A stretch of 64,000 bases of DNA, the filler included, from Stramenopiles sp. TOSAG23-6 (Eukaryota): the NCBI GenBank assembly GCA_900128565.1. It is 11 parts of 11 records of this genome, joined end to end, with 100 filler letters (N's around TTAATTAATTAA, not from the genome) between each part and the next. Parts side by side here need not be neighbours in the genome. Positions count along the whole stretch, not along the records: positions 1 to 5,783 come from LT636836.1; positions 5,884 to 11,664 come from LT636837.1; positions 11,765 to 17,545 come from LT636838.1; positions 17,646 to 23,422 come from LT636839.1; positions 23,523 to 29,291 come from LT636840.1; positions 29,392 to 35,159 come from LT636841.1; positions 35,260 to 41,026 come from LT636842.1; positions 41,127 to 46,889 come from LT636843.1; 3 more parts are not named here. One strand, 5' to 3'. Below, piece after piece: positions 1 through 64,000 of this stretch. The position numbers were made by a program, and so were the translations under genes. The notes under the pieces are model-generated. The model was not told where the DNA came from and made no database searches. It saw nothing but the letters and a program-made list of their open reading frames with translations. Within the stretch, counting starts at the first letter, position 1. The number at the start of each line of letters is the position of its first letter.

Positions 1-57
1 TTTGTACCTAACAAATTTTTTTAGATTTTTTTTTTGAAATATTTTTTCAAAATACTT

Positions 58-1739
58 GCTGATTGCTGCGGTAGGTCAAGATAACTTTGGAGACAATTTA
101 AAGAATTCGTGTATTTCCCTAGGCATGCCGGAATTTGGAATTATTTCTTCAAATACTCCAAATTGTTCCACTGCAATATATAATATATGTTTTTTATCAT
201 TCATTTTTTTTGTTTATTTTTACAATGAAAATTTTGTAGCTTTGAGTTTTTTCACTCTAAAAAAAACAACTCCTGACCTTACTAGTTTATACAACAAAAA
301 AATATTTTTTCACAGTACATGCTACACTTGATGACAAAGGAGAGTTAGTGACTGCAATAGCTGATATGTATGTTTTATTTTTTTTTTGTATGAATTTTTT
401 TTTTATAAAAATTTTGTACCTAACAAATTTCAGTTTTTTTTTTTTGAAATATTTTTCCAAAATACATGCAGGTCCTAGAAACGTTGAGCAGTTCAGACAT
501 CAGATCGTTTGAATCTTCCATTAAAGCATCTAGTATATACGTTTTCCATTATTTTCAATTTTATTTTTTTTTGTTTTTACTATGAAAATTTGACTCATAA
601 CAAATTAAAAAATATTTTGAAATATTTTTCAATATACATTGTCGTTTTAGATGGAAATTTATCAAGAAATACGATGCAAGAATTATTCACAATTTGTGTT
701 GAAGACGAATCTGATAAAACAAAATCTGATAAAACAAAATCGGATATTCGAAATATGGGAAATATGGGAAATAAACCTTTGATTTGGTTTGAATCTACAT
801 CTGTACCAAAGGCACACCGTGTGCGTTTTCAAAATGTTTTGTTATGTTTTTGTTTTTTGTTTCGTAGTACATTTTGCATCTAATGATTTTTTTTATTATC
901 CAAAAAAAAAAAAATATTTTTCACAATATTTGCAGTGTCTAATGGGTTATTGTCTTGTCGACAACTTACATACTTATCTCCTAATGTTGAAGAATTGTAT
1001 GTTTTTTTTTTCAATTTTTTGTCTAAATATTTTTTTCGTACGAAATTTTGTACCTAACAAATTTCAGTTTTTTTTTTGAAATATTTTTCCAAAATACATG
1101 TGTATGCTTTTATCATTCATTTCAATTTTGTTTTGTAGTACATATAGTATCTAACAAACAAATCAAATTTCTAAAATACTTTTTCATAATATATGTTCCA
1201 TTGTGGATGCAATTCATAATCGCGATATTGATGCAAAAACAGATTACAAAAATGTCACTGAAGACGACATTATTAATTTAGCAGCTACAGTCATAAAAAA
1301 TATGAAAGTAGGAGAAGGTAAAGCAAAATTCAAACATATTATAGTGACAAGAGGATCAAAAGGAGTTTTTATAGTATCAGCAAAACCAACTATTGTACGT
1401 TTTAACCCTTGATTTTTTTCACCTTAATTTTTAACTTTTTTTGTTTTTCATACGAAATTTCGTACCTAACGATTTTTTTTTAAATATTTTTTCACAATAC
1501 TTGATTCTGTCACGAATGAAGTTTTGAAAGTACATAAAATATCTCCACAAACTATTGCGAAAGATATAGTTAATTGTACGGGTGCAGGTGATACTTTAGC
1601 TGGTGCAACTGTTTATATGCTTGCAAATGGTAATAAATTGTATGAGAGTGTTGAATTTGGTATGAGAGCTGCAAGTTTGAGTATCTTCTCAGAAGAAGCT
1701 GTTTCACCAGATATTTCACAAAAAAGACTTTTAAATTAA
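58..1739 (+). CDS. PfkB-family carbohydrate/pseudouridine kinase domain, 5'-truncated, multi-exon (inferred exons 58-184, 321-367, 468-536, 640-820, 932-996, 1100-1101, 1195-1394, 1503-1739)
   Basis: Spliced translation gives IAAVGQDNFG, YNATLDDKGELVTAIADM, IVVLDGNL, WFESTSVPKA, YLSPNVEEL, IIVTRGSKGV and the PfkB signature VNCTGAGDTLAGA. Confidence 0.85.
368..467 (+). other. Non-canonical GT...AT intron of the repeated family
   Basis: The join GAT AT|G CAG restores ADMQVLE; using the nearby CAG (471) gives an immediate TAG stop; contains TTTTGTACCTAAC. Confidence 0.8.
1395..1502 (+). other. Non-canonical GT...TT intron; upstream exon also ends in TT
   Basis: The join ACT ATT|GAT TCT keeps frame into the PfkB C-terminus; the next two downstream AGs give a stop or the wrong frame. 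Confidence 0.75.
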
Positions 1740-1851
1740 ATCGAACATAATATTATAAAAATCGTTGAAAAATTTTGTTTAAAGAAAATGTATGTAACAG
1801 AAAGTACCACGGCCGGGAATCGAACCCGGGGAAAATGTTTAGATTAAAATC

Positions 1852-1923
1852 TACCACGACCGGGAATCGAACCCGGGGCATTCGCTTGGGAAGCGAATAT
1901 GATTACCACTACACCACCGCGGT
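1852..1923 (-). tRNA. tRNA-Gly (CCC)
   Basis: Cloverleaf with acceptor ACCGCGG/TCGTGGT, D-arm GTGTAGTGGTAATCAT, anticodon arm TTCGC-TTCCCAA-GCGAA and T-arm CCGGG-TTCGATT-CCCGG. Confidence 0.9.
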
Positions 1924-1967
1924 TAAGTTTGAATGTCGAAGAATCTCACAAATATTTTCTAATCAGA

Positions 1968-2028
1968 GATAGAGAGACAGATAGAGAGACAGATAGAGAG
2001 ACAGATAGAGAGACAGATAGAGAGACAA
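1968..2028. repeat. 12-bp tandem repeat (GATAGAGAGACA) x~5
   Basis: Directly visible. Confidence 0.9.
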
Positions 2029-2061
2029 ACAGAGATCATTTGATTATTTTGAAAAAAATGT

Positions 2062-4364
2062 TTATTTTGAAAAATTTAAATATCTGTTATTTTTTAGAGA
2101 TTCCATTGACTTTGAGATATCTGGTTGAAATGTACAAGATTTCATTTGAATTTGACGTGCATCTTCTGCACGTTTATCTAGTAATATTCCAATACTTTCT
2201 TGTGAGGGTGATAGGCGTTCTGACCAATGTTGCTTTTCTTTGTGACTTATACCATTTTGTTTCGTTCTATTTGTGTTTTTACAAAGCTTGGCTTTCTCGC
2301 GTTTTATTGTATGATTTGTTTTTGGACTAAATATATTTTGAGAAAATATGTCAAATTTAATTTTTTTGTTAGGCACAAAATTTTCTAAAAATAATNAATN
2401 TTTTTTTTNAANTTNAAAAAAAATAAATTTAAATACAACATACATGTACAAACTTCTGCCATTTTTACTTCATATTGATCTAATATTTTCTGCCTTTTAG
2501 CAGCTATAGCAAGGGATCGTTGCTCACCATGCTGATGTAATCGATGACCAAAAGGACTAATTTTGCGAGTCGAACTTCCTTCCCTTTGTTCAATTTGTTC
2601 AAGAATCTTTCTAGATTTAGGAGAAGTCTTTGGATGTGCAGCCATACATCGTAATTTGTGTAATTTATCTTCAATTCTTTTAGATTCTTCGAGCCGTGAT
2701 TGTTTTGCGTCTGCTTCTATGTAAAGCCGTCGTGAAACAGAATGAGCCTTTTCATATCTACACTTCGCCAGGCATTTTGAAATTGCAAGAACCAATAAAC
2801 TTTTTTGTTTCAAAGGACTAGTCTTATAATTTTTACACAACATATTTAATGATACGCGAAAGTCTTCCTTAGACTGATTCATTATCGAAGAATCAAACAT
2901 GCTTGTCTTTATTGATTTATTACGATCCTGGATAGTTTTAAAATCTTTGCACAATTGACTTATTTTTATTGTGTTTGTTTTTGTTTTTCTACTTTTTTCA
3001 AGTTTTTGTACAAAATCTTTTTCTATTTTGTTGAATGTATTGACACCCAATAATAATTTCATGTACTCATCCTTTTCATGAATAGAATTTAAACCATTTG
3101 AGTATTTCAATATAGCTAATAATGCATTCCGCTTCCGAGCGTAAGTACCTCTAAATAATGATTGTATCTTTAGAGCTGCATTTTTATGCTTTCGAGCAAA
3201 AATACTTCTACAGAATGATTGTAATTTTATAGCAGCCTTTGACTTTGATTGTAATTTTATAGCAGCCTTTGACTTTGATTTTTGTACTTTTAAATATTGT
3301 ATAGCAGCCTTTCTTTGCTTGAGTCTAAGACATTTTTCTTTTTGCGCTTTTTTATATTTCATCAGCTGTTGTCTCTTATGCTCCTCAGCTAAGAGTTTAT
3401 ACTGTTTCCTTGCATTGATGCCTCTAAATAATGACTGTAACACAATCAGCTGTTTTCTCTTATGTCTCTTATGCTCCTCAGCTAAGAGTGTATACTGTTT
3501 CCTTGCATTAATACCTCTAAATAATGACTGTAACACAACAAATCCACGTATACGACGCTGAATTTCTAATCTATGCTTTTGAGCTGCTTCCAATATCAAG
3601 CGTCTTTTTCGTTTTTCAACCATGATTTTTCGTGAGCGTTTTCTCGCCATAGACTGGATTATAGTAGCACTATTATTTCGGTGTTTTTCCATCTTCAATT
3701 TTAATTTTTCATCAACTTCTTTTGCTTTTGAAGTGGCAGAAGCAATGAATATTTCTCCAAACTCACGATTTTGTAATTTTCCAGATAAAACTTGCTCAAG
3801 AATAGTTTTTTCAAACCAAGTGAAAAAAACATGAAATGAAACGCGACTGTCATTGTCATAACATAACTTCTTATTCTTATCTTGTAGTTCAAGCTTAAAC
3901 TTTTCTTTTCCACTAAAAATCGTCTTCATATTTATTACTATCTTTTTTGTTAATTTTTGGATATCTTCTCTAGATAACGTTCCTATATGTTCTCTGTCCA
4001 AACCATCGAAAAGAAAGCGAATGTGTTTCTTAATGTCGTTTATACAAGTTGGATATTCCCGAGTGAACCACTCAAAAAACTCTGGAAAAGTCACACCAAT
4101 TTTATTTCTTTCCCCAATGTTGGAAAATAAAGTGTCAATATTATTCTTGCTCCTCAAAATTTTTGTTCTTTTCCTCTTTCTTGGATTACGACCCATTTGA
4201 GTCACTAGGGAATGTATATCTTCTTTATTAAGCAAAGTCTTTGATTTTCCTGTTGTTTTATACTGCAGAAGATGAAATATACGTTTAGCACGAATTTCTC
4301 GCTTACAAGGTGAAATTTGGAGTTTCGTAGACGCACTAGAGCTCTTTGTAACACACCCAGACAT
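2062..4364 (-). CDS. EF-hand-like and IQ-motif (calmodulin-binding) protein; GT...AT intron at 2331-2443
   Basis: Repeated LQSLFRGxxAR IQ motifs; EF-hand-like FDGLDREHIGTLSREDI; splicing restores CTFSPK, matching the downstream CTFQP motif. Confidence 0.75.
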
Positions 4365-4671
4365 TTCAAGTTCAGCTTACTATTTGGTACTCTACGTGTG
4401 CGTGTGCAAAAAGAAGACTCTTTGCTAGATAGGCAAGTCGTACGCACAAGATTGTACTATTTTTGTTCTTATAGTTATTCATATGGAATACTAGCTATAG
4501 GCAAAATTCTTTTTTAACGGTCGCCAGTTTAAACGGTTGCGAACCACGTGTCAAGATAGTACACTGTCATGACTCATGCAGGCTGCAGCAGTCTACAGTT
4601 GTCATACGTAAGGATGTATATGCAATACATCGATTTTGAGATTATTCAAGACTAACTATATTTATTAAAAA

Positions 4672-5737
4672 ATGACAGTCAAGTGTGAAAGCAAATTGAA
4701 ACCGGAAGCTGAAAATGATGACTTACAGTTGAGGAAAGAGGATATAGAAATGGAAAATACTCGTAATTCTGTTGATGCAAAAAATACAGATGCTTCGTGT
4801 TACATTTGTCACGAGGGTAGCAACGGGGGAAAACTAGATAGAGGCTGTGCATGCCGTGGAAGTTCGGGATTTGTCCACATCTCGTGTATTCTTGAGGCAG
4901 CAAAATATAATGCTAGTATGTGGACGCGTTGCACTATTTGTCACCAGAGGTACACAGGCCATCTCAATCTTAAGCTAGCACAAGAATACTATACAATGGT
5001 CTCCGAACCTAATAACCCTGATAGAGCTAAATACCCATCCATCGTTACTATATACGAAACCGAAGGAGGACCCGAAAGTTGTATTGCGAGTGCTGCAACG
5101 GATGTAGCAGGAGCTCTTTATCAATTAGGTTCCTCCGAGGAGGCTTTACCTTTGTTGGAACAAGCGCACGAATTTTACACAAATTTTCCAAATAAATCTC
5201 ATAAAACAAATATGCTCCAGTGTCTGCAACGTAAAATTCTAGTACTGATGGATTTGAATTTATACGAACGCGCATCTGAAGTTGCAAAAAATATAGATCT
5301 AACTGAACCCATTGATGATTCTGTACTCAGTACAATTGGATGTTTGTATTTGTATGCTGTCCGCTTTAATTTTTAATTTATTATCTTTGCTATGAAAATT
5401 TTGTACCTAACGAATTTAAAAAAAAATATTTTTCACAATACGTGCGACTTGATGAGCTTGAAAAAGCGACAGAGGTCTTTGAAAAATTGTTTGCAAAAAC
5501 TACAGATACTGTACATTTTCATAACAATTTTCAAATTTATTTTTTTTATAGAAAATTCCTCTTTGACGATTTTTTTTTCTCAAAATATTTTTTCACAACA
5601 CCTGAATTTTCCTTAGTTTTGGCTAATAATTTAGCGCAATGTTACTACAGGACAAATAAATTCGGAAAGGCACTCGCTTTATTGGAGAATTCATTCGTAC
5701 AATCTAAAAGATTTCTTGGCGAGTTTCATCACAGTAC
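4672..5737 (+). CDS. RING-CH (RINGv) zinc finger plus TPR protein, 3'-truncated; introns ~5352-5443 and 5511-5603
   Basis: CYIC..GCACRGSSGFVHISC..W..CTIC motif followed by TPR-like helices (LANNLAQCY). Confidence 0.8.
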
Positions 5738-5783
5738 ATGCTACACTTGATGACAAAGGAGAGTTAGTGACTGCAATAGCTGA

Positions 5784-5883
5784 NNNNNNNNNNNNNNNNN
5801 NNNNNNNNNNNNNNNNNNNNNNNNNNNTTAATTAATTAANNNNNNNNNNNNNNNNNNNNNNNNNNNNNNNNNNNNNNNNNNNN
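5784..5883. other. Artificial contig spacer (N-TTAATTAATTAA-N); also at 11665, 17546, 23423, 29292, 35160, 41027, 46890, 52742 and 58548
   Basis: Identical 100-nt spacer with six-frame stops; contig lengths decrease along the window. Confidence 0.97.
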
Positions 5884-8070
5884 ATGAAGCCTTCCGTTTC
5901 ATGTTCGAAAGCCTGGGAATTGAAAATGCGGTCCAATATGGCACGTTTCCCGAAACTGCAGACAAAGTAATCAACGAGTTATGTGATATTCGAGAATTAA
6001 CTAAATCCACCATTGGAGGAACGAGACATTTGAAATCCGAGAAACGCGAAAAAAAGCCGAAAGCCCTTTTGATTGACGAGGTGGACGTGTTTTTCAATTC
6101 CGATTTTTACGGTGAAACGTATGCTGCTGTATGCAAAATTAATGGGAACGATATCCAATCGCTGATAGTAAAAATATGGGAAAACTGGAACATTCTGAAG
6201 GAGACAGAACAATTTATTGGGGTCGATACAATAGAAAAGTACGATGAGTATCAAGTTCTACTAAAAAAATACAATGGGTGGGATGATTTAATTCGCGAGG
6301 TAATCCAAGACATTTGTACGGATCTTATGATGTCAGAAAGAGTTGGCTTCCAGAAGCCTAAGAACGATGTGAAGGAAAACAAATTGCGATATAACTATGT
6401 GGTCATATTTTTTTGAGCACCATTGCCAAGGTAGAATAACTAAGCCTCGCGTGAACGAAGAGTGTTCTTTACTTCTTAAATGCGGAACGTTTTCTTATGC
6501 TGAGACACCCAAAGAATTTGGTCTGATACTAGGGATTTCAGGCACGTTGAGGAATTTAAGCGAGTACCAAAAGAATATGATTGAAAGGGAATTCTCTGTT
6601 AAGCAACAGACGTTCATTCCAACAATATTCAAAAACAACAAGAATGACTTTACCTTTCTTGCTACAGAAATAGTACCCCAAGATAATTTCTATGATCGCC
6701 TTCATACAGAAATACAAGGTATTATCAATTCTAGCACGCATGGGCGTGCTGTCATTGTATTTTTTGAAACCGAAAAAGACGTGACTGACGCGTTCCAAAA
6801 CTCAACCTTCAAAAATTTTGAAATTCAGAAGATGACGACGAAGGACAATTTCAGTGAGCGAAAATCTTCAATTCAAAAGGCCACGTTTGCAAAAGCAATT
6901 ACATTTGCCCCACGCGAAATGGCGAGAGGCACAGATTTTATGTGCCACGATGAAACAGTCAACATGCTTGGTGGGGTGCATGTTATACTGACGTTCGTTC
7001 CAGAAACTGGTAGCGAAATGACCCAAATAATTGGAAGGACCGCTCGGCAAGGAAATAAGGGTTCGTTCAAGGCAATCTACAAAGCCGAGGAAATGGAAAC
7101 CTATGGTTTGGATGAGGACGCATGGACCAGGGCGAAAAGTGAAAGCAAACTTGATGAAACAATTTCAGAGGCCCGGGATAAATTATACGATGAACAATAT
7201 AAAGCGAAGGCATCGATCGCGGCAAGTAATAGTGCCAGTCATGCAGCATCAATGCAGTACCGCGATTACTTAATTCAGAATGAGCAAAGGGGTATAAAGG
7301 AGTATCTTGTTCGTGTGAACAAAGGTGTCGTTACAACGAGGAAAAGAAAACAACGTATTCTTATTCTGATGGACCGAACTTATTCCATGTCAAAGTTGAT
7401 GAGTGACATGGTTGGCACCGTAGTGCAAATGATAGATCGAACGAATGATATTTTTGCGGAGCATCAACTTCCGACGTCTTCATTTGAGATACAACTTGCA
7501 GCCTACGGTAATTACAACGGCGGCCCTGACAAATTGTTTGAGCATTCAGCTTGGTCTTCTCATAGCGACTATTTGAAGAAATACATTTCAGGTATGAAAG
7601 TAGCGGGTGGTATGGGCAATGAAGCAATAGAACTGGGTCTGCTTCACGCGAATGAACTCACATCCTCCGGTATCATTGTGGACAAGATTGTTTTGATTGG
7701 AGATGCACCTGGAAACACACCGGATGAAGCTGTCTCAAAAAAACAAAAGTATGAACATGCACACGATTGGTCCAAATGTAAGTGGTTCACTGATTACAAC
7801 ACAAACTGGGAATTAGAATTGGTTAAACTCAAAACCCCTGTACTGGCTCTATACATGGATGACCGTGCCAAGGAGGGCTTCGGGAAGATTGCCGATAAAA
7901 CCGGGGGACGGGTGCTGCCACTGGACAACTCGGCGTCATCAGACTGAGATGGCTCGATCGCAAAACAAATTTTGGATGCAGTTGGTAAAGCTCATGGGGC
8001 CAATATAGAAGCGTTGCTGCAAACATACAACAAGAAGTTTTCATATACTGGTTCAAACGCAAATAAATAG
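5884..8070 (+). pseudogene. SecA-like SF2 helicase plus vWA-domain protein, 5'-truncated, with a frameshift (~6400) and an in-frame TGA (7945-7947)
   Basis: LLIDEVD, GISGT, MARGTDF and QIIGRTARQGNKG motifs; vWA ILMDRTYSM and IVLIGDAP; the frame stays open after the TGA to TAG at 8070. Confidence 0.7.
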
Positions 8071-8252
8071 AGATTTTGAGATTTTCGCATTTTGGGATTT
8101 TCGGGAAAGGAAAGGTTGTTTTAAAAAGAAAAAGTACTTAATACATGTGCGCGATGAATTTTATGGGAAAGAGAGGCGTGGATGTAAAACTGGCGAAGCG
8201 TTTTCAATTGGATATTATTTTTTTTTTGAAAGTTAGAGATTGATTTACATAG

Positions 8253-8657
8253 CCGAAAAAAGCGAAGACTTGCAATCGCTGTACTTGTTGCAATAAGGAT
8301 GGCGAGGTCGGACCAAGGTTGAAGCTGTGTCCTTTTTGCAAGGAACGATATTTTAAAGTGCAATGCGCTACCGAGCAAGCATCTGAACGGGGATACGACA
8401 ACTTTCCCGAAGACCATAAGGCGCTATCTGATATGTGCTCAACCTGTTTTGAAGAGACAGTGAAAAAGGACCACGCTTATGTCGGAGAAAAAATCTTTTG
8501 GTACGACGAACCCAACAAGAGAAACGTTCGAGGGCAAATTATTGGCGTTGAAAAAGACGGCGACAAATATACCTGCGAAATTGAGTTTCAAAACGGTCAG
8601 TGGGAAAATGCGTTGGTGGACGAAAAAGAGCGTGGGCAAGAATTTCGGATTATCTAA
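8253..8657 (+). CDS. Cys-rich zinc-finger-like hypothetical ORF (fragment; no clear ATG)
   Basis: Open frame containing CNRCTCC, CPFC and CSTC. Confidence 0.4.
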   Translation, partial: PKKAKTCNRCTCCNKDGEVGPRLKLCPFCKERYFKVQCATEQASERGYDNFPEDHKALSDMCSTCFEETVKKDHAYVGEKIFWYDEPNKRNVRGQIIGVEKDGDKYTCEIEFQNGQWENALVDEKERGQEFRII

Positions 8658-8781
8658 AGTTCAAAAACCGACGTTCAAGGAAAAAGAGAAAGCCAAAGAG
8701 GGTTGCTAATTCAGATTCAGATTAATTTTATTACGCTTTAATATTATTACGTTTGCACTCGTCTTTTAGCACTGACAAATA

Positions 8782-11664
8782 TTAAATCCAGGTATTAGCT
8801 ACAATCCCCACTGTTTCCAAAGTATTGTCTTCGCACTTCTTATGTAGAATTTTGGAGTCGGTAGGTGAGTGATAATATTTTTTCGGGTTTACATTCCCCT
8901 CGAACACCACCAGTTCTTTGACAGTATTTGGGCAGCTTTGTATGCCGAATTTGTGATTATTAAGAGTCATATTACTAGGTGGGAAATCGCGGTCAAACTC
9001 TGTCGATTCATATTCAAGCTCTAAAAAATCTCCAGCCCGGGTTTCAGGATTGTCTAACAAAACCACTCCGCTGAATACCATTCCAACTTCGGCGTGGGTA
9101 GAGAAATCATATGCCATACCATTCCAACTTGGTTGTGAGTAATTATGGTCTACAAGATACTTCTTCCCATCGAATTCCCTTTCCTCGACAGTTATTCCAT
9201 CCGAATCATCGTCCAATTGTTCTTCTTCTTCCAAAGCTTTAACATATTTCTCCAAGGCGGCAAATCGTTCGTTCGTTTCTTTCAGTTGAGTCTGAAGGTT
9301 GAATATTTCGGGGTCATTGTCGTTTTCTTTGTCCGGCTCGGTCTCCGGAGAATCTTTGAACTCTTGGATTATTTGGTTGCTTGGGTGGCAATTAGCCCAA
9401 TTTCGGGCATGTCAAATTTGTCAATTTTGTCATTCATACTTCTTATATCTTTGACCAATTGGTCGTACTGTTGCTCGTTGGTGCCTTCATGCAATTGAGA
9501 TGCCAAGTCATTTATTTGGTTTTTCAAATCATTAGCATGATCATTACACATTTGTACAAGTTCAGATTGTTCGTCATAACAATTTAATTCTTTGTACTTG
9601 CCCATTCGCTTTTGCACAAGAGCGTACTTATGGCTTACAAGCCAGTTCTTCAGCAATGCATCTTCCATTCCCTTTTTGGCGTTAAATTCCCTTTCTTTTT
9701 CGGTGTACATTGTCTCTATTTCTTCAGCCCATGCCTGCGGGAGTGTCACCAGCGCCGATCTATATCTTTTTAGTCGGTTTAGTTCATAGGCTGCCACTGT
9801 GTTTNCTTTTNCAATTTCNTCGAATGGGGTAACTAGGATATCGTTCAACGTTTTCCTTAAGTTTTCTATTGCTTCTGTTCTCATCGCAGGCAAGTCGGCA
9901 TTCGTAAGCTTGTCAAACAATTCTTTCGGTCTTGACCAGAATAACCGGGACGGGGGGTCATCGCAGTCTTTAACCGCTTCAAACTTTTTCACTGCACATT
10001 TCATTTGGATAATTATCTTATCCTGCACTTCAGTGCACTTTTCTCGCACAAATTTGTCAGGACTTAACTGAAAACCCAACATATTCTCCAATATAGTGTT
10101 TACCATGAGCACTCCGCCATTCGCTTCGGCGAATGAATCGTTCATCAACCGGTTTTCTACTTCATCTAAAAACTCTACCATGACGTCTTCCATTTTTCTT
10201 ACATATTGATGATAAGTAGGATTACCTTCTTCAACTTCTGGTAACACTGCTTCTTCAATTTCTTGTAACCGCGATATTGGCCCAAATAGTTCGTTTTCAA
10301 ATTTGCGGAAATCGCCAATCATGTCGAAAATCGTTCTGCACTGAACAGCAGCGTCGTCTGAGTGTAGTGTCAACGAAGTGTATATGATCCGATTCAATTC
10401 GTTGCCCTTTTTAGAGTACGCTCGTTTCACTTCTGCTACCTTCTCTAGCGCCAATTGGCGAAACCCTTGCTGTCCATTGCCTGCTTGTGCCGTGTTCACT
10501 AAATCAATAATGCATCGCTTTACCTTCGTATAATTTAGACGATTTTCGTCCGTCATTTCTAGCCATATTTCTTGACTCTGATCTTCCCCCACCATTTGTG
10601 ATATGATACTAGTGTACATATTGACAAATCGATTATTGACAATAAAATCAAGACCCATNAATGCCTTGATANTTTCAGCCAGNCTATTTNGCTCCNGTAA
10701 NTTTAACACCTGTAAATNTGATATTTNTTGAGTGAAATGATTGGCTTTCTTATTCAACCATTCAACAATTGTTGATGTTGTCAAATGGTTTCCACAGACG
10801 CTTTGTTGAATCACAGTTTCAATACTTTGATATTTTTCATTAATTTGAACCAGGTAGCGATAAACACGCGCAATCAAGTGTGCATCTTCGTCGGAAAGAG
10901 TTTCTTGTCCCTGAAGAATTGTTATCTTATCTAATTGTTCTTCAAAATAAGTACGAATTAACTGTTCAACATCTGTCTTTCTCGAGCTCGCCTCTGCCGA
11001 AAGTGCCTCGATGGTGTTGCATAATGTGACAGCATTCAAATGACGAGAAAGCGACATAAGCTGAATAGAAGGGTCGCCTTTTTTCGGAAGATATCTGTTG
11101 GCTTGCTTCCAACTTTCCTGCAAAGTCGCCAACACCTTTGTCTCCATATCTATTGATTTCTTTTCGAACGCGTGTTTAACTTGTAAATTGTCACAATAGA
11201 ATTGATTGAAGTAAGTCCCCAGATTTTTGAGTTGGTGTAATTCATTTAGAAAAGAGCTCGCTTTTCTGAAAGATTCATTAGATTCTGTGAACGAGTGTAT
11301 ATGCAATTTTGTTTGTTTTTCAATTTCTACCAACCGTTGGATCACAGAAGTTTCAATATGGCTCACTACTCTCTGAACGACGTGAGCAGAATGATCGGTG
11401 TTACCCTTTGATGCTGGGTCCGCGTCATCATGATTTCGTTCGAAGTCCCTTCGTAAGCGATCGTCAATCCATTTTGCATCTTTAAGGATAACAATGGCTT
11501 GTCCGAAACCAGCATAATCAGTATCATTATGTTCTTGCCTAGGGTTGTTCAAAGTATCGAGCCTTTCTTCTAAGTCTCTTCGTTTCTCCAAAACGAAGTC
11601 TCGTAAATGTGCCAAAATTATGTCATACTGACGTTTCGTGTCCTTGTAGAAAGCATTAATTTTG
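8782..11664 (-). CDS. Large helical hypothetical protein, 5'-truncated; apparent frameshift near 9375 links ORF 9369-11615 to 8782-9255
   Basis: 748-aa ORF; an alternate frame (QIIQEFKDSPETE...) runs into the 157-aa ORF. Confidence 0.55.
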
Positions 11665-11807
11665 NNNNNNNNNNNNNNNNNNNNNNNNNNNNNNNNNNNN
11701 NNNNNNNNTTAATTAATTAANNNNNNNNNNNNNNNNNNNNNNNNNNNNNNNNNNNNNNNNNNNNTGTACCTAACGATTTTTTTTTGAAATATTTTTCCAA
11801 AATACAT

Positions 11808-12735
11808 GAAACATTTATTTTCAAATAGAGCTTTCATTTGGGTGATGTTGGTTTATCTTTTTGGACTCACAGCAACTGTACGTTTTTAAAATTAATTTAA
11901 TTTTTTTTTCGTACGAAATTCCATACCTAACGATTTTTTTGAAATGTTTTTTCACAATGTGCATGTATCGATACAATCAAATTTAGTTTTATATATGCGA
12001 TACGTTGTAGACGCAGAAAGTTATACAACTGCTATTATATTTATAGTTCAAGGTGCTGGGTTGTTATCACTACCTCTATGGGCCTATGTTTGTCAAAAAT
12101 ATGAAAAAAAAGTNNNNNNNNNNNNNNNNNNNNNNNNNNNTATATAGGAGGAACTTTAGCAATTTGTTCAACGACATCAATGGCATGCCTGACAAGCGAT
12201 ACAAATTTTTTGACATTTCCTGTTGCTTTTTTCCAAGGCTTCAGTCTTGCCGTATGTTATCTAGTGCCCTATTCGATGCTTCCAGATGTTATAGAAGCTG
12301 ACGAACTGAAAACTGGTAAAAGAAGAGAAGGTCAATATTCTGGTTTTTTTGTTGTTTTTATGAAGCTTTCTGTCACTGGTGCTTTAGCTCTTTCAAATTT
12401 TGTACTTGGACACTCAGAATTCTAGAGTAATAACTACACTAAGAATATTAATTGGCCCTATTCCCATATCATTGATATGCTGCGCAATATTTGCGGTATA
12501 TATGTATCCGATAGATCGAGCATCACATGTAGCAATGGAAATCGAGGCATCTAAACGAAGAAGAACCAGATCAGAAGGAGTTTTAGAATTTAAGTGCAAT
12601 GACGACACAAATATAGATAGAGTTTCAGCAGCCATTAATAGTAGTTCACAGAAGAAAGCGAAAGAAAAAGAAAATACTGTTGATGTCACAGATGTTGAAA
12701 CTACAATTAGTAGAATGAGAGACAACACCATGTGA
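11808..12735 (+). CDS. MFSD2/GPH-family sugar or lipid:cation symporter, C-terminal part; intron 11878-11964; frame break near 12420
   Basis: PYSMLPDVIEADELKTGKRREGQYSGFFVVFMKL and TLRILIGPIP. Confidence 0.8.
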
Positions 12736-12837
12736 CATTGACATGCAAAGTTTGACAGTATTTGGAACCATTTTCTGATTTGGTGTGTAATTAAAAATAT
12801 ATGTTTTTATTATCAATATTTATACTTAAACATGTTA

Positions 12838-15032
12838 TTAATTGTTAGAAGTGCGTCCACTCTTTTTCGCCTGTTGAGGCGACACTTCAGGTGAAAAAGA
12901 AGATACACTTTCATATCTTTGATTCTTTCTTGTAGAAACCATCTCAATATTTCGAAAACTATTCTGTTTTAAACCAAGACTTTGAGACCTACGTCTAGAT
13001 ATTTTTGGATCTACATTGGTACCATTGGTATCCTCTATATTTACATGGATGTCTTGTTCTATTTTGTACATACTAATGGGACTACCGGCCACATCTAAAT
13101 CTCGTGTCAGTGGCTCGGCCATGGGTTTATTTCTATTAAATATGTACAAAACCATAAAAATTGCACAACTTAATAAAGCAAGGGAAAGTGTCAGAATAAT
13201 TAAAACATACTCTAATGTGAAATTCCCTTCATCGTAACGGACTAAATAAATATTTTGAACGTCTACTACCACATTTATCTTGTGCGGTACACTCCCATAC
13301 GTACTGGCATTACATATTGTGAAAAAATATTCTTTTACTAAAAATGTTAGGTACAAAATTTCGTATGAAAAAAACATTCAGATAAAAATTCACGATGAAA
13401 AACAAACACCTTTGATTAAATTCGGATCACCCGTCGGGCCAGGCCCACCAGCATTATAAACTGTCCCTATCAATTCAAGTTCACGAATATCTTCTATTGC
13501 AAATCTTTCACCGATTATAATTATATCGATATAATGATCATAATCACCGACATAACAATTATCTGTCTTATGTATTTTAGAAAAATATTTCAAAAAAAAA
13601 TCGTTAGGTACAAAATTACGTACGAAAAATAATTCGAATTTGAAAAAAATAAAACATACATGTGTGATGTCAGGATTCTTACCTAGATCTGCAAGACCAA
13701 GAACCTGTAAGTAGAAAAATATTATTTCTGTAAAATTTGTTAGGTACACAATTGCATATGAAAACAAAAAATAAATCAAAAATTTAATGTGAAAAAATAC
13801 TGTCATTGTTGTCATTGACGATGCCTTATATACCTCATTTGCCTTTGTCATTTCTTTCTTAACTCCTTCTGTTATATACCAAATTTTGAAATATTTCTCG
13901 TAATCGATTGGTTGAATTGCGTTAATTCCATCTGCAGTCACACCGGAATCAAACATTACACGAAGCCGATATATGGGAGTTCCCGATTGGATTGAAGATA
14001 AAGTATATGAACTTCCGGAATTGGGAATATACGCATTGTCATATCGGGACTCTCTGAATTCCTTGCGCAGAGCATGTATTTTGGAAAAATATTTGAAAAA
14101 AAAATCGTTAGGTACGAAATTGCGTACGAAAAAAACATTCGAATTTGAAAAAAAATAAAACATACATCCCACTCACGAATCCCCTCCCCATCCAACGTCG
14201 CACTTAGAAGATTAACCTTGGCAGCAATCATTTTGGGCCCGCCAGTGGACGAATAAGGGCTATTTTTACCGTTTTGGTCCATTGTTAGTTCCAAGCCAAC
14301 TGCACTGATTAATATATTCCCAGGTCCAACAAGTTGTAGTGGAGAAATCTCTTCTTCATCTTGAATAACTTTCACTTTTACTGGGTATTTTGCTCCTGAT
14401 TTTGATGGATCAATGTTGTTAAGAATAGGCCCCGCGGCTAAAAGACAATGTCTTTCATTATACTCAGACCCAGGAAAAAGTGAAACTGAATGTATAAGAA
14501 CGTTTGAACCGTCATTTAGTGTAAAGAGCAAGTCACCACCATGAGATGCAGTAGACATTAAAACGGGATATGAAAAACACACTGGAACAACAGCAGTTTT
14601 CGTCGATGTTTTGCCAAATGCACGATACATGATAGATGGTGGCTCCTTCGAAGTTTTGGTCATCTCTTTTGGTTCTTCCCCATTTGTACAAGTTTTTTTA
14701 TCAATATAAGCAACGCCCGCCTCTAGTGCAGCTTTTTTACCAGATTCGATACCCATAATCCCAGAATAACCACAACTAGCTGATAGAATACTTGGTTCAA
14801 TCTTATAGTTAGCAGGATCATTAGCATTAGGCCACACATCTGCGTTATACACTATACCAGTCATAATTTCATCATGTATGGAAGTATCGTACACGAAATA
14901 AACAGCAAGCGATCCACCAACTAGAACAGCTACAACCAGAAGCATTAAGCATACAAGCCATGTTTTATCTCGGTTACTCTTAATACCTTTGAATTGTTTA
15001 AAGCATTTGCACTCTTTACAGCATTGGCTCAT
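12838..15032 (-). CDS. Hypothetical membrane-anchored protein, 5 exons (introns 14074-14165, 13705-13800, 13570-13659, 13312-13407)
   Basis: N- and C-terminal TM segments; frames join after removing the family introns. Confidence 0.7.
13705..13800 (-). other. GT...AG member of the same intron family, supporting the splice register
   Basis: GTATTTTTTC...TGTACCTAAC...TTACAG|GTT; AG occupies the NN slot after TAC. Confidence 0.85.
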
Positions 15033-15416
15033 TCTGAATTAGGATAAACGTCGGTGTAAAAAACGATGAGGTCCAACTAGCACTGGTGGTTCTATAGTAA
15101 AAATCAAAGATATGAAAGTGTATCTTCTTTTTATACTCTTGTCTGTTTGTTACAAGAAGTAGAGTGGCAGTACACTGTTATACGTACGTAGGAGGTAGGT
15201 AAAAAAAAGATGAAACGGTCAATTAACGGGTAACCCGGTAATAACAAAATATAAATATATGATATATCTATGATAGTTTATTCAATAATATAGTACATTT
15301 AAAAGTGTACATGAATGCTTCATTTGAGGTACAAGAAATGTAGTTGAATTATTTTTTAGATTTTATTTCAAGAGAGCAATGTCTAAAATATTTTTTATGA
15401 AATCAATAAAATGTTT

Positions 15417-16699
15417 TTACTTCGTACTACCGTTTGGAGGATTAGAAGATGCTATATTATATATCAAGGTACGCGCCATTTTGAGACACAAGCGAATGCA
15501 ATAATTATTCTTTTGTGTATCCATGTAACCAGCATTCGCTGTCATGCCTCCTGCTGGGTTAGGGTCATTTTCATCTGCCATATTCGAGTTACTGGAAGAG
15601 TCACCGTGTTGTGTTTTACATACATAATTAGTACAGAAATATTTACATTCCAAATTTGTTAGATACAAAATTTTCTTAGTAAAAAAAATGAAAATAAAAA
15701 TCTGAAATCAATGATGAAAACGCACACGAAAGCATTCCCTAGTTGGTTGATAACCACCTCCGCTCATTTGAGCAAGTGACGCTTGAACAGATATTATTTT
15801 TGCTTTGATTGCATCATCTGTAGGCGAATCCTTCAACCGTTTTTGAAGGTCAATAAGCTCATCTTTTAATTTGCCAATATCTTCATCAAGTTTTCCATCG
15901 TTAGATTGTCCCGTGTATTTTATGGAGTCTACTACTGTATTGTGAAAAATATTCTTTTTTAGTTGAAAATTTCATTACATAAAAAACTTTAAAAAATTAA
16001 ATTTAAAAAAAATTGAAATTCATAATAAAACGTAAAAGAAATTCATATGAAAAACATACAGGCCTTAAATTTCTGCACATTTGCAAGACTCAGTCGAATT
16101 TTATTCTTATCTTCCTCACTTGGATTATTTCCGATATCCTCAATCAATTTTTCGTGATTACTTTCCGCAAACCTCAGCTTTGACGTTGCTTTCGAGAGAT
16201 CTTCGTCTGATGAATTCGAACCCACCGCTTTTTGAAGTGCTATCACTTTATCATTGTATAAAGCCTGATCAAGTTTGAGCTGTACTTGCAATTTGGTATC
16301 CGATGGATTTTTGTCGAGTGCCTCTTGAGTAGTTTTCATTGCTGCCTGTGCTTTGGAAACGTTATCCGCTGCTGCGAGAGCTTCTGCTCCAGTAGCCATG
16401 GATTGCATTATTTCCCCCGAACGTACGAATCCACAACTGGTCGTGCACTTGACTTCAAAATCACCTTTGTTAATTTGGTCTGATGTTGCGGCAAATGGTG
16501 GTATTGCTGGTGGCTTTGTTGGTTCAGATGCATGGCTTTTTGCTCGCTGAAAAAGTTGGAGTCTAGACGATTCTTCCAAGAGTGAAGTTACTCCAAGTTT
16601 ATTTGATGCATCCAATAACTTTACTGGATCGATGTGTATTACGTTTTCAGCCTTTGCAAGACATGCTAGAATGAAAATAGATAATATGCTTATATTCAT
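15417..16699 (-). CDS. Secreted coiled-coil hypothetical protein (introns 15935-16059 and ~15624-15725)
   Basis: Signal-peptide-like MNISILSIFILACLAKA; spliced frames are continuous. Confidence 0.65.
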
Positions 16700-16979
16700 A
16701 TTGAGAATGGTGTACTTTTTCTTGAACTTTTCTGAAAGAAAAATCCGTATGCTATCCAAGAAAAGTACACAGTGTTACTTTTACTTGTCGTTCCAGCTGC
16801 TCCTGTACATTTTTTGAATTTCAAAAATCGCAATCGCAATATATTAGCTAGGGTTAGGGTTAGGAGCTTCGTTTCCTCAAAAAAATTTCGAATCTTTTTT
16901 TCCTCGAAATAAATCGAAATCTAAAAATCTTACGAAAATCTAAAATCTTATCAAAACTGATCTGTAGATCATCTTAGAA

Positions 16980-17453
16980 ATGATTGACAAGCAGTATGAG
17001 GAGAATTCTCTCTTACTTGAGAAGAAGAATGGACACAAAAATAACTATGCCTCTCTCAATTCTGGTGGAAGGTCACCAAAAGAACATGATGAATACATGA
17101 AAAAAAGAGATATATATCACGTATATAGAAAGCAACTTGCTGAACATACTTTCGCGAGTGATGTGATAGAAGCAATGAAGTCAATGGGTATTCTACAACA
17201 TCTGTTCCATAATCGATGGATCCTCGAAGATGTTGNNNNNNNNNNNNNNNNNNNNNNNNNNNNNNNNNNNNNNNNNNNNNNNNNNNNNNNNNNGATAATC
17301 CAGGAAAGTTCTGGCGTGACTCATTTTTTGTGAATGCACTTAAAGTTTTGCTATCACTTGATTCAATTGTCTTAATAATTATTCTTGGCATCACTGCAAA
17401 ACTTGTAGTATACAAAAAGGAGTTGAAAGGAATTTATCCAAAAAAGACTTCAC
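16980..17453 (+). CDS. Hypothetical membrane protein, first exon (contains an N gap; 3'-truncated)
   Basis: ATG ORF with a hydrophobic segment, ending at a family 5' motif GTACGTTTT. Confidence 0.5.
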
Positions 17454-17699
17454 GTACGTTTTCAAAATTGAATTTTCACCTTTTTTTTTTTTCATACGAA
17501 AGTTCGTACCTAACGAATTTTTAAACCAAAAAAAAATATTTTTTTNNNNNNNNNNNNNNNNNNNNNNNNNNNNNNNNNNNNNNNNNNNNTTAATTAATTA
17601 ANNNNNNNNNNNNNNNNNNNNNNNNNNNNNNNNNNNNNNNNNNNNTTCGTATGAAAACCAAAAAAAAAAAATTAAATTAGAAATTCATATAAAACATAC

Positions 17700-18186
17700 A
17701 CAATTTTGCAGTTTTATCAAAAGATCCCGTTACTATTTTATCTCCATAAGGATTGTTAAAAGCAATTGCATATACAACATTTTTATGCCCTTCAAGAGTA
17801 AGTAATTCATCGCCTGTTGCTGTATTCCATACTTTACAAGTACGGTCATAACTACCAGTGATAAACTTATCACCACTTTTGTTGAACGCGCAATTTGTTA
17901 GGGGTAAAATGTGAGCTCGAAGAATTTTGTATAAATAAAAATCTTGTTTCTCGTTCGATTCTTGTTTTTCAATCAGTTTATATATCAAGCGACGGAGTTG
18001 AGGCTTTCGAGATTTTGATATTAAAGCTTCTTCAAAAACAATCTGGTTGACAAGAACTTCTACATCTGTCTCGGCATTAAGGTGTAGGAGATCTATTTCT
18101 TTGCTATTTTTACTTCCATCTCGTTTAACATACTCGAGAATAATCCCTGGAGGAAAATAACGCAAGAGGAAACGCTTGAGTTTCAT
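17700..18186 (-). CDS. DAW1: Dynein assembly factor with WD repeats (WDR69/ODA16), first exon
   Basis: [19 protein letters not shown]...[32 protein letters not shown]. Confidence 0.93.
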
Positions 18187-18421
18187 ACTGAATGATTGTA
18201 AAACGACGCAGTGCGCTATTGATGAGAGACTGGGAGGGGGGTTTGTATGCTCTCTTTTTAGCTGTATATATATCCACACACGGCGGCAGCAGCAGCACTG
18301 CAGTAGTTAAATTTCGTATCTTTCTTCTCGACGGTTATTTTTCAAAAATTTGAAATTTCCCCGAAAAAAAAAAACCCTAACCCTAACTAATTTTTTTTAC
18401 ATTTTATTGAATTTATTCATT

Positions 18422-19493
18422 TTATTCCTCCTCGTTCTTTACAGTGAAATCAACACATGCTTCAATGCCCATACTTTGCATAATCATACACGAAATCATT
18501 TTCCCATCTTTTAACTCCTCAAATGCTTTTATAAGTTTTTCTGAGGTTTCATTATATTCACCAGTACTAGTCTTTGACAAACTCACATCCGATTTTTCAA
18601 CCGCAGCATGTATTTTGGAAAAATATTTCAAAAAAAATCTAAAAAAATTCGTTAGGTACAAAATTTCGTACGAAAAAAAAAAATCGATTTTTTTGTAAAA
18701 AAAAAAATAAAAACATACATCGTTCGTAAGATGAAGGGTGCCTGGTTGAGAGTACGAACCGTCCATATCGAGGTCAATTAATCGCCACTCCGTTTTGTTT
18801 AGGTTTGGAGCAGTCATATCATATGACAAAATATTTGAAGAGTCATTTAAAATTCGTTAGGTACAAACTATAGGAATTAGATTTTAAAAACAAAAAAAAA
18901 AAAAGTGAAAAAAAAAAAGTGAATTGTTTTTGTTAGGTACAAAATTTACTACGAAAAAAAAAATGTGACACTTACATGTTATGAGAGGTTGGACTGACAT
19001 CTTGATACTTATGCCCTGTAAAAATATCAATACCAGTGATCTTTGCTTTTGCATGGCCATGCTTTCCGGTCTTGGATACAGTAACTTCAATAACTTTGCA
19101 GGGATGGTCCTTGAGTAGAACGTGGCCGCCCTTCTTAACTTCACCAGCGCGGATAGGGTAAGTCAAGGAAGCTCCATCTTCAGTTTTTTCAATAGTAAGG
19201 TCTTGGACTTGTGCAGCAAGTCTTTCTGAAGCGGTCTCACTACCTGAATTTCCGGTTTGTGCGACCGCGCCATCACCAGCGTCTATGAGTTCCAATTTGC
19301 GATCTGCTGGTTTGAAAGTTTCTTTACGAATTCTTTGTTTGGAATCTTCGTCTTCACCTAAGTCAATACCAGTTAGTTTGACCTTTAAGCCTTTCTTTCC
19401 TTCTTCTTTAAGAATATTTGTAATTTTCAGTTCACGTCGACCAACTTTTACGGTCATTCCTAGCACAACATCATTGTAAGTAATAGAGACCAT
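18422..19493 (-). CDS. eIF5A: Translation factor eIF5A with N-terminal extension (introns 18816-18975 and 18608-18718)
   Basis: Hypusine motif SKTGKHGHAK, ITGIDIFTG, PTSHNM|TAPN and QSMGIEAC. Confidence 0.93.
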
Positions 19494-19806
19494 TTTCTAG
19501 AATATTTTCTACCTAATCGCGCCGGTCCTGGTGTTAGGCGTCGTGTTAGGCTAGCGTAAACCTTTGAAGTCGAGAGGCACAGAAATTTGCCATTCTCGAC
19601 TTTTTGCACTGACTACTAGGGTTAGGGTTGGATTTTTTGACATCCTGTCAATTTTAGTTTATTTAGGTATTTTTACGATAATTCCAATTAGTATCATTAT
19701 TTGTATGAGTTGTTCAGATATTCAGATTGGAACAATGAATTCTTTGTAAGATTAAAATATTTTAGTTTATAATCTGGTAGATATTTCACCAATAGCTTTT
19801 TTAACA

Positions 19807-22041
19807 ATGTCTTCTACAATGATTGGTGTGCAACAAGATTTATCGCAACCTTTGAACGAAAACACTTCGCAAGAATCTTCTGTTTCACAAGGCACACTAT
19901 TCTCTTCTGTGATGAACTTGAGTGCTACAGCAATGGGAGCTGCAATTCTTTCTCTGCCAATTAGTTTTTCATATTGTGGGTGGCTTGGGGGTTCCATTCT
20001 GCTACTGCTTATTGGTTTGATGTCAGATTATTCGCTTATATTGCTAGTAAAGGCTGCACGCTCTTCTAACGAATTCACTATTGAAGGTATTGGTCGCGTA
20101 TATTTTGGTCAAAAAGGGGCTTTATTTGTAAAGTGCACTCTTCTTGCCTTACTATTTGGAGCCATACTCATCCTTCTAATAGTAATGGGTGATTTAACTA
20201 CACCCTCTTTTCAACATTTTGCTCTTGGTGGAAATTTTTTAAAAGATTGTCCAAGTTGTCCAAATGAATCGACATGGTGGTCAGGAACTCAAAATTGTAC
20301 AACGTGTCAGCTTCCTCCATGGTGGTCAGGTCGTGCAACAGTGTCCATTGTTTTGACACTTTTAATGTTCCCGCTACTTATGAGTCGAAATTTATCCGCG
20401 CTGAAATATATGTCTTCATCCCTAAACCCTAATTTTTTTTTCATACGAAAATTTGTACCTAACGATTTTTTCACCAAAAAAAAAAAATTTTAAATTTTGT
20501 ACCTAACGATTTTTTTTTTAAATTTTTTTTCACAATACATATACGTCTTCACTCTCTGTATTTGCAATTATATTTGTATTTTTCTGTATAATGAGTCGAT
20601 TTAAAACAATTTACTCAGTTCAAGAAGTAAAATGTCCGACAGCAGGTGAAATATCTCCGATAGCTACATCTTTTAATATTTCATCATCTGTGATGTTTGC
20701 ACTACCCATTCAATCTCTCGCATGTACGTTTTTTTTATTTTATTTTTTGGTTTCATACGAAAATTTGTACCTAACGATTTTTTCACTAAAAACAAAAAAA
20801 CAAATTTCAAAATTTAATTTTTTTTTTTTTTCTAAATTACATTTTGTACCTAACGATTTTTTTTACNAAAAAAAAAAAAAATTTTTNAAAAAANTTTTTT
20901 GCTGTCAATTTAATATTTTGGATATTGAACGAGAATTAAAACCAAATCTTAGAAAACATATTTTTAAGATTATACACATTTCAATTCTTGGAGCTGCATT
21001 TACTATATATGCTGGATTTGGATTTCTCGGGTATCTGCCACGTGGCCAATGTGAATCACCGAATGGAGATTCGTTGTTTCCGGGAGATATGTACTTTTAC
21101 ATTAGGGTTAGGGTTTTTTTTTTTTTTTTTTTTTTTTTAGTATGAAAACTTTGTACGTAACAAAACAATTTAATTTTTTTTATATTTTTTTTACCAAACA
21201 TTCTTCTTGGATTTCCAGAAAAAGATACATTAATTCTTATTTGTGTAGTTGCTATGGGTTTGTGTAATATTCTAAAATTACCATTGGCTGTCGTTCCATT
21301 TAGAGAAGTATGTTTTATTTTTTTTTTAACAAAAAATCGAAATATTTTTTCGTACGAAATTTTGTACCTAACAAAATTTTTTAGATTTTTTTTCAAATTC
21401 GAAATATTTTTTTTATAAAAATTTTGTACCTAACAATTTTTCAAAATTTTTTTTAAATATTTTTCCAAAATATATGTATGCAATGAGATATTAGGATGGC
21501 AGGCGAGAGATTCTGTCATCGACGTATCATCAGATTATACAGTAGAAAATATGTCAGATTTCGTGCATACCACTACTAATGGTATTTTGCTAGATTCAGA
21601 AATACCTAAAAAAAGCAGAATTTTATCAAATTTTGAATTATTTCTTGAAACTTGTGTTATTTTAACTGTTGCATTGACATTAGCTCTTTTATGCCAAGGC
21701 TTAGATAAAGCGTTACAATATGTTGGATGTACTGCTGGGGTTTTGGTGTGTTTTATGTATGTTTTCATCATGAATTTTTTTTTTTTTTTTTCATGGAAAA
21801 TTTGTAACTAACGATTTGTTTTTTTTTCGTAAAAAAAAAAAACAAAAAAAATATGTTTTCGTAAAACATTATTCCTGGATGTTTCTACGATAAAAGTATT
21901 TGCACACAGTACATAAAAGAAGGAAAACGTCCTAGTTGTAAAGATCGAATATTTCCTATATCTCTTGCTGTTGTTGGTGGTGTCATGGGATTGGTCTCAT
22001 TATCAGCATTATTATTTGAAACTATACAGCAAAAATCATAG
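19807..22041 (+). CDS. SLC38/Aa_trans amino-acid transporter, 6 exons (introns 20408-20540, 20724-~20897, 21091-21201, 21308-21475, 21757-21869)
   Basis: SVMNLSATAMGAAILSLP, LSALKYTSS, AFCCQFN, GDILLGF and FIIPG after splicing. Confidence 0.88.
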
Positions 22042-22357
22042 CTTGGTGTAAAAACTAAGTTTGTCTTTTACAGTGGTTATTGATATTTTTTCTTAGGTAC
22101 AAAATTTCGTACGAAAACAAATATTGATATAGTTATTGATATAGTTATTGATATAATTATTGATATAGCTTGGTGTTGTTTTGATGAATATTTTATTATT
22201 ATCAAAATTTTGTTTTAATATAAAGTCAAAAATTAGTTTTAAAACATATAACAAAAAGAAAAATCAATACAATTTATTCAAAACGAAAAAAAGGTACATT
22301 TAGAAAAAATCAATACATTTTATTCAAAACGAAAAAAAGGTACATTTATAACCCTAA

Positions 22358-23357
22358 TCAGTTCTCTGTATTCACTTTCTGTTTTTCCTTCTCTTTTCTT
22401 AATGCTTCAATGTCTTTTTGTAACTCCTCCAATTCCTCTTTAATAACTTGTTTAATACTAGGATTTTTTCGATCAAATCTCTGTGCAGCTTTAGTGATCA
22501 ATTCTTTTTCTTTAGATTCGACCAACTCCTGTAAAGCTTGATCACGTGCGGCAGCGCCACCACCAAGTTCCGTGGCTCTTTTTTTCAATGCATGTATTAC
22601 GAAAACATATTTCCAAAAAAAACTAGTTAGGCACAAAATTTTCATAGTAAAAAAAACAAATTTCAAAATTCAAAATTCGATTTTTTTTGTACCAAAATTT
22701 GTACCTAAAAATATATAAATGATAAAAACGTACATTTCGACCATCTGTTGTCTTCAACCACTTTTGAGCTCTAGCTGATCCTTCTTGTTGTGCTTCTGAG
22801 AGAACCAACTTTCTCAATTTACGCCTCTCTTGAGAAGCTCGTTTATGTATTTTGAAAAAATATTCTTTTTTTTTTTTTTTTTAAAAAAAATCGTTAGGTA
22901 CAAAATTTAATACAAAAAAAAATTGAAATTCACGAGTAAACGTACACATTGCCCATCCCATGTATCAGTCGTATCTTGGACAAATTGAGCAACTCCACTT
23001 TCTAAATTATCCGTTTCGGAATTGATAAATGAAATATATTCTCCTTCCTTTGCAATGCGGTGTATGTTTTTTGGAAAAATATTTCAAAACAAATCTAAAA
23101 AAATTGTTAGGTACAAAATTTCGTACGAAAAAAAAAATTGAATTTGAAAAAAAATAAAACATACGTTTTCTTTAACTGAATTTTCAGACGTAAATTATGT
23201 ATTGTGAAACAATATTTCAAAAACGAAATCAAAACTTCGTTAGGTACAAAATTTTTATAAAAAACAAAATTAAAATAAAAATAAAATAAAAATAAAATGA
23301 AAAACGTACACAACCTTTTTTCAATTCCTGTAAAATTTTAAATATCTCAGCTGGCGC
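22358..23357 (-). CDS. Hypothetical coiled-coil protein, 3' exons (5'-truncated; several family introns)
   Basis: Short open exons between repeated intron motifs, ending ...KQKVNTEN*. Confidence 0.55.
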
Positions 23358-23581
23358 ATGTATTTTGGAAAAATATTTCAAAAAAAATCTAAAAAAAATC
23401 GTTAGGTACAAAATTTCGTACGNNNNNNNNNNNNNNNNNNNNNNNNNNNNNNNNNNNNNNNNNNNNTTAATTAATTAANNNNNNNNNNNNNNNNNNNNNN
23501 NNNNNNNNNNNNNNNNNNNNNNGGTACAAAATTTCGTACGAAAAAAAAATAAATTCAAAATTGAAAAAAAATAAAACATAC

Positions 23582-24600
23582 ATGGTGGGAACGAATATGA
23601 ATTTGCTTTGATACGCTTGTATGTTGTCTTGACATTTCTAGTTTGGAAAGGTGGTTTACCTATTAGCATTGTGTATAAAATACAGCCTAAAGACCAAATA
23701 TCTACTTCATAACTATGTCCACGACCACCACCAAGAATCTCCGGGGCAATATATATTGTGAAAAATAGTTTTTTTTTGATTGTTTTTGTTAGGTACAAAA
23801 TTTCGTATAAAAAAAATATAGACAAAAAATTGAAAAAAAATAAAACATATATAGTTTGGTGTACCACAGATTGTTTGTTTGCGCTCCTGTTCATATGACA
23901 ACTTTGTTGCGAGTCCGAAGTCCCCTACCTTGATTTTTAGTTTCTTACCTTCCGTCTTACTTTCGTCCAGAAATAGATTACCTAACTTCAAGTCACGATG
24001 AATTATTCTTTCTTTGTGGAGGTACATGACGGCATCTATGATTTGTAAACCATAGTATTTCACTTCTGGCTCGGTGAGACACTTTCTGCGTTTTACGAGT
24101 TCCATAAGCGTATGACAACGACATACTTCAAGTAGAATATATACGTTGTGGCGATCCTCAAATGTTCTCTCGAACTTGACAATATGTTGGTGATTAATCG
24201 AACGGTGAATTGTAATTTCCCCAATTAGTTTTTGCTTCGCTCTTGAACGTTTCAAAGATGCTTTACAAACAACTTTTCCTGCTAATTGACGCTTCGATTC
24301 TGACGTGAACAAATAACATTTAGCAAATCCTCCTTTACCTAATAATTCACCACGTATATACTTCCTGAAAAACCTATGACCCCGTGCATCTTCGCGTTCT
24401 TCAGTTACAACACGAGGACACTCAGGCTGGGGTGGCCTATTTTGCTGACTTGATGCAGGTCTGTTGGATGAAGCTCTACCATTTCCTGATGATGGCTTTG
24501 ATTTTGCAACTTTTCCACAATTGTAATTCTGAGGTACAGGCCGCTCGTGTCTATCTTGTTTAGATGGGTCAGAGGTACGTTTCACGCGACCTGATGACAT
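23582..24600 (-). CDS. PLK: Polo-like Ser/Thr kinase, N-terminal kinase domain (intron 23751-23850; 3'-truncated)
   Basis: [50 protein letters not shown] and LIGKPPF. Confidence 0.92.
23751..23850 (-). other. AT...AT intron containing no AG dinucleotide
   Basis: Exactly 100 nt must be removed to restore the invariant GTPNYIAPE. Confidence 0.9.
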
Positions 24601-24972
24601 GTCAGAGAGCTATGAAAAACTAATTAACGACACAGAAATTAGGAATCAAACCGCAAAAGGGAAATAGTNTAAGTATGNTATCCTTAACAAGGTATTGGTG
24701 ACTANGTTGAATCGGGATGTAGTCTAAATTGTGCTAATATTATATAAGATAATTTGATTTCTCGGATTTTTCACAGCGAAAATCTAAATCCTAACCAAAA
24801 TGACAATCAAATCATCGGCTCCCACAGCAAAAGCACTCCGCGGGAAAAAAACCCTAACCCTAGCCACTGATATGAAAACCAGTCAGCTTGATTATGATGC
24901 ACTTACAGGTACTACTACGTACTACTTCAGTTCCTGGTCACGACAGTATCATTTCTAACTATCGTTATAAAC

Positions 24973-26499
24973 ATGGCAACCAAATCATTCAAAATTGTAT
25001 GTATCCCTGCAGATATAGAAAAGTCTGTTAATGAATGGAATATTGAAATTCCCCCATCAGATGGTAGTAATTCCACNGATACTTTAGTATCTTGCCTAAC
25101 AGATCGTCTAAAAAAGCACTTTCAGCAAACAACCATGACACCTGCTCAACGCAACAATTTTCAAACGATGGTTTCAAAACAATTGGCTAAGCAAAAAGGA
25201 GGATCTGATGTTGTAAAAAATGTAGAGTCTGCGGCGTTTGCGCGTCTTATGACCGTTCAAACTGTCGATATTATACCTCTTTTATATAACGACAAGTCAA
25301 CAAATTGGTATGGCATAAATCTCTACGTTGACGACCAAGGAATTTCTAAACAACTCCCTGTAAACACACGTGCTTCTCAATTATGTAATGCATGTGGAAC
25401 ACCCTCCAATGTACGAGGTGATGCATTTCTTGCCCGTATACGCGATGACAATGCAGATCTATTTGAACGTGAAGACTTTTTGAGTAAAGAGGCAACTATT
25501 GAAGCCACTTGGGTGCAAGAAGCTCTGGAAATCAAAAAGATGCGTACAGCACAGGGAAGCGCACCAGGTGGATTTCAAATAGCTGCTCAACAATCATCCA
25601 ATAGTAAACTTAATATTTTATCTGTACNAGAACGAAATGAGTTAATGGGAAAGGTATTAAAAGAAAAAGAAATAGGGAAAAATGCTTTAAAAAAAGGAAA
25701 CTTTGAAGCAGCTATTCAACATTTTCTTCAGTGCTCAACACAGTTACAATCTGTTTGCAATTCAATTAAAAATACCCCAGGTTTGATAGACCCCAAAGTA
25801 TTAATCGGAAATAGCGATGATCCAGGTGNAATTCCATATATTGCTTTTATGCGTTTGGATTGTTCTCTTCAGTTACTTCTTACTCACGCTTTTCTTGGGA
25901 GTTCTCAGTGGAAACGTGCAGTTGAATCGTCTTCGAATGTTTTGTCTGCTCATGCTTTACTATCGAAAATTGTGTCTACGTATGATAAAGACTTTTTATC
26001 AAAGGATGGAAAGGAATTACAAGTAACAGCTCTACTTCTTCGACTTCGAGCATATTTTTATTGGGCTCAGACGGAAGAAACTTGTTGTGTTCAAATTGAA
26101 AAAGAATTATCCCTTTCAAATGAAAATGAAAATGAAAATGATACTACAAATATTAGTGCTTCCAGTCTTAATTGTGCAATTTCATCAAGGCTTTTAATGA
26201 ATATTACCTCCCTTTTGGATAATGATAATGCTGCTAAGGCAATGAAAGACTTGCAAAAGTTAAGTAAACTATCTCAGTTGACTCAAATCCTAGATTTTTC
26301 TTCTATTTTAAGTGACTGTAAAACAATGCAAAGTAAGGTAAAAACATTGATCAATAGAGGTAAAAAGTGGACTTTGAAGGCNTCAAAATTGGAACTAGCA
26401 AAGACTTCATATAAAAAGAAGAAGAATGAATCTATTGGAGAACCAAAAAAGAAAACAAAAAAGAAAAGTAAATCTAAAAAGAAGAAAAAGAGGCGTTAG
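24973..26499 (+). CDS. Hypothetical protein with TPR-like region and Lys-rich tail
   Basis: 508-aa intronless ORF; KEIGKNALKKGNFEAAIQHF. Confidence 0.7.
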   Translation: MATKSFKIVCIPADIEKSVNEWNIEIPPSDGSNSXDTLVSCLTDRLKKHFQQTTMTPAQRNNFQTMVSKQLAKQKGGSDVVKNVESAAFARLMTVQTVDIIPLLYNDKSTNWYGINLYVDDQGISKQLPVNTRASQLCNACGTPSNVRGDAFLARIRDDNADLFEREDFLSKEATIEATWVQEALEIKKMRTAQGSAPGGFQIAAQQSSNSKLNILSVXERNELMGKVLKEKEIGKNALKKGNFEAAIQHFLQCSTQLQSVCNSIKNTPGLIDPKVLIGNSDDPGXIPYIAFMRLDCSLQLLLTHAFLGSSQWKRAVESSSNVLSAHALLSKIVSTYDKDFLSKDGKELQVTALLLRLRAYFYWAQTEETCCVQIEKELSLSNENENENDTTNISASSLNCAISSRLLMNITSLLDNDNAAKAMKDLQKLSKLSQLTQILDFSSILSDCKTMQSKVKTLINRGKKWTLKXSKLELAKTSYKKKKNESIGEPKKKTKKKSKSKKKKKRR

Positions 26500-26795
26500 T
26501 TATGTCAATAAAACACAATCAGTCTCAATATTTCAATTTATATTTTCTATTNTTTAAATATTTATTTAGTATTTATTTGCGATTTCGAGATGTGGTGTAG
26601 ATAACCCTAACCCTTGCGACCAATCACAGGAGCGCAATTCATTCGCAGGAGCAACAAAAACTTTGACACGTCTCAAAAAAAACATGTCGTCACGTACTAC
26701 TGCCTAAATCTCGAATAACATTTCTTGAAAGTCAACCCTACGAATTATTTTCTCTCTCCTTTTTTGGATTATAATAAACATTATCATTTACTACG

Positions 26796-28085
26796 ATGGT
26801 AAATGAAANAANCTCTAAAAACGTAACACCATTTTCTCCAATGACAAACCTTCTGAACCGTCGTTCCACAATTAAACGTTCAACAATTAAAAGGAAGGCT
26901 TCAATCAATGTCGCTGCAAACCTTTTCTCCGGCAGTATCAANACTGAAGAGCAATACAAAANTAAAATATTATTAGTCGAGGACAATTCTCTAGAAGGAG
27001 GTGACAGAAAACGCATCCATTTAAATACCAAAAATAAAATAATCCAAAAGACACAAAACTCAAAGAACTACCGAGATATGAAACAATCCGATAACCAACG
27101 TGGAATAAGTACTAGAACTAAGAATGTAAATACATTTAATACACCAACAAAAGTGACTAAAGGTAATCATTTGGTTGAAATAAACCCTGCTGAAGCACAA
27201 GCAGCATTGAGACCTATTATTGTATGTGTTGATGGCAATATTGGTGCAGGTAAATCTACTCTTTTGGCAGCTTTAAGAAAAAGTATTGATGCTATTTGTT
27301 TCGCAGAAAGTGTAGGTGAATGGCAAAACCTGTTGAAAAGTTTCTATTCAGATCAAAAGCGGTGGGCCTTTACATTACAATCTGCAATACTAATTGATTT
27401 AAGGGACCAGTTGAGTGAAATTCTTTCCCTTGAAGATTCTGGTTTACTTCCCACAAANCGACCATATGTTATAGTTGAGCGCTGCCCTATAAGCGCTTGG
27501 TGTTTTGTTGGTTTACATCACAAAAATGGAAATATGAATCAAATGGAGTTAAACGCATATGAACGTTTAACACATGCACTTGCTTGGGAACCTGATGTCT
27601 TTGTATATCTGAAAGCATCCCCAGAAATATGTTACCAACGTTGTATCCGTAGATCCAGAGAGGGCGAAGAGTGTATTCCTTTGAGTTATTTGCAGAGTTT
27701 GCATCAACAATATGAAAATTTATTCGATTTACTCAAAAATAACGGGAAACCAGTGGTAACATTAGATGTAGAAGGATCACAATGGGAAATTAAACAAGCT
27801 TTTCTCAATAGTGTTCATAAACGACTGTCGGAAAATCTTTCTGTTGACCAAAAGCACCAACAAACGCATGAGAATTATGAACATATTGAGCATTCGAAAA
27901 CATTTTTAGAAAAAAATCCTAATACAACTAAGGTTACTCAAGACATTCTAAAAACAGCTAAATGTGTTGCAAATCAAAGAAGTCGGTCCATGCCGTCAGA
28001 TGCCCGTGCTGCACTACTACCACATCGGGCTATAGACACCACACTCACGAGCGATCTCATCAAAAGATTAACCAAAAAAAATTAA
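26796..28085 (+). CDS. Deoxynucleoside kinase (dNK family) with N- and C-terminal extensions
   Basis: VDGNIGAGKST P-loop, VIVERC and CYQRCIRRSREGE lid. Confidence 0.88.
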   Translation: MVNEXXSKNVTPFSPMTNLLNRRSTIKRSTIKRKASINVAANLFSGSIXTEEQYKXKILLVEDNSLEGGDRKRIHLNTKNKIIQKTQNSKNYRDMKQSDNQRGISTRTKNVNTFNTPTKVTKGNHLVEINPAEAQAALRPIIVCVDGNIGAGKSTLLAALRKSIDAICFAESVGEWQNLLKSFYSDQKRWAFTLQSAILIDLRDQLSEILSLEDSGLLPTXRPYVIVERCPISAWCFVGLHHKNGNMNQMELNAYERLTHALAWEPDVFVYLKASPEICYQRCIRRSREGEECIPLSYLQSLHQQYENLFDLLKNNGKPVVTLDVEGSQWEIKQAFLNSVHKRLSENLSVDQKHQQTHENYEHIEHSKTFLEKNPNTTKVTQDILKTAKCVANQRSRSMPSDARAALLPHRAIDTTLTSDLIKRLTKKN

Positions 28086-28567
28086 TAGTGCAAAATAATC
28101 CCACAAAGTACCATTTTTGAAAACGAAGCATTGCTTTTTGATTATATAAGAGTGCACCATACTTTTTTTTTCGTACAATTTTGTATTTAACGATTTGTTT
28201 TACAAAAAAAAATAATTTTCACATATTTTATGAAAAAAATGAACAGATTTAGTATCCACTTGTAAGACTTCTTTTAGTATTCAGAAATAATTCAATTTTT
28301 TGTATTGTTATTTTATAATTTAATAAAAATATGTACAGCATTAAATTATAAAACTAAGTCTCACCTATAGTTCTTGCATACTTATAATACCTATAGTTCT
28401 TGCATACTTATAATGTCCGTATACCTTACTCTACGTGCTTAATTAGTCACACTCTTAAAGTTGAACATTCCAACGTGGCAAATTAGCAATGTTATATATT
28501 TTTGAAAATATGTGACCCTCCTGTGAAGCTGCATTATCCGAATCGGGTAGCTCCGACGTTATTAATC

Positions 28568-29291
28568 TTATTGTGCAGCAACATGCTTGGTGAGTAGTTC
28601 AACTACTTCTGTTGATGAAGCAGCATCCAATGGGGTTTGTCCACTGTTGTCAGCCTGATTGACATCAGCACCATTCTCAAGAAGTAGTCGAACTACTTCA
28701 ACATGACCATTCACTGAAGCACAAAGCAATGGGGTATCACTGTATCCATCAACTTGATTGACATTAGCACCAGCAGCAATTAGTTGTGCAACTACTTCTG
28801 TATGACCATATCGTGAAGCAATGAGCAATGGGGTAGTTTCCTTTTCGTTAGCCTTATCGACATTAGCACCTTTAAGAAGAAGTAGTCGAACTACTCCATC
28901 ATGACCTTTCCATGAAGCAATCCACAATGGGGTTTCTCCAAAATCGTTAGTCATATTGATAACAGCACCTTCAGCAAGAAGTTGTGCAACTACTTCTTCA
29001 TGACCTCTCTCCGAAGCAATATACAATGGTGTTTGTCCGTATTGATCAGCCTNGTCGACCTCAGCACCTGCCTTGATAAGTATTCTGACTACTTCCGCAC
29101 GACCAAACTGCGAAGCAATATACAATGGAGTCAATCCATCTCTGCGCTCCTCATCAATATCAGCACCAATCGCCAGTAAAGCTTTAACCATCGCCACATT
29201 ATTCATCTGTGCAGCTGAAAATAGTGGATGGTCGTTCTCTTCAAATGGGTGCTCTAGTTTCAACTCTTCTGTTTCGACATGATCAGTAAAG
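28568..29291 (-). CDS. Ankyrin-repeat protein (5'-truncated)
   Basis: About 6 repeats of GxTPLxIAS..GHxEVVxxLLxxGA. Confidence 0.92.
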
Positions 29292-29420
29292 NNNNNNNNN
29301 NNNNNNNNNNNNNNNNNNNNNNNNNNNNNNNNNNNTTAATTAATTAANNNNNNNNNNNNNNNNNNNNNNNNNNNNNNNNNNNNNNNNNNNNTTTTTTTGA
29401 AAATTTTGTACCTAATTTTT

Positions 29421-29781
29421 TTTTTTTTTTGAAATATTCATCTACAGTACATATTGCCGCTTTAAGTACAAGACTGAAAAAATTTAAAAAAAGTAATCGT
29501 AAAACATTTGGTGAAGAAAAAGAATTGGAAAAAAGAAAAACATTATTAGAACATATGTTTTATTTTTTTTTTTACAAAAAATCGAATTTATTTTTTTTTC
29601 GTACGAAATTTTGTACCTAACTAAAACATTTGAAATTTTTGAAATATTTTTTCACAATACACTAAAATTAGCTGATCAAATGGCAGAGATTGATCGAATT
29701 AAAGCTTCAATGGTTGTACTTGAAAAACGGAATAACAAATTATATGCAATGCAACAAAAATTAAAACATAAAGTTCTATAA
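29421..29781 (+). CDS. Coiled-coil protein, 3' exons; AT...AC intron at 29553-29662
   Basis: The join GAA C|TA AAA TTA gives LLELKLADQMAEIDRIK. Confidence 0.55.
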
Positions 29782-29963
29782 AATAATTTTTTTTAAGTCA
29801 TTCGCGACATATTTATTTTTCTATGTGACACGTGTCACGATTCCAAATGTAAAGATCTTTTTTTCAAATTTGAAATTGTAAGATACGTTTATTTTTTTTC
29901 GTTTATTTTATCTTTTTAGTAGGTAGGGTAGATCGATACAACGAAAATAAATTTTACACAAAT

Positions 29964-31526
29964 ATGCATAATATGTACCATTATTTGACAGTCATTCTCA
30001 TGAGTTTTACTTTGCAAAGATGTAGAGCTGCTTTTGCGACCCCTGTGTCGTTGTCACAAGATTTGCAAAATGCGGTGAATCAAGGGTGGATGACAGTGGA
30101 CCAAGCCGTCAAGATGATGATGGAAGATACTGCTGGTGTTGCTCAACAACCTGCTGCTTTTGCTCAACAACCTGTTGTTACTGCTGCTCAACGACGTGCT
30201 TCAGCTGCTGATGCTGCTGAACGGCGACGACGTGCTTCAGCTGCTGATGCTGATGAACGGCGTCTTTTTAAGGTTCTTCAAGGAAATAGTCCTCGTGGAC
30301 GAAAAGCATCAGCCAAACCAGCAGGCACTCCAGTAGCATTGAAAGCTACTGAAGAGAAAGCTGGTGACGATCTGACACCATTTTTGCGAGAACAGGTGAG
30401 ATTCGGGTATTTGACAAAGGCCGCAGCCCTCGAGAAGATGAAGGAAAATCTTCCTTTCTACGCTGAGCATATTGCTGAATTTGGACCTCCTGATAATGCT
30501 GGTGGTGGTGGTAGTAGTGCTGGTCCTCCTCCTTTCTCAGATGATGCTTCCCCTGGTGCTGCTGCTGGTGGACCAGTACCGAAAGCATCACCCATAACAG
30601 CCATGTCTGGTGCTAGTGGTGTTGCTGTTGGTCACGGTGTTTCTGATATGGCAGCTGATTCTCTTCTATCACCTGATATGCAGTATTTAGTGAATACCGG
30701 GGCAATTACTTTGGCTCAGGCGCTTGCAATGACGGGTGATACTGTTAGTGCTGCTGCTGCTAGTGGTGCTCTCGTTCCTCGTGCATTTAGTGGTGGTGGG
30801 TTTCGTGGTGGTGGTGCTGGTGGTGCTGCTGTTCCTGCTGGTACTGGTGGTGGTGCTGCTGGTGGTGTATTGCATGTTTCTCCAATGCCTACATTTGTGA
30901 TGGGTACAATAAATCAGTATACCCAAGGTGGAGTATCAGCGTGTGCTTGGACTGTGGCACAGAATATTGTATCCTTCCTTGATGGAACAATTGTTACGCC
31001 CCAACTCATTGATGCGAACGTCAGACAAGGAGCAAACACTTATGTTACATTTGGAAGGGCAAACCCTCACGATCATACAAACTTGAATGAAATAAAAAAG
31101 ATTGCAGCAACAACTGCGCTAGGTGATTCCGACTTTGGAAAAGAGATTATATCTTTAAAAGACACGACAGCAAATCGTCTTCACAATCTCTCTTTAGTTG
31201 CGCCTAATTACGTCAATTATAAACCAAAAGAAGTTATCGATGAACTTTCATCACATGCAGAAAGTGAACAAAAACGTTTGGCTGCCGAGGTATCATTTGG
31301 TGCTAAGCAAGTAGCAGTTTTATTTAATACTGATGGTACTTGCATCTACATGGATTCACATGGCGACAGTCAATTTACAGGAGGTGCAAATTTAGCATTT
31401 GCTTGCACAGACAAAGATAGAATTATTGATAAACTACAAACTGAATTACGCAATTATGCTGAATTACGCAATTATGAGTCACTAGGTTTTCCATTTCAGA
31501 TAGACTACACAATTTGGGAGGAGTAG
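29964..31526 (+). CDS. Putative secreted protein with a Gly/Ala-rich linker and a C-terminal herpes-tegument-like (VTD/C76) cysteine peptidase domain
   Basis: Hydrophobic N-terminus; NQYTQGGVSAC and IYMDSHG motifs. Confidence 0.6.
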   Translation: MHNMYHYLTVILMSFTLQRCRAAFATPVSLSQDLQNAVNQGWMTVDQAVKMMMEDTAGVAQQPAAFAQQPVVTAAQRRASAADAAERRRRASAADADERRLFKVLQGNSPRGRKASAKPAGTPVALKATEEKAGDDLTPFLREQVRFGYLTKAAALEKMKENLPFYAEHIAEFGPPDNAGGGGSSAGPPPFSDDASPGAAAGGPVPKASPITAMSGASGVAVGHGVSDMAADSLLSPDMQYLVNTGAITLAQALAMTGDTVSAAAASGALVPRAFSGGGFRGGGAGGAAVPAGTGGGAAGGVLHVSPMPTFVMGTINQYTQGGVSACAWTVAQNIVSFLDGTIVTPQLIDANVRQGANTYVTFGRANPHDHTNLNEIKKIAATTALGDSDFGKEIISLKDTTANRLHNLSLVAPNYVNYKPKEVIDELSSHAESEQKRLAAEVSFGAKQVAVLFNTDGTCIYMDSHGDSQFTGGANLAFACTDKDRIIDKLQTELRNYAELRNYESLGFPFQIDYTIWEE

Positions 31527-31725
31527 TACGAAAATATCCTACAGAGAAGAATGCATTACATGTCATTTTTAGTGTATAGTACAGAGAAATACACTGACTT
31601 TTGGGTGTACATTATTTATAAAAAGAATTTTAAAACAAAGAATTTCATGGTTAAAATTTATATCATTTTTTTTATAGTTATACACTATACATTTGTTAAA
31701 TCATTTCCCTACACCCTAACCCTAA

Positions 31726-32622
31726 CTATATCTTTGTTAAATCATTTACTTTTTGTTGTAACGTTTTAATTTCTCTCATGCAGTAAAGAAATCCTAAAAC
31801 ACTCAATGCAGTTAAAATAATTAAATATAACATTACAATTATCATACAACAATTAGAACAGCAACTTTTATGTTTTTCATGTTTTTCATGTTGTTCATGT
31901 TTTTCATGTTTTTCATGTTTTTCATGTTTTTCATGTTTTTCATGTTTTTCGTGTAGTCTTGGTAAAGTATCTACATTTGTATGATGAGTTGTTGTTTTAG
32001 TAGCTGAAACATATTGTAAAGTAGTAGCATTGGATATATCAGATGCATCAGATGTTTTTTGTTTTACATGGAATACGGGAATTTTTGTATGAAAAAGAGG
32101 AATTTTTTCATATTTTTCATATTTTTCCGGTTTCTTTTCAATGGGATTTCGTGTTATTTGATTCTGATTATTTGACTGTATTAGTAGCTGTTGTGATTGC
32201 TTATATTGATGGTTGTGAGAATTTGAATGAATTTGTCGTAACTCCATTTCTTGTCTTATTGCTTTTTTCTTCTTATTATTCTTATTATTTGTGGTGCTTA
32301 TATTCCATACTGCACTTGGATGTTCTCTTTGTATTCGAGCTTGATGAGCCTGGTAACTTTCTTTCTTCCTATTAGTATTGTTATTTGTGGTGCTTATATT
32401 CCATACTGCACTTGGATGTTCTCTTTGTATTCGTTTTTGTTGAGCCTGATAACTTTCTTTCCTCTTATTAGTATTGTTATTTGGATTATTTGTAGTTTTA
32501 CGTTGGTGCTCTTTTTGCATTCGATTTTGATACGCTTGAAAACTTTCATTTGAAGTATTCTCATGTCTACTACGAGCATAATCATGAAAAGCATAATCAT
32601 GAAAAGTTCCTGACATGATCAA
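31726..32622 (-). CDS. Low-complexity hypothetical protein (HEK repeats, C-terminal TM segment)
   Basis: 298-aa ORF with internal duplications. Confidence 0.55.
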   Translation of the reverse strand: MIMSGTFHDYAFHDYARSRHENTSNESFQAYQNRMQKEHQRKTTNNPNNNTNKRKESYQAQQKRIQREHPSAVWNISTTNNNTNRKKESYQAHQARIQREHPSAVWNISTTNNKNNKKKKAIRQEMELRQIHSNSHNHQYKQSQQLLIQSNNQNQITRNPIEKKPEKYEKYEKIPLFHTKIPVFHVKQKTSDASDISNATTLQYVSATKTTTHHTNVDTLPRLHEKHEKHEKHEKHEKHEKHEQHEKHEKHKSCCSNCCMIIVMLYLIILTALSVLGFLYCMREIKTLQQKVNDLTKI

Positions 32623-32895
32623 TGGTACTTTATTATCAAAATGAAAAGTAGAAAAGTATTATTATTCAAACTGAAAACAACGTAACTAGTATATAGAGTA
32701 ACAAGAAAATACGTATGTGAGATGATTAGAAAAAAGTAACGGAAAATCTCCGAAAATCTCCAAAAATTCTCTCTCTCTCAGAGTCTCTCTCTGTTTCTTT
32801 GTTTGCTCCTCTCTCTCCTCCTCCGTGTTTTCGGTTGTGCATCTCTTTCTCAAAAATCTCTATTTGAAAACGTATTGTGTTGGTATTTACGCACA

Positions 32896-34142
32896 ATGAT
32901 TAGACATGTTTTCATAATATATAGTATTTTATGTATTATAGTATTTTATTATATCTCATCTGTTGTCGACGCAGCTGCAGTGACGCAACTACCCGTGGAA
33001 GAGGAAAAGGTTCCCACTCCTGATAGTACCGTCACTCCTGCTAAGTCTAGTGTTACACCTGACCCCACTCCTAATGAGTCTGGTGATGAGTTTAGTGATG
33101 AGTTACTATCTAGTCAATTAGAACTAAAACTGTCTCTTCTATCAAGAGATAGAGTAAAACTTGAACAAATGATAGAGTCATCAGAGCAACAAATCAACAA
33201 AGGAGATATGTTTCATCCCAAAAGTGTCCATTCTAAATATTACACCAAACAACGAGAAAAACAAAACAAATTAGAAATTCAAATCATTGAAAAAGAATAT
33301 AAATATACTGAAGACTCATGGTTGTATCTCTTGAATAAAATGACAAATATTGGAAATACAGCTCTACAAAAAGTCAGAGATTCAAATTTTAACATGTATG
33401 TTTCTTTTTTTTTTTTTTAGGGTTAGGGTTTTGAAATTGAATTTTTTTTTTTTTTTTTTTCGTACGAATTTTCATACCTAACAATGTTGTTTTGCGATTT
33501 TGTGTTTTTTCACAGTATATGAGAAATAGAAATATTGAGCAGCGTAGAAAACTTGAGTTTACAATACGAAATCAAATTGAAGCTGATGCCGAAGAAGCGT
33601 ATCAAAACTTGCTACAAGAGGAAGAAGTCCGAAGTTTGAATGTGACTGACAATGATAAAGAATATCAACGAAAGATGAAGATGTTAAATATATTGTTAAA
33701 GACGCATTTGCTTCATGAAAATAAACATTACACATTTACAAATCATTTTGCTAGAGAGTTATCAATGGAACGAAAAGTCTATAAAAAACTAGCAAAATTT
33801 GGTAGAGAAGATGATGCTGTGCGATTTAATCAAGCAACAGTTCGAACTCTAATATTATTACTGTATCAAAGAGCTCAAAATGTAATACAAATGTATGTTT
33901 TATTTTTTTTTTAAACAAAAAAATCGTTTTTTTTTTCGTACGAAATTTTGTACCTAACAAATTTTTTAGAATTTTTTTGAAATATTTTTCCAAAATATAT
34001 AATTCTACAAACAAGAGAAAAGTTTAATTCATTATATACAAATGCTTTACGTAAATATGTGCAACAAAGTAGATCAGAAGTGTATGTGTTTAGTATGAAT
34101 TTCAAATTGATTGTTTTTTTCATACGAATTTTTATACCTAAT

Positions 34143-34186
<44 letters not shown>

Positions 34187-34195
34187 TTTTTTTTC

Positions 34196-34237
<42 letters not shown>

Positions 34238-35080
34238 TAAAAACAATTAAACACATTTAATACTATTTTACTATGAAAATTTCAATTTTTTTCACAATAT
34301 AGAGTACAAGATCAACAAGATGATTTTTTTTCTCTTGGTCCATCTTTTGCTTTTCTTGAAATGACGTCATTCTCAAATAAATATTTTGAAAAAACATCAG
34401 AAAATATAGAAAATATTTTAGATAAAAATTTACTTCATGTAAAGTTCAAAACTCGATTTGAAGATATTTTAAATGGTACAATTGATAAAATTCAAGAAAA
34501 ATTTTGCCCAAATTATAGTAAACAAATGCAAGAAATAAAAACAATACCAGATGTACAAGATGATTTTATAGCCAATATAGAAAAATATATTAAAAAAAAT
34601 TCAAAAAATTTGTTAGGTACAAAATTTCGTATGAAAAAAAATTTAAAAAACTTTACAGCAAATTCTACTAATGAATCGGATAGTCAATATTTAATTCGTT
34701 TTTTACTTTGTCCAATAGAACATGAAATTATAGTGAAAAAAATGTTTGGTTTATTAGAAGATATGCCAACACGAATGATTGTACATTTTTTTTTACTAAA
34801 AATATATTTTTTTTTTTGTATGAAATTTCGTACCTAACAAAAATTTTATGAAAAAAAAAAAATATTTTTTCACAATGTATACATCGAAACAAATGAATGA
34901 TTTTATTGAAAATATTATAATTAATGTTGTAACACAATTGATGATATTGGAAGGTTTGATGTTTAAAACAATCAAACAATTAGAAAATGAAGATTTTACT
35001 ATTGAGACGCAATTAAGTGTAACACGAAAACCCTACATGGAGGAAAAGCAATTTTTAACAGTTCTGCGTGAAGCTATAAT
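32896..35080 (+). CDS. Hypothetical signal-peptide coiled-coil protein, multi-exon, 3'-truncated
   Basis: MIRHVFIIYSILCIIVFYYISSVVDA; frames join across family introns starting at 33396, 33893, 34082 and ~34781. Confidence 0.6.
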
Positions 35081-35311
35081 GTACATTTTCATCATGATTT
35101 TTTTTTTTTTTTTTTTTTTCATACGAAATTTTGTACCTAAAAAAAAAAAATTTAAAAAANNNNNNNNNNNNNNNNNNNNNNNNNNNNNNNNNNNNNNNNN
35201 NNNTTAATTAATTAANNNNNNNNNNNNNNNNNNNNNNNNNNNNNNNNNNNNNNNNNNNNTTCGTACGAAAAATAAATTCGATTTTTTTGTTAAAAAAAAA
35301 AATAAAACATA

Positions 35312-36448
35312 CATGGTCTAGGGGAAATTGTGTCAATCCATAAAACATCATTTCATCATTTTCACTTGATGATTTAGTTACATTCTTAGTTTTTTCTTTT
35401 GAAAGGAATAAATTTGTACTATTATTTGAAGCATTCAATGTATTTATAGAATTATGTTTGACATGATTGAAGACATTACTATTGATTACGTGTGAAAATG
35501 CGCGACAAATCGACTCTAAAAAAGTACTGTGAATTAATATTTCAAAACAAAACTTTTTTGTTTAGGTATACAATTTTCATAATAAAAAAAAAATCTAAAA
35601 TTATATTTTTCGTGTTTGAAAACGTACATGGTACAAATACCGACTGAATATGTCGAAATCTCTTGAAATCCTTTCGAATTCTCTCTGGAAATTCAAGTGT
35701 ACAGTGTTTCAAATCCTTTTCGCGTGGCTTTTTATTGGATCCAACATTTCTTGTGAAATTTTGGATTACTTTTTGAATATGTGGCAGGAAATTTTCAAAG
35801 TCATTTTGTAGTTGTTTCCGTTCCAAATTATTCAAATCGCGTTGCTTTAAATCATCTAAAATATCAAGATTTCCCTCCCAATGGTGGTGCAAACATTTCA
35901 TCAGTTGAACAAACTCTTCCTCGGAGATTGAATCAGATTTATCTATATCAAATAAATGTATTTTGGAAAAATATACTTTTTTTTTACGGAAAAAAAATTT
36001 GTTAGGTACAAAATTTCGTATGAAAAAAAAAATCGAAATTCAATTTTGAAAACGTACATGATATACGTTTGATGCATCCTTGGACAAACCAGCTAATGTA
36101 TCATCATTATCAGAACGAAGAGGCGTTATCACAGAACCAACAGAACCAAATCTTGCTGAATATGGACAAGAAAGACTTAGATTAATTATTTGTCCATGAT
36201 CATTATTACCTTGTAAAGCTTTCACAAATACAAAAAATTCATTTCGGTCCAAAACGAAATCACTATTAGTGTCCAATATATGAAAATTATCACGAGAGTC
36301 TTGTTGTTGTTGTTGTTGTTGTTGTTGATTTTGTTGATTTTGTTGTTGTTGTTGTTGATTTTGTTGTTGTTGTTGTTGTTGATTTTGTTGATTTTGTTGT
36401 TTGTTGTTGTTTTTGTTGTTGATTTTGTTGTTGATTTTGTTGTTGATT

Positions 36449-36482
<34 letters not shown>

Positions 36483-37192
36483 ACTACATGAGTTCCACTC
36501 TGACTTTTTTCATAAAATTCAGGGTTAGGTTTTTTAACTATGATGGATTTTTCAGATTTTTCAATAATAGTATTGATAGCTTTGAGTTTGTTTGAAATAT
36601 TTGAAAATTTGTCCTTTGAAGGAGAAAAGTTTATCGTTTGATTTTTCATACCATGAATGTAAAACGTAGAGTAATTTCCAAAATTTCCAAAATTTCTGGT
36701 ACGTCCCGTACTTTCTTCAGCACTAGAATGACTCGAATGACTAGGATAATTTTTTGTAACATTATTAACATTATAAGTCAACTTTTCTTGTTCCATCGAT
36801 GGATAATATACGTCTGACAATGATTGAGATTTCGGTGCCATATGCCCTTTATTTTGTATTGGTAAATGAGTCTTTTTGTCCCACCAAACACCGTTCTTCC
36901 ATATGTGACTAGCGACGAAATCTGAAGCTGTTCCCCATTGAGATATCGATTCGTTCTCTTGTTGTTGTTTTATTTTCAATTGGTGCAATGTTGTCATATT
37001 ATATGGACGATCATCGGTATATATCCAACCACCGGAAGTATGCGAGAATGATTCATGTGGGTCGTGAAACTGAGCAAGTTTGACAAGCGTTTGTTGTTGT
37101 TGTTGTTGTTTTGTGTTTGTTGTGCTCGTAATAAAAACGTTCAAAAGCAGTATAAACACTTGAAAACTAACTGCTGATGTGGTCATATACAT
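35312..37192 (-). CDS. Hypothetical secreted protein with Q/T low-complexity tract and EF-hand, multi-exon; frame break in the repeat
   Basis: Signal-like N-terminus; LDTNSDFVLDRNEF; exons join across family introns. Confidence 0.55.
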
Positions 37193-37575
37193 TTGGATTA
37201 TCTTTGATGTACTAAAGACAGTAATTTAAAACATCTCTTTGTGTTTGTTTCTGTTTGAATTGTGAAACTTACAGTAGACGTACATAAGTATAAAATTATA
37301 ATGGATTTCAAAACAATTTCGAAATTTTTATGCGTTTTTTGAAATTTTGATTTGAATGAAAATTTGAAACAGGGCAGGTTTGCGTTTGTTTGACGATGAA
37401 CGACGATTGGATATTGGATTGAACCCTAATCTCGATCCTAATAGTAGAATTAAATATCTGAAAATCCTCTCTATCACTTTGATATCAAAAAGAATTCTTC
37501 ATTTATTTTTCAATATTGTGTAAGTGAGGCTGCTGAGAAATATTATTGTTTTACTGTCATAGAAGAATTTGGAAT

Positions 37576-38574
37576 ATGTCTGCAGATAGATATGACGCAA
37601 ACAATATTTCTGAGAAAGCACCGTCACTGGCAGTAGTACTACATGAAATGGATACTTTGTTTCTAAGCCACTATGAAACTATCTTATCTGGTAAATATAA
37701 TCGTGAACTTACTCAAGGTCGGCAGCAGCTTCGACATATGATTTCTATTTTTCATAGTGTCATTGGTAATGTACTGTCTGATGATGTTGCTACTCAAGAT
37801 GCTGCTGAAGAGACCGTAGCACTCTATACAGATGAACATGTTGATGTTGGAGTGACTGCTTACAAAAGTGTTACCGAAGCTGATAAAGGTGTATCACCTC
37901 ATCACAATCCTGAACATCGACACTTATCTTTACATGGAAAACTTCATCGGCCATCTACAGATAACGCATGGGATACAGTGATTGAAAATACGAATGTTGT
38001 GAATAGTACAAATTCTTTGAAAGATATCCAAAATCCAACGTCAACCCAGCGTATGTCACGTAAGTCAAATTGGGTAAAGTTGAGAACAAAAATGAAATGT
38101 GTGTGGGCTCTTGCCCCACCTGAAACACGAAATAAATCAAGACGTTTATCTATTCATCGTGGAAGCATCTGTGGTGAATTTAATCCAATATCAAGTGATA
38201 ACTCATGGCAAGAAGAATCTTCATCAATACCCAAATCAAGTGACAACTCTTGGCTTAAAGAGTCATCAACAGGATCCAACAAACCCAATGGACAGTCACA
38301 TTCAATTCATGGTACACTAAACAAAATGAAAAATAAAAATCATGAAAAAATAGTAAATAGAAACAAATATAATGAAAATGAAGACCAAAAAACACGAAAT
38401 CCTGAAGTGAAGAAACTTGTTGATGAAATCGTTGAAGTATCAACAACTCCTATAGAGAAAGAAATAAAGATGGATGATACAAAACATTCAAATCATTTTG
38501 GATTTTTAAATGGTAAAAAGATTAAAAAAAAGAATTCAAAACATTTGTTAGCCAAAGCAAATATAAAAGCTCNT
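37576..38574 (+). CDS. Hypothetical protein (main exon; short terminal exon follows an intron)
   Basis: ~330-codon ORF ending at a family 5' motif. Confidence 0.55.
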
Positions 38575-38833
38575 GTACGTTTTCACATCATGAATTTATT
38601 AATTTATTTTTTTTCATACGAAATTTTGTACCTAACGATTTTTTTTTGAAAAAAAAAATATTTTTTCACAATATGAGGTGTTAAAAGCTTTTTAAGAATT
38701 TTTCCTAGAAGTCATAAGTAAACCCTCATCTCTCAATAATTTGAAATTGGTAAAGTGGACAAAATAACAAAGTCTTTTTTTATTTTCAACTCTAATAAAT
38801 GTATATAAGAATAAATTTTAAGAATTGTAAATT

Positions 38834-39976
38834 TTATTCATGACGCAGCTGATTATAAATTATTTCAATTTTTTGACGATGTCTTGCATTATCCGGAAAT
38901 TCCTGGCCCCACGTACGATAAATCATTTCAAGTTTTTGTAAAACTGTTGCATTATTTGGAAGTATTATGCCAATCCACGTTGCTATATTTTTCATCATTT
39001 CAATGGGCGATGACGGTTGTTGTTGTTGATTTTGTTGTTGTTGATTTTGTTGTTGATGTTGTTGTAGTTGTTGTTGTAGTAGTTGCAATTGTTGTTCTTG
39101 TTGTTGTATTATTTGTTGTTGTTGTTGTTGCTGTTGTTGTTGTTGTTGTTGTTGTAGTTGTTGTTGTTGTTGCTGTTGTTGTTGATTTTGTTGTTGTTGA
39201 TTTTGTTGTTGTTGTTGTTGTAGTTGTTGTTGATGCTGTTGTTTTTGTCGTTTTGGTGGTGGTGGTTGTTGATGTTGTTGTTGATGCTGTCGTTTTTGTC
39301 GTTGTAATCGTTGTAGTACTTTTTGATGAGTTTGTTCTAGTTGCTGATGATAACCTGGTTGTTGTTGTTGTTGATGCTGTCGTAACAATTTTTTTGCTTC
39401 CTCATACCTGTTATCAATACCTTTTAGACGACAATATCGGACATTTGTATTTGCATCTTTCAAATCAAAAGCCTTTTGATAATAATGTACTGCATTTTTT
39501 AGCAACTCAATGTCTTCCACAACCCCATACTCATTCACTGCATGATTGTGGTGCATCTGGGCAAGCTCAAATTTGCAAATAACCATATTTTTAATTTGGT
39601 ATGCACTATTTTGTTCATCATGTACATTTTCTAATGTGTTAATGGCCATCTCGAAATATTCTTTTGCGTCTTCAAAGTCGGGACCCCGGAGAAAATTACC
39701 ACTTCTATCAGACTTATCATACATAAAATATAAAGCTATTCTGTGTTGGCCTTCAAACATTAATTTGAGAGAGTCATCAGACGTGTTACCTTGCAAAGTT
39801 TCAACAATTTTTCCATAGTAATTTTTCAACTCTTCTTGAATTTTTTCATCAGGTTCCTGAAAGACATGGCTTCCATTTACACATGTGGCATACTTTTTAA
39901 ACAAGTCTTTGATGCTATTTAACCACTTTGTAGCCTGTTCTCTATCTTGATTGATTTGCGATCGACTCCTAGACAT
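38834..39976 (-). CDS. TPR-like helical protein with poly-Q tract
   Basis: DAKEYFEMAI and NAVHYYQKAF; (CAA)n tract. Confidence 0.65.
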   Translation of the reverse strand: MSRSRSQINQDREQATKWLNSIKDLFKKYATCVNGSHVFQEPDEKIQEELKNYYGKIVETLQGNTSDDSLKLMFEGQHRIALYFMYDKSDRSGNFLRGPDFEDAKEYFEMAINTLENVHDEQNSAYQIKNMVICKFELAQMHHNHAVNEYGVVEDIELLKNAVHYYQKAFDLKDANTNVRYCRLKGIDNRYEEAKKLLRQHQQQQQPGYHQQLEQTHQKVLQRLQRQKRQHQQQHQQPPPPKRQKQQHQQQLQQQQQQNQQQQNQQQQQQQQQLQQQQQQQQQQQQQQIIQQQEQQLQLLQQQLQQHQQQNQQQQNQQQQPSSPIEMMKNIATWIGIILPNNATVLQKLEMIYRTWGQEFPDNARHRQKIEIIYNQLRHE

Positions 39977-40405
39977 TTTCTTTGTGTACAGTATACTCAA
40001 GATTGCGTCGCGCATGCGAGCTCTCGAGCTCGATCATCTCGCGACTGTGCGCGACTCGCAAAGATCAGCTGACCAAAAAAAACTCTTTGCGTTTTCAAGG
40101 ACAAACCTGTTTTTTATACAATTGATCCAAATATAATATTTGAAATATAACATATTTATACTATGAATCATTCAAAACATTCAAACTATTCTATAAATGG
40201 TAACAAGATTTAAAAAAAGAATTCAAAACAAAAGCAAATTTAAAAGCCGTCATAAATTTCCAAAATCAATTTTCTTTACATTTTTTTTACTATAAAATTA
40301 ATCCAAAATAATGTAAAACATGTTATTTATTTAAATTTTTTTTTTTTTAGTCTACATCATCACCTGATTTCAGATTCATCAAAAGTCCAAACATCGCCTA
40401 TACTA

Positions 40406-40972
40406 CTATTTTTTATCATTATGAGCTGAGCTACTAGGAATCACGGGAGAAAATAATGTTAAGCCAGAGGATCCACAGCGTCGTAATTTACCATGCATTT
40501 TGGAAAAATATTTCAAAAAAAAAAATATTTTTTTCGTTAGGTACAAAATTTCGTATGAAAAAAAAATCCGATTTTTCTGTAAAAAAAAAATGAAACATAC
40601 ACGCAAAGTTTGATTTGAGACACTAGTAACAATTACACAGTAATTTCCCCAGCCTTCAGGTACTGGTGTAGCTGCACAAGCACCACCTAAACGTACGATT
40701 GAATCAGCTGGAAATTTTTCATCAATTTCCCACAACTCATGTATTTTGGAACAATATTTCAAAAAAAAAATTTGAAAATTTGTTAGGTACAATCGATTTT
40801 TTTTTTACCGGAAAAAAAAAATAAATAAAAAACATACAAAAACTATATCTGGCCATTCCCAACCTGTTTTTTCATCAAGTCTTGCAATTTCATCAGTTCT
40901 ATGAAATGCTGAGACTAACCACTCAGGTCGGGGATCAACAAACGTTGGAAACAACACGAAAACATGGACAGT
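40406..40972 (-). CDS. Hypothetical protein, 3' exons (5'-truncated)
   Basis: Three open exons separated by family introns. Confidence 0.5.
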
Positions 40973-41180
40973 ATGTATTTTGGAAAAATATTTCAAAAAA
41001 AAAATCGTTAGGTACAAAATTTCGTANNNNNNNNNNNNNNNNNNNNNNNNNNNNNNNNNNNNNNNNNNNNTTAATTAATTAANNNNNNNNNNNNNNNNNN
41101 NNNNNNNNNNNNNNNNNNNNNNNNNNTTTGTACCTAACAATTTTTTTAGATTTTTTTTGAAATATTTTTCCAAAATACAT

Positions 41181-43068
41181 GCTAATTGCGAGCTCACATT
41201 TATGGATATTGGTAATATTCATGTAATGCGAAATTCTCTTTCTGAGTTTTGTAAAGTTTTACAAGCCGAAAGAGTAGAAGAAAAAGAAAAAGTGAGATCG
41301 AATAGAATCCATATGAGAAAAATGTATGTTTTATTTTATTTTTTTTTCGATTTTGAATTTTTTTTTCGTACGAAATTTTGTACCTAACAATTTTTTTTAG
41401 ATTTTTTTTTTGAAATATTTTTACAAAATACATTCAAATAGAACAATGGAGAAAATTAAATTTTGATAAATTGAATGATACGTTGAAAAAATCAGGCTTT
41501 GGTGATTGGGAACTTGTCAGAGACTCTGATATGTTACGTAGTTCATTAGGTATAGAATATAGTACGAAAAAAAATAGAAAACCTGAAAAAAATAGTAAGG
41601 AAAATAATAATTCTAAGTCTAATTCGAAAGATGAAAATACAAAATCAAAATTGAAGGATTTTTCGTGTCCTAATGAGAACAAACATCCTAATTTTAATGT
41701 AAAAGATGAAAATAGAAAAAATATTTCAAAGTTGACAAGGAACCCTAGCCCTAATTTCTACTATTATAGTAATAATGTGACTCCGTCGTCTAGTTCGTTG
41801 TGTGAGGCTGATGTATGTTTTATTTCTTTTTCAAATTCTATTTTTTTTTCATACGAAATTTTGTACCTAACGTTTTTTTTTTCAAATATTTTTCCAAAAT
41901 ACATTATCAGAGATCTCAACGCTGTCGTTTAGGTATTTCTCGTAGTGGTTGGCTTGTACATATTTGTAAAGTTTTGGAGGCTGCATCGTTTACTGCAAGA
42001 AAAATGGATTTATCTCAGCAGTCTGTTTTAATTCATTGTAGCGATGGTTGGGACAGAACTGCTCAAATTTGTGCTCTTACCCAACTTCTCCTAGATCCAT
42101 ATTACAGAACATTTCAAGGGTTTCAAGTATTAATAGCTAAAGAATGGCTCTCATTTGGTCATAAATTCAAGGATCGGTGTGGTATGGGAGATACGTTTTC
42201 ATCATGATTTTTGTTTTTATAGTTAATTTTGTACCTAACGAATGTTTTTACTAACAAAAAAAAAAAAAAAATATTTTTCACAATATATATCCCAGTAAAT
42301 CTGGAGAAGTGTCTCCCGTTTTTATCCAATTTTGTGATTGTGTATTCCAATTACAAACACAATTCCCATCAGCATTTGAATTCAACTCGAAACTATTAAT
42401 AGCACTTGCAGATTTCGCCCACTCATGTACATTTTCATCATTTCAATTTTTTATCTACAATGTTTTTTCGTACGAAATTTTGTACTTAACAAAAAAAAAA
42501 AAAAAAAAAATATTTTTCACAAAATATCTTGGTTTGGTAATTTTTTAGGAAATTGTGAAAGAGAGAGATTTTTAGAATTACGTGTCCGAGAACAAACTTT
42601 TAGTGTTTGGGATTATTTTGATGTCAATCGTAAGCAATTTATTAATTTAGGATATATCAAGGAGCTTAAGGGTCTTTTAGTGTTACTTCCAGCAACGACA
42701 CCGATGTTCGTTTTCATCATGAATTTCAAATTTATGTTTTTTTTTTCGTAGGAAATTTTGTACCTAACGATTTTTAAAAATATTTTTTCACAATACAGGA
42801 GCATTCGAATCTGGTCAGAGTATTATTGTCGTGATGTCACTCATCGCAGTGGTGTAGATATGTTATATAGAGATAGTAGAGATCACGAGCTTATATATGA
42901 TCATTCAGCACATGTACGTTTTCAAAATTGAATTTTTTACCTACATTTTTTTGCGTAGTAAATTTTGTACCTAATGAATTTTTAATCAAAAAAAAAAAAG
43001 AAAAATATTTTTTCACAATACATATATTACACGATAGAAATGCGTCTGCTATTCGATATAAATCATGA
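41181..43068 (+). CDS. MTMR: Myotubularin-family phosphoinositide 3-phosphatase, 5'-truncated (introns 41324-41433, 41813-41904, 42191-42288, 42427-42527, 42706-42798, 42914-43023)
   Basis: IGNIHVMRNS, active site HCSDGWDRTAQ, KEWLSFGHKF, SPVFIQF, FPSAFEFN and FGNFLGNCERER. Confidence 0.93.
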
Positions 43069-43834
43069 TAATATTATACAATCAAATCTTAGTTTTAGTG
43101 GAAGCTTGGGCGGAGAATTTTGTTCAAAAAAATCCAAAAAATGAATTCCAGAAGAGTTAAAAAATAAAAATTAAAAAATTAAAAAAAACATATATTTTTA
43201 AAATTTAAATTTGTTCTTTTATGAACCGCCAGAAACGAGACTTACCCGCGGGTAATTTAGGGTTCTACCCACGAAATAATGAGCATGCAATCATTCGAAT
43301 TGTTTGTTGTTTTGCTCTTCTTTAAGTATAAGCACTCCCGGTTCCATTTTTTTTTTTTGAAAATTTCAAAATTGACTTACATCAGTCTGGTCAGTCGCGC
43401 CATCAGTCATGTCACGTGACACATATTGATCCGCTATTTTATTATTTTTCAGAAATGAATATTATTATTATTATTATTCATTATAATAACATTATTTTTC
43501 ATTATAATAATGTAAGAACGACATGTTTGTTCCTAATATAATAAGTGAAATAACCCCAACCCTAAATATAATAAGATTGTAATATAAAATAACCCCTAAC
43601 CCTAATATAATAATAATAATTGCTTTTTTGAAGATATTATAATAACGTTATTATAACATAAAATAATTATTTTTTATTATTATTATTATTTCGTGCGGAA
43701 CAATAGTGACACAGGAGCAGTCTAGTCTCACAAAATCAATTATCGTACGAACAAACGTAAGCTACCGGTCAGTAATTACCAGCTCTAGACTCTAGAGTAT
43801 TTCCTTTACTTCAAATTTATTCTTTTATCAAAAG

Positions 43835-46803
43835 ATGTACTTCGTTTATCTGTTTCTATCAGTGCTAATAATACCTGTACATGGTGTAATGAACAAAGGT
43901 GGAGTGCCTTACAAAATTTCAAACGCTCTAGGAGATGGCTACTCCACAGACTTTGAAAAGAACCAGCTACATGGAAAAGTTGAACACTTTGATGTTTATG
44001 GAGAAGTGAGAACAAACTACAGCCAGATATATTGGACTCGAAATAACGAGATTAATTTACCATCTGCAATTGTAGAACGCTTCAAGGACAAGGTCATGGT
44101 AATAACAGGATACGAAATTGACCAAGTCATTCATCCTGGAGAAGAAGAAGGTTCAACAACAGTTGGTGAGTCTCTGGGTGGATTTTCATGTTACCCGGAT
44201 TGTAGTGAAGGTGATGTATCTGTACCTATATATAATGCATATAATCATCATTACTTTTCATGGCTTGTGGGTAGCGATGCTGAAGTCTACGCCAAAAAGA
44301 AGCTTACGGAAATTCCAAATCCAACAAAAAACCGGAGTCCGAAAAATACCTGGTACACGTGACCATGGCTACCCTACAAACATTGTGTTCAAAGAAAACC
44401 CTGGTGGAGAGTATCGTAAATCTTATCATGGATATCCAAGTGGATATGGTCAATTAATTTTCTCTCCAGATAGATGGATTGTAGAGCCAATGCAAATGTA
44501 TGCTTTATTTTTTTTCAATTTCGATTTTTTTTTTCGTACGAAATTTTGTACCTAACAATTTTTAGTTTTTTTTTTTAATATTTTTCCAAAACACATAGAC
44601 ACACATAATCGAAATTATAACATTACTGAACAAGTTGGTTATATACCGTGGTTTCTTCCTCAACGGCAAAGTAATAAAACCATCACAGAATTAGATAATT
44701 TAATGTCGCCATTGATTGAATGTATGTTTTATTTTTTTTCAAATTCGAAATTGTTTTTTCGTACGAAATTTTGTACCTAACAATTTTTTTTAGAATTTTT
44801 TAATATTTTTCCAAAATACATGTCCTTGTTCTGATAGAATAACAAAACGTCAAGAGCAATCATCTCAAATACTTACACGTGGTGTTTGTATGTTTTCATC
44901 ATGAATTTCAAATTTATTTATTTTTTTTTTTTGGATTTTTTTTTTTTTTTTTGAAATGTATGTTTTCATTTGAATTTGTTTTATGTATGAAAATTGTATA
45001 CCAAACAAATTTCAAAATTTGACATACTTTTCCAAAATACATGTAGTACAACAATAGATTCATTCAATGAGTGTGTATCAGCAGCCAAAGCAACAGGTGC
45101 GGTTATTACATCAAGTTCTAAAGTATCTGATTCAACAAAACCATATGGATGCTTAATATCACCAAATAAATCTAATTCTAGAGTCATGGTGAATATTAAA
45201 GGTGAAGATTTCAGTGACAAACAAATGGAATATGCAGTTTTTTTCAATACAGCAAAGAAGTCGTCAAACATGTGTGGAAGTCAATCAAAATCACTTTCAC
45301 TTGAAGGAAACGGAAGTTTTCTAAATGATGCCGTATCTATATCTATACAGCATGATGGAGTTACTGCTCGTATTACCATGACAGGTCCAGATAAAGTTTG
45401 GTTTGGTGTGGGATTTGGGGCAACGGCGATGAAAGATTTGCCATATTCAATTATCATTGATGGCATCGGAAATATTACTGAAAGAAAACTTGGAAACCAT
45501 GAATGTTTTATTTTTTTTTCAATTTCGAATTTTGTTTTCGTACGAAAATTTGTACCTAACGATTTTTTTTCAAAATATTTTTTCATAATCCATGACCCTG
45601 GAACCATTTTGAAGTCATCTATTACAGTTGTATCAAACACAGTGACTGGCGGAACCCGTACAGTTGTGATGACAAGATTAGTCACTGGAAAAATACCGGA
45701 CTATTATAATATCCCAAAAGTCCCAGGCAAAATTAATGTGATTACAGCAATTGGAGCAACATCTACATTTTCATACCATGCGCATAGAACTGGTGCTTCA
45801 CTGGTGCTCTTGCCCATGAGTGTTCCTGCATGTATTTGTAAACCGACATCAACATCCTATTTAACATATATGGAAAATACTGCATTACAAAGCACTTCGG
45901 AATTTTACTATGATTGCGTTGATGAGCCAAGATCTGATATGCTACGACATGGTGATGGCACAGGAAGAAATGTACCAAATGCAGCATGTAATATGGAAAC
46001 ATATCATGTATGTTTTATTTTTTTTCAATTTTTTTTTTGTAATTTTGTTTTTGTACGAAATTTTGTACCTAACAAATTTTATTTTTTTTTTTTTGAAATA
46101 TTTTTCCAAAATACATGGGGGATTGAAATGTTGCGAGCATTCGTGGTATCTTACTGATAAAGAACAAGAAAGTCGAATTCCAAAAAATATGCAAGATAAA
46201 TACTTTTTGAAATGGAGGTATTATTTCCAGGAGTATACACCAGCAACAACAGATGGTTCGATTGTAACAATGCCTTCTCATTTACATTTAAAACATTTTG
46301 TATTTTTGATTGATGCAAGTGTCAACGATTACGAAGAAGATAATGCACATGTACGTTTTCAAAATTGAATTTCAAATTTATCTTTTTTTCATACGAAATT
46401 CCGTACCTAACGAATTTTGACTACATTTTTTTTTCACAATACAGTATGGTCATAAAAGTATTGGTAAAATTACGGCACATCTAAAAGCAAAAGATTTGGG
46501 ACTTGACGGAAGTGTTGATAACACTTATACTAAAATCCTACCCTTTGTTATGACTCCTCATTGTGTATTTTGAATTTTTTAACAAACAATTCTATAATAA
46601 TGTTTTTTTGTTTTGGTTTTCATACGAAATTTTGTACCTAACAAAAAAAAAATAATGTATCCTTTTGATTACAATTGAATTCATTATTATTACATTTTGA
46701 CGTATTATACATACTATATCATGCACCAAGCTGTATACGAGAAGAAATATGGAATGCAGATACAAATAAAATTCTTTGTAATGTAACGGCATTGTATGGG
46801 GAT
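43835..46803 (+). CDS. Secreted multi-domain protein with a DOMON-like domain and His-rich motifs, multi-exon; +1 frameshift in an A-run near 44328
   Basis: Signal peptide; YNHHYF, WFGVGFGATAM, FSYHAHR and PHCHAPSC. Confidence 0.7.
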
Positions 46804-46990
46804 GTATGTTTTATTGTTTTTCAAATTCGATTTTTTTTTTCGTACGAAATTTTGTACCTAACGTTTTTTTTTTCAAATATTTTTCCAAANNNNNNNNNNN
46901 NNNNNNNNNNNNNNNNNNNNNNNNNNNNNNNNNTTAATTAATTAANNNNNNNNNNNNNNNNNNNNNNNNNNNNNNNNNNNNNNNNNNNNT

Positions 46991-47129
46991 ATATGTACAA
47001 GAGTCATTTATATGTAAAAAATATATGTACAAGAGTCATTTATATGTAAAAAATATATGCAAAAATATTATGACTCACAATTGTCAAAAATATTATGACT
47101 CATCATTGTCAAAAATATTATGACTCACC
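46991..47129. repeat. Short tandem duplications (TATATGTACAAGAGTCATTTATATGTAAAAA x2; CAAAAATATTATGACTCA x3)
   Basis: Directly visible. Confidence 0.8.
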
Positions 47130-47169
47130 ATTATCCCACCCCACTATCAACTTCCAAAACTGGCTAATT

Positions 47170-48879
47170 TCATTCTTCCAACGAAAATATCTTCTTCCCA
47201 TAAGTGGTCCATTCGTTTGTTAAATATTCGAATATTTCCATTCCGAGTCTCTTTTGAATGTGTACCTGTATTTCTTGATCAGGAACTTTCGTGGTATCTC
47301 CAATAAGCTTTTCCCAAAGTATTGCGTTTAAATTATATCTTATTGCCCGCCTCAAACAAACAAAAGAAGAAACAAATTTTATTTGCTCAGGGTTTAAACG
47401 AGGATGTCTTACTACATCAGGACGTTCAATCATAGCCCGCAATCGCAAAAATATAACATCCTGAACGATCTCTCGATTTTCCTTGTTAATACGAGAGTTT
47501 TTCGCTAAATTTATTAAAGTTTGAATATCTTCTGTATATTGTGCGAAGATTAACCTAGCTTTTTTCGGTGTGTATGGTTTATCATCGGTAATACGTAAAA
47601 AAAGTAGCTTCAGTTCTTCATTAGATCTGAAGTTGGTGAACCCATACTGTAGGAGATCTACACCGTATCTTGGGTTATATTGTAGTGCCACCGTCATCGC
47701 TGTACGACTTACGACACGAGTACCTGTGTTGACTCCCCCCCCAAGAATCACGTTTGGGTCTCCACGGTTTTGCCCTTGGTTTTGCATGAAAAGTTCAAAA
47801 CAATTACGTCGATTAAACTTAATCGCCAATGTAACATGGTCATGTTGGTTATTCGTGTAATGCAGCATAGCTTTCGACATTGATACATTTGGAAACAAAG
47901 AAGGCCATTTATTGACTATACTCTTAATGACATACATTCTAGCTTTTTCTTTTTTAACGTGTGGATTCCTTGGTGAAGCCACCAAAAACTTCCAAAGTAC
48001 CGAAACAACATCTCTCATTGACTTGAATGTGAAACCATATTTCTTAAAATAATCGGCATAATGATGAAGTGCGTGAAAATATCGCATTTTAAACAAAAAA
48101 ACAACCATCTCTTTACTGCTGTGTTCCAATGCATAATCCATAATATCGTACTCGATACCAAAGTCATCAAAAAATGTTTTTGTTCTCAAAGAATCAAGTG
48201 TAGAGAGTAGATTTTTATATCTAGGATACTCCTCTGGAAATTTTTTTAGCCAATTCTCTTTTTCCTCACGAGACGCGACTTTCAACTTTTTCGATACATT
48301 TTTGACCCAAGCAAAATGTCGATTTAAAAGTTTTACCATTTTCAAATCATTTGCGATAACTGCCATCGATACTGGGTTTTCGTTGGCCAAGTTGGTGAGG
48401 CTCACGTCTGCGTCAAACTCTTTAACAAGTTCATTAACTGCATTATATTCCTTTTTCCGAACGGCAATATGAAGAACAGTATCAAAATCGTCGTTAAACG
48501 CATTAATATTTACTTCACCTTTAATATACGACGTTCTCAAACGTTCGATATGCATTAAAAGTTCATAATTTTTTGAGATTGGACGTTTTGGGTCGTAGTC
48601 ATATCCGAATTCAGCAATGTTCAAAAGAGTATCTTCCTCCTCTCCGTTTTCCATAAGATCAAATCCCTCGTAAAGTAAGCCAAGTAAATCGTCATTACCA
48701 ACATCATCCATGTCCATGAGGTCCATGAGTGAAGATAAATCATGTTCATCAACCTCTTTTGGAGCAACCGCGTTTGGAGTTGGAGTACTACTTGGGACTC
48801 CTCTTAAGAATACACTTGCAGCAGAAACCAATGTACTATAGAGAAAGCATAATACGAGAAAATAGTGTAACGCAAACAT
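47170..48879 (-). CDS. Signal-peptide protein with ankyrin repeats
   Basis: MFALHYFLVLCFLYSTLVSA; DTVLHIAVRK and ENPVSMAV. Confidence 0.75.
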   Translation of the reverse strand: MFALHYFLVLCFLYSTLVSAASVFLRGVPSSTPTPNAVAPKEVDEHDLSSLMDLMDMDDVGNDDLLGLLYEGFDLMENGEEEDTLLNIAEFGYDYDPKRPISKNYELLMHIERLRTSYIKGEVNINAFNDDFDTVLHIAVRKKEYNAVNELVKEFDADVSLTNLANENPVSMAVIANDLKMVKLLNRHFAWVKNVSKKLKVASREEKENWLKKFPEEYPRYKNLLSTLDSLRTKTFFDDFGIEYDIMDYALEHSSKEMVVFLFKMRYFHALHHYADYFKKYGFTFKSMRDVVSVLWKFLVASPRNPHVKKEKARMYVIKSIVNKWPSLFPNVSMSKAMLHYTNNQHDHVTLAIKFNRRNCFELFMQNQGQNRGDPNVILGGGVNTGTRVVSRTAMTVALQYNPRYGVDLLQYGFTNFRSNEELKLLFLRITDDKPYTPKKARLIFAQYTEDIQTLINLAKNSRINKENREIVQDVIFLRLRAMIERPDVVRHPRLNPEQIKFVSSFVCLRRAIRYNLNAILWEKLIGDTTKVPDQEIQVHIQKRLGMEIFEYLTNEWTTYGKKIFSLEE

Positions 48880-49225
48880 ACTTTATAACTGAGGTTGAGT
48901 ATAGATTTTTATATGAGCACTCAGTTTTCAAATCGTACTGCAACTCTGTAATAGATTCAGCAGTTCGAGTTCGACAAGTTCCTCAACTGGCGAGGAACTC
49001 AAAAGTAGCAACACTGGCTCTAAATGACGCTGATTTCATACAAAAATCCGTACCTAAAAAATTGGTCAGCTGACATGACGTTTTCATGAAATCGGCCGTG
49101 CGCATCTCAAAGTCACTTCTACCCATTCAATTTATCAACAGGAAGCTTCCTAAAATTGTACCGTCTTCAAATTTAGCTCTTACTCTACAGGAAACAACAC
49201 AAGTGCTCAACATAATTTTAAAACA

Positions 49226-50899
49226 ATGAAAACAACACGTGTATTCGTTCTTTTGGTTATACTATGTAACGCAAGATTTGTACATGCAACATCACCAGCA
49301 GCGCCAGCAGCGAGAAGCGATGAAGACGATGACTTGACTGATGAAACAACGCCATTGAATAATATACCAGAGTACACTTTGAATCCGTTTCTCACTGTAC
49401 CTGATATCGTATCTCTGTCCACTATAAATAAGATGATGCGTCAGCAGGTGAGTAATGAGTCTGAGCTCTTGGCAAGTGGCTTCATCACGGAAGTTGCGAG
49501 AGAATTTGGACGATACACCAATGAAGAAGAAATAAAAGAATCTACCGAAAAACCAGAAAACGAACCTTCATTAAAGTGGCTATATCGTGGACAAAGAATT
49601 CACAGAATGGTTTTTCAAATTCCTAATCAATTCAAAAATACAAGAAGGGATCTTACAAGGAAAGAAAACGAAAGCCGTGATATTTGGCTACACCGCATTG
49701 AAAGCATCTTATTGGAAAGAGAAGCTTTGATTGAATTGTATAATAATACAAATGGAATTAATTGGAACGATAACGAAAATTGGAAAACAGATGCGGATAT
49801 TTGTGACTGGTATGGAGTTAAGTGTGTTAATGGAAGTGTTACTGCATTGACCTTGGCCCAAAACAATCTATCTGGTTCAATACCAAGTGAAATTGGTCAA
49901 CTAAGAAAGCTCGAACATTTGATGTTGAAGAACAACGAATTATCTGGTGAAATTCCAACGGAAATTGGTCAACTAACAAATCTTAAAACATTGAACTTGT
50001 CATGGAACAAACTAACTGGTTCAATTCCAAAGCAAATTGGTCAACTAACAAATCTAAGATGGTTGCGTTTGGATGAAAACCAACTATCTGGTTCAATACC
50101 GAGTGAAATTGGTGATCTAACAAATCTCAAACAATTGGTCTTGCACACAAACCAACTATCTGGTTCAATACCAAATGAAATTGGTCAACTAGTAAGTCTT
50201 GAATATTTGAACTTGCTAGACAACAATCTATCTGGTTCAATACCAACGGAAATTGGTCAGCTAACAAGTCTCAAAGAATTGAAGTTGCCAGGCAACGAAC
50301 TAACTGATTCAATTCCAACGGAAATTGGTCGACTAATAAATCTCAATGAATTGAGTTTGTATGGCAACGAACTATTTGGTTCATTACCAAAAGAAATTGG
50401 TCAACTAACAAATCTCGAAGAATTGGGCTTGGCCTTCAACAGACTATGTGGTTCAATTCCGACAGAAATTGGTCAACTAACAAGTCTCAAAACATTGGAC
50501 TTGCAATACAACAAACTATCTGGTCCAATACCGACAGAAATTGGTCAACTAACAAGTCTTTACAAATTGAACTTGCGAAACAACAATCTATTTGGTTCAA
50601 TTCCAATGGAAATTGGTCAACTAACAAACCTTACAGATTTTTACTTGGTACTCAACAACCTATCTGGTCCAATTCCAAATGAAATTGGTCAGCTAACAAG
50701 TCTTGAACATTTGGTCTTGGGAGACAACAAACTAACTGGTCCAATACCGACAGAAATTGGTCAACTATCAAATCTCAAAACATTGGACTTGCAATACAAC
50801 AAACTATCTGGTCCAATACCAAACGAAATTGATCAACTATCAAATCTCAAAACATTGGACTTGGCAGCTAACAAACTATCTGGTCCAATTTCCAAGTGA
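49226..50899 (+). CDS. Signal peptide + F-box-like motif + LRRNT + plant-type 24-aa LRR protein (frameshift near the C-terminus)
   Basis: ICDWYGVKC cap; ~14 repeats of LxLxxNxLSGxIPxEIGQLxxL. Confidence 0.9.
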   Translation: MKTTRVFVLLVILCNARFVHATSPAAPAARSDEDDDLTDETTPLNNIPEYTLNPFLTVPDIVSLSTINKMMRQQVSNESELLASGFITEVAREFGRYTNEEEIKESTEKPENEPSLKWLYRGQRIHRMVFQIPNQFKNTRRDLTRKENESRDIWLHRIESILLEREALIELYNNTNGINWNDNENWKTDADICDWYGVKCVNGSVTALTLAQNNLSGSIPSEIGQLRKLEHLMLKNNELSGEIPTEIGQLTNLKTLNLSWNKLTGSIPKQIGQLTNLRWLRLDENQLSGSIPSEIGDLTNLKQLVLHTNQLSGSIPNEIGQLVSLEYLNLLDNNLSGSIPTEIGQLTSLKELKLPGNELTDSIPTEIGRLINLNELSLYGNELFGSLPKEIGQLTNLEELGLAFNRLCGSIPTEIGQLTSLKTLDLQYNKLSGPIPTEIGQLTSLYKLNLRNNNLFGSIPMEIGQLTNLTDFYLVLNNLSGPIPNEIGQLTSLEHLVLGDNKLTGPIPTEIGQLSNLKTLDLQYNKLSGPIPNEIDQLSNLKTLDLAANKLSGPISK

Positions 50900-51541
50900 A
50901 ATTGGTCAACTAAAAAAACTCAGTTCATTGCGTTTGGATGTAAACTACGGTAAGCTAACTATCTCGTCCAATTCCAAAAGAAATTCTTCAACTAAAAACA
51001 ATTTTCCTCGTGTAACATTCAGACAAAACTGTCTTATAACAAATTCTTTCTCATATACCAAATCTACTTTTATTATTTTTTTATAGTATTTCCAGTTGTC
51101 TTTTGAAATAATAATAAAAAGAAAGAAATTTCAATTATTGATTATTATATAATTATAATACTATTCACATTGAATATTTTTTTTTATTATGTACAAATGT
51201 TTATTTAAAAAAAAAAGAATAAAAAGAAATGATAAATTATTTGTTTAATATTTTTGTAAATATTTTTGTGATGAATTTAAAATTTTCCATATGTTACAAT
51301 AACATTACCACCATCTACATAAATAATAGTACTCCATAGTGTCGCTTTTACTCTTACTACGTTTTTACCTTTTCATTCTTCAACTTCAACAAAAAAAGTC
51401 TACAAGAAACATGTTTGTCCACTGTTTTTCGAAAAACAATAGAATATTTTATAAGAAGGAGAAAAAGAAAGCAAATTTAATTTTTCACATTTATATTTAT
51501 TAGATTCAAATTTCTGTTCATTTAATTACACTACAATAATA

Positions 51542-52682
51542 TCAACTATCAAATGGGTTCGGTGCATCTCCAACATTTTCATATCTTTCTGAAGTTTTTT
51601 CTGAATTATTATCATTAGACATCAAATCCATCATATAAGGATTGTATAGGTTAGGTGGGGATAATTTTTCTTCACTACTACTTTTACTCAAATTTGGAAT
51701 TTCAATAAGTTTTCCACTCGTGCTTTCAATAGAAGAGTTGGAACTTTGCAAAACAATGCTCCCCGTAATACTGTTTGAAAGAGGATTTTCTCTAGTCATT
51801 TGCTCATCTGTAGGTAATTCTGTAGAATTAAATCCACTTTTCATTTGCTCATCTGTAGGTAATTCTGTAGAATTAAATCCAGTAGTTGTTTTATTTATTG
51901 ATGCTTCTTCTGATTGTGATTTAGATTGATTCTGAGTAGAGTCTTTTGATGCTTCTTCTGGTTGTGATTTAGATTGATTCTGAGTAGAGTCTTTTGATGC
52001 TATTGCACTATATACAGGATTTTGTAGAGGTGGAAGATCTTCTGAAACACACTGTTTAAATAAGCAAGCTGTACCCGAGAAAAATTGTAACTGACAAGCT
52101 TTAAATCCAGAAAAAGGTTTCTTAAGCATATATTGTGAAAAATATTTTTTTTTTTTTTTCCGTAAAAAAAATAAAAAAAAATCGTTAGGTACAAAATTTT
52201 CATAGTAAAAAAAATTAAAATTCATTATGAAAATGTACATTTCTTCTTTGGAAAGATGAACTTTTCTTAGCTTAACATTTACTATTTCAGTTTTCTTCTC
52301 AAGTATCCTTGTACAATCTTTAATTTCTTGGATTTTATCAGCAATATCTTGTGGGGTAAATTTACTAGAGCCTGGAATTTCAGTCATACGTTCTGTGAAA
52401 AAATATGTTCAAAAAAAAAAAAACTAAAATTTGTTAGGTACGAAATTTCGTATGAAAAAATATAAATTTGAAATTATAATGAAAACGTACAAGTTCTGTT
52501 CTTTCTGGGTCTAGAAAAGACTCCATAATTAAAAGTTCATTTCTCAATTGTGTTTGTTGTCTCCTCGTTGCAGAGTATTCAATAAGTTTTTGTCTCATTT
52601 CACTAATTTTTAAGATACTTTTTTCTATCGGGATGTAAACTCGTTGAGTAAGAAGTGAATCTAATTGTCCACGGGTAGTACA
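51542..52682 (-). CDS. Hypothetical protein, 3' exons with internal repeats (5'-truncated)
   Basis: Exons join across family introns; duplicated ASKDSTQNQSKSQ and GFNSTELPTDEQM. Confidence 0.55.
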
Positions 52683-52897
52683 TGTGTTTTGGAAAAATAT
52701 TTCAAAAAAAATCTAAAAAAATTTGTTAGGTACAAAATTTTNNNNNNNNNNNNNNNNNNNNNNNNNNNNNNNNNNNNNNNNNNNNTTAATTAATTAANNN
52801 NNNNNNNNNNNNNNNNNNNNNNNNNNNNNNNNNNNNNNNNNATTTTGTACCTAACAAATTTTTTTTTTTTTGGTAAAAAAATTTTGAAATATTTTTT

Positions 52898-53344
52898 CAC
52901 AATACACAATGTATTTTAATATTACGTGATGTTTTAACTCTAAATGTTCTTTGGAAATGTGGTTCTAATCCACAAACTGCACTTAGAAATTGTTTTAAAG
53001 ATGCAATATTTGGTAAAGTTGATAATTATACATCTTTTCTATTGTCTTCAACTCAGTCTAAAACATCAAGACATAACCCTAACCCTAACCCTGATGAAAC
53101 AAATAGAAACTTAGTAGAAAACAATAAAAGAGAAATCACAAAAGAAATCACAAAAGAAATCAAAATTGAAAAACATGAAAAACAGTTGAAATCATTTGAT
53201 GCCTGCATTAAAACAATTTGTTTAACAACTGATGAAAGATTTTTATTTGTAGGATTAAGTAATGGAACAATTGTAACACTAACACCAGATATGAAATATT
53301 TACGTAATCGTCTCTTTGAACGTCTCGACCATTTGGGATTTTAA
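52898..53344 (+). CDS. WD40 C-terminus (BEACH/neurobeachin-like), last exon
   Basis: IKTICLTTDERFLFVGLSNGTI. Confidence 0.55.
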   Translation, partial: HNTQCILILRDVLTLNVLWKCGSNPQTALRNCFKDAIFGKVDNYTSFLLSSTQSKTSRHNPNPNPDETNRNLVENNKREITKEITKEIKIEKHEKQLKSFDACIKTICLTTDERFLFVGLSNGTIVTLTPDMKYLRNRLFERLDHLGF

Positions 53345-53829
53345 ACCCTAACCCTAACCCTACACGTTTGGGAATGTTTGAAATAAAACAAATAATTATT
53401 TTTCTTAGATTATCTTAATCCTTTTACTTTGCTTTGGACAGAGTGAAGAGATCATAAATGAATTACAAAGTCATTGATACCCCCACGTGAACAATTGTCA
53501 AGTGAACAGAAATGATGCTGACTCGACATATTGGCACGGATTTCGTGTCAATATCCTTCATTAATATCCCAAATCCGGAAATCGGGCGTTTCTTATTTTT
53601 TTACACATTATTTTATATATTAGTATCTCAAGGTTTATTTTCTCTCATTTTTTAATGTTATTTTTCATCCAGCAGATTTATTACAAACAATGTGTTTTCA
53701 ATAATGACTTTTCCTAAAATTCATTCGGTTCATGCATTTATTCATTGGCCGATACACCCAAGAGGTGTGGGACTCGAATTCAATGCCCATGCATCGTGGC
53801 TGGAATGATATACACGTTGTTGCCTGGTA

Positions 53830-55131
53830 CTAATATTGATGGCTCCTATGAACAAGATATAAACAAACACAGAAATAAAGGAGGTTCAATAACAAGTCGA
53901 TATAATGTACTTGATCAGATTCAGATAGTTCAGATAGTTCGTTATTAGACAACCACAATGCTCTGAGATTTGTTAGTTGGCTAACTTCATTTGGAATTAC
54001 ACCAGATAGTTTGTTGTCGGTCAAGTACAAAACTTGGAGATTTGTTAGTTGACCAATTTCTTTTGGAATTTCACCAGATAATTCGTTTTTGGACAACAAA
54101 ATTTTTCTGAGCTTTGTTAGTTGACCAATTTGCGGTGGTATTCCACCAGTTAGTTTGTTATAACACAAGACCAATTCTTTGAGATTCGTTAATTGGCCAA
54201 TTTCACTTGGAATTGAACCAGATAGTTTGTTTTGTGACAAGATCAACTTTTCGAGATTTCTTAGTTGACCAATTTCACCTGGAATTTCACCAGATAGTTT
54301 GATCGCTGAAAAGTCCAATGTTTCGAGATTTGTTAGTCGACCAATCTCACTTGGTATTGAACCAGATAGATCGTTGCTTGCCAAGTTCAAAACTGTAAGG
54401 TTTATTAGTTGACCAATTTGCTTTGGAATTGGACCAGAAAGATTGTTCCTTATCAAGTTCAAATATGTTAGATTTGTTAGTTGACCAATTTCTTTTGGAA
54501 TTTCACCAGATAGATGGTTCAATGACAAGTCCAATTCAGTAACACTTCCTTCAGTACACGTGACTCCACGCCATGCGCAAATATTCGTATCTGTGTTCCA
54601 ATTTGTATTATTCAACCAATTATCTCCATTTGTATTAATATACAACGCAGTCAAAGCTTCCCTTTCCAATAGCATGCCCTCTATGCGGTTTAGCCAAATA
54701 CCCATGCTTTCGTTTTTTTTCCTTGTAAGAGTGTCTGTTGTTGCTTTGAAGTGACTAGAAATTTGAAGAACCATTCTTTTAATTCTTGGTACGCGATATA
54801 GCCATTTCAATGAAGTTTCGCTTTCTGTTTTTTCGGAAGATTCTTTTATTTGATCATTACCAGTGTATTGTCCAATTTCACTGGCAATTTTTGTGATCAA
54901 TGACTTAGCATTGCCATTGACGTGCTCATGCATCATTGTACTTGTAGCGGAAAGTGATACCATATCAGGTACAGAGAGGAAACGAGTTAACAAGTGTACT
55001 GGTATAATATCCTCCAATCCCACTGCTGAACTACCCCCATGATGAATGATTGACGATGAAGCGGTGGCTGCTTCACCATGATATACATATGAAGATACAA
55101 GTAGCATTGTATATAGTATAAACTGAATCAT
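53830..55131 (-). CDS. Paralogous signal peptide + F-box-like + LRR protein
   Basis: Shares FLSVPDMVSLS, SLKWLYR, LLEREAL and LRRs with the gene at 49226. Confidence 0.9.
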   Translation of the reverse strand: MIQFILYTMLLVSSYVYHGEAATASSSIIHHGGSSAVGLEDIIPVHLLTRFLSVPDMVSLSATSTMMHEHVNGNAKSLITKIASEIGQYTGNDQIKESSEKTESETSLKWLYRVPRIKRMVLQISSHFKATTDTLTRKKNESMGIWLNRIEGMLLEREALTALYINTNGDNWLNNTNWNTDTNICAWRGVTCTEGSVTELDLSLNHLSGEIPKEIGQLTNLTYLNLIRNNLSGPIPKQIGQLINLTVLNLASNDLSGSIPSEIGRLTNLETLDFSAIKLSGEIPGEIGQLRNLEKLILSQNKLSGSIPSEIGQLTNLKELVLCYNKLTGGIPPQIGQLTKLRKILLSKNELSGEIPKEIGQLTNLQVLYLTDNKLSGVIPNEVSQLTNLRALWLSNNELSELSESDQVHYIDLLLNLLYFCVCLYLVHRSHQY

Positions 55132-57314
55132 TTTATGTAGCCTGTGTGCTTTGATCACTCGAACCTTTTATTATTGAACCCGCGCGGGGTTAGGGTTAGG
55201 GTATATCTTTTAGGAATTCACAGAGAACAAAAAAATTAAACGACGCTGACTCTTTTTTTTGGATTTCAAAAAATCTTCAAAATCCGGCTTTCGCTTTTCG
55301 ACATTTGAAATTTAATGTCAAAAATACAAAGATTCGTTTTAAATTTTTTTATCATCACGAATGCCTTCATGTTTTAATTAGTCGGAGTATAATTTCGTTA
55401 TAATGCCATCATCTTCAGATGAAGAGACTGATTTATTTCCCATTCCAGGAACTACTCCACAAAGACGACCGTCTCTTTTGATACTCCACAAAGACGACCG
55501 TCTCTTTTGATACGTGCAGTATCACGTGCTCGCCCAGTTTTACTTCGTGCAGCTTCAATGAGTCGAATCCATTTTTGTCTCTAGCTACGGGTAGAGTCTT
55601 TTTAACTACATAAAAAAAGTTGAAAATAAAAAAAACTAGATTGGAAAGTGTAATTTTTATATAATTTATTAAAAAGCTTTAATAATCGTTAATAATTTTA
55701 TTAATTTATCTACAATTCCATTTTTGAATTGTTGACCATTTTTGAATTGTTGAAATTTCGTCTAGTCAAAATTTTGTTAGGTACAAAATTGTCTATGAAA
55801 AAAACACCCCAAAAAAAACAATTCAAAACAACATTGATGTTTTTCATATACAGCGAAAAGAGCACAGTAGAATACAAATAAAAAATCTAAAAAAAATTGT
55901 TAGGTACAAAATTTCGTACAAAAAAAAAAAAAAGTATTCAAATCATGGTCAGACCGTCGAAAAACACCCTGGCTAAAGAATGTATCGAGCCTCTGTTTTA
56001 GATCATAGTCGATCATATGGGGAAAGAAGCACTAAGTTGTCATCAATCCATAAGAAGAATACTTGATAGTTTTCACTTGTTTTAAAACTTGTTTTAAAAC
56101 TTGTTTTTATACAAGTTTGTTTGAAACAAATGAGAAAAAAAAATGAGAAAAAAAAATGAGAAAAAAAAATGAGAAAAAACTGCTCAATTTTAAAAAGCTC
56201 TAATATTTTTTTCATACAGTCGAAACCAACGATCAATAGCGGTTTGTTACGCCGCAATATGTCTTCTCATTGCAGCAAAACCTTCAAAAAAAAAAAAAAG
56301 GGNGAAAGAAGAAAAAGAAAATGACACGTGTGCANTNTTTTAGGTATGAAAAAATGGTAGAAATGTGTACTACATTGTGTGGCTTCAGAAGGAAGGCAGA
56401 ATAAATATTCCATCATTTTGGACACCTAACATGGGTCTCGGACAATTCCAAACATCATTGCCAATAATCACACTTGAAGTCAATGTCAATGTAGAGAATA
56501 ACTACACTCAAACACTTGACAAACAAGAAAAATTCAATGAAATAAAACTCAATTTGGGATAGTTTGTTTTTACACACGAAGAAGGAAAGCATGATTGAAT
56601 AATGATAATAGTCCTCGGAGATCTTGGTGATCATCTAATCGTCATCCATGAAGTCATGAGTAGCAAATATAGTCGTCTTCATCGGTACTATGTCATTATT
56701 TACAACGCGTTCAACACGCTCATGAAACAAAAAAGAGAAAAAAATAATGCTTAAAGGAGAAGCGCACAAAACGCTGTACTCTCCAGAAGAATCGAACTTC
56801 TAGAGAGTACAGCGTTATACGCATTTCTATAGTAAATAAACAGATATATACTTGACTTGCAATAGGTAAAAACAATTGATTCTATATGTTACCCAGTGCG
56901 ATACAAACTCAAGACTGTCGAACGACGACAACGACGACGAGAACGAGACAAAATAAATGACTCGTGACTTGACTCGTGGTGCACTGACTCTCAGGGCCAA
57001 AACCCTAACCCTAATTAATTCCCATAAAATCGATTAATGAAAATATATGACGACGCGACGACGGTTACTTTCATCTCGAATTTTGATTTTGATAAAATTT
57101 CTTTCACCGGATATGTTTTAGATCTCCTCTATTGATTGATATTCTTTGCATTTTTTACACTTATTTGAGTTAATCAGAGCCAAACTGTAACCAAAAGACT
57201 TTGTAGTACATTGTAACTTTGAATATCACTACCAAAAATAAACAAAACTCATCAATTTTTGAATACAAAAGGTAACGTTTTTCTACAATAATCATTTATT
57301 TTTGATTATTGGTC

Positions 57315-58445
57315 ATGAATAATACAGATAATACTGGTGAGAATGAATTCGAAGTATCTCTTCCGTCAAACAAACATAGGAATAATCGAGTTCATGTAAG
57401 TCGGCGTGGAAGTGTATCAATAGGCAATACAAAAATATATACACCGATATCAAAACAATCTAATTTAATCCAAGAAAATTTGAGTTCTAAATACTCTAAA
57501 GAATCTAAAGAATCTAAACAATTTGAACAATTTAAACAATCATCAACAACAGAGATATCTTTAGACAGTGACAATCGAACAAGTAGACTTACGCAACAAT
57601 TGGATCTACACCTAAATCTAATTGGGAAAAAAGGAGAAAACAACGGAAGTAGACGTGACTCTGAAAGCGATATCAATGAACTTGAGAAATGTTTGGAAAT
57701 ATCCGAAAGTCATGTTGAAACAATGCAAAAACACTATGCATCAGTATTACAAAGAAATGTCCATTTACAACACTCTTTAGAAGAAATATTACAAGAAAAT
57801 ACGACTTTGCTATCGGATAAAAATAAATTGGAAGCTTTATATAGTAATGTACAAACTAATTATGTCGCATTGCGCCAACAGTTTAACATTACAGAACAAG
57901 ATTATTTAAAAAGTGTCGATTTCAATCAAACACAGCAGAAGATGAAGACAGACTTGATCATAAAACATAAAAATTTAGAAGAAAAATATTATCATTTATC
58001 AGATAAATTTACTTCACTACAATCTCGTCTCGACACAGAGGAAGCAATACATAAGGAAAAATATGAAATTTTATCAAAAACAGAGATAAAAGCTCAAGAA
58101 CAAGTTCAAAAGTACAAAACTGAACTGTCTGAATTACAAAAATGTTATGAAAATGTGGTAAAAAATCGGGTGGAAGAAAATTCTACAACAAGGCATCTTT
58201 CTGAATTACTTCAATCCTCAAAGTATATGTTTTAGTTTTTTTCAATTTTTTGTCTAAATTTTTTTTCGTACGACATTTTGTACCTAACAATTTTTTATAA
58301 TTTTTTTTTGAAATATTTTTTTACAATATATATACTATTTTAAAATATCAAGGCATTGAACGATTGAACTGTACACTTTCAAACTGGAGACATCGGAGAC
58401 TGTCATCCAGTTTTCATACTTGGCGGACTCTCATTCACAAAGAAT
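57315..58445 (+). CDS. Coiled-coil hypothetical protein (AT...AT intron 58225-58331; 3'-truncated)
   Basis: Long heptad-rich ORF; splice gives SKYTILKYQG. Confidence 0.65.
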
Positions 58446-58647
58446 GTACGTTTGTTTCGTTTACAATTTTGTACCAAACAAAAATAACAAAAAGCCTAAA
58501 CTTTACAATTTTTTTTTTTTTTTTTTTTTTTTTGAAACTAATAAAAANNNNNNNNNNNNNNNNNNNNNNNNNNNNNNNNNNNNNNNNNNNNTTAATTAAT
58601 TAANNNNNNNNNNNNNNNNNNNNNNNNNNNNNNNNNNNNNNNNNNNN

Positions 58648-58702
58648 GAAGAAGAAGAAGAAGAAGAAGAAGAAGAAGAAAGAAGAAGAAGAAGAAGAAG
58701 AA
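58648..58702. repeat. (GAA)n microsatellite
   Basis: Directly visible. Confidence 0.95.
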
Positions 58703-59045
58703 AAAATAATAATAATAATACTCGGTATATTGAGATGAGATTATTATACCTCCTCCTTGGTAGTGGTAGGTAGTAGATATATGATGGTAATTATAATAAT
58801 AAAATAAAGACGACTAATAAATAAATAATTAAGAAGTACAATTATTGCTCGTGGAAAGTTCTAGAAATGCCGAGAACCAATGCATTTTACGAAATGTAAT
58901 ATTAGTTTCTTGGCCACCACCCTAGCAGCCCGTGCGAGTTTTTTTTCTACAAACGAGTTCGGGAACGCGCCAATTAATAAGACTTTGGTAAAACAACAAA
59001 ACAATAGGATAGCTGGATCTAGGTCCAAATTATACAGCAGCGTTT

Positions 59046-60410
59046 ATGAAGCGTGTGCAACTTTCGTCGGACTTTTTTGATGGGCATGTTTCCCTGTTAG
59101 AGCCTTCTCCGTTCGAAAGTCTTAGTTCAGAAGGGCACTGGTACAAACCTTTGAGGGGTAAGAAAGATGACCTTTTGAACAACACCATCGACCCTCTGCT
59201 TGCCGGCGAATTGTCCGTTCCATCTGGGGTAAAATTTTGCGCGAGAACGAATTCACCGGTGATAAAACTTACGTGCAGTCGCGACTTTGGGCAGCACCCA
59301 GCCTTGGACGGGTATTTTAAAACAGGAACGGCGGACCACTTTACATTTTATGTCGCGGAAGCCATTTACAACATTGTTAGCGAATTAAAGTTCGATTGCT
59401 ACGTAAACGGAAAATTTTATAGTTCCGAAACAGTTCCTTCACGAATAAAACGGATTGAAGGAGGATCCAGTCGAAGGGTCAGAAAAGACGATGGCGGCCA
59501 CTGGAAAGATATGGCGACCCGCATAATGCAAGACAGGGGGGATTTCACGGAGGATAAGCTGGGCCCAGTAAAATTTGAAGTTTTGTTTGGCCCCTTTAGT
59601 CAGCAAAGCACGGGCGGGAACGTAGATGAGCACAATTTTTCAAAGATGAACCTGCTGTATCCTACGGGCACAGACGAAGCCGATGACACAAATATGCACC
59701 ATGTCTGCATCTGGTTACCACACACCGGCTCTATAAAGATTCACAGCGCTGAAATCCAACAGAACGTAGGGGGGATTCCTGGCAGGATGGTCCCCCTTCA
59801 TTCTCAGCAGTATCTGCCTCGTCGCAGGCTTTTTGGTGACGCACGCCTATTGTCGCTGGGTGTATCTGGACAGTGTCATCTTGACCAAACAATGGCACGG
59901 GTAATTCGTGATGAGGACTGTTGCGACTTTGTGGCCTTGGAGCTAGGTATCAACGTGTATATCGACAGATCGATGAGCATTCGGACATTTCGGAGCAATG
60001 TGTTGGGTTTTATTTTAACCATTCGGGATGGTCATCCGAGGGTTCCCATCCTAGTTATTTCTCCTATTGCAGTGGCACAGAAAATTTTGGACCAATACGA
60101 CAGGCCAATGGGGACACGCGCAAATGCAGCCACACTCTCCCAGTTTCGAGGCGTTCTAAAAACCATCGTTGCCAATTTGAACGCCGCGGGTGACAACGAA
60201 GTATATTACAGTTGTGGGTTAGATTTAATTTCCCAAGAAGAGGCCGAAATGTCAGCGTTGATGCAGCCCGATGGTATTCATCCAACTGGGCATGGCCAAG
60301 AGATAATTGGACAGAGGGTTGTTGCGTTGGAAGAGGGAAATTCTTTACAAACGACATGTCAAAGCAAGGAGACAAAGTTCAAACGCGCACGAATGTCAAG
60401 CAAATTGTAG
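59046..60410 (+). CDS. SGNH/GDSL-like hydrolase (bacterial-type)
   Basis: LGVSGQCHLDQ, ELGINV, PILVISPI and PDGIHP. Confidence 0.75.
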   Translation: MKRVQLSSDFFDGHVSLLEPSPFESLSSEGHWYKPLRGKKDDLLNNTIDPLLAGELSVPSGVKFCARTNSPVIKLTCSRDFGQHPALDGYFKTGTADHFTFYVAEAIYNIVSELKFDCYVNGKFYSSETVPSRIKRIEGGSSRRVRKDDGGHWKDMATRIMQDRGDFTEDKLGPVKFEVLFGPFSQQSTGGNVDEHNFSKMNLLYPTGTDEADDTNMHHVCIWLPHTGSIKIHSAEIQQNVGGIPGRMVPLHSQQYLPRRRLFGDARLLSLGVSGQCHLDQTMARVIRDEDCCDFVALELGINVYIDRSMSIRTFRSNVLGFILTIRDGHPRVPILVISPIAVAQKILDQYDRPMGTRANAATLSQFRGVLKTIVANLNAAGDNEVYYSCGLDLISQEEAEMSALMQPDGIHPTGHGQEIIGQRVVALEEGNSLQTTCQSKETKFKRARMSSKL

Positions 60411-60913
60411 GCAGAGGAGGACTAGGACAATTCTTGATTATACCATATTTAGACTACAAATTATATATACTTATAATTTATTTATTCCTATACATGCATA
60501 CATATTTATTTTTTCTTCTTCCTCCTCCTCTTTTGTACTACGGCGGTACTCCCACTAAAAAATATATACAACTCCTCCTCCGCGGTACAGTTATTATCCG
60601 CATGCGCTCATTCGCATCATAACTATTTTACCGTATTAGTGGTAGATTACGCATGTATTTTTCTTCCGAAAATATTCTCATACACGCACTTCATAATAGC
60701 ACAACATTCATGTTAGGAAGAGCACAGCCTTTTCCAGAAGGTTGAGCCCCCGAGAAGAAAAGTTGTTTGAATCTTGCACAGTGCGATCCACCAAGCGATG
60801 GGGTCTTTGATAGCATACGTGGAGTTCTGGTGTAGCGGGTAGTGTTTTGTCTTTCGTTTTGGCAGCTATCACGTAGTAAATTTGTTTAACAGCTTCGTCC
60901 TTCACGTGCTGGT

Positions 60914-62065
60914 ATGAAAGATTGCAGCGGGTTGCCTGTCCTTTCCAAACTGTACATGATGGGTTTGCGCACACATCGACGTATATCTCGGAGACAGGCA
61001 CTTAGGTTAGGCCCAGGAGTTCAGGGACAGATATTGAAAACCGTTGCGGTCGGAAACGTTGTCGCTGGAGGCACTGGAAAAACCCCTTTGGTAGAACTTT
61101 TAGCCCGTGAGTGCTCAAAGCGAGGGAACACCCCAATGATTTTATCACGTGGCTATGGGCAAGATGAAAGGTACCAGTACGCACTCAATTGCCCGGAAAA
61201 CACCATCGTTGGGATCGGCTCAAACCGTGTCCGGGCGGCGGAACAAGCGTCCCAAAAAGTGGAGGACAGCGGGATAGACTTAAAGAAAACATTTGCCATA
61301 TTGGACGACGCGTTCCAGACTTGGCACGTGGAGCGGGACGAAGATATCGTTTGTGTAAACTGCATCAACCCATGGTCAAATGGGAAGTTGATACCACAAG
61401 GAAAACTTCGTGAACCATTGAATGCGCTTACTCGGGCGACTCGGATCGTTCTGTACAATACAAACATGGTATCATCGGTTGAGGAGATGAAAATTAAGGA
61501 AGAGATTGAAAGTGTTTTTGAGGCAGGCGAACGCATTCCAAAGTTTTGCAAAGCAAATATGGTGCCATCTTATTTTCTGGCCGTCGAAGATGGAGATGAA
61601 AGAATGAAGTCAGTGACATTACAGGAGCCGGATAAAATCGAGATGGGGGCCCTTGTGTTTAGGAAATCAAGCATTGAAGCATCGGACCATTTGGTGTACG
61701 AAAGAAACATACTCCCTGTATCTGGGATTGAGAACCCCCAAGCTTTTCATCGCTCGTTAGTCGACTTGGGAGGATTGCTACCTTCAGAATTCTGGGATGT
61801 ACCTCCCCAATTTTCTTTTCCGGACCACCACTATTTTACAAGCAAAGACATGGGGGAAATAAAGCAGGTTGCCCTCAAGGGAAATAGCCGGGTTGTAATG
61901 ACGCAAAAAGACGCTTGCCGAGTGCTGTTTGGGGATCGCTCTTTTGCCTTGGAATTTTTTCGTGCCCTAGACCCTTGTATACTTGTATCTGAAATGCAAT
62001 TGGAGGATTATGGGGAAACCGAAGGAGCACAATTATGGTTGGATGATTTGTTTCGGAGTTGCTAG
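60914..62065 (+). CDS. lpxK: Tetraacyldisaccharide 4'-kinase (lipid A pathway)
   Basis: VGNVVAGGTGKTP, ILSRGYG, ILDDAFQ, PQGKLREP, SGIENP, FPDHH and MTQKDA. Confidence 0.92.
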   Translation: MKDCSGLPVLSKLYMMGLRTHRRISRRQALRLGPGVQGQILKTVAVGNVVAGGTGKTPLVELLARECSKRGNTPMILSRGYGQDERYQYALNCPENTIVGIGSNRVRAAEQASQKVEDSGIDLKKTFAILDDAFQTWHVERDEDIVCVNCINPWSNGKLIPQGKLREPLNALTRATRIVLYNTNMVSSVEEMKIKEEIESVFEAGERIPKFCKANMVPSYFLAVEDGDERMKSVTLQEPDKIEMGALVFRKSSIEASDHLVYERNILPVSGIENPQAFHRSLVDLGGLLPSEFWDVPPQFSFPDHHYFTSKDMGEIKQVALKGNSRVVMTQKDACRVLFGDRSFALEFFRALDPCILVSEMQLEDYGETEGAQLWLDDLFRSC

Positions 62066-62380
62066 GAAACTGTTCGGCGTTTGTGCAAAAAACATAAATA
62101 CTAAATACTAGTGATTGATTAAAAATGAGAGTCTTAAAACATACTACTATATTAATTTGTTTTTCGTACACTATTCTTTTAAAAAATTTAATAAAGTTTT
62201 TTCTTATTTTCTTATATTTTTTTAACTTTTTTTGTTTTCTTATTTTTACATTTTGCAAGGAAGTGATGAATCCTTGGAATTTTCAGTAGTCAGTGCGTAA
62301 TAACTTTAGATAAAACTCCCTTTATCCCCTCGGGCTCGACAAATGTCTTGCTTTAATATCTTCGTTCGTGCGAAAACGGT

Positions 62381-63187
62381 TTATTCACTTTTTTCGTCGT
62401 CACCAAATAAATCTGCAGCGCTGACAGCGTCTTCTTCGTCGACAAACATACTGCCCGTACGCCCGATGCGATCCAGTACGACAGTTGTCAGCGCATCTTG
62501 TTCTACGACAACCCCATTCAGTGCATCCAAACTTAAAAGGAAAACAAAGTTCGCTTTGAAGCCATCTCTTGGGTCACCGTCTGCAACGATTTTTAGTCTC
62601 CACTGCATACCCAGGTCTCTGCAAACCTCTTCGATGAGGCGAAGACGTTCCACCGAACCAAAGGACACGGAGACCATCAGTCCTTCCGACCCTTTCGTTT
62701 TCTTCAATATACGATAGCATTCCTTCAGCATCGCCTTCTTGTCGTCCGTCCCCACGAGTGCATCCAGCGTTCCCTTGTCGATGATCACGTCGACGCTCCC
62801 CGTTTCTACCATAGAGTCCAGGAATCGGCAGTCCGCGACACAGGCTTGGACACGGCTATCCGCTTCATGCCGTTTTGCAACGATTTTTACAATTTCTGGA
62901 CTGATGTCTATCAAAGTCAGGCGGTCGAAGGAGCCGCTGTACTCTTGCAAAATTTCGTTGCCGAAAGAAGAACCGCCACAGCCAATATCTACAATCCTCT
63001 TTTTCTGCCCATCTGCAACCATTGTCCTAATGAACGGACTTAAAAACGATCGAACCCTTTCGTAGGAAGTATGCCATTCGCAAGCAGTCTCATTGTTGGC
63101 ATCTTGCTTGTACACATTACTCCAGTGGGTTTGATAATATCCCGTGTTGGTATCTTCAGTACCATTCTTTGCGCCTGTATTGCTCAT
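62381..63187 (-). CDS. Class I SAM methyltransferase (METTL13-N/EEF1AKMT4-like)
   Basis: IVDIGCGGS, DVIIDKGTLDAL and ECYRILK. Confidence 0.85.
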   Translation of the reverse strand: MSNTGAKNGTEDTNTGYYQTHWSNVYKQDANNETACEWHTSYERVRSFLSPFIRTMVADGQKKRIVDIGCGGSSFGNEILQEYSGSFDRLTLIDISPEIVKIVAKRHEADSRVQACVADCRFLDSMVETGSVDVIIDKGTLDALVGTDDKKAMLKECYRILKKTKGSEGLMVSVSFGSVERLRLIEEVCRDLGMQWRLKIVADGDPRDGFKANFVFLLSLDALNGVVVEQDALTTVVLDRIGRTGSMFVDEEDAVSAADLFGDDEKSE

Positions 63188-63840
63188 TTTCAAGGCTGCC
63201 CTCCTACAAAATATTTCAATACGAACACTTGTCAGCCCCTTTCCATTTGATAATCACTCTCACAAAAATTCCGTCGGTAGAAACGAAGGAGCACAAACGT
63301 CAATCTCAGATACAACTTGAGAATTATTTATTAATATTTTACAGTATATCTTCTTTCTTTTTTTATACGACATTAATACAAAAAACCCCGAACCAAAAAA
63401 AGAGACGACCGCCGAACCGCCGAAAAGAAGAAGAAGAAAAAAGAGCGCCGCCGCGAGAGGAGCTTCTTCTTCTTCATCAGCTACAGTGTTGTAGCAGCAA
63501 CAGAGCAGCAGACACAGAAGAAAGAACATTACCACACCACATCAGCTGTTATTGCTTAAATATAAAATGTACTCTTCTATTAAATCACTTAAATGGTGCT
63601 ATAGGGTGTAATGTATGTACCCTAATCCTAACTCAATAATCCATTATTACAACTACACTACCGTACTATTGCTGACTACGGCGGAATTTTTAACCATGAT
63701 GGAGGAGTTTTTCTTTCATTCACCACCGAGTCTCTGATCTAAGGGAAGGAGTTGTGCATAGAAATATAGTATTGTAAGACTTGGGAATTAAAAAATGTAC
63801 ACGGTAGAAGAGACGTTCCTTTTCTTTTGGTTCTAAATGC

Positions 63841-63856
63841 GGCTTTGAAGAAAGCC
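63841..63856 (-). promoter_or_regulatory. Histone 3'-UTR stem-loop
   Basis: AAAAAT-GGCTTT-CTTC-AAAGCC about 50 nt downstream of the H2B stop. Confidence 0.8.
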
Positions 63857-63906
63857 ATTTTTGTTTTGGTTTTCTATTTTAAATAAATAGAATTCACTGA
63901 GTGCAC

Positions 63907-63999
<93 letters not shown>

Positions 64000-64000
64000 G

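Follow-up and report, generated by a model that had tools for sequence, protein, structure and literature searches.

Transposon-like inserts that behave as introns, mostly without AG ends, in the genes of an AT-rich marine eukaryote

How genes are read when similar short inserts interrupt them again and again, most without an AG at the 3' end, is the question raised by the stretch of 64,000 nucleotides from Stramenopiles sp. TOSAG23-6 (GCA_900128565.1) analysed here, referred to as the window. It holds 11 contigs sorted by size and end-joined by linkers of the form N44-TTAATTAATTAA-N44, so that sequence across a linker is not a genomic neighbour. Element copies occur on all 10 eukaryotic contigs, and the last contig (58648-64000), which is bacterial-like, carries none. 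Contigs break inside elements, as the first-pass annotation had noticed, at 14 of the 20 eukaryotic ends, with one further possible case. The host of the elements is an AT-rich marine eukaryote. Its proteins, which include an N-terminally extended eIF5A and LRRNT_2-type LRR proteins, look protist-like rather than tunicate, and animals are absent among the best named protein matches of the window. Apart from the window's own ORF, the protein databases gave no match of 90% identity or more to its proteins.

The inserts form one homologous family lying in the sense orientation of genes, which agrees with the first-pass annotation. The motif AAATTTTGTACCTAAC, with up to 3 mismatches, has 70 matches against a mean of 3.06 and a largest value of 10 in 100 shuffles, the 3' box has 53 matches against 2.81 expected, and of 43 elements, 41 have a longer frame in sense than in antisense. 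A hand count from the motif matches, with 3 probable chance matches dropped and several motifs per insert counted once, gives about 60 distinct inserts. The element has a median length of 101 nt (range 90-136), and an alignment of 32 copies gives a median pairwise identity of 0.73 overall. The signal blocks of this alignment are conserved at 0.918 (5' end), 0.916 (core), 0.880 (3' box) and 0.891 (last two bases), versus 0.712 for the other occupied columns. The family 5' signal GTAYGT stands at the first base of the element, which also contains a U-rich tract, the conserved 3' box AAATATTTTTYCAMAATAY and a strong branch-type motif, TTTGTACCTAAC, whose core CTAAC lies 31-57 nt before the 3' end. 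CTAAY is present in 32 of 35 curated copies, at a median branch-to-3' distance of 41.5 nt. The terminal inverted repeat is short and the folding of the copies weak, and no autonomous partner element was seen. The predicted introns are listed below with the support for each, a slash in a protein motif marking the junction.

185..320, plus strand: intron in pfkB-type kinase gene, AT..AT, flanks AT/AT (P0327 gapless across AIYN/ATLDD)
368..467, plus strand: family intron, GT..AT (or AT..AC), flanks AT/AT (homologs AIADM across the join; termini table)
821..931, plus strand: family intron, GT..TT; may be TG..AG shifted by 1 nt (homologs fix the next exon frame, SPNVEEL)
997..1197, plus strand: two adjacent element copies, joins tentative (a conserved L ahead of the first favours a cut immediately upstream of GTATG)
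1395..1502, plus strand: family intron, GT..TT (or TT..AC), flanks TT/TT (50 codons open each side)
5511..5603, plus strand: family intron, GT..CT, flanks CT/CT (frame test, termini table)
20408..20540, plus strand: intron in Aa_trans (SLC38-like) gene, AT..AT, with two branch motifs and CCCTAAACCCTAA (frame test, termini table)
29553..29662, plus strand: family intron, AT..AC, flanks AC/AC (frame test, termini table)
33396..33520, plus strand: family intron, GT..AT, containing TTAGGGTTAGGG (termini table)
33893..34000, plus strand: family intron, GT..AT (termini table)
41324..41433, plus strand: family intron, GT..AT (frame test, termini table)
41813..41904, plus strand: intron in MTMR6-like gene, GT..AT (downstream exon fits positions 196-290 of the Myotub-related profile)
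42191..42288, plus strand: intron in MTMR6-like gene, AT..AT, flanks AG/AT unequal (MTMR6 residues 301-387, then 391-437)
42706..42798, plus strand: family intron, GT..AG, flanks AT/AG (frame test, termini table)
42914..43023, plus strand: copy towards the end of the MTMR6-like gene, with an uncertain join (element plus 2 nt, 18 codons open; internal AG, 47)
44498..44596, plus strand: family intron, GT..AT (termini table)
44722..44821, plus strand: family intron, GT..AT (termini table)
45501..45593, plus strand: family intron, GA..AT (or AT..CC) (five homologs, gap of exactly 31 codons, GNH/DPG)
46008..46116, plus strand: family intron, GT..AT (P0251, P0253, P0255, P0258 and P0259 uninterrupted at TYH/GGL)
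46351..46444, plus strand: family intron, GT..AG, flanks AT/AG (frame test, termini table)
58225..58331, plus strand: family intron, AT..AT, flanks GT/AT (termini table)
2331..2443, minus strand: family intron, GT..AT (termini table)
13312..13407, minus strand: family intron, GT..GT (or GT..AT), flanks GT/GT (frame test, termini table)
13570..13659, minus strand: family intron, GT..AT (termini table)
13705..13800, minus strand: family intron, GT..AG (frame test, termini table)
14074..14165, minus strand: family intron, GT..AT (termini table)
15935..16059, minus strand: family intron, GT..AG (frame test, termini table)
18608..18718, minus strand: intron in eIF5A gene, GT..AT (homologs, frame test)
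18816..18975, minus strand: eIF5A intron 1, GTAAGT..AT, two branch motifs (window needs SHNM/TAP; AG absent nearby)
22845..22945, minus strand: family intron, GT..AT, flanks GT/AT (termini table)
23064..23164, minus strand: family intron, GT..AT, flanks AC/AT (termini table)
23197..23309, minus strand: family intron, GT..AT, flanks GT/AT (termini table)
23751..23850, minus strand: intron in PLK gene, AT..AT, 3' end region without AG (frame test, PLK homologs)
35956..36057, minus strand: family intron, GT..AT (termini table)
40493..40600, minus strand: family intron, GT..AT, flanks GT/AT (termini table)
40739..40837, minus strand: family intron, GT..AT, flanks TT/AT (termini table)
52128..52238, minus strand: family intron, GT..AT (termini table)

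The length removed is the element plus two nucleotides. In a frame test of 40 elements, with boundaries set by a crude regular expression and partly curated by eye, and with at least 40 codons required on each side, this removal left the frame open on both sides in 25 elements, versus 8 for the element itself and 3 for the element plus 1 nt. One intron, in the region 42427-42527, is at odds with the rule. The 13 intervals named in the first-pass annotation all have exactly the termini given there, and all their flank joins leave at least 35 codons open on each side; in the nine non-AG intervals among them, the last 12 intron and first 3 exon nucleotides are free of AG. The annotation had proposed that the 3' end does not need AG, and had asked whether conventional AG junctions would give intact proteins. 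In 14 of 34 copies an AG does occur downstream of the last CTAAY and ahead of the 3' end, but a cut there would leave an open frame in only one of the 14, so that conventional AG 3' ends fail.

Homolog residues confirm joins in five genes. The PLK join GTPNY/IAPE falls in a motif that is uninterrupted in 119 of 120 PLK matches. The eIF5A joins are SHNM/TAP and TND/AAV, nine homologs reading SHNM-TAP, SHNM-TSP or SHNM-EAP at the first. The others are GMGD/PSKSGEV in the MTMR6-like phosphatase, AIYN/ATLDD and AIAD-M in the pfkB kinase, and GNH/DPG and TYH/GGL in a secreted-type protein. At two intron sites of the window, the ORFs of relatives (ENA contigs, 40-85% identical) are uninterrupted. 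Protein homology and reading frames together support inserts that behave as introns, most of them without an AG end in any register, and suggest that splicing takes place at the RNA level.

Inserts that stay in the RNA, being either excised from DNA like the eliminated sequences of ciliates or MITEs in dead genes, are extremely improbable. The eliminated sequences of Paramecium are likewise short, AT-rich and flanked by a 2-nt repeat that leaves one copy behind, and ciliates are among the named PLK matches. However, DNA excision gives no reason to expect a coding-strand bias, and some 60 inserts in conserved, intact genes follow one frame-restoring rule. The flanking repeat is AT and not TA, and the interstitial telomere-like repeats of the window are TTAGGG, from which ciliate telomere repeats differ.

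Among 35 curated copies, the 5' ends are GT in 28, AT in 6 and GA in 1. The 3' ends are AT in 26, AG in 4 and TT, CT, AC and GT in one each, the remaining row being mis-set (copy 821-931 entered as 841-932; its end is TT by eye). Non-AG ends thus make up about 89% (31/35). The first-pass annotation had described the last two positions as an NN slot; non-AG pairs do occupy it and the AG of the GT-AG minority falls in the same slot in all four cases, but it is not open to just any dinucleotide, position -2 being A in 31 of 35 copies. The same 2-nt pair flanks the element on both sides in 23 of 35 copies, and the four that have a downstream pair other than AT or AG (TT, CT, AC, GT) are all among them. 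The slot thus appears to be a 2-nt target-site duplication, a signature of transposon-type insertion, which would make these introner or MITE-type introns. Flanks are unequal in 12 copies, eight of which have AT downstream and another pair upstream, and simple duplication does not explain these eight.

Where the flanks are identical, the exact termini are ambiguous: the GT-AT ends of the first-pass annotation match the sequence, but AT-AC fits equally in these 23 copies, for which both registers give the same mRNA and cDNA cannot separate them. The same elements might therefore be spliced by the spliceosome in the other register, starting at the upstream duplicate (mostly AT) and ending in ...AATAY. 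They would then be AT-AC or AT-AT introns with YAY as the final three bases. This reading is unlikely. Its classes would be AT-AC in 14 of 34 copies and AT-AT in 6 of 34, and in Fritillaria YAY ends are reported almost always, with AT and AC the commonest 3' ends (PMC13326754). In four unequal-flank copies, G replaces A at upstream position -2, which would make GT at the intron start. However, the cut would fall 2 nt upstream of a perfect GTATGT, and the AG of the four AG copies is understandable only with the slot inside the intron. Three unequal-flank copies also favour the GT...AT register, each resting on a single residue: only a cut before GTAYG keeps the residue of the homolog, namely D aligned to D in MTMR6 (42191..42288), R before 821 and L before 997 (both pfkB).

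The inserts are probably introns of the introner type that are spliced without AG recognition, all of them copies of a single short element, transposon-like and non-autonomous. The element would bring its own splice signals, namely the GTAYGT 5' site, a CTAAC motif as putative branch site, the U-rich tract and the 3' box, and would spread by transposition, making a 2-bp target-site duplication, mostly AT. Pre-mRNA splicing, presumably by the spliceosome and in the GT...AT register, would then take out the element together with the downstream duplicate and give back the original frame. As the downstream duplicate leaves with the element, the last two intron bases would be the target pair, AT in most copies, TT, CT, AC or GT in some, and mutated to AG in a minority. 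With a terminal pair set by the target, the position 2 nt past the 3' box, and not an AG, would fix the 3' cut, any sequence choice being limited to favouring A at -2.

The signals can also be read as a transformed minor-type (U12-like) system as in Physarum, in which an RTAY 5' site with G or A first and a rigid extended branch/3' motif would go with a distance-set 3' cut and a free terminal dinucleotide, the introns having spread as a DNA transposon with a 2-bp duplication. In the Physarum report, GT-AT and AT-AT rank high among the non-canonical U12-type pairs, and the proposed source is a transposon with TA duplication and a co-evolved U12 snRNA (10.1101/2020.10.12.336362). In the window, the first base is G in 28 and A in 6 of 35 copies, the last base not changing to match, and A-runs of the 3' box lie 7-10 nt from the cut. 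The family 5' end matches 7 of 9 positions of RTATCCTT(T), and CCTAAC resembles CCTTRAC, with both U12 motifs in the form given in that report. However, the distance from CTAAC to the 3' end is beyond that usual for U12-type introns, and the elements have a long U-tract. GTATGT, the yeast U2-type 5' consensus, is also the 5' end of the family. The family makes up nearly all introns of the window, but in all genomes known so far, Physarum included, minor introns are the smaller class. A U12-like system is thus improbable; neither snRNA genes nor splicing-factor genes were found within the window.

Non-spliceosomal removal, as in the nonconventional introns of euglenids, would rely on pairing of the intron ends, by which the junctions come together, and on some activity cutting at a fixed offset. 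The junctions do carry short direct repeats, 3 of 8 folds show a 6-bp pairing, flanks included, between the ends of the commoner subfamily, and similar traits are known in euglenids, hemistasiid diplonemids (PMC12621601) and Amoebophrya (PMC7789003). However, the ends of a second subfamily do not pair in folds, 7 of 8 copies are no more stable than shuffles (z from -0.24 to -3.2), and the best conserved blocks are a spliceosome-type 5' site, branch motif and U-tract, which makes this mode very unlikely.

The observation of transposon-like introns without AG ends is real, and the first-pass interpretation is partly supported. The general principle, transposon-derived introns with a duplicated target as non-AG 3' site, is already published, with precedents in Fritillaria borealis, Amoebophrya (PMC7789003), hemistasiid diplonemids (PMC12621601) and the U12-type introns of Physarum.

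In the larvacean F. borealis, non-canonical introns derive from MITEs (Henriet et al. 2019; Soo et al. 2026, PMC13326754). According to the latter account, most introns lack GT/AG and resemble each other, with inverted repeats and target-site duplications; one duplicate is exonic before the intron, the other is the 3' splice site, AT and AC are the commonest 3' ends, and ambiguous borders need a rule. Duplicated U2AF and changes in snRNA m6A have been shown for this species. Among its introns AG/AC and AG/AT dominate, with a 3-nt YAY (TAC) repeat, whereas the window family has a canonical-looking GTAYGT, a 2-nt, mostly AT repeat and a strong CTAAC, in a host set apart by its protist-like proteins and best named matches without animals.

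Introner families are described in Micromonas, Aureococcus, dinoflagellates and many others (Huff 2016; Gozashti et al. 2022, 2025, PMC12130899). In these families, many similar introns lie in unrelated genes, the element supplies splice signals, a target-site duplication lets splicing restore the sequence, and hosts are typically aquatic; the classical families are GT-AG, whereas that of the window is mostly non-AG. Mainly non-canonical families were kept in these surveys only after manual checks of transcript or RNA-seq alignments, so an unannotated draft genome such as the source of the window would have fallen outside them.

In Amoebophrya (Syndiniales), more than 60% of introns are non-canonical, and repeated introns carry inverted repeats, with short direct repeats over the junctions; the minor spliceosome was not found (Farhat et al. 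2021, PMC7789003). Direct repeats of 3-5 nt and inverted repeats of 8-20 nt without a common terminal signature distinguish these introns from the single dominant family of the window, with its fixed GTAYGT, CTAAC and 3' box and weak end pairing.

The Physarum polycephalum report describes mass gain of U12-type introns with RTAT 5' ends, GT-AT and AT-AT pairs and a proposed transposon origin with 2-bp duplication (Larue, Elias and Roy, 10.1101/2020.10.12.336362). There, RTATCYTT is kept, the branch motif stands 9-12 nt ahead of the 3' end, and non-canonical ends concern 0.8% of introns, a far smaller share than in the curated window copies.

Nonconventional introns are also known in euglenids and in hemistasiid and eupelagonemid diplonemids (Thakur et al. 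2025, PMC12621601; see also Gawryluk et al. 2016). Diplonemids are marine protists in which most introns lack GT-AG and a MITE origin has been suggested (PMC12621601), and those of eupelagonemids were likewise predicted from single-cell genomes without transcript data. Hemistasiid introns have GC-rich ends, extensive pairing and a YTRAY motif in 2.4-6.8% (PMC12621601), whereas those of the window are AT-rich and weakly paired, and nearly all carry CTAAY.

Genes in the window are interrupted, in sense orientation, by inserts of about 100 nt that form an abundant family with a common sequence plan. The core motif AAATTTTGTACCTAAC is matched 70 times with at most three mismatches, against 3.06 expected and a maximum of 10 in 100 shuffles, and the 3' box 53 times against 2.81 expected. 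A hand count, in which three probable chance matches were dropped and multiple motifs within an insert were counted once, gives about 60 distinct inserts, and 32 complete copies from at least 12 genes share enough sequence to be aligned. In this alignment, an insert starts with (NN) GTAYGTTTT followed by a variable T-rich part, continues with CGTACGAAATTTTGTACCTAAC and a T-run, and ends with AAATATTTTTYCAMAATAY (NN), the two bases of the latter being referred to as the NN slot. The 5' half splits the family into two subfamilies. Pairwise identity among copies has a median of 0.73 and a maximum of 0.91, and the family is not young. The signal blocks are better kept (5' end 0.918, core 0.916, 3' box 0.880, following two bases 0.891) than the other occupied columns (0.712), which is the pattern expected from selection on splicing signals. 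At least 14 of the 20 eukaryotic contig ends fall within an element, mostly at the core motif, as would be expected if the genome holds a very large number of copies.

The window itself is composed of 11 length-sorted contigs of about 5.8 kb each, joined by artificial N44-TTAATTAATTAA-N44 linkers, so that the two sides of a linker are not adjacent in the genome; the sequence that follows the contig carrying the polo-like kinase (PLK) gene, for example, is not PLK. Pieces 1-10 are eukaryotic and AT-rich (GC 0.22-0.42 per 2 kb). The last piece looks bacterial-like, which makes the assembly a mixed or contaminated one. Within the window, the only Rfam match is one tRNA-Gly, and genes for snRNAs and splicing factors are absent. 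The following features were recorded on these contigs:
58648-64000, last piece, encoding LpxK and a GDSL lipase, GC 0.41-0.45, element-free
1801-1845 and 1852-1923 (-), tRNA-Gly(CCC) gene and an adjoining fragment in which its GGGAATCGAACCCGGGG part recurs
5729-5783, final 55 nt of contig 1, repeating 311-364 (the 3' end of an element and the next pfkB exon) at the beginning of that contig; possibly a duplication, or a chimera from assembly or amplification
~44320-44345 (+), frame change at an A6 run in a gene for a secreted-type protein, with intron signals absent nearby, probably a draft indel

Deletion of an element together with the next two nucleotides restores open frames across the junction. 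Of 40 elements, 25 then have at least 40 open codons on each side, compared with eight when the element alone is deleted and three with one additional nucleotide; the boundaries in this test come from a crude pattern, and several of the misses are due to wrongly placed boundaries. All 13 intervals named by the first-pass annotation, which had proposed an abundant class of introns with no need for AG at the 3' splice site, have the termini it gave, and all 13 leave at least 35 codons open on both sides. The intron near 42427-42527 is an exception to the rule of the two additional nucleotides.

Homologs place the same joins. In PLK, GTPNY[IML]APE is unbroken in 119 of 120 homolog matches, against a copy split by 100 nt in the window. 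The eIF5A joins SHNM|TAP and TND|AAVEK are both matched by homologs. For the secreted-type protein, five homologs align across GNH|DPG and leave a gap of exactly 31 codons, and TYH|GGL is a second homolog-backed join. Residues 301-387 and 391-437 of a solved MTMR6 chain flank 42191-42288 in an MTMR6-like phosphatase, and homologs of a pfkB-type kinase back AIYN|ATLDD, AIAD-M and the frame containing SPNVEEL. Related open reading frames on environmental contigs, which may be either DNA or cDNA, are uninterrupted at 45501-45593 and 46008-46116. In P0257 and P0258, ORFs from environmental contigs that are related to the gene at 43836-46889, a (TG)n-like sequence directly follows FLKWR at a site that is intron-free in the window, and both ORFs are unbroken at the intron sites of the window; the relatives seem to have other introns at other positions. 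No protein at least 90% identical to those of the window was found in protein databases, except the window's own ORF. Seven seawater metatranscriptome runs from three studies each share 0.05-0.14 of the sampled words of 41127-46889; these runs are not taken as evidence of expression or habitat.

In 41 of 43 elements, deletion leaves a sense frame longer than any antisense frame. This strand bias speaks against a pseudogene reading, which is rejected, and makes excision at the DNA level, as for the internal eliminated sequences of ciliates, unlikely; the flanks are moreover AT and not TA. From frames and homolog joins taken together, removal of the inserts by splicing is strongly inferred.

The termini of these putative introns look conventional at one end only. 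Among 35 curated copies, the 5' dinucleotide is GT in 28, AT in six and GA in one, within a consensus GTATGTTTT of identity 0.918. The 3' dinucleotide is AT in 26 copies, AG in four and TT, CT, AC or GT in one each; the insert at 821-931 also ends in TT. The position -2 is A in 31 of the 35, so that the NN slot is biased and not fully free. In the nine non-AG intervals named by the first-pass annotation, AG is absent from the last 12 nt and from the next three exon nucleotides. Of 34 copies, 14 do have an AG downstream of their last CTAAY and before the 3' end, and conventional GT-AG splicing through it is ruled out for 13 of these 14 since the frame is lost; in the eIF5A and secreted-type protein copies, its use would add residues found in no homolog. 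The conventional GT-AG alternative, named by the first-pass annotation as an outcome that would refute it, thus fails, and the observation of non-AG 3' sites is upheld. The insert at 821-931 may alternatively be read as TG...AG, shifted by one base; homologs fix the exon frame there, and searches of the PDB with two candidate exon frames gave no match.

In 23 of the 35 copies, the dinucleotide after AATAY is identical to the one before GTAYG; in the other 12 the two differ. Equal flanks are seen in all four copies with a downstream pair other than AT or AG (TT/TT, CT/CT, AC/AC and GT/GT). Judging from these patterns, the 2-nt flanking repeat is best taken as a target-site duplication that favours AT, and the NN slot would vary because it holds one copy of that duplication. 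Equal flanks in 23 copies also mean that GT...AT, TG...CA and AT...AC all give an identical mRNA, between which neither protein nor cDNA discriminates. The copies with unequal flanks are more informative. In three of them, a cut directly before GTAYG keeps the residue of the homologs, one residue each: the D of the G-x-G-D motif in the MTMR6 case, and the R before 821 and the L before 997 in the pfkB cases. All four AG copies carry their AG within the NN slot. These residue matches and the placement of AG make the GT...(AT) register the preferred one. The first-pass annotation was correct as to the non-AG 3' sites; its interpretation missed the probable transposon origin, the 2-nt duplication and the ambiguity of register.

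The most economical reading of these sequences would be that the inserts are introners. Each would be a non-autonomous, transposon-like element supplying its own 5' site and branch site, and splicing would take the element plus the downstream duplicate, which would return the mRNA to its state before the insertion. Position relative to the 3' box, and not AG, would determine the 3' cut. Several U2-type features are present, namely a GT 5' end with a consensus extension, a branch motif YTRAY and a pyrimidine tract, with an AG 3' end in only four of 35 copies. CTAAY is found in 32 of the 35; it stands 31-57 nt (median 41.5) ahead of the 3' end and precedes T-runs that form a U-tract. The start GTATGT and the internal TACCTAAC presumably resemble the yeast-type consensus for the 5' site and the branch. 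A conventional-looking 5' site and branch motif would imply that only the choice of the 3' site is altered. The only candidate for a terminal inverted repeat is ATGTAT/ATACAT, flanks included.

A transformed minor-type (U12-like) system is a serious rival to the introner reading with U2-type signals. The rigid motifs of the family, its GT-AT and AT-AT pairs and a first base that is G or A without a matching change of the last base would all be accommodated, and the same traits are reported for the expanded U12-type introns of Physarum. The signals themselves fit it less well: the consensus is RTAYGTTTT and not RTATCCTT (reference motif from bioRxiv 10.1101/2020.10.12.336362), the motif GTACCTAAC stands at 31-57 nt (median 41.5) instead of a TTCCTTRAC near the 3' end, this branch distance is long and a U-tract is present. 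Furthermore, almost all introns in the window belong to the family.

Structure-driven excision of the euglenid type is not favoured, because pairing of the ends is weak in the folds. It extends to at most 6 bp, with a 6-bp terminal helix in three of eight folded copies and none in the GTACG subfamily; fold z-scores range from -0.24 to -3.20, and only one of the eight beats all shuffles, the other seven being no better than shuffled sequence. In hemistasiids, by contrast, where about 97% of splice sites are non-canonical, the GC-rich ends pair (Thakur et al. 2025, PMC12621601), and end pairing in euglenids and hemistasiids is extensive.

Besides the regular copies, composite inserts occur, of several types: some contain two branch motifs or two 5' ends, one has a fragment nested in inverted orientation, and one consists of two copies 2 nt apart. 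Truncated or degenerate copies stand outside clear coding sequence, so that the element is not restricted to exons. These copies are:
997-1197 (+), composite, adjacent copies 2 nt apart
22607-22735 (-), composite
20408-20540 (+), composite
21308-21475 (+), composite
44880-45042 (+), composite
22092-22107 (-), truncated or degenerate
28176-28191 (+), truncated or degenerate
46627-46642 (+), truncated or degenerate
55776-55914 (-), truncated or degenerate
34583-34650, partial antisense element (core and 3' box, reverse complement), read through in-frame in the + strand ORF 34277-34837

Elements seem to insert into or beside one another, and the adjacent copies of 997-1197 would need stepwise splicing. 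The antisense copy at 34583-34650 looks like an exonised insertion.

Outside the window, no exact match to the element was found in JGI metagenome contigs. GTDB genomes gave one exact match, in a Bacteroidales MAG, and by our own estimate chance alone would give about one such 20-mer match in 596 Gb; viral contigs gave 28 single 16-mer matches, and both sets are taken as chance. A related-locus search with one window exon (gene B) gave no relative.

Protein relatives point to a protist host, and Fritillaria and its relatives are unlikely on the same evidence. The eIF5A gene (18975-19493, -) encodes an N-terminal extension of about 100 residues, common to proteins of 250-290 residues from marine metagenomes and transcriptomes, and its best named relatives are bicosoecids, cryptophytes and alveolates. 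Ciliates are among the named PLK matches, and two LRR proteins contain an LRRNT_2 domain of plant and protist type. The only animal among the best named matches is one tick PLK, at 45% identity. On these protein comparisons, we think that the host is probably a protist and not a relative of Fritillaria; a eupelagonemid diplonemid, a heterotrophic stramenopile and an alveolate are the candidates, with no preference among the three.

Another repeated motif of this genome, TTAGGGTTAGGG, occurs 18 times with at most one mismatch, against 0.12 expected, and its TTAGGG repeats are interstitial. The copies are mostly intergenic near starts and stops, for example about 45 nt past the eIF5A stop, in the spacers of divergent gene pairs and ahead of the gene for the secreted-type protein, and a few lie inside elements. 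The motif may serve as a promoter or terminator signal, or be a relic of telomerase healing. Its sites include:
16848, 18375, 19616, 21102, 24852, 31714, 33417, 41743, 43554, 43594, 53077, 53346, 55190 and 57003, TTAGGGTTAGGG copies

A broader proposal is put forward tentatively, at somewhat less than even confidence. A non-tunicate, protist-like marine lineage may have reached near-complete AG-independent splicing independently, with essentially all of its introns descended from a single introner family. The 3' cut would be set by a ruler, always 2 nt past the conserved 3' box and with any dinucleotide, by a spliceosome that may be one transformed machine of U12-like tolerance. The different target duplications (AT, TT, CT, AC, GT), in copies otherwise alike, would amount to a natural 3' splice-site mutagenesis series. 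One genome and one element with differing terminal dinucleotides would make AG-less 3' site choice directly testable by minigenes. If RNA confirms the joins, this would be a further, apparently independent pairing of an introner invasion with an AG-independent spliceosome, and one that could be compared with Fritillaria and its reported duplication of U2AF. Gene prediction based on GT-AG will fail on this genome.

A search of the main texts of openly accessible papers found no publication on this particular family. A close known system is that of F. borealis, for which Soo et al. 2026 (PMC13326754) report that introns other than GT/AG make up 95%, with AG/AC and AG/AT as main classes and a 3' end YAY (3' AT 34%, AC 28%), that U2AF is duplicated and that the minor spliceosome is absent. 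Fritillaria introns carry TIRs and TSDs, and their 3' site derives from an exonic TAC (2024 Mobile DNA review, PMC11282704). A 3' site taken from the target duplication is a principle common to both families, whereas the 5' end in the window is GTAYG and not AG, no upstream YAY is present and a YAY 3' end appears only in the alternative register. The introners of Amoebophrya have direct and inverted repeats with termini that are not shared, according to Farhat et al. 2021 (PMC7789003), and the proposed source of the expanded U12-type introns of Physarum is a transposon with a 2-bp duplication (bioRxiv 10.1101/2020.10.12.336362). The survey of Gozashti et al. 2025 (PMC12130899) retained introner families with mainly non-canonical sites only where transcript or RNA-seq alignments had been inspected by hand. 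For eupelagonemids, non-canonical introns are reported to have been predicted from single-cell genomes; if the host is such a single-cell genome (e.g., a eupelagonemid), the finding is already known. AG-independent, transposon-derived introns have been published for other lineages, and the family of this window looks like an unusually clean further case.

Follow-up and report, generated by a model that had tools for sequence, protein, structure and literature searches.

A repeated GT-AT intron family with a palindrome and CTAAC box in a stramenopile genome, and its probable reading by a changed U1 snRNA

The locus and its intron family

The window analysed here, 64,000 nucleotides with filler included, is a string of short contigs from the compact, AT-rich assembly of Stramenopiles sp. 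TOSAG23-6 (21.1 Mb, 6,236 contigs). In searches bearing on the lineage, no named hit exceeded 48% identity, and the sole support for a stramenopile affiliation was an Ectocarpus hit at 32%. Near its start, on the + strand, a gene for a PfkB-family kinase is interrupted by introns of one family, at 368..467 (GT-AT), 821..931 (GT-TT), 997..1099 (103 nt, GT-AT) and 1102..1194 (GT-AT); a further member at 1395..1502 (+, GT-TT) is preceded by TT, a 2-nt duplication. The 103-nt intron holds the motif under study, CGTACGAAATTTTGTACCTAAC, at 1037-1058. Its donor TT/GTATGTTTT (995..1005; the slash marks the splice boundary) belongs to the family consensus AT/GTAYGTTTT, which is complementary to the 5' end of the genome's U1 (L001:349-359). 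There follow a 16-nt imperfect palindrome, GTACGAAATTTTGTAC, at 1038..1053, with mean conservation of 91% in the right arm and 74% in the left, against 87-96% in the neighbouring T-run; CTAAC at 1054..1058, a likely branch site with its candidate branch A at 1057; and the 3' box GAAATATTTTTCCAAAATAC with a terminal AT (1078..1099), the predicted cut lying after the box and not at the first AG.

Removal of 997-1099 together with the neighbouring introns gives an open frame, SPNVEELCSIVDAI...GAGDTLAG...stop, and the Pfam PfkB profile is matched within its last exon (E 6e-11). The GT at 1100..1101 is a 2-nt micro-exon between two family introns; it is needed for the PfkB frame, and skipping it closes the frame. 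In the intron that follows it the palindrome has decayed (GTAGTACATATAGTATCTAAC). A 53-nt stretch of the gene, 311-363, recurs identically at 5731-5783, at a contig end behind another gene, and this repeat is probably an assembly artefact; whole contigs are duplicated in the assembly, for example C13/C14. On the - strand at 1806-1923, a tRNA gene (1852-1923) is adjoined by a partial copy of its own 3' end.

Family introns recur in unrelated genes along the window. The eIF5A gene (- strand) carries a GT-AT member as intron 2 (18608..18718), and its intron 1 (18816..18975) combines a canonical GTAAGT donor with two core copies; an end at the AT at 18816 gives SPTSHN-MTAP, its neighbours at +/-3 being open too, and intron 1 probably ends in AT. 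Removal of an AT-AT intron from a protein kinase gene (23751..23850, -) restores GTPNY/IAPE, and five members lie in a run in a myotubularin gene (41813..43023, +; GT-AT, AT-AT, GT-AT, GT-AG and GT-AT). A minus-strand intron at 22733-22592 has a second core inside it in the opposite orientation (22689-22708, +).

The motif is far above chance in window and assembly alike. With up to two mismatches, GTACGAAATTTYGTAC has 82 matches in the window, on both strands and with many sites counted twice, against 0.12 expected; with up to one mismatch, TACGAAATTTYGTACCTAAC has 7,865 in the assembly, a count inflated by duplicated contigs, against 0 for the control. One metagenome contig held a single copy, and a search of viral contigs gave no match. 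Statistics cover 856 kb (about 4% of the assembly), namely the window and 80 stretches from the longest contigs, in which 184 introns were chosen by their two ends only, ignoring the motif, with end profiles trained on 145 elements; the reversed control gives 1, and the set includes a few visible mis-calls. The claim that most introns carry the 16-mer is not confirmed by this sampling, since the exact word is present in only 53/184 introns (11 of the 38 in the window). The constant part of the introns is the right arm with CTAAC, not the palindrome: GTACCTAAC, which joins right arm and branch-like box, is found in 135/184, and exact CTAAC in 156/184 where 6 would be expected. CTAAC does stand directly after the palindrome as described, its last A lying 33-48 nt from the intron 3' end (5th-95th percentile; full range 31-65 nt, with peaks at 34 and 43), and the box that follows it, AAATATTT, is also as claimed.

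A member of the family is thus some 100 nt long, of the form AT/GTAYGTTTT...GTACCTAAC...AAATATTT...AATACAT/, in the consensus order of exon AT, GTAYGTTTT, a T-rich stretch, TTTTCRTACGAAATTTYGTACCTAAC, a spacer, AAATATTTTTYCAMAATAY and two more bases. The ends are GT-AT in 131/184; 171 begin with G and 13 with A, and the last two bases are AT in 143, with at least nine other final dinucleotides seen. In 124/184 copies the last two bases of the intron equal the last two of the preceding exon, against 94+/-3.5 in shuffles, and there is no excess match at -3 or -4. A 2-nt target duplication thus surrounds an element with GTA...TAC ends, the terminal inverted repeats matching over 3 nt in 105/184 and over 4 nt in 59/184. 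The flanks lean to C/AT/G (-3 is C in 37% and A in 22%; the base just past the end is G in 48%). Many look-alike introns in unrelated genes, together with a target-site duplication, are what is expected of introners. The copies are old and diverged: median pairwise identity is 73% after collapsing runs (184 copies, 856 kb; the similarity is limited to the intron), and nearest neighbours reach a median of 87%.

A search for an autonomous partner in one transposase superfamily, PF13359, gave five hits with ends unlike those of the family. Harbinger-type transposases are thus present, but as mobilizers they were rejected on their differing ends (GGCCGG after TTA). One such element (L108:3-2920), on four near-identical contigs, encodes a transposase and a convergent 350-aa frame; it has TTA then GGCCGG at one end and a solo core between its genes. 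L108 encodes a Myb-like protein. A 435-nt intergenic stretch at L040:1935-2372 has imperfect inverted ends (ATAC(C)GGCCAC, a T-run and the core motif), with a core located some 15 nt inward in each of them; no second copy of it was found in the assembly.

Splicing register and the major spliceosome

Intron removal leaves an open frame in 89 of 110 testable copies (the other 74 have other introns, runs, N or edges in their flanks). Among the same 110, only 6-7 are open when the cut is shifted by 1-2 nt, 9 when unspliced and 4 on the opposite strand; shifts of 3 nt are equally open (89-90/110), and frames cannot separate them. A terminal AG, which is a feature of U2-type introns, is found in just 9/184, and cuts at the first AG break frames: of 90 copies without a terminal AG, 74 have an open frame when cut after the box and 30 when cut at the first AG, with 45 open by the box only and 1 by AG only. 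A stop-codon test of the register is nearly empty in its fair version (2 vs 0 of 48); another version, whose filter introduced a bias, gave 0 vs 2 of 57. Profile scores of the myotubularin junctions against 120 homologs do not settle the register, and at one junction the residue commoner among the homologs, C, and a higher profile score are obtained by cutting 2 nt further right.

RNA contigs from four metatranscriptome runs, compared with 17650-20860 of the window, match parts of exons as well as numerous short fragments of repeats, and none bridges an intron, eIF5A intron 2 included; across ten runs, at most 0.12 of the words of 17650-23420 are present. The RNA result neither shows nor denies splicing. 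Splicing, the register and the branch A of the family introns are therefore inferred from the DNA.

The only U1 snRNA found (E 8e-12; 54.1 bits, below the Rfam cut-off of 69.5) begins AAACGUACAUGG, where the Rfam consensus is AUACUUACCUGG. It departs from the consensus by U2A, U5G and C9A, and the changed bases face intron +7 (T in 183/184), +4 (C or T in 180/184) and exon -1 (T in 161/184); at +4 the changed G pairs with both C and T. Complementarity of the donors to U1, which the original prediction proposed checking, is nearly full, with a mean of 10.0 pairs of 11 for the genome's own U1 and 7.2 for the consensus U1; the few introns with GTAAGT or GTAGGT donors fit the genome's U1 less well. 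The corresponding check on U2 also came out positive, in that CTAAC is complementary to the canonical GUAGUA branch box of the genome's U2. The full TACTAAC is present in only 1/184, and CTAAC is likely to be the branch site. U6 ACAGAGA and the U5 loop are canonical as well. Because its donors match the changed U1, the family appears, from gene sequences, to consist of major-spliceosome introns with a co-adapted U1. The same match would fix the register at GT and explain the GTAYG donor, so that a U12-like reading is not needed.

The U5, U2, U1 and U4 genes are clustered within 640 nt, on a contig that is present in duplicate; U6 lies elsewhere. In the cluster at L001:9-645 the spacers are only 2, 23 and 5 nt, which suggests a single precursor transcript, and the U5 and U4 ends share a near-identical CTCTCACGAG stem; a literature search on so packed a U5-U2-U1-U4 cluster gave nothing clearly matching. 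The canonical U1 word has 24 hits in the assembly against 21 in the control, which is the chance level. Since only four of eight spliceosomal control families were found in the assembly, a second, canonical U1 could be missing from it. Slu7, Isy1, PRP38 and BUD31 were found. SF1, Prp18, LUC7 and the SF3b1 domain were not found in the assembly, and there was no U2AF1/ZRSR2 among 16 CCCH hits, its motif giving one chance hit; with only 4/8 control families found, no loss is claimed and such absences weigh little. A U2AF65-like protein encoded at L063:664-2628 (-) combines a pair of RRM1-like domains with a UHM at the C terminus; its full-length relatives are mostly unnamed, one being from Ectocarpus.

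U12 introns have an RTATCCT donor, a CCTTAAC branch box and a branch-to-end distance of 10-20 nt. The idea that the family signals are intermediate between U2 and U12 is contradicted by the complete lack of either U12 word (0/184 for each) and by the fit of the donor to the genome's own U1. It is thus very improbable that these are U12-type or hybrid introns cut as AT-AC or GT-AT by U11/U12, even though 13 copies begin with A, the ends vary and CCTAAC resembles the U12 branch box. An AT-AC register would require AT before GT, which is found in only 118/184 and is absent from the intron at 997..1099, and the distance from branch to end is longer than in U12 introns. U11, U12, U6atac and PDCD7 were not found, which is weak evidence in an assembly where only half of the control families were found. 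Variable terminal bases and short inverted ends might also recall the structure-guided, non-spliceosomal removal proposed for euglenid nonconventional introns. For the present family such a route is scarcely credible: end-to-end pairing has a probability above 0.5 in only 25/156, and signals compatible with U1, U2 and U6 are all there.

The palindrome in RNA and in DNA

A stem that stops exactly where CTAAC starts invites the idea of an RNA hairpin stacked on the U2 branch helix and presenting the branch A. The T/C variants at one site do keep a G-U or G-C pair, as had been noted, in 96/113 copies, although this is the sole position that varies so, and isolated 16-mers can fold at -1.2 to -5.4 kcal/mol. 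However, 52/156 isolated 16-mers have no fold, all six pairs are possible in just 57/156, and in whole introns the stem probability exceeds 0.5 in 56/156, with a median of 0.08. Covariation, judged by direct pair counts, was not found. The loop is intact in 113 of 156 copies, and their 678 pair cells comprise 497 with the consensus pair, 41 changed on one side, 1 changed on both and 139 broken; in the 38 window copies 79.8% of the cells are paired, the same as in shuffles, with no two-sided change in 228 cells. The compensatory pairs that the hairpin predicts are thus lacking from both sets of copies, an outcome that the original prediction had listed among its refuting conditions, and the left arm decays. 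The intron at 997..1099 itself folds no better than its shuffles (z -0.99), its centroid being without the stem, and the neighbouring intron at 1102-1194 must still be removed with its palindrome decayed. A selected RNA hairpin is not supported, and a hairpin presenting the branch A is improbable.

The other suggestion made for the palindrome, a protein or transposase site, stays a live reading at the level of DNA in view of the solo copies and of the 435-nt stretch; the PF13359 search gave no transposase with the ends of the family. When the 20-mer that ends at CCTAA is used as a profile (reversed controls 0-1), it has 263 hits, of which 184 are in full elements, 47 have one end and 32 have neither. 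The base after CCTAA, which is outside the profile, is C in 170/184 intron copies but in only 17/32 solo copies (p 3e-7). The C is kept in introns and often lost in solos, and therefore belongs to the intron role, as pairing with U2 predicts; the 20-mer can stand alone. Decayed introns make up some of the solo copies; others are intergenic or in antisense orientation within exons. One outside any intron, at 49038..49057 (+), has no C after CCTAA and is flanked by two divergent genes whose starts are each some 160-170 nt away; another is antisense inside the ORF of a + strand gene (34613..34632, -) and is read as LLGTKFR. The surrounding stretch, 34560-34680, is a decayed antisense copy of the element read through as coding in the + strand frame.

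These copies could mean that the 20-mer is the site of a host DNA-binding factor, a promoter or chromatin organiser, captured by the element and kept in introns for a role in DNA. The solos end at CCTAA with their flanks lost, several are antisense in exons, and in 228 upstream regions there are six distinct sites, at 136-247 nt before a first ATG, against none in 230 coding regions (p 0.015). The solo class has few members, includes decayed introns and was sorted by eye once the data had been seen. On the other side, a strict solo pattern gives only 10 hits genome-wide, several of them inside introns or exons, and the left arm decays in introns. A repeat this abundant would produce a similar picture if stray pieces of it were captured, and such fragments are a fair rival to any DNA-site reading of the solos. 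We regard capture of a host site as unlikely. The evidence favours a DNA-level site inherited with the element.

Known systems and a model for the family

In the introners of Micromonas pusilla and other aquatic eukaryotes, one splice site comes from the element and the other from the target duplication (PMC11282704, PMC12130899). The present family shares with them the many look-alike introns derived from a short non-autonomous DNA element. In Micromonas-type introners, as described there, the duplication supplies AG, whereas here it is 2 nt long and mostly AT, with at least nine other dinucleotides; the host U1 is also altered here. Amoebophrya introner elements likewise give non-canonical introns that recur in many copies and are bordered by direct repeats, but they are reported to have terminal inverted repeats of 8-20 nt and apparently no U1 (PMC7789003). 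The genome studied here does have a U1, and its elements have inverted ends of only 3-4 nt and an internal palindrome. An AT target duplication is shared with the ISL2EU group of PHIS DNA transposons, whose target is A/AT/T (PMC4482050). Membership of that group was rejected on the flanks, with C commoner than A at -3 and G commonest after the end; the duplication here is not always AT, and the PF13359 search gave no matching transposase.

The 3' ends have their closest likeness in Fritillaria borealis and F. pellucida, where transposon-derived, non-canonical U2-type introns are removed by the major spliceosome, and end mostly in AT or AC, AT being commonest (34% and 44%), with a YAY triplet at the intron end that echoes the upstream exon (PMC13326754). 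Origin from a transposon, removal by the major spliceosome and AT as the commonest 3' end would be common to both. However, Fritillaria donors are described as mostly AG, with the U1 5' end strictly preserved, whereas donors here are GT and U1 is changed. Duplication of U2AF is shown in Fritillaria (PMC13326754); here U2AF1 was not found, a weak result in this assembly. Co-evolved U1 snRNAs that pair with atypical donors are described in Entamoeba (AACAAAC) and Mastigamoeba (ACGUAC), with no such change reported for yeasts, Giardia, Trichomonas, Thecamonas or Micromonas (10.1101/2022.06.08.495308). The U1 here has the ACGUAC core of Mastigamoeba and, as in Entamoeba, an extra A for +7. It differs from both in that a third change pairs with the U at exon -1, the donor is the end of a repeat family and the acceptor is mostly non-AG. 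By analogy, the family may be seen as an introner with Fritillaria-like non-AG ends and an archamoeba-like change of U1.

The preferred model, to which we give a probability of about 70%, is that the motif forms the central part of an introner which the major spliceosome removes, with the donor read by the changed U1, the acceptor set by the box and the palindrome not acting as an RNA hairpin. The introner would be a non-autonomous DNA element of about 100 nt with short GTA...TAC ends, inserted with a 2-nt duplication (AT preferred) in the sense direction in thousands of genes. Its donor AT/GTAYGTTTT would pair with the U1 5' end, with U2A, U5G and C9A matching U at +7, C/U at +4 and U at exon -1, and CTAAC would pair with GUAGUA of U2, possibly in a helix extended over the right-arm GTAC with one C bulged. 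The conserved AAATATTT...AATAY box may set the acceptor. The last two bases, mostly AT, would represent the duplication's second copy, and for this reason AG would not be needed. The symmetry of the palindrome may be a DNA-level feature inherited from the element, the right arm doubling as branch region; within this model the palindrome is probably, though far from securely, a protein-binding DNA site of the subterminal type. A bolder version, that one transposon family rewrote the splicing code by re-tuning U1 at three positions, establishing a box-set acceptor with no AG check and making the 20-mer both a DNA site and a branch region, is possible but doubtful. If it is true, the 20-mer would be used as a protein-binding DNA site upstream of genes too.

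A genome that combined a burst of introners with acceptors that are mostly AT and a U1 changed at three positions would directly test who adapts, the spliceosome or the transposon, and how the cell selects a 3' splice site when AG is not required; the interest does not lie in the palindrome by itself as an RNA hairpin. Genome-scale sets of non-AG introns have been described mainly in Fritillaria, and U1 snRNAs with altered ends mainly in archamoebae. A literature search, confined to main texts and covering few subscription papers, gave no report of the GT-AT introns or the U1 of this organism. Gene finders that assume GT-AG will mis-annotate such genomes, and a U1 that falls under the Rfam cut-off is easily overlooked.

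Genes and introns of other kinds accompany the family. Besides eIF5A intron 1, a small number of introns begin with GTAAGT or GTAGGT and have these donors beside telomere-like CCCTAA repeats. Telomere-box-like AACCCTAA words number 105 in the 856 kb, against 43 for the reversed word, and sit in intergenic DNA and some introns, as at 21103-21113 and 33419-33430. An ATP synthase beta gene at L039:5519-5800 has an apparent long 5' intron that starts with GTAAGT and has no family core. At 60890-62065 (+) the window carries an intronless gene for LpxK (lipid A kinase), on a contig that is more GC-rich and free of family introns.
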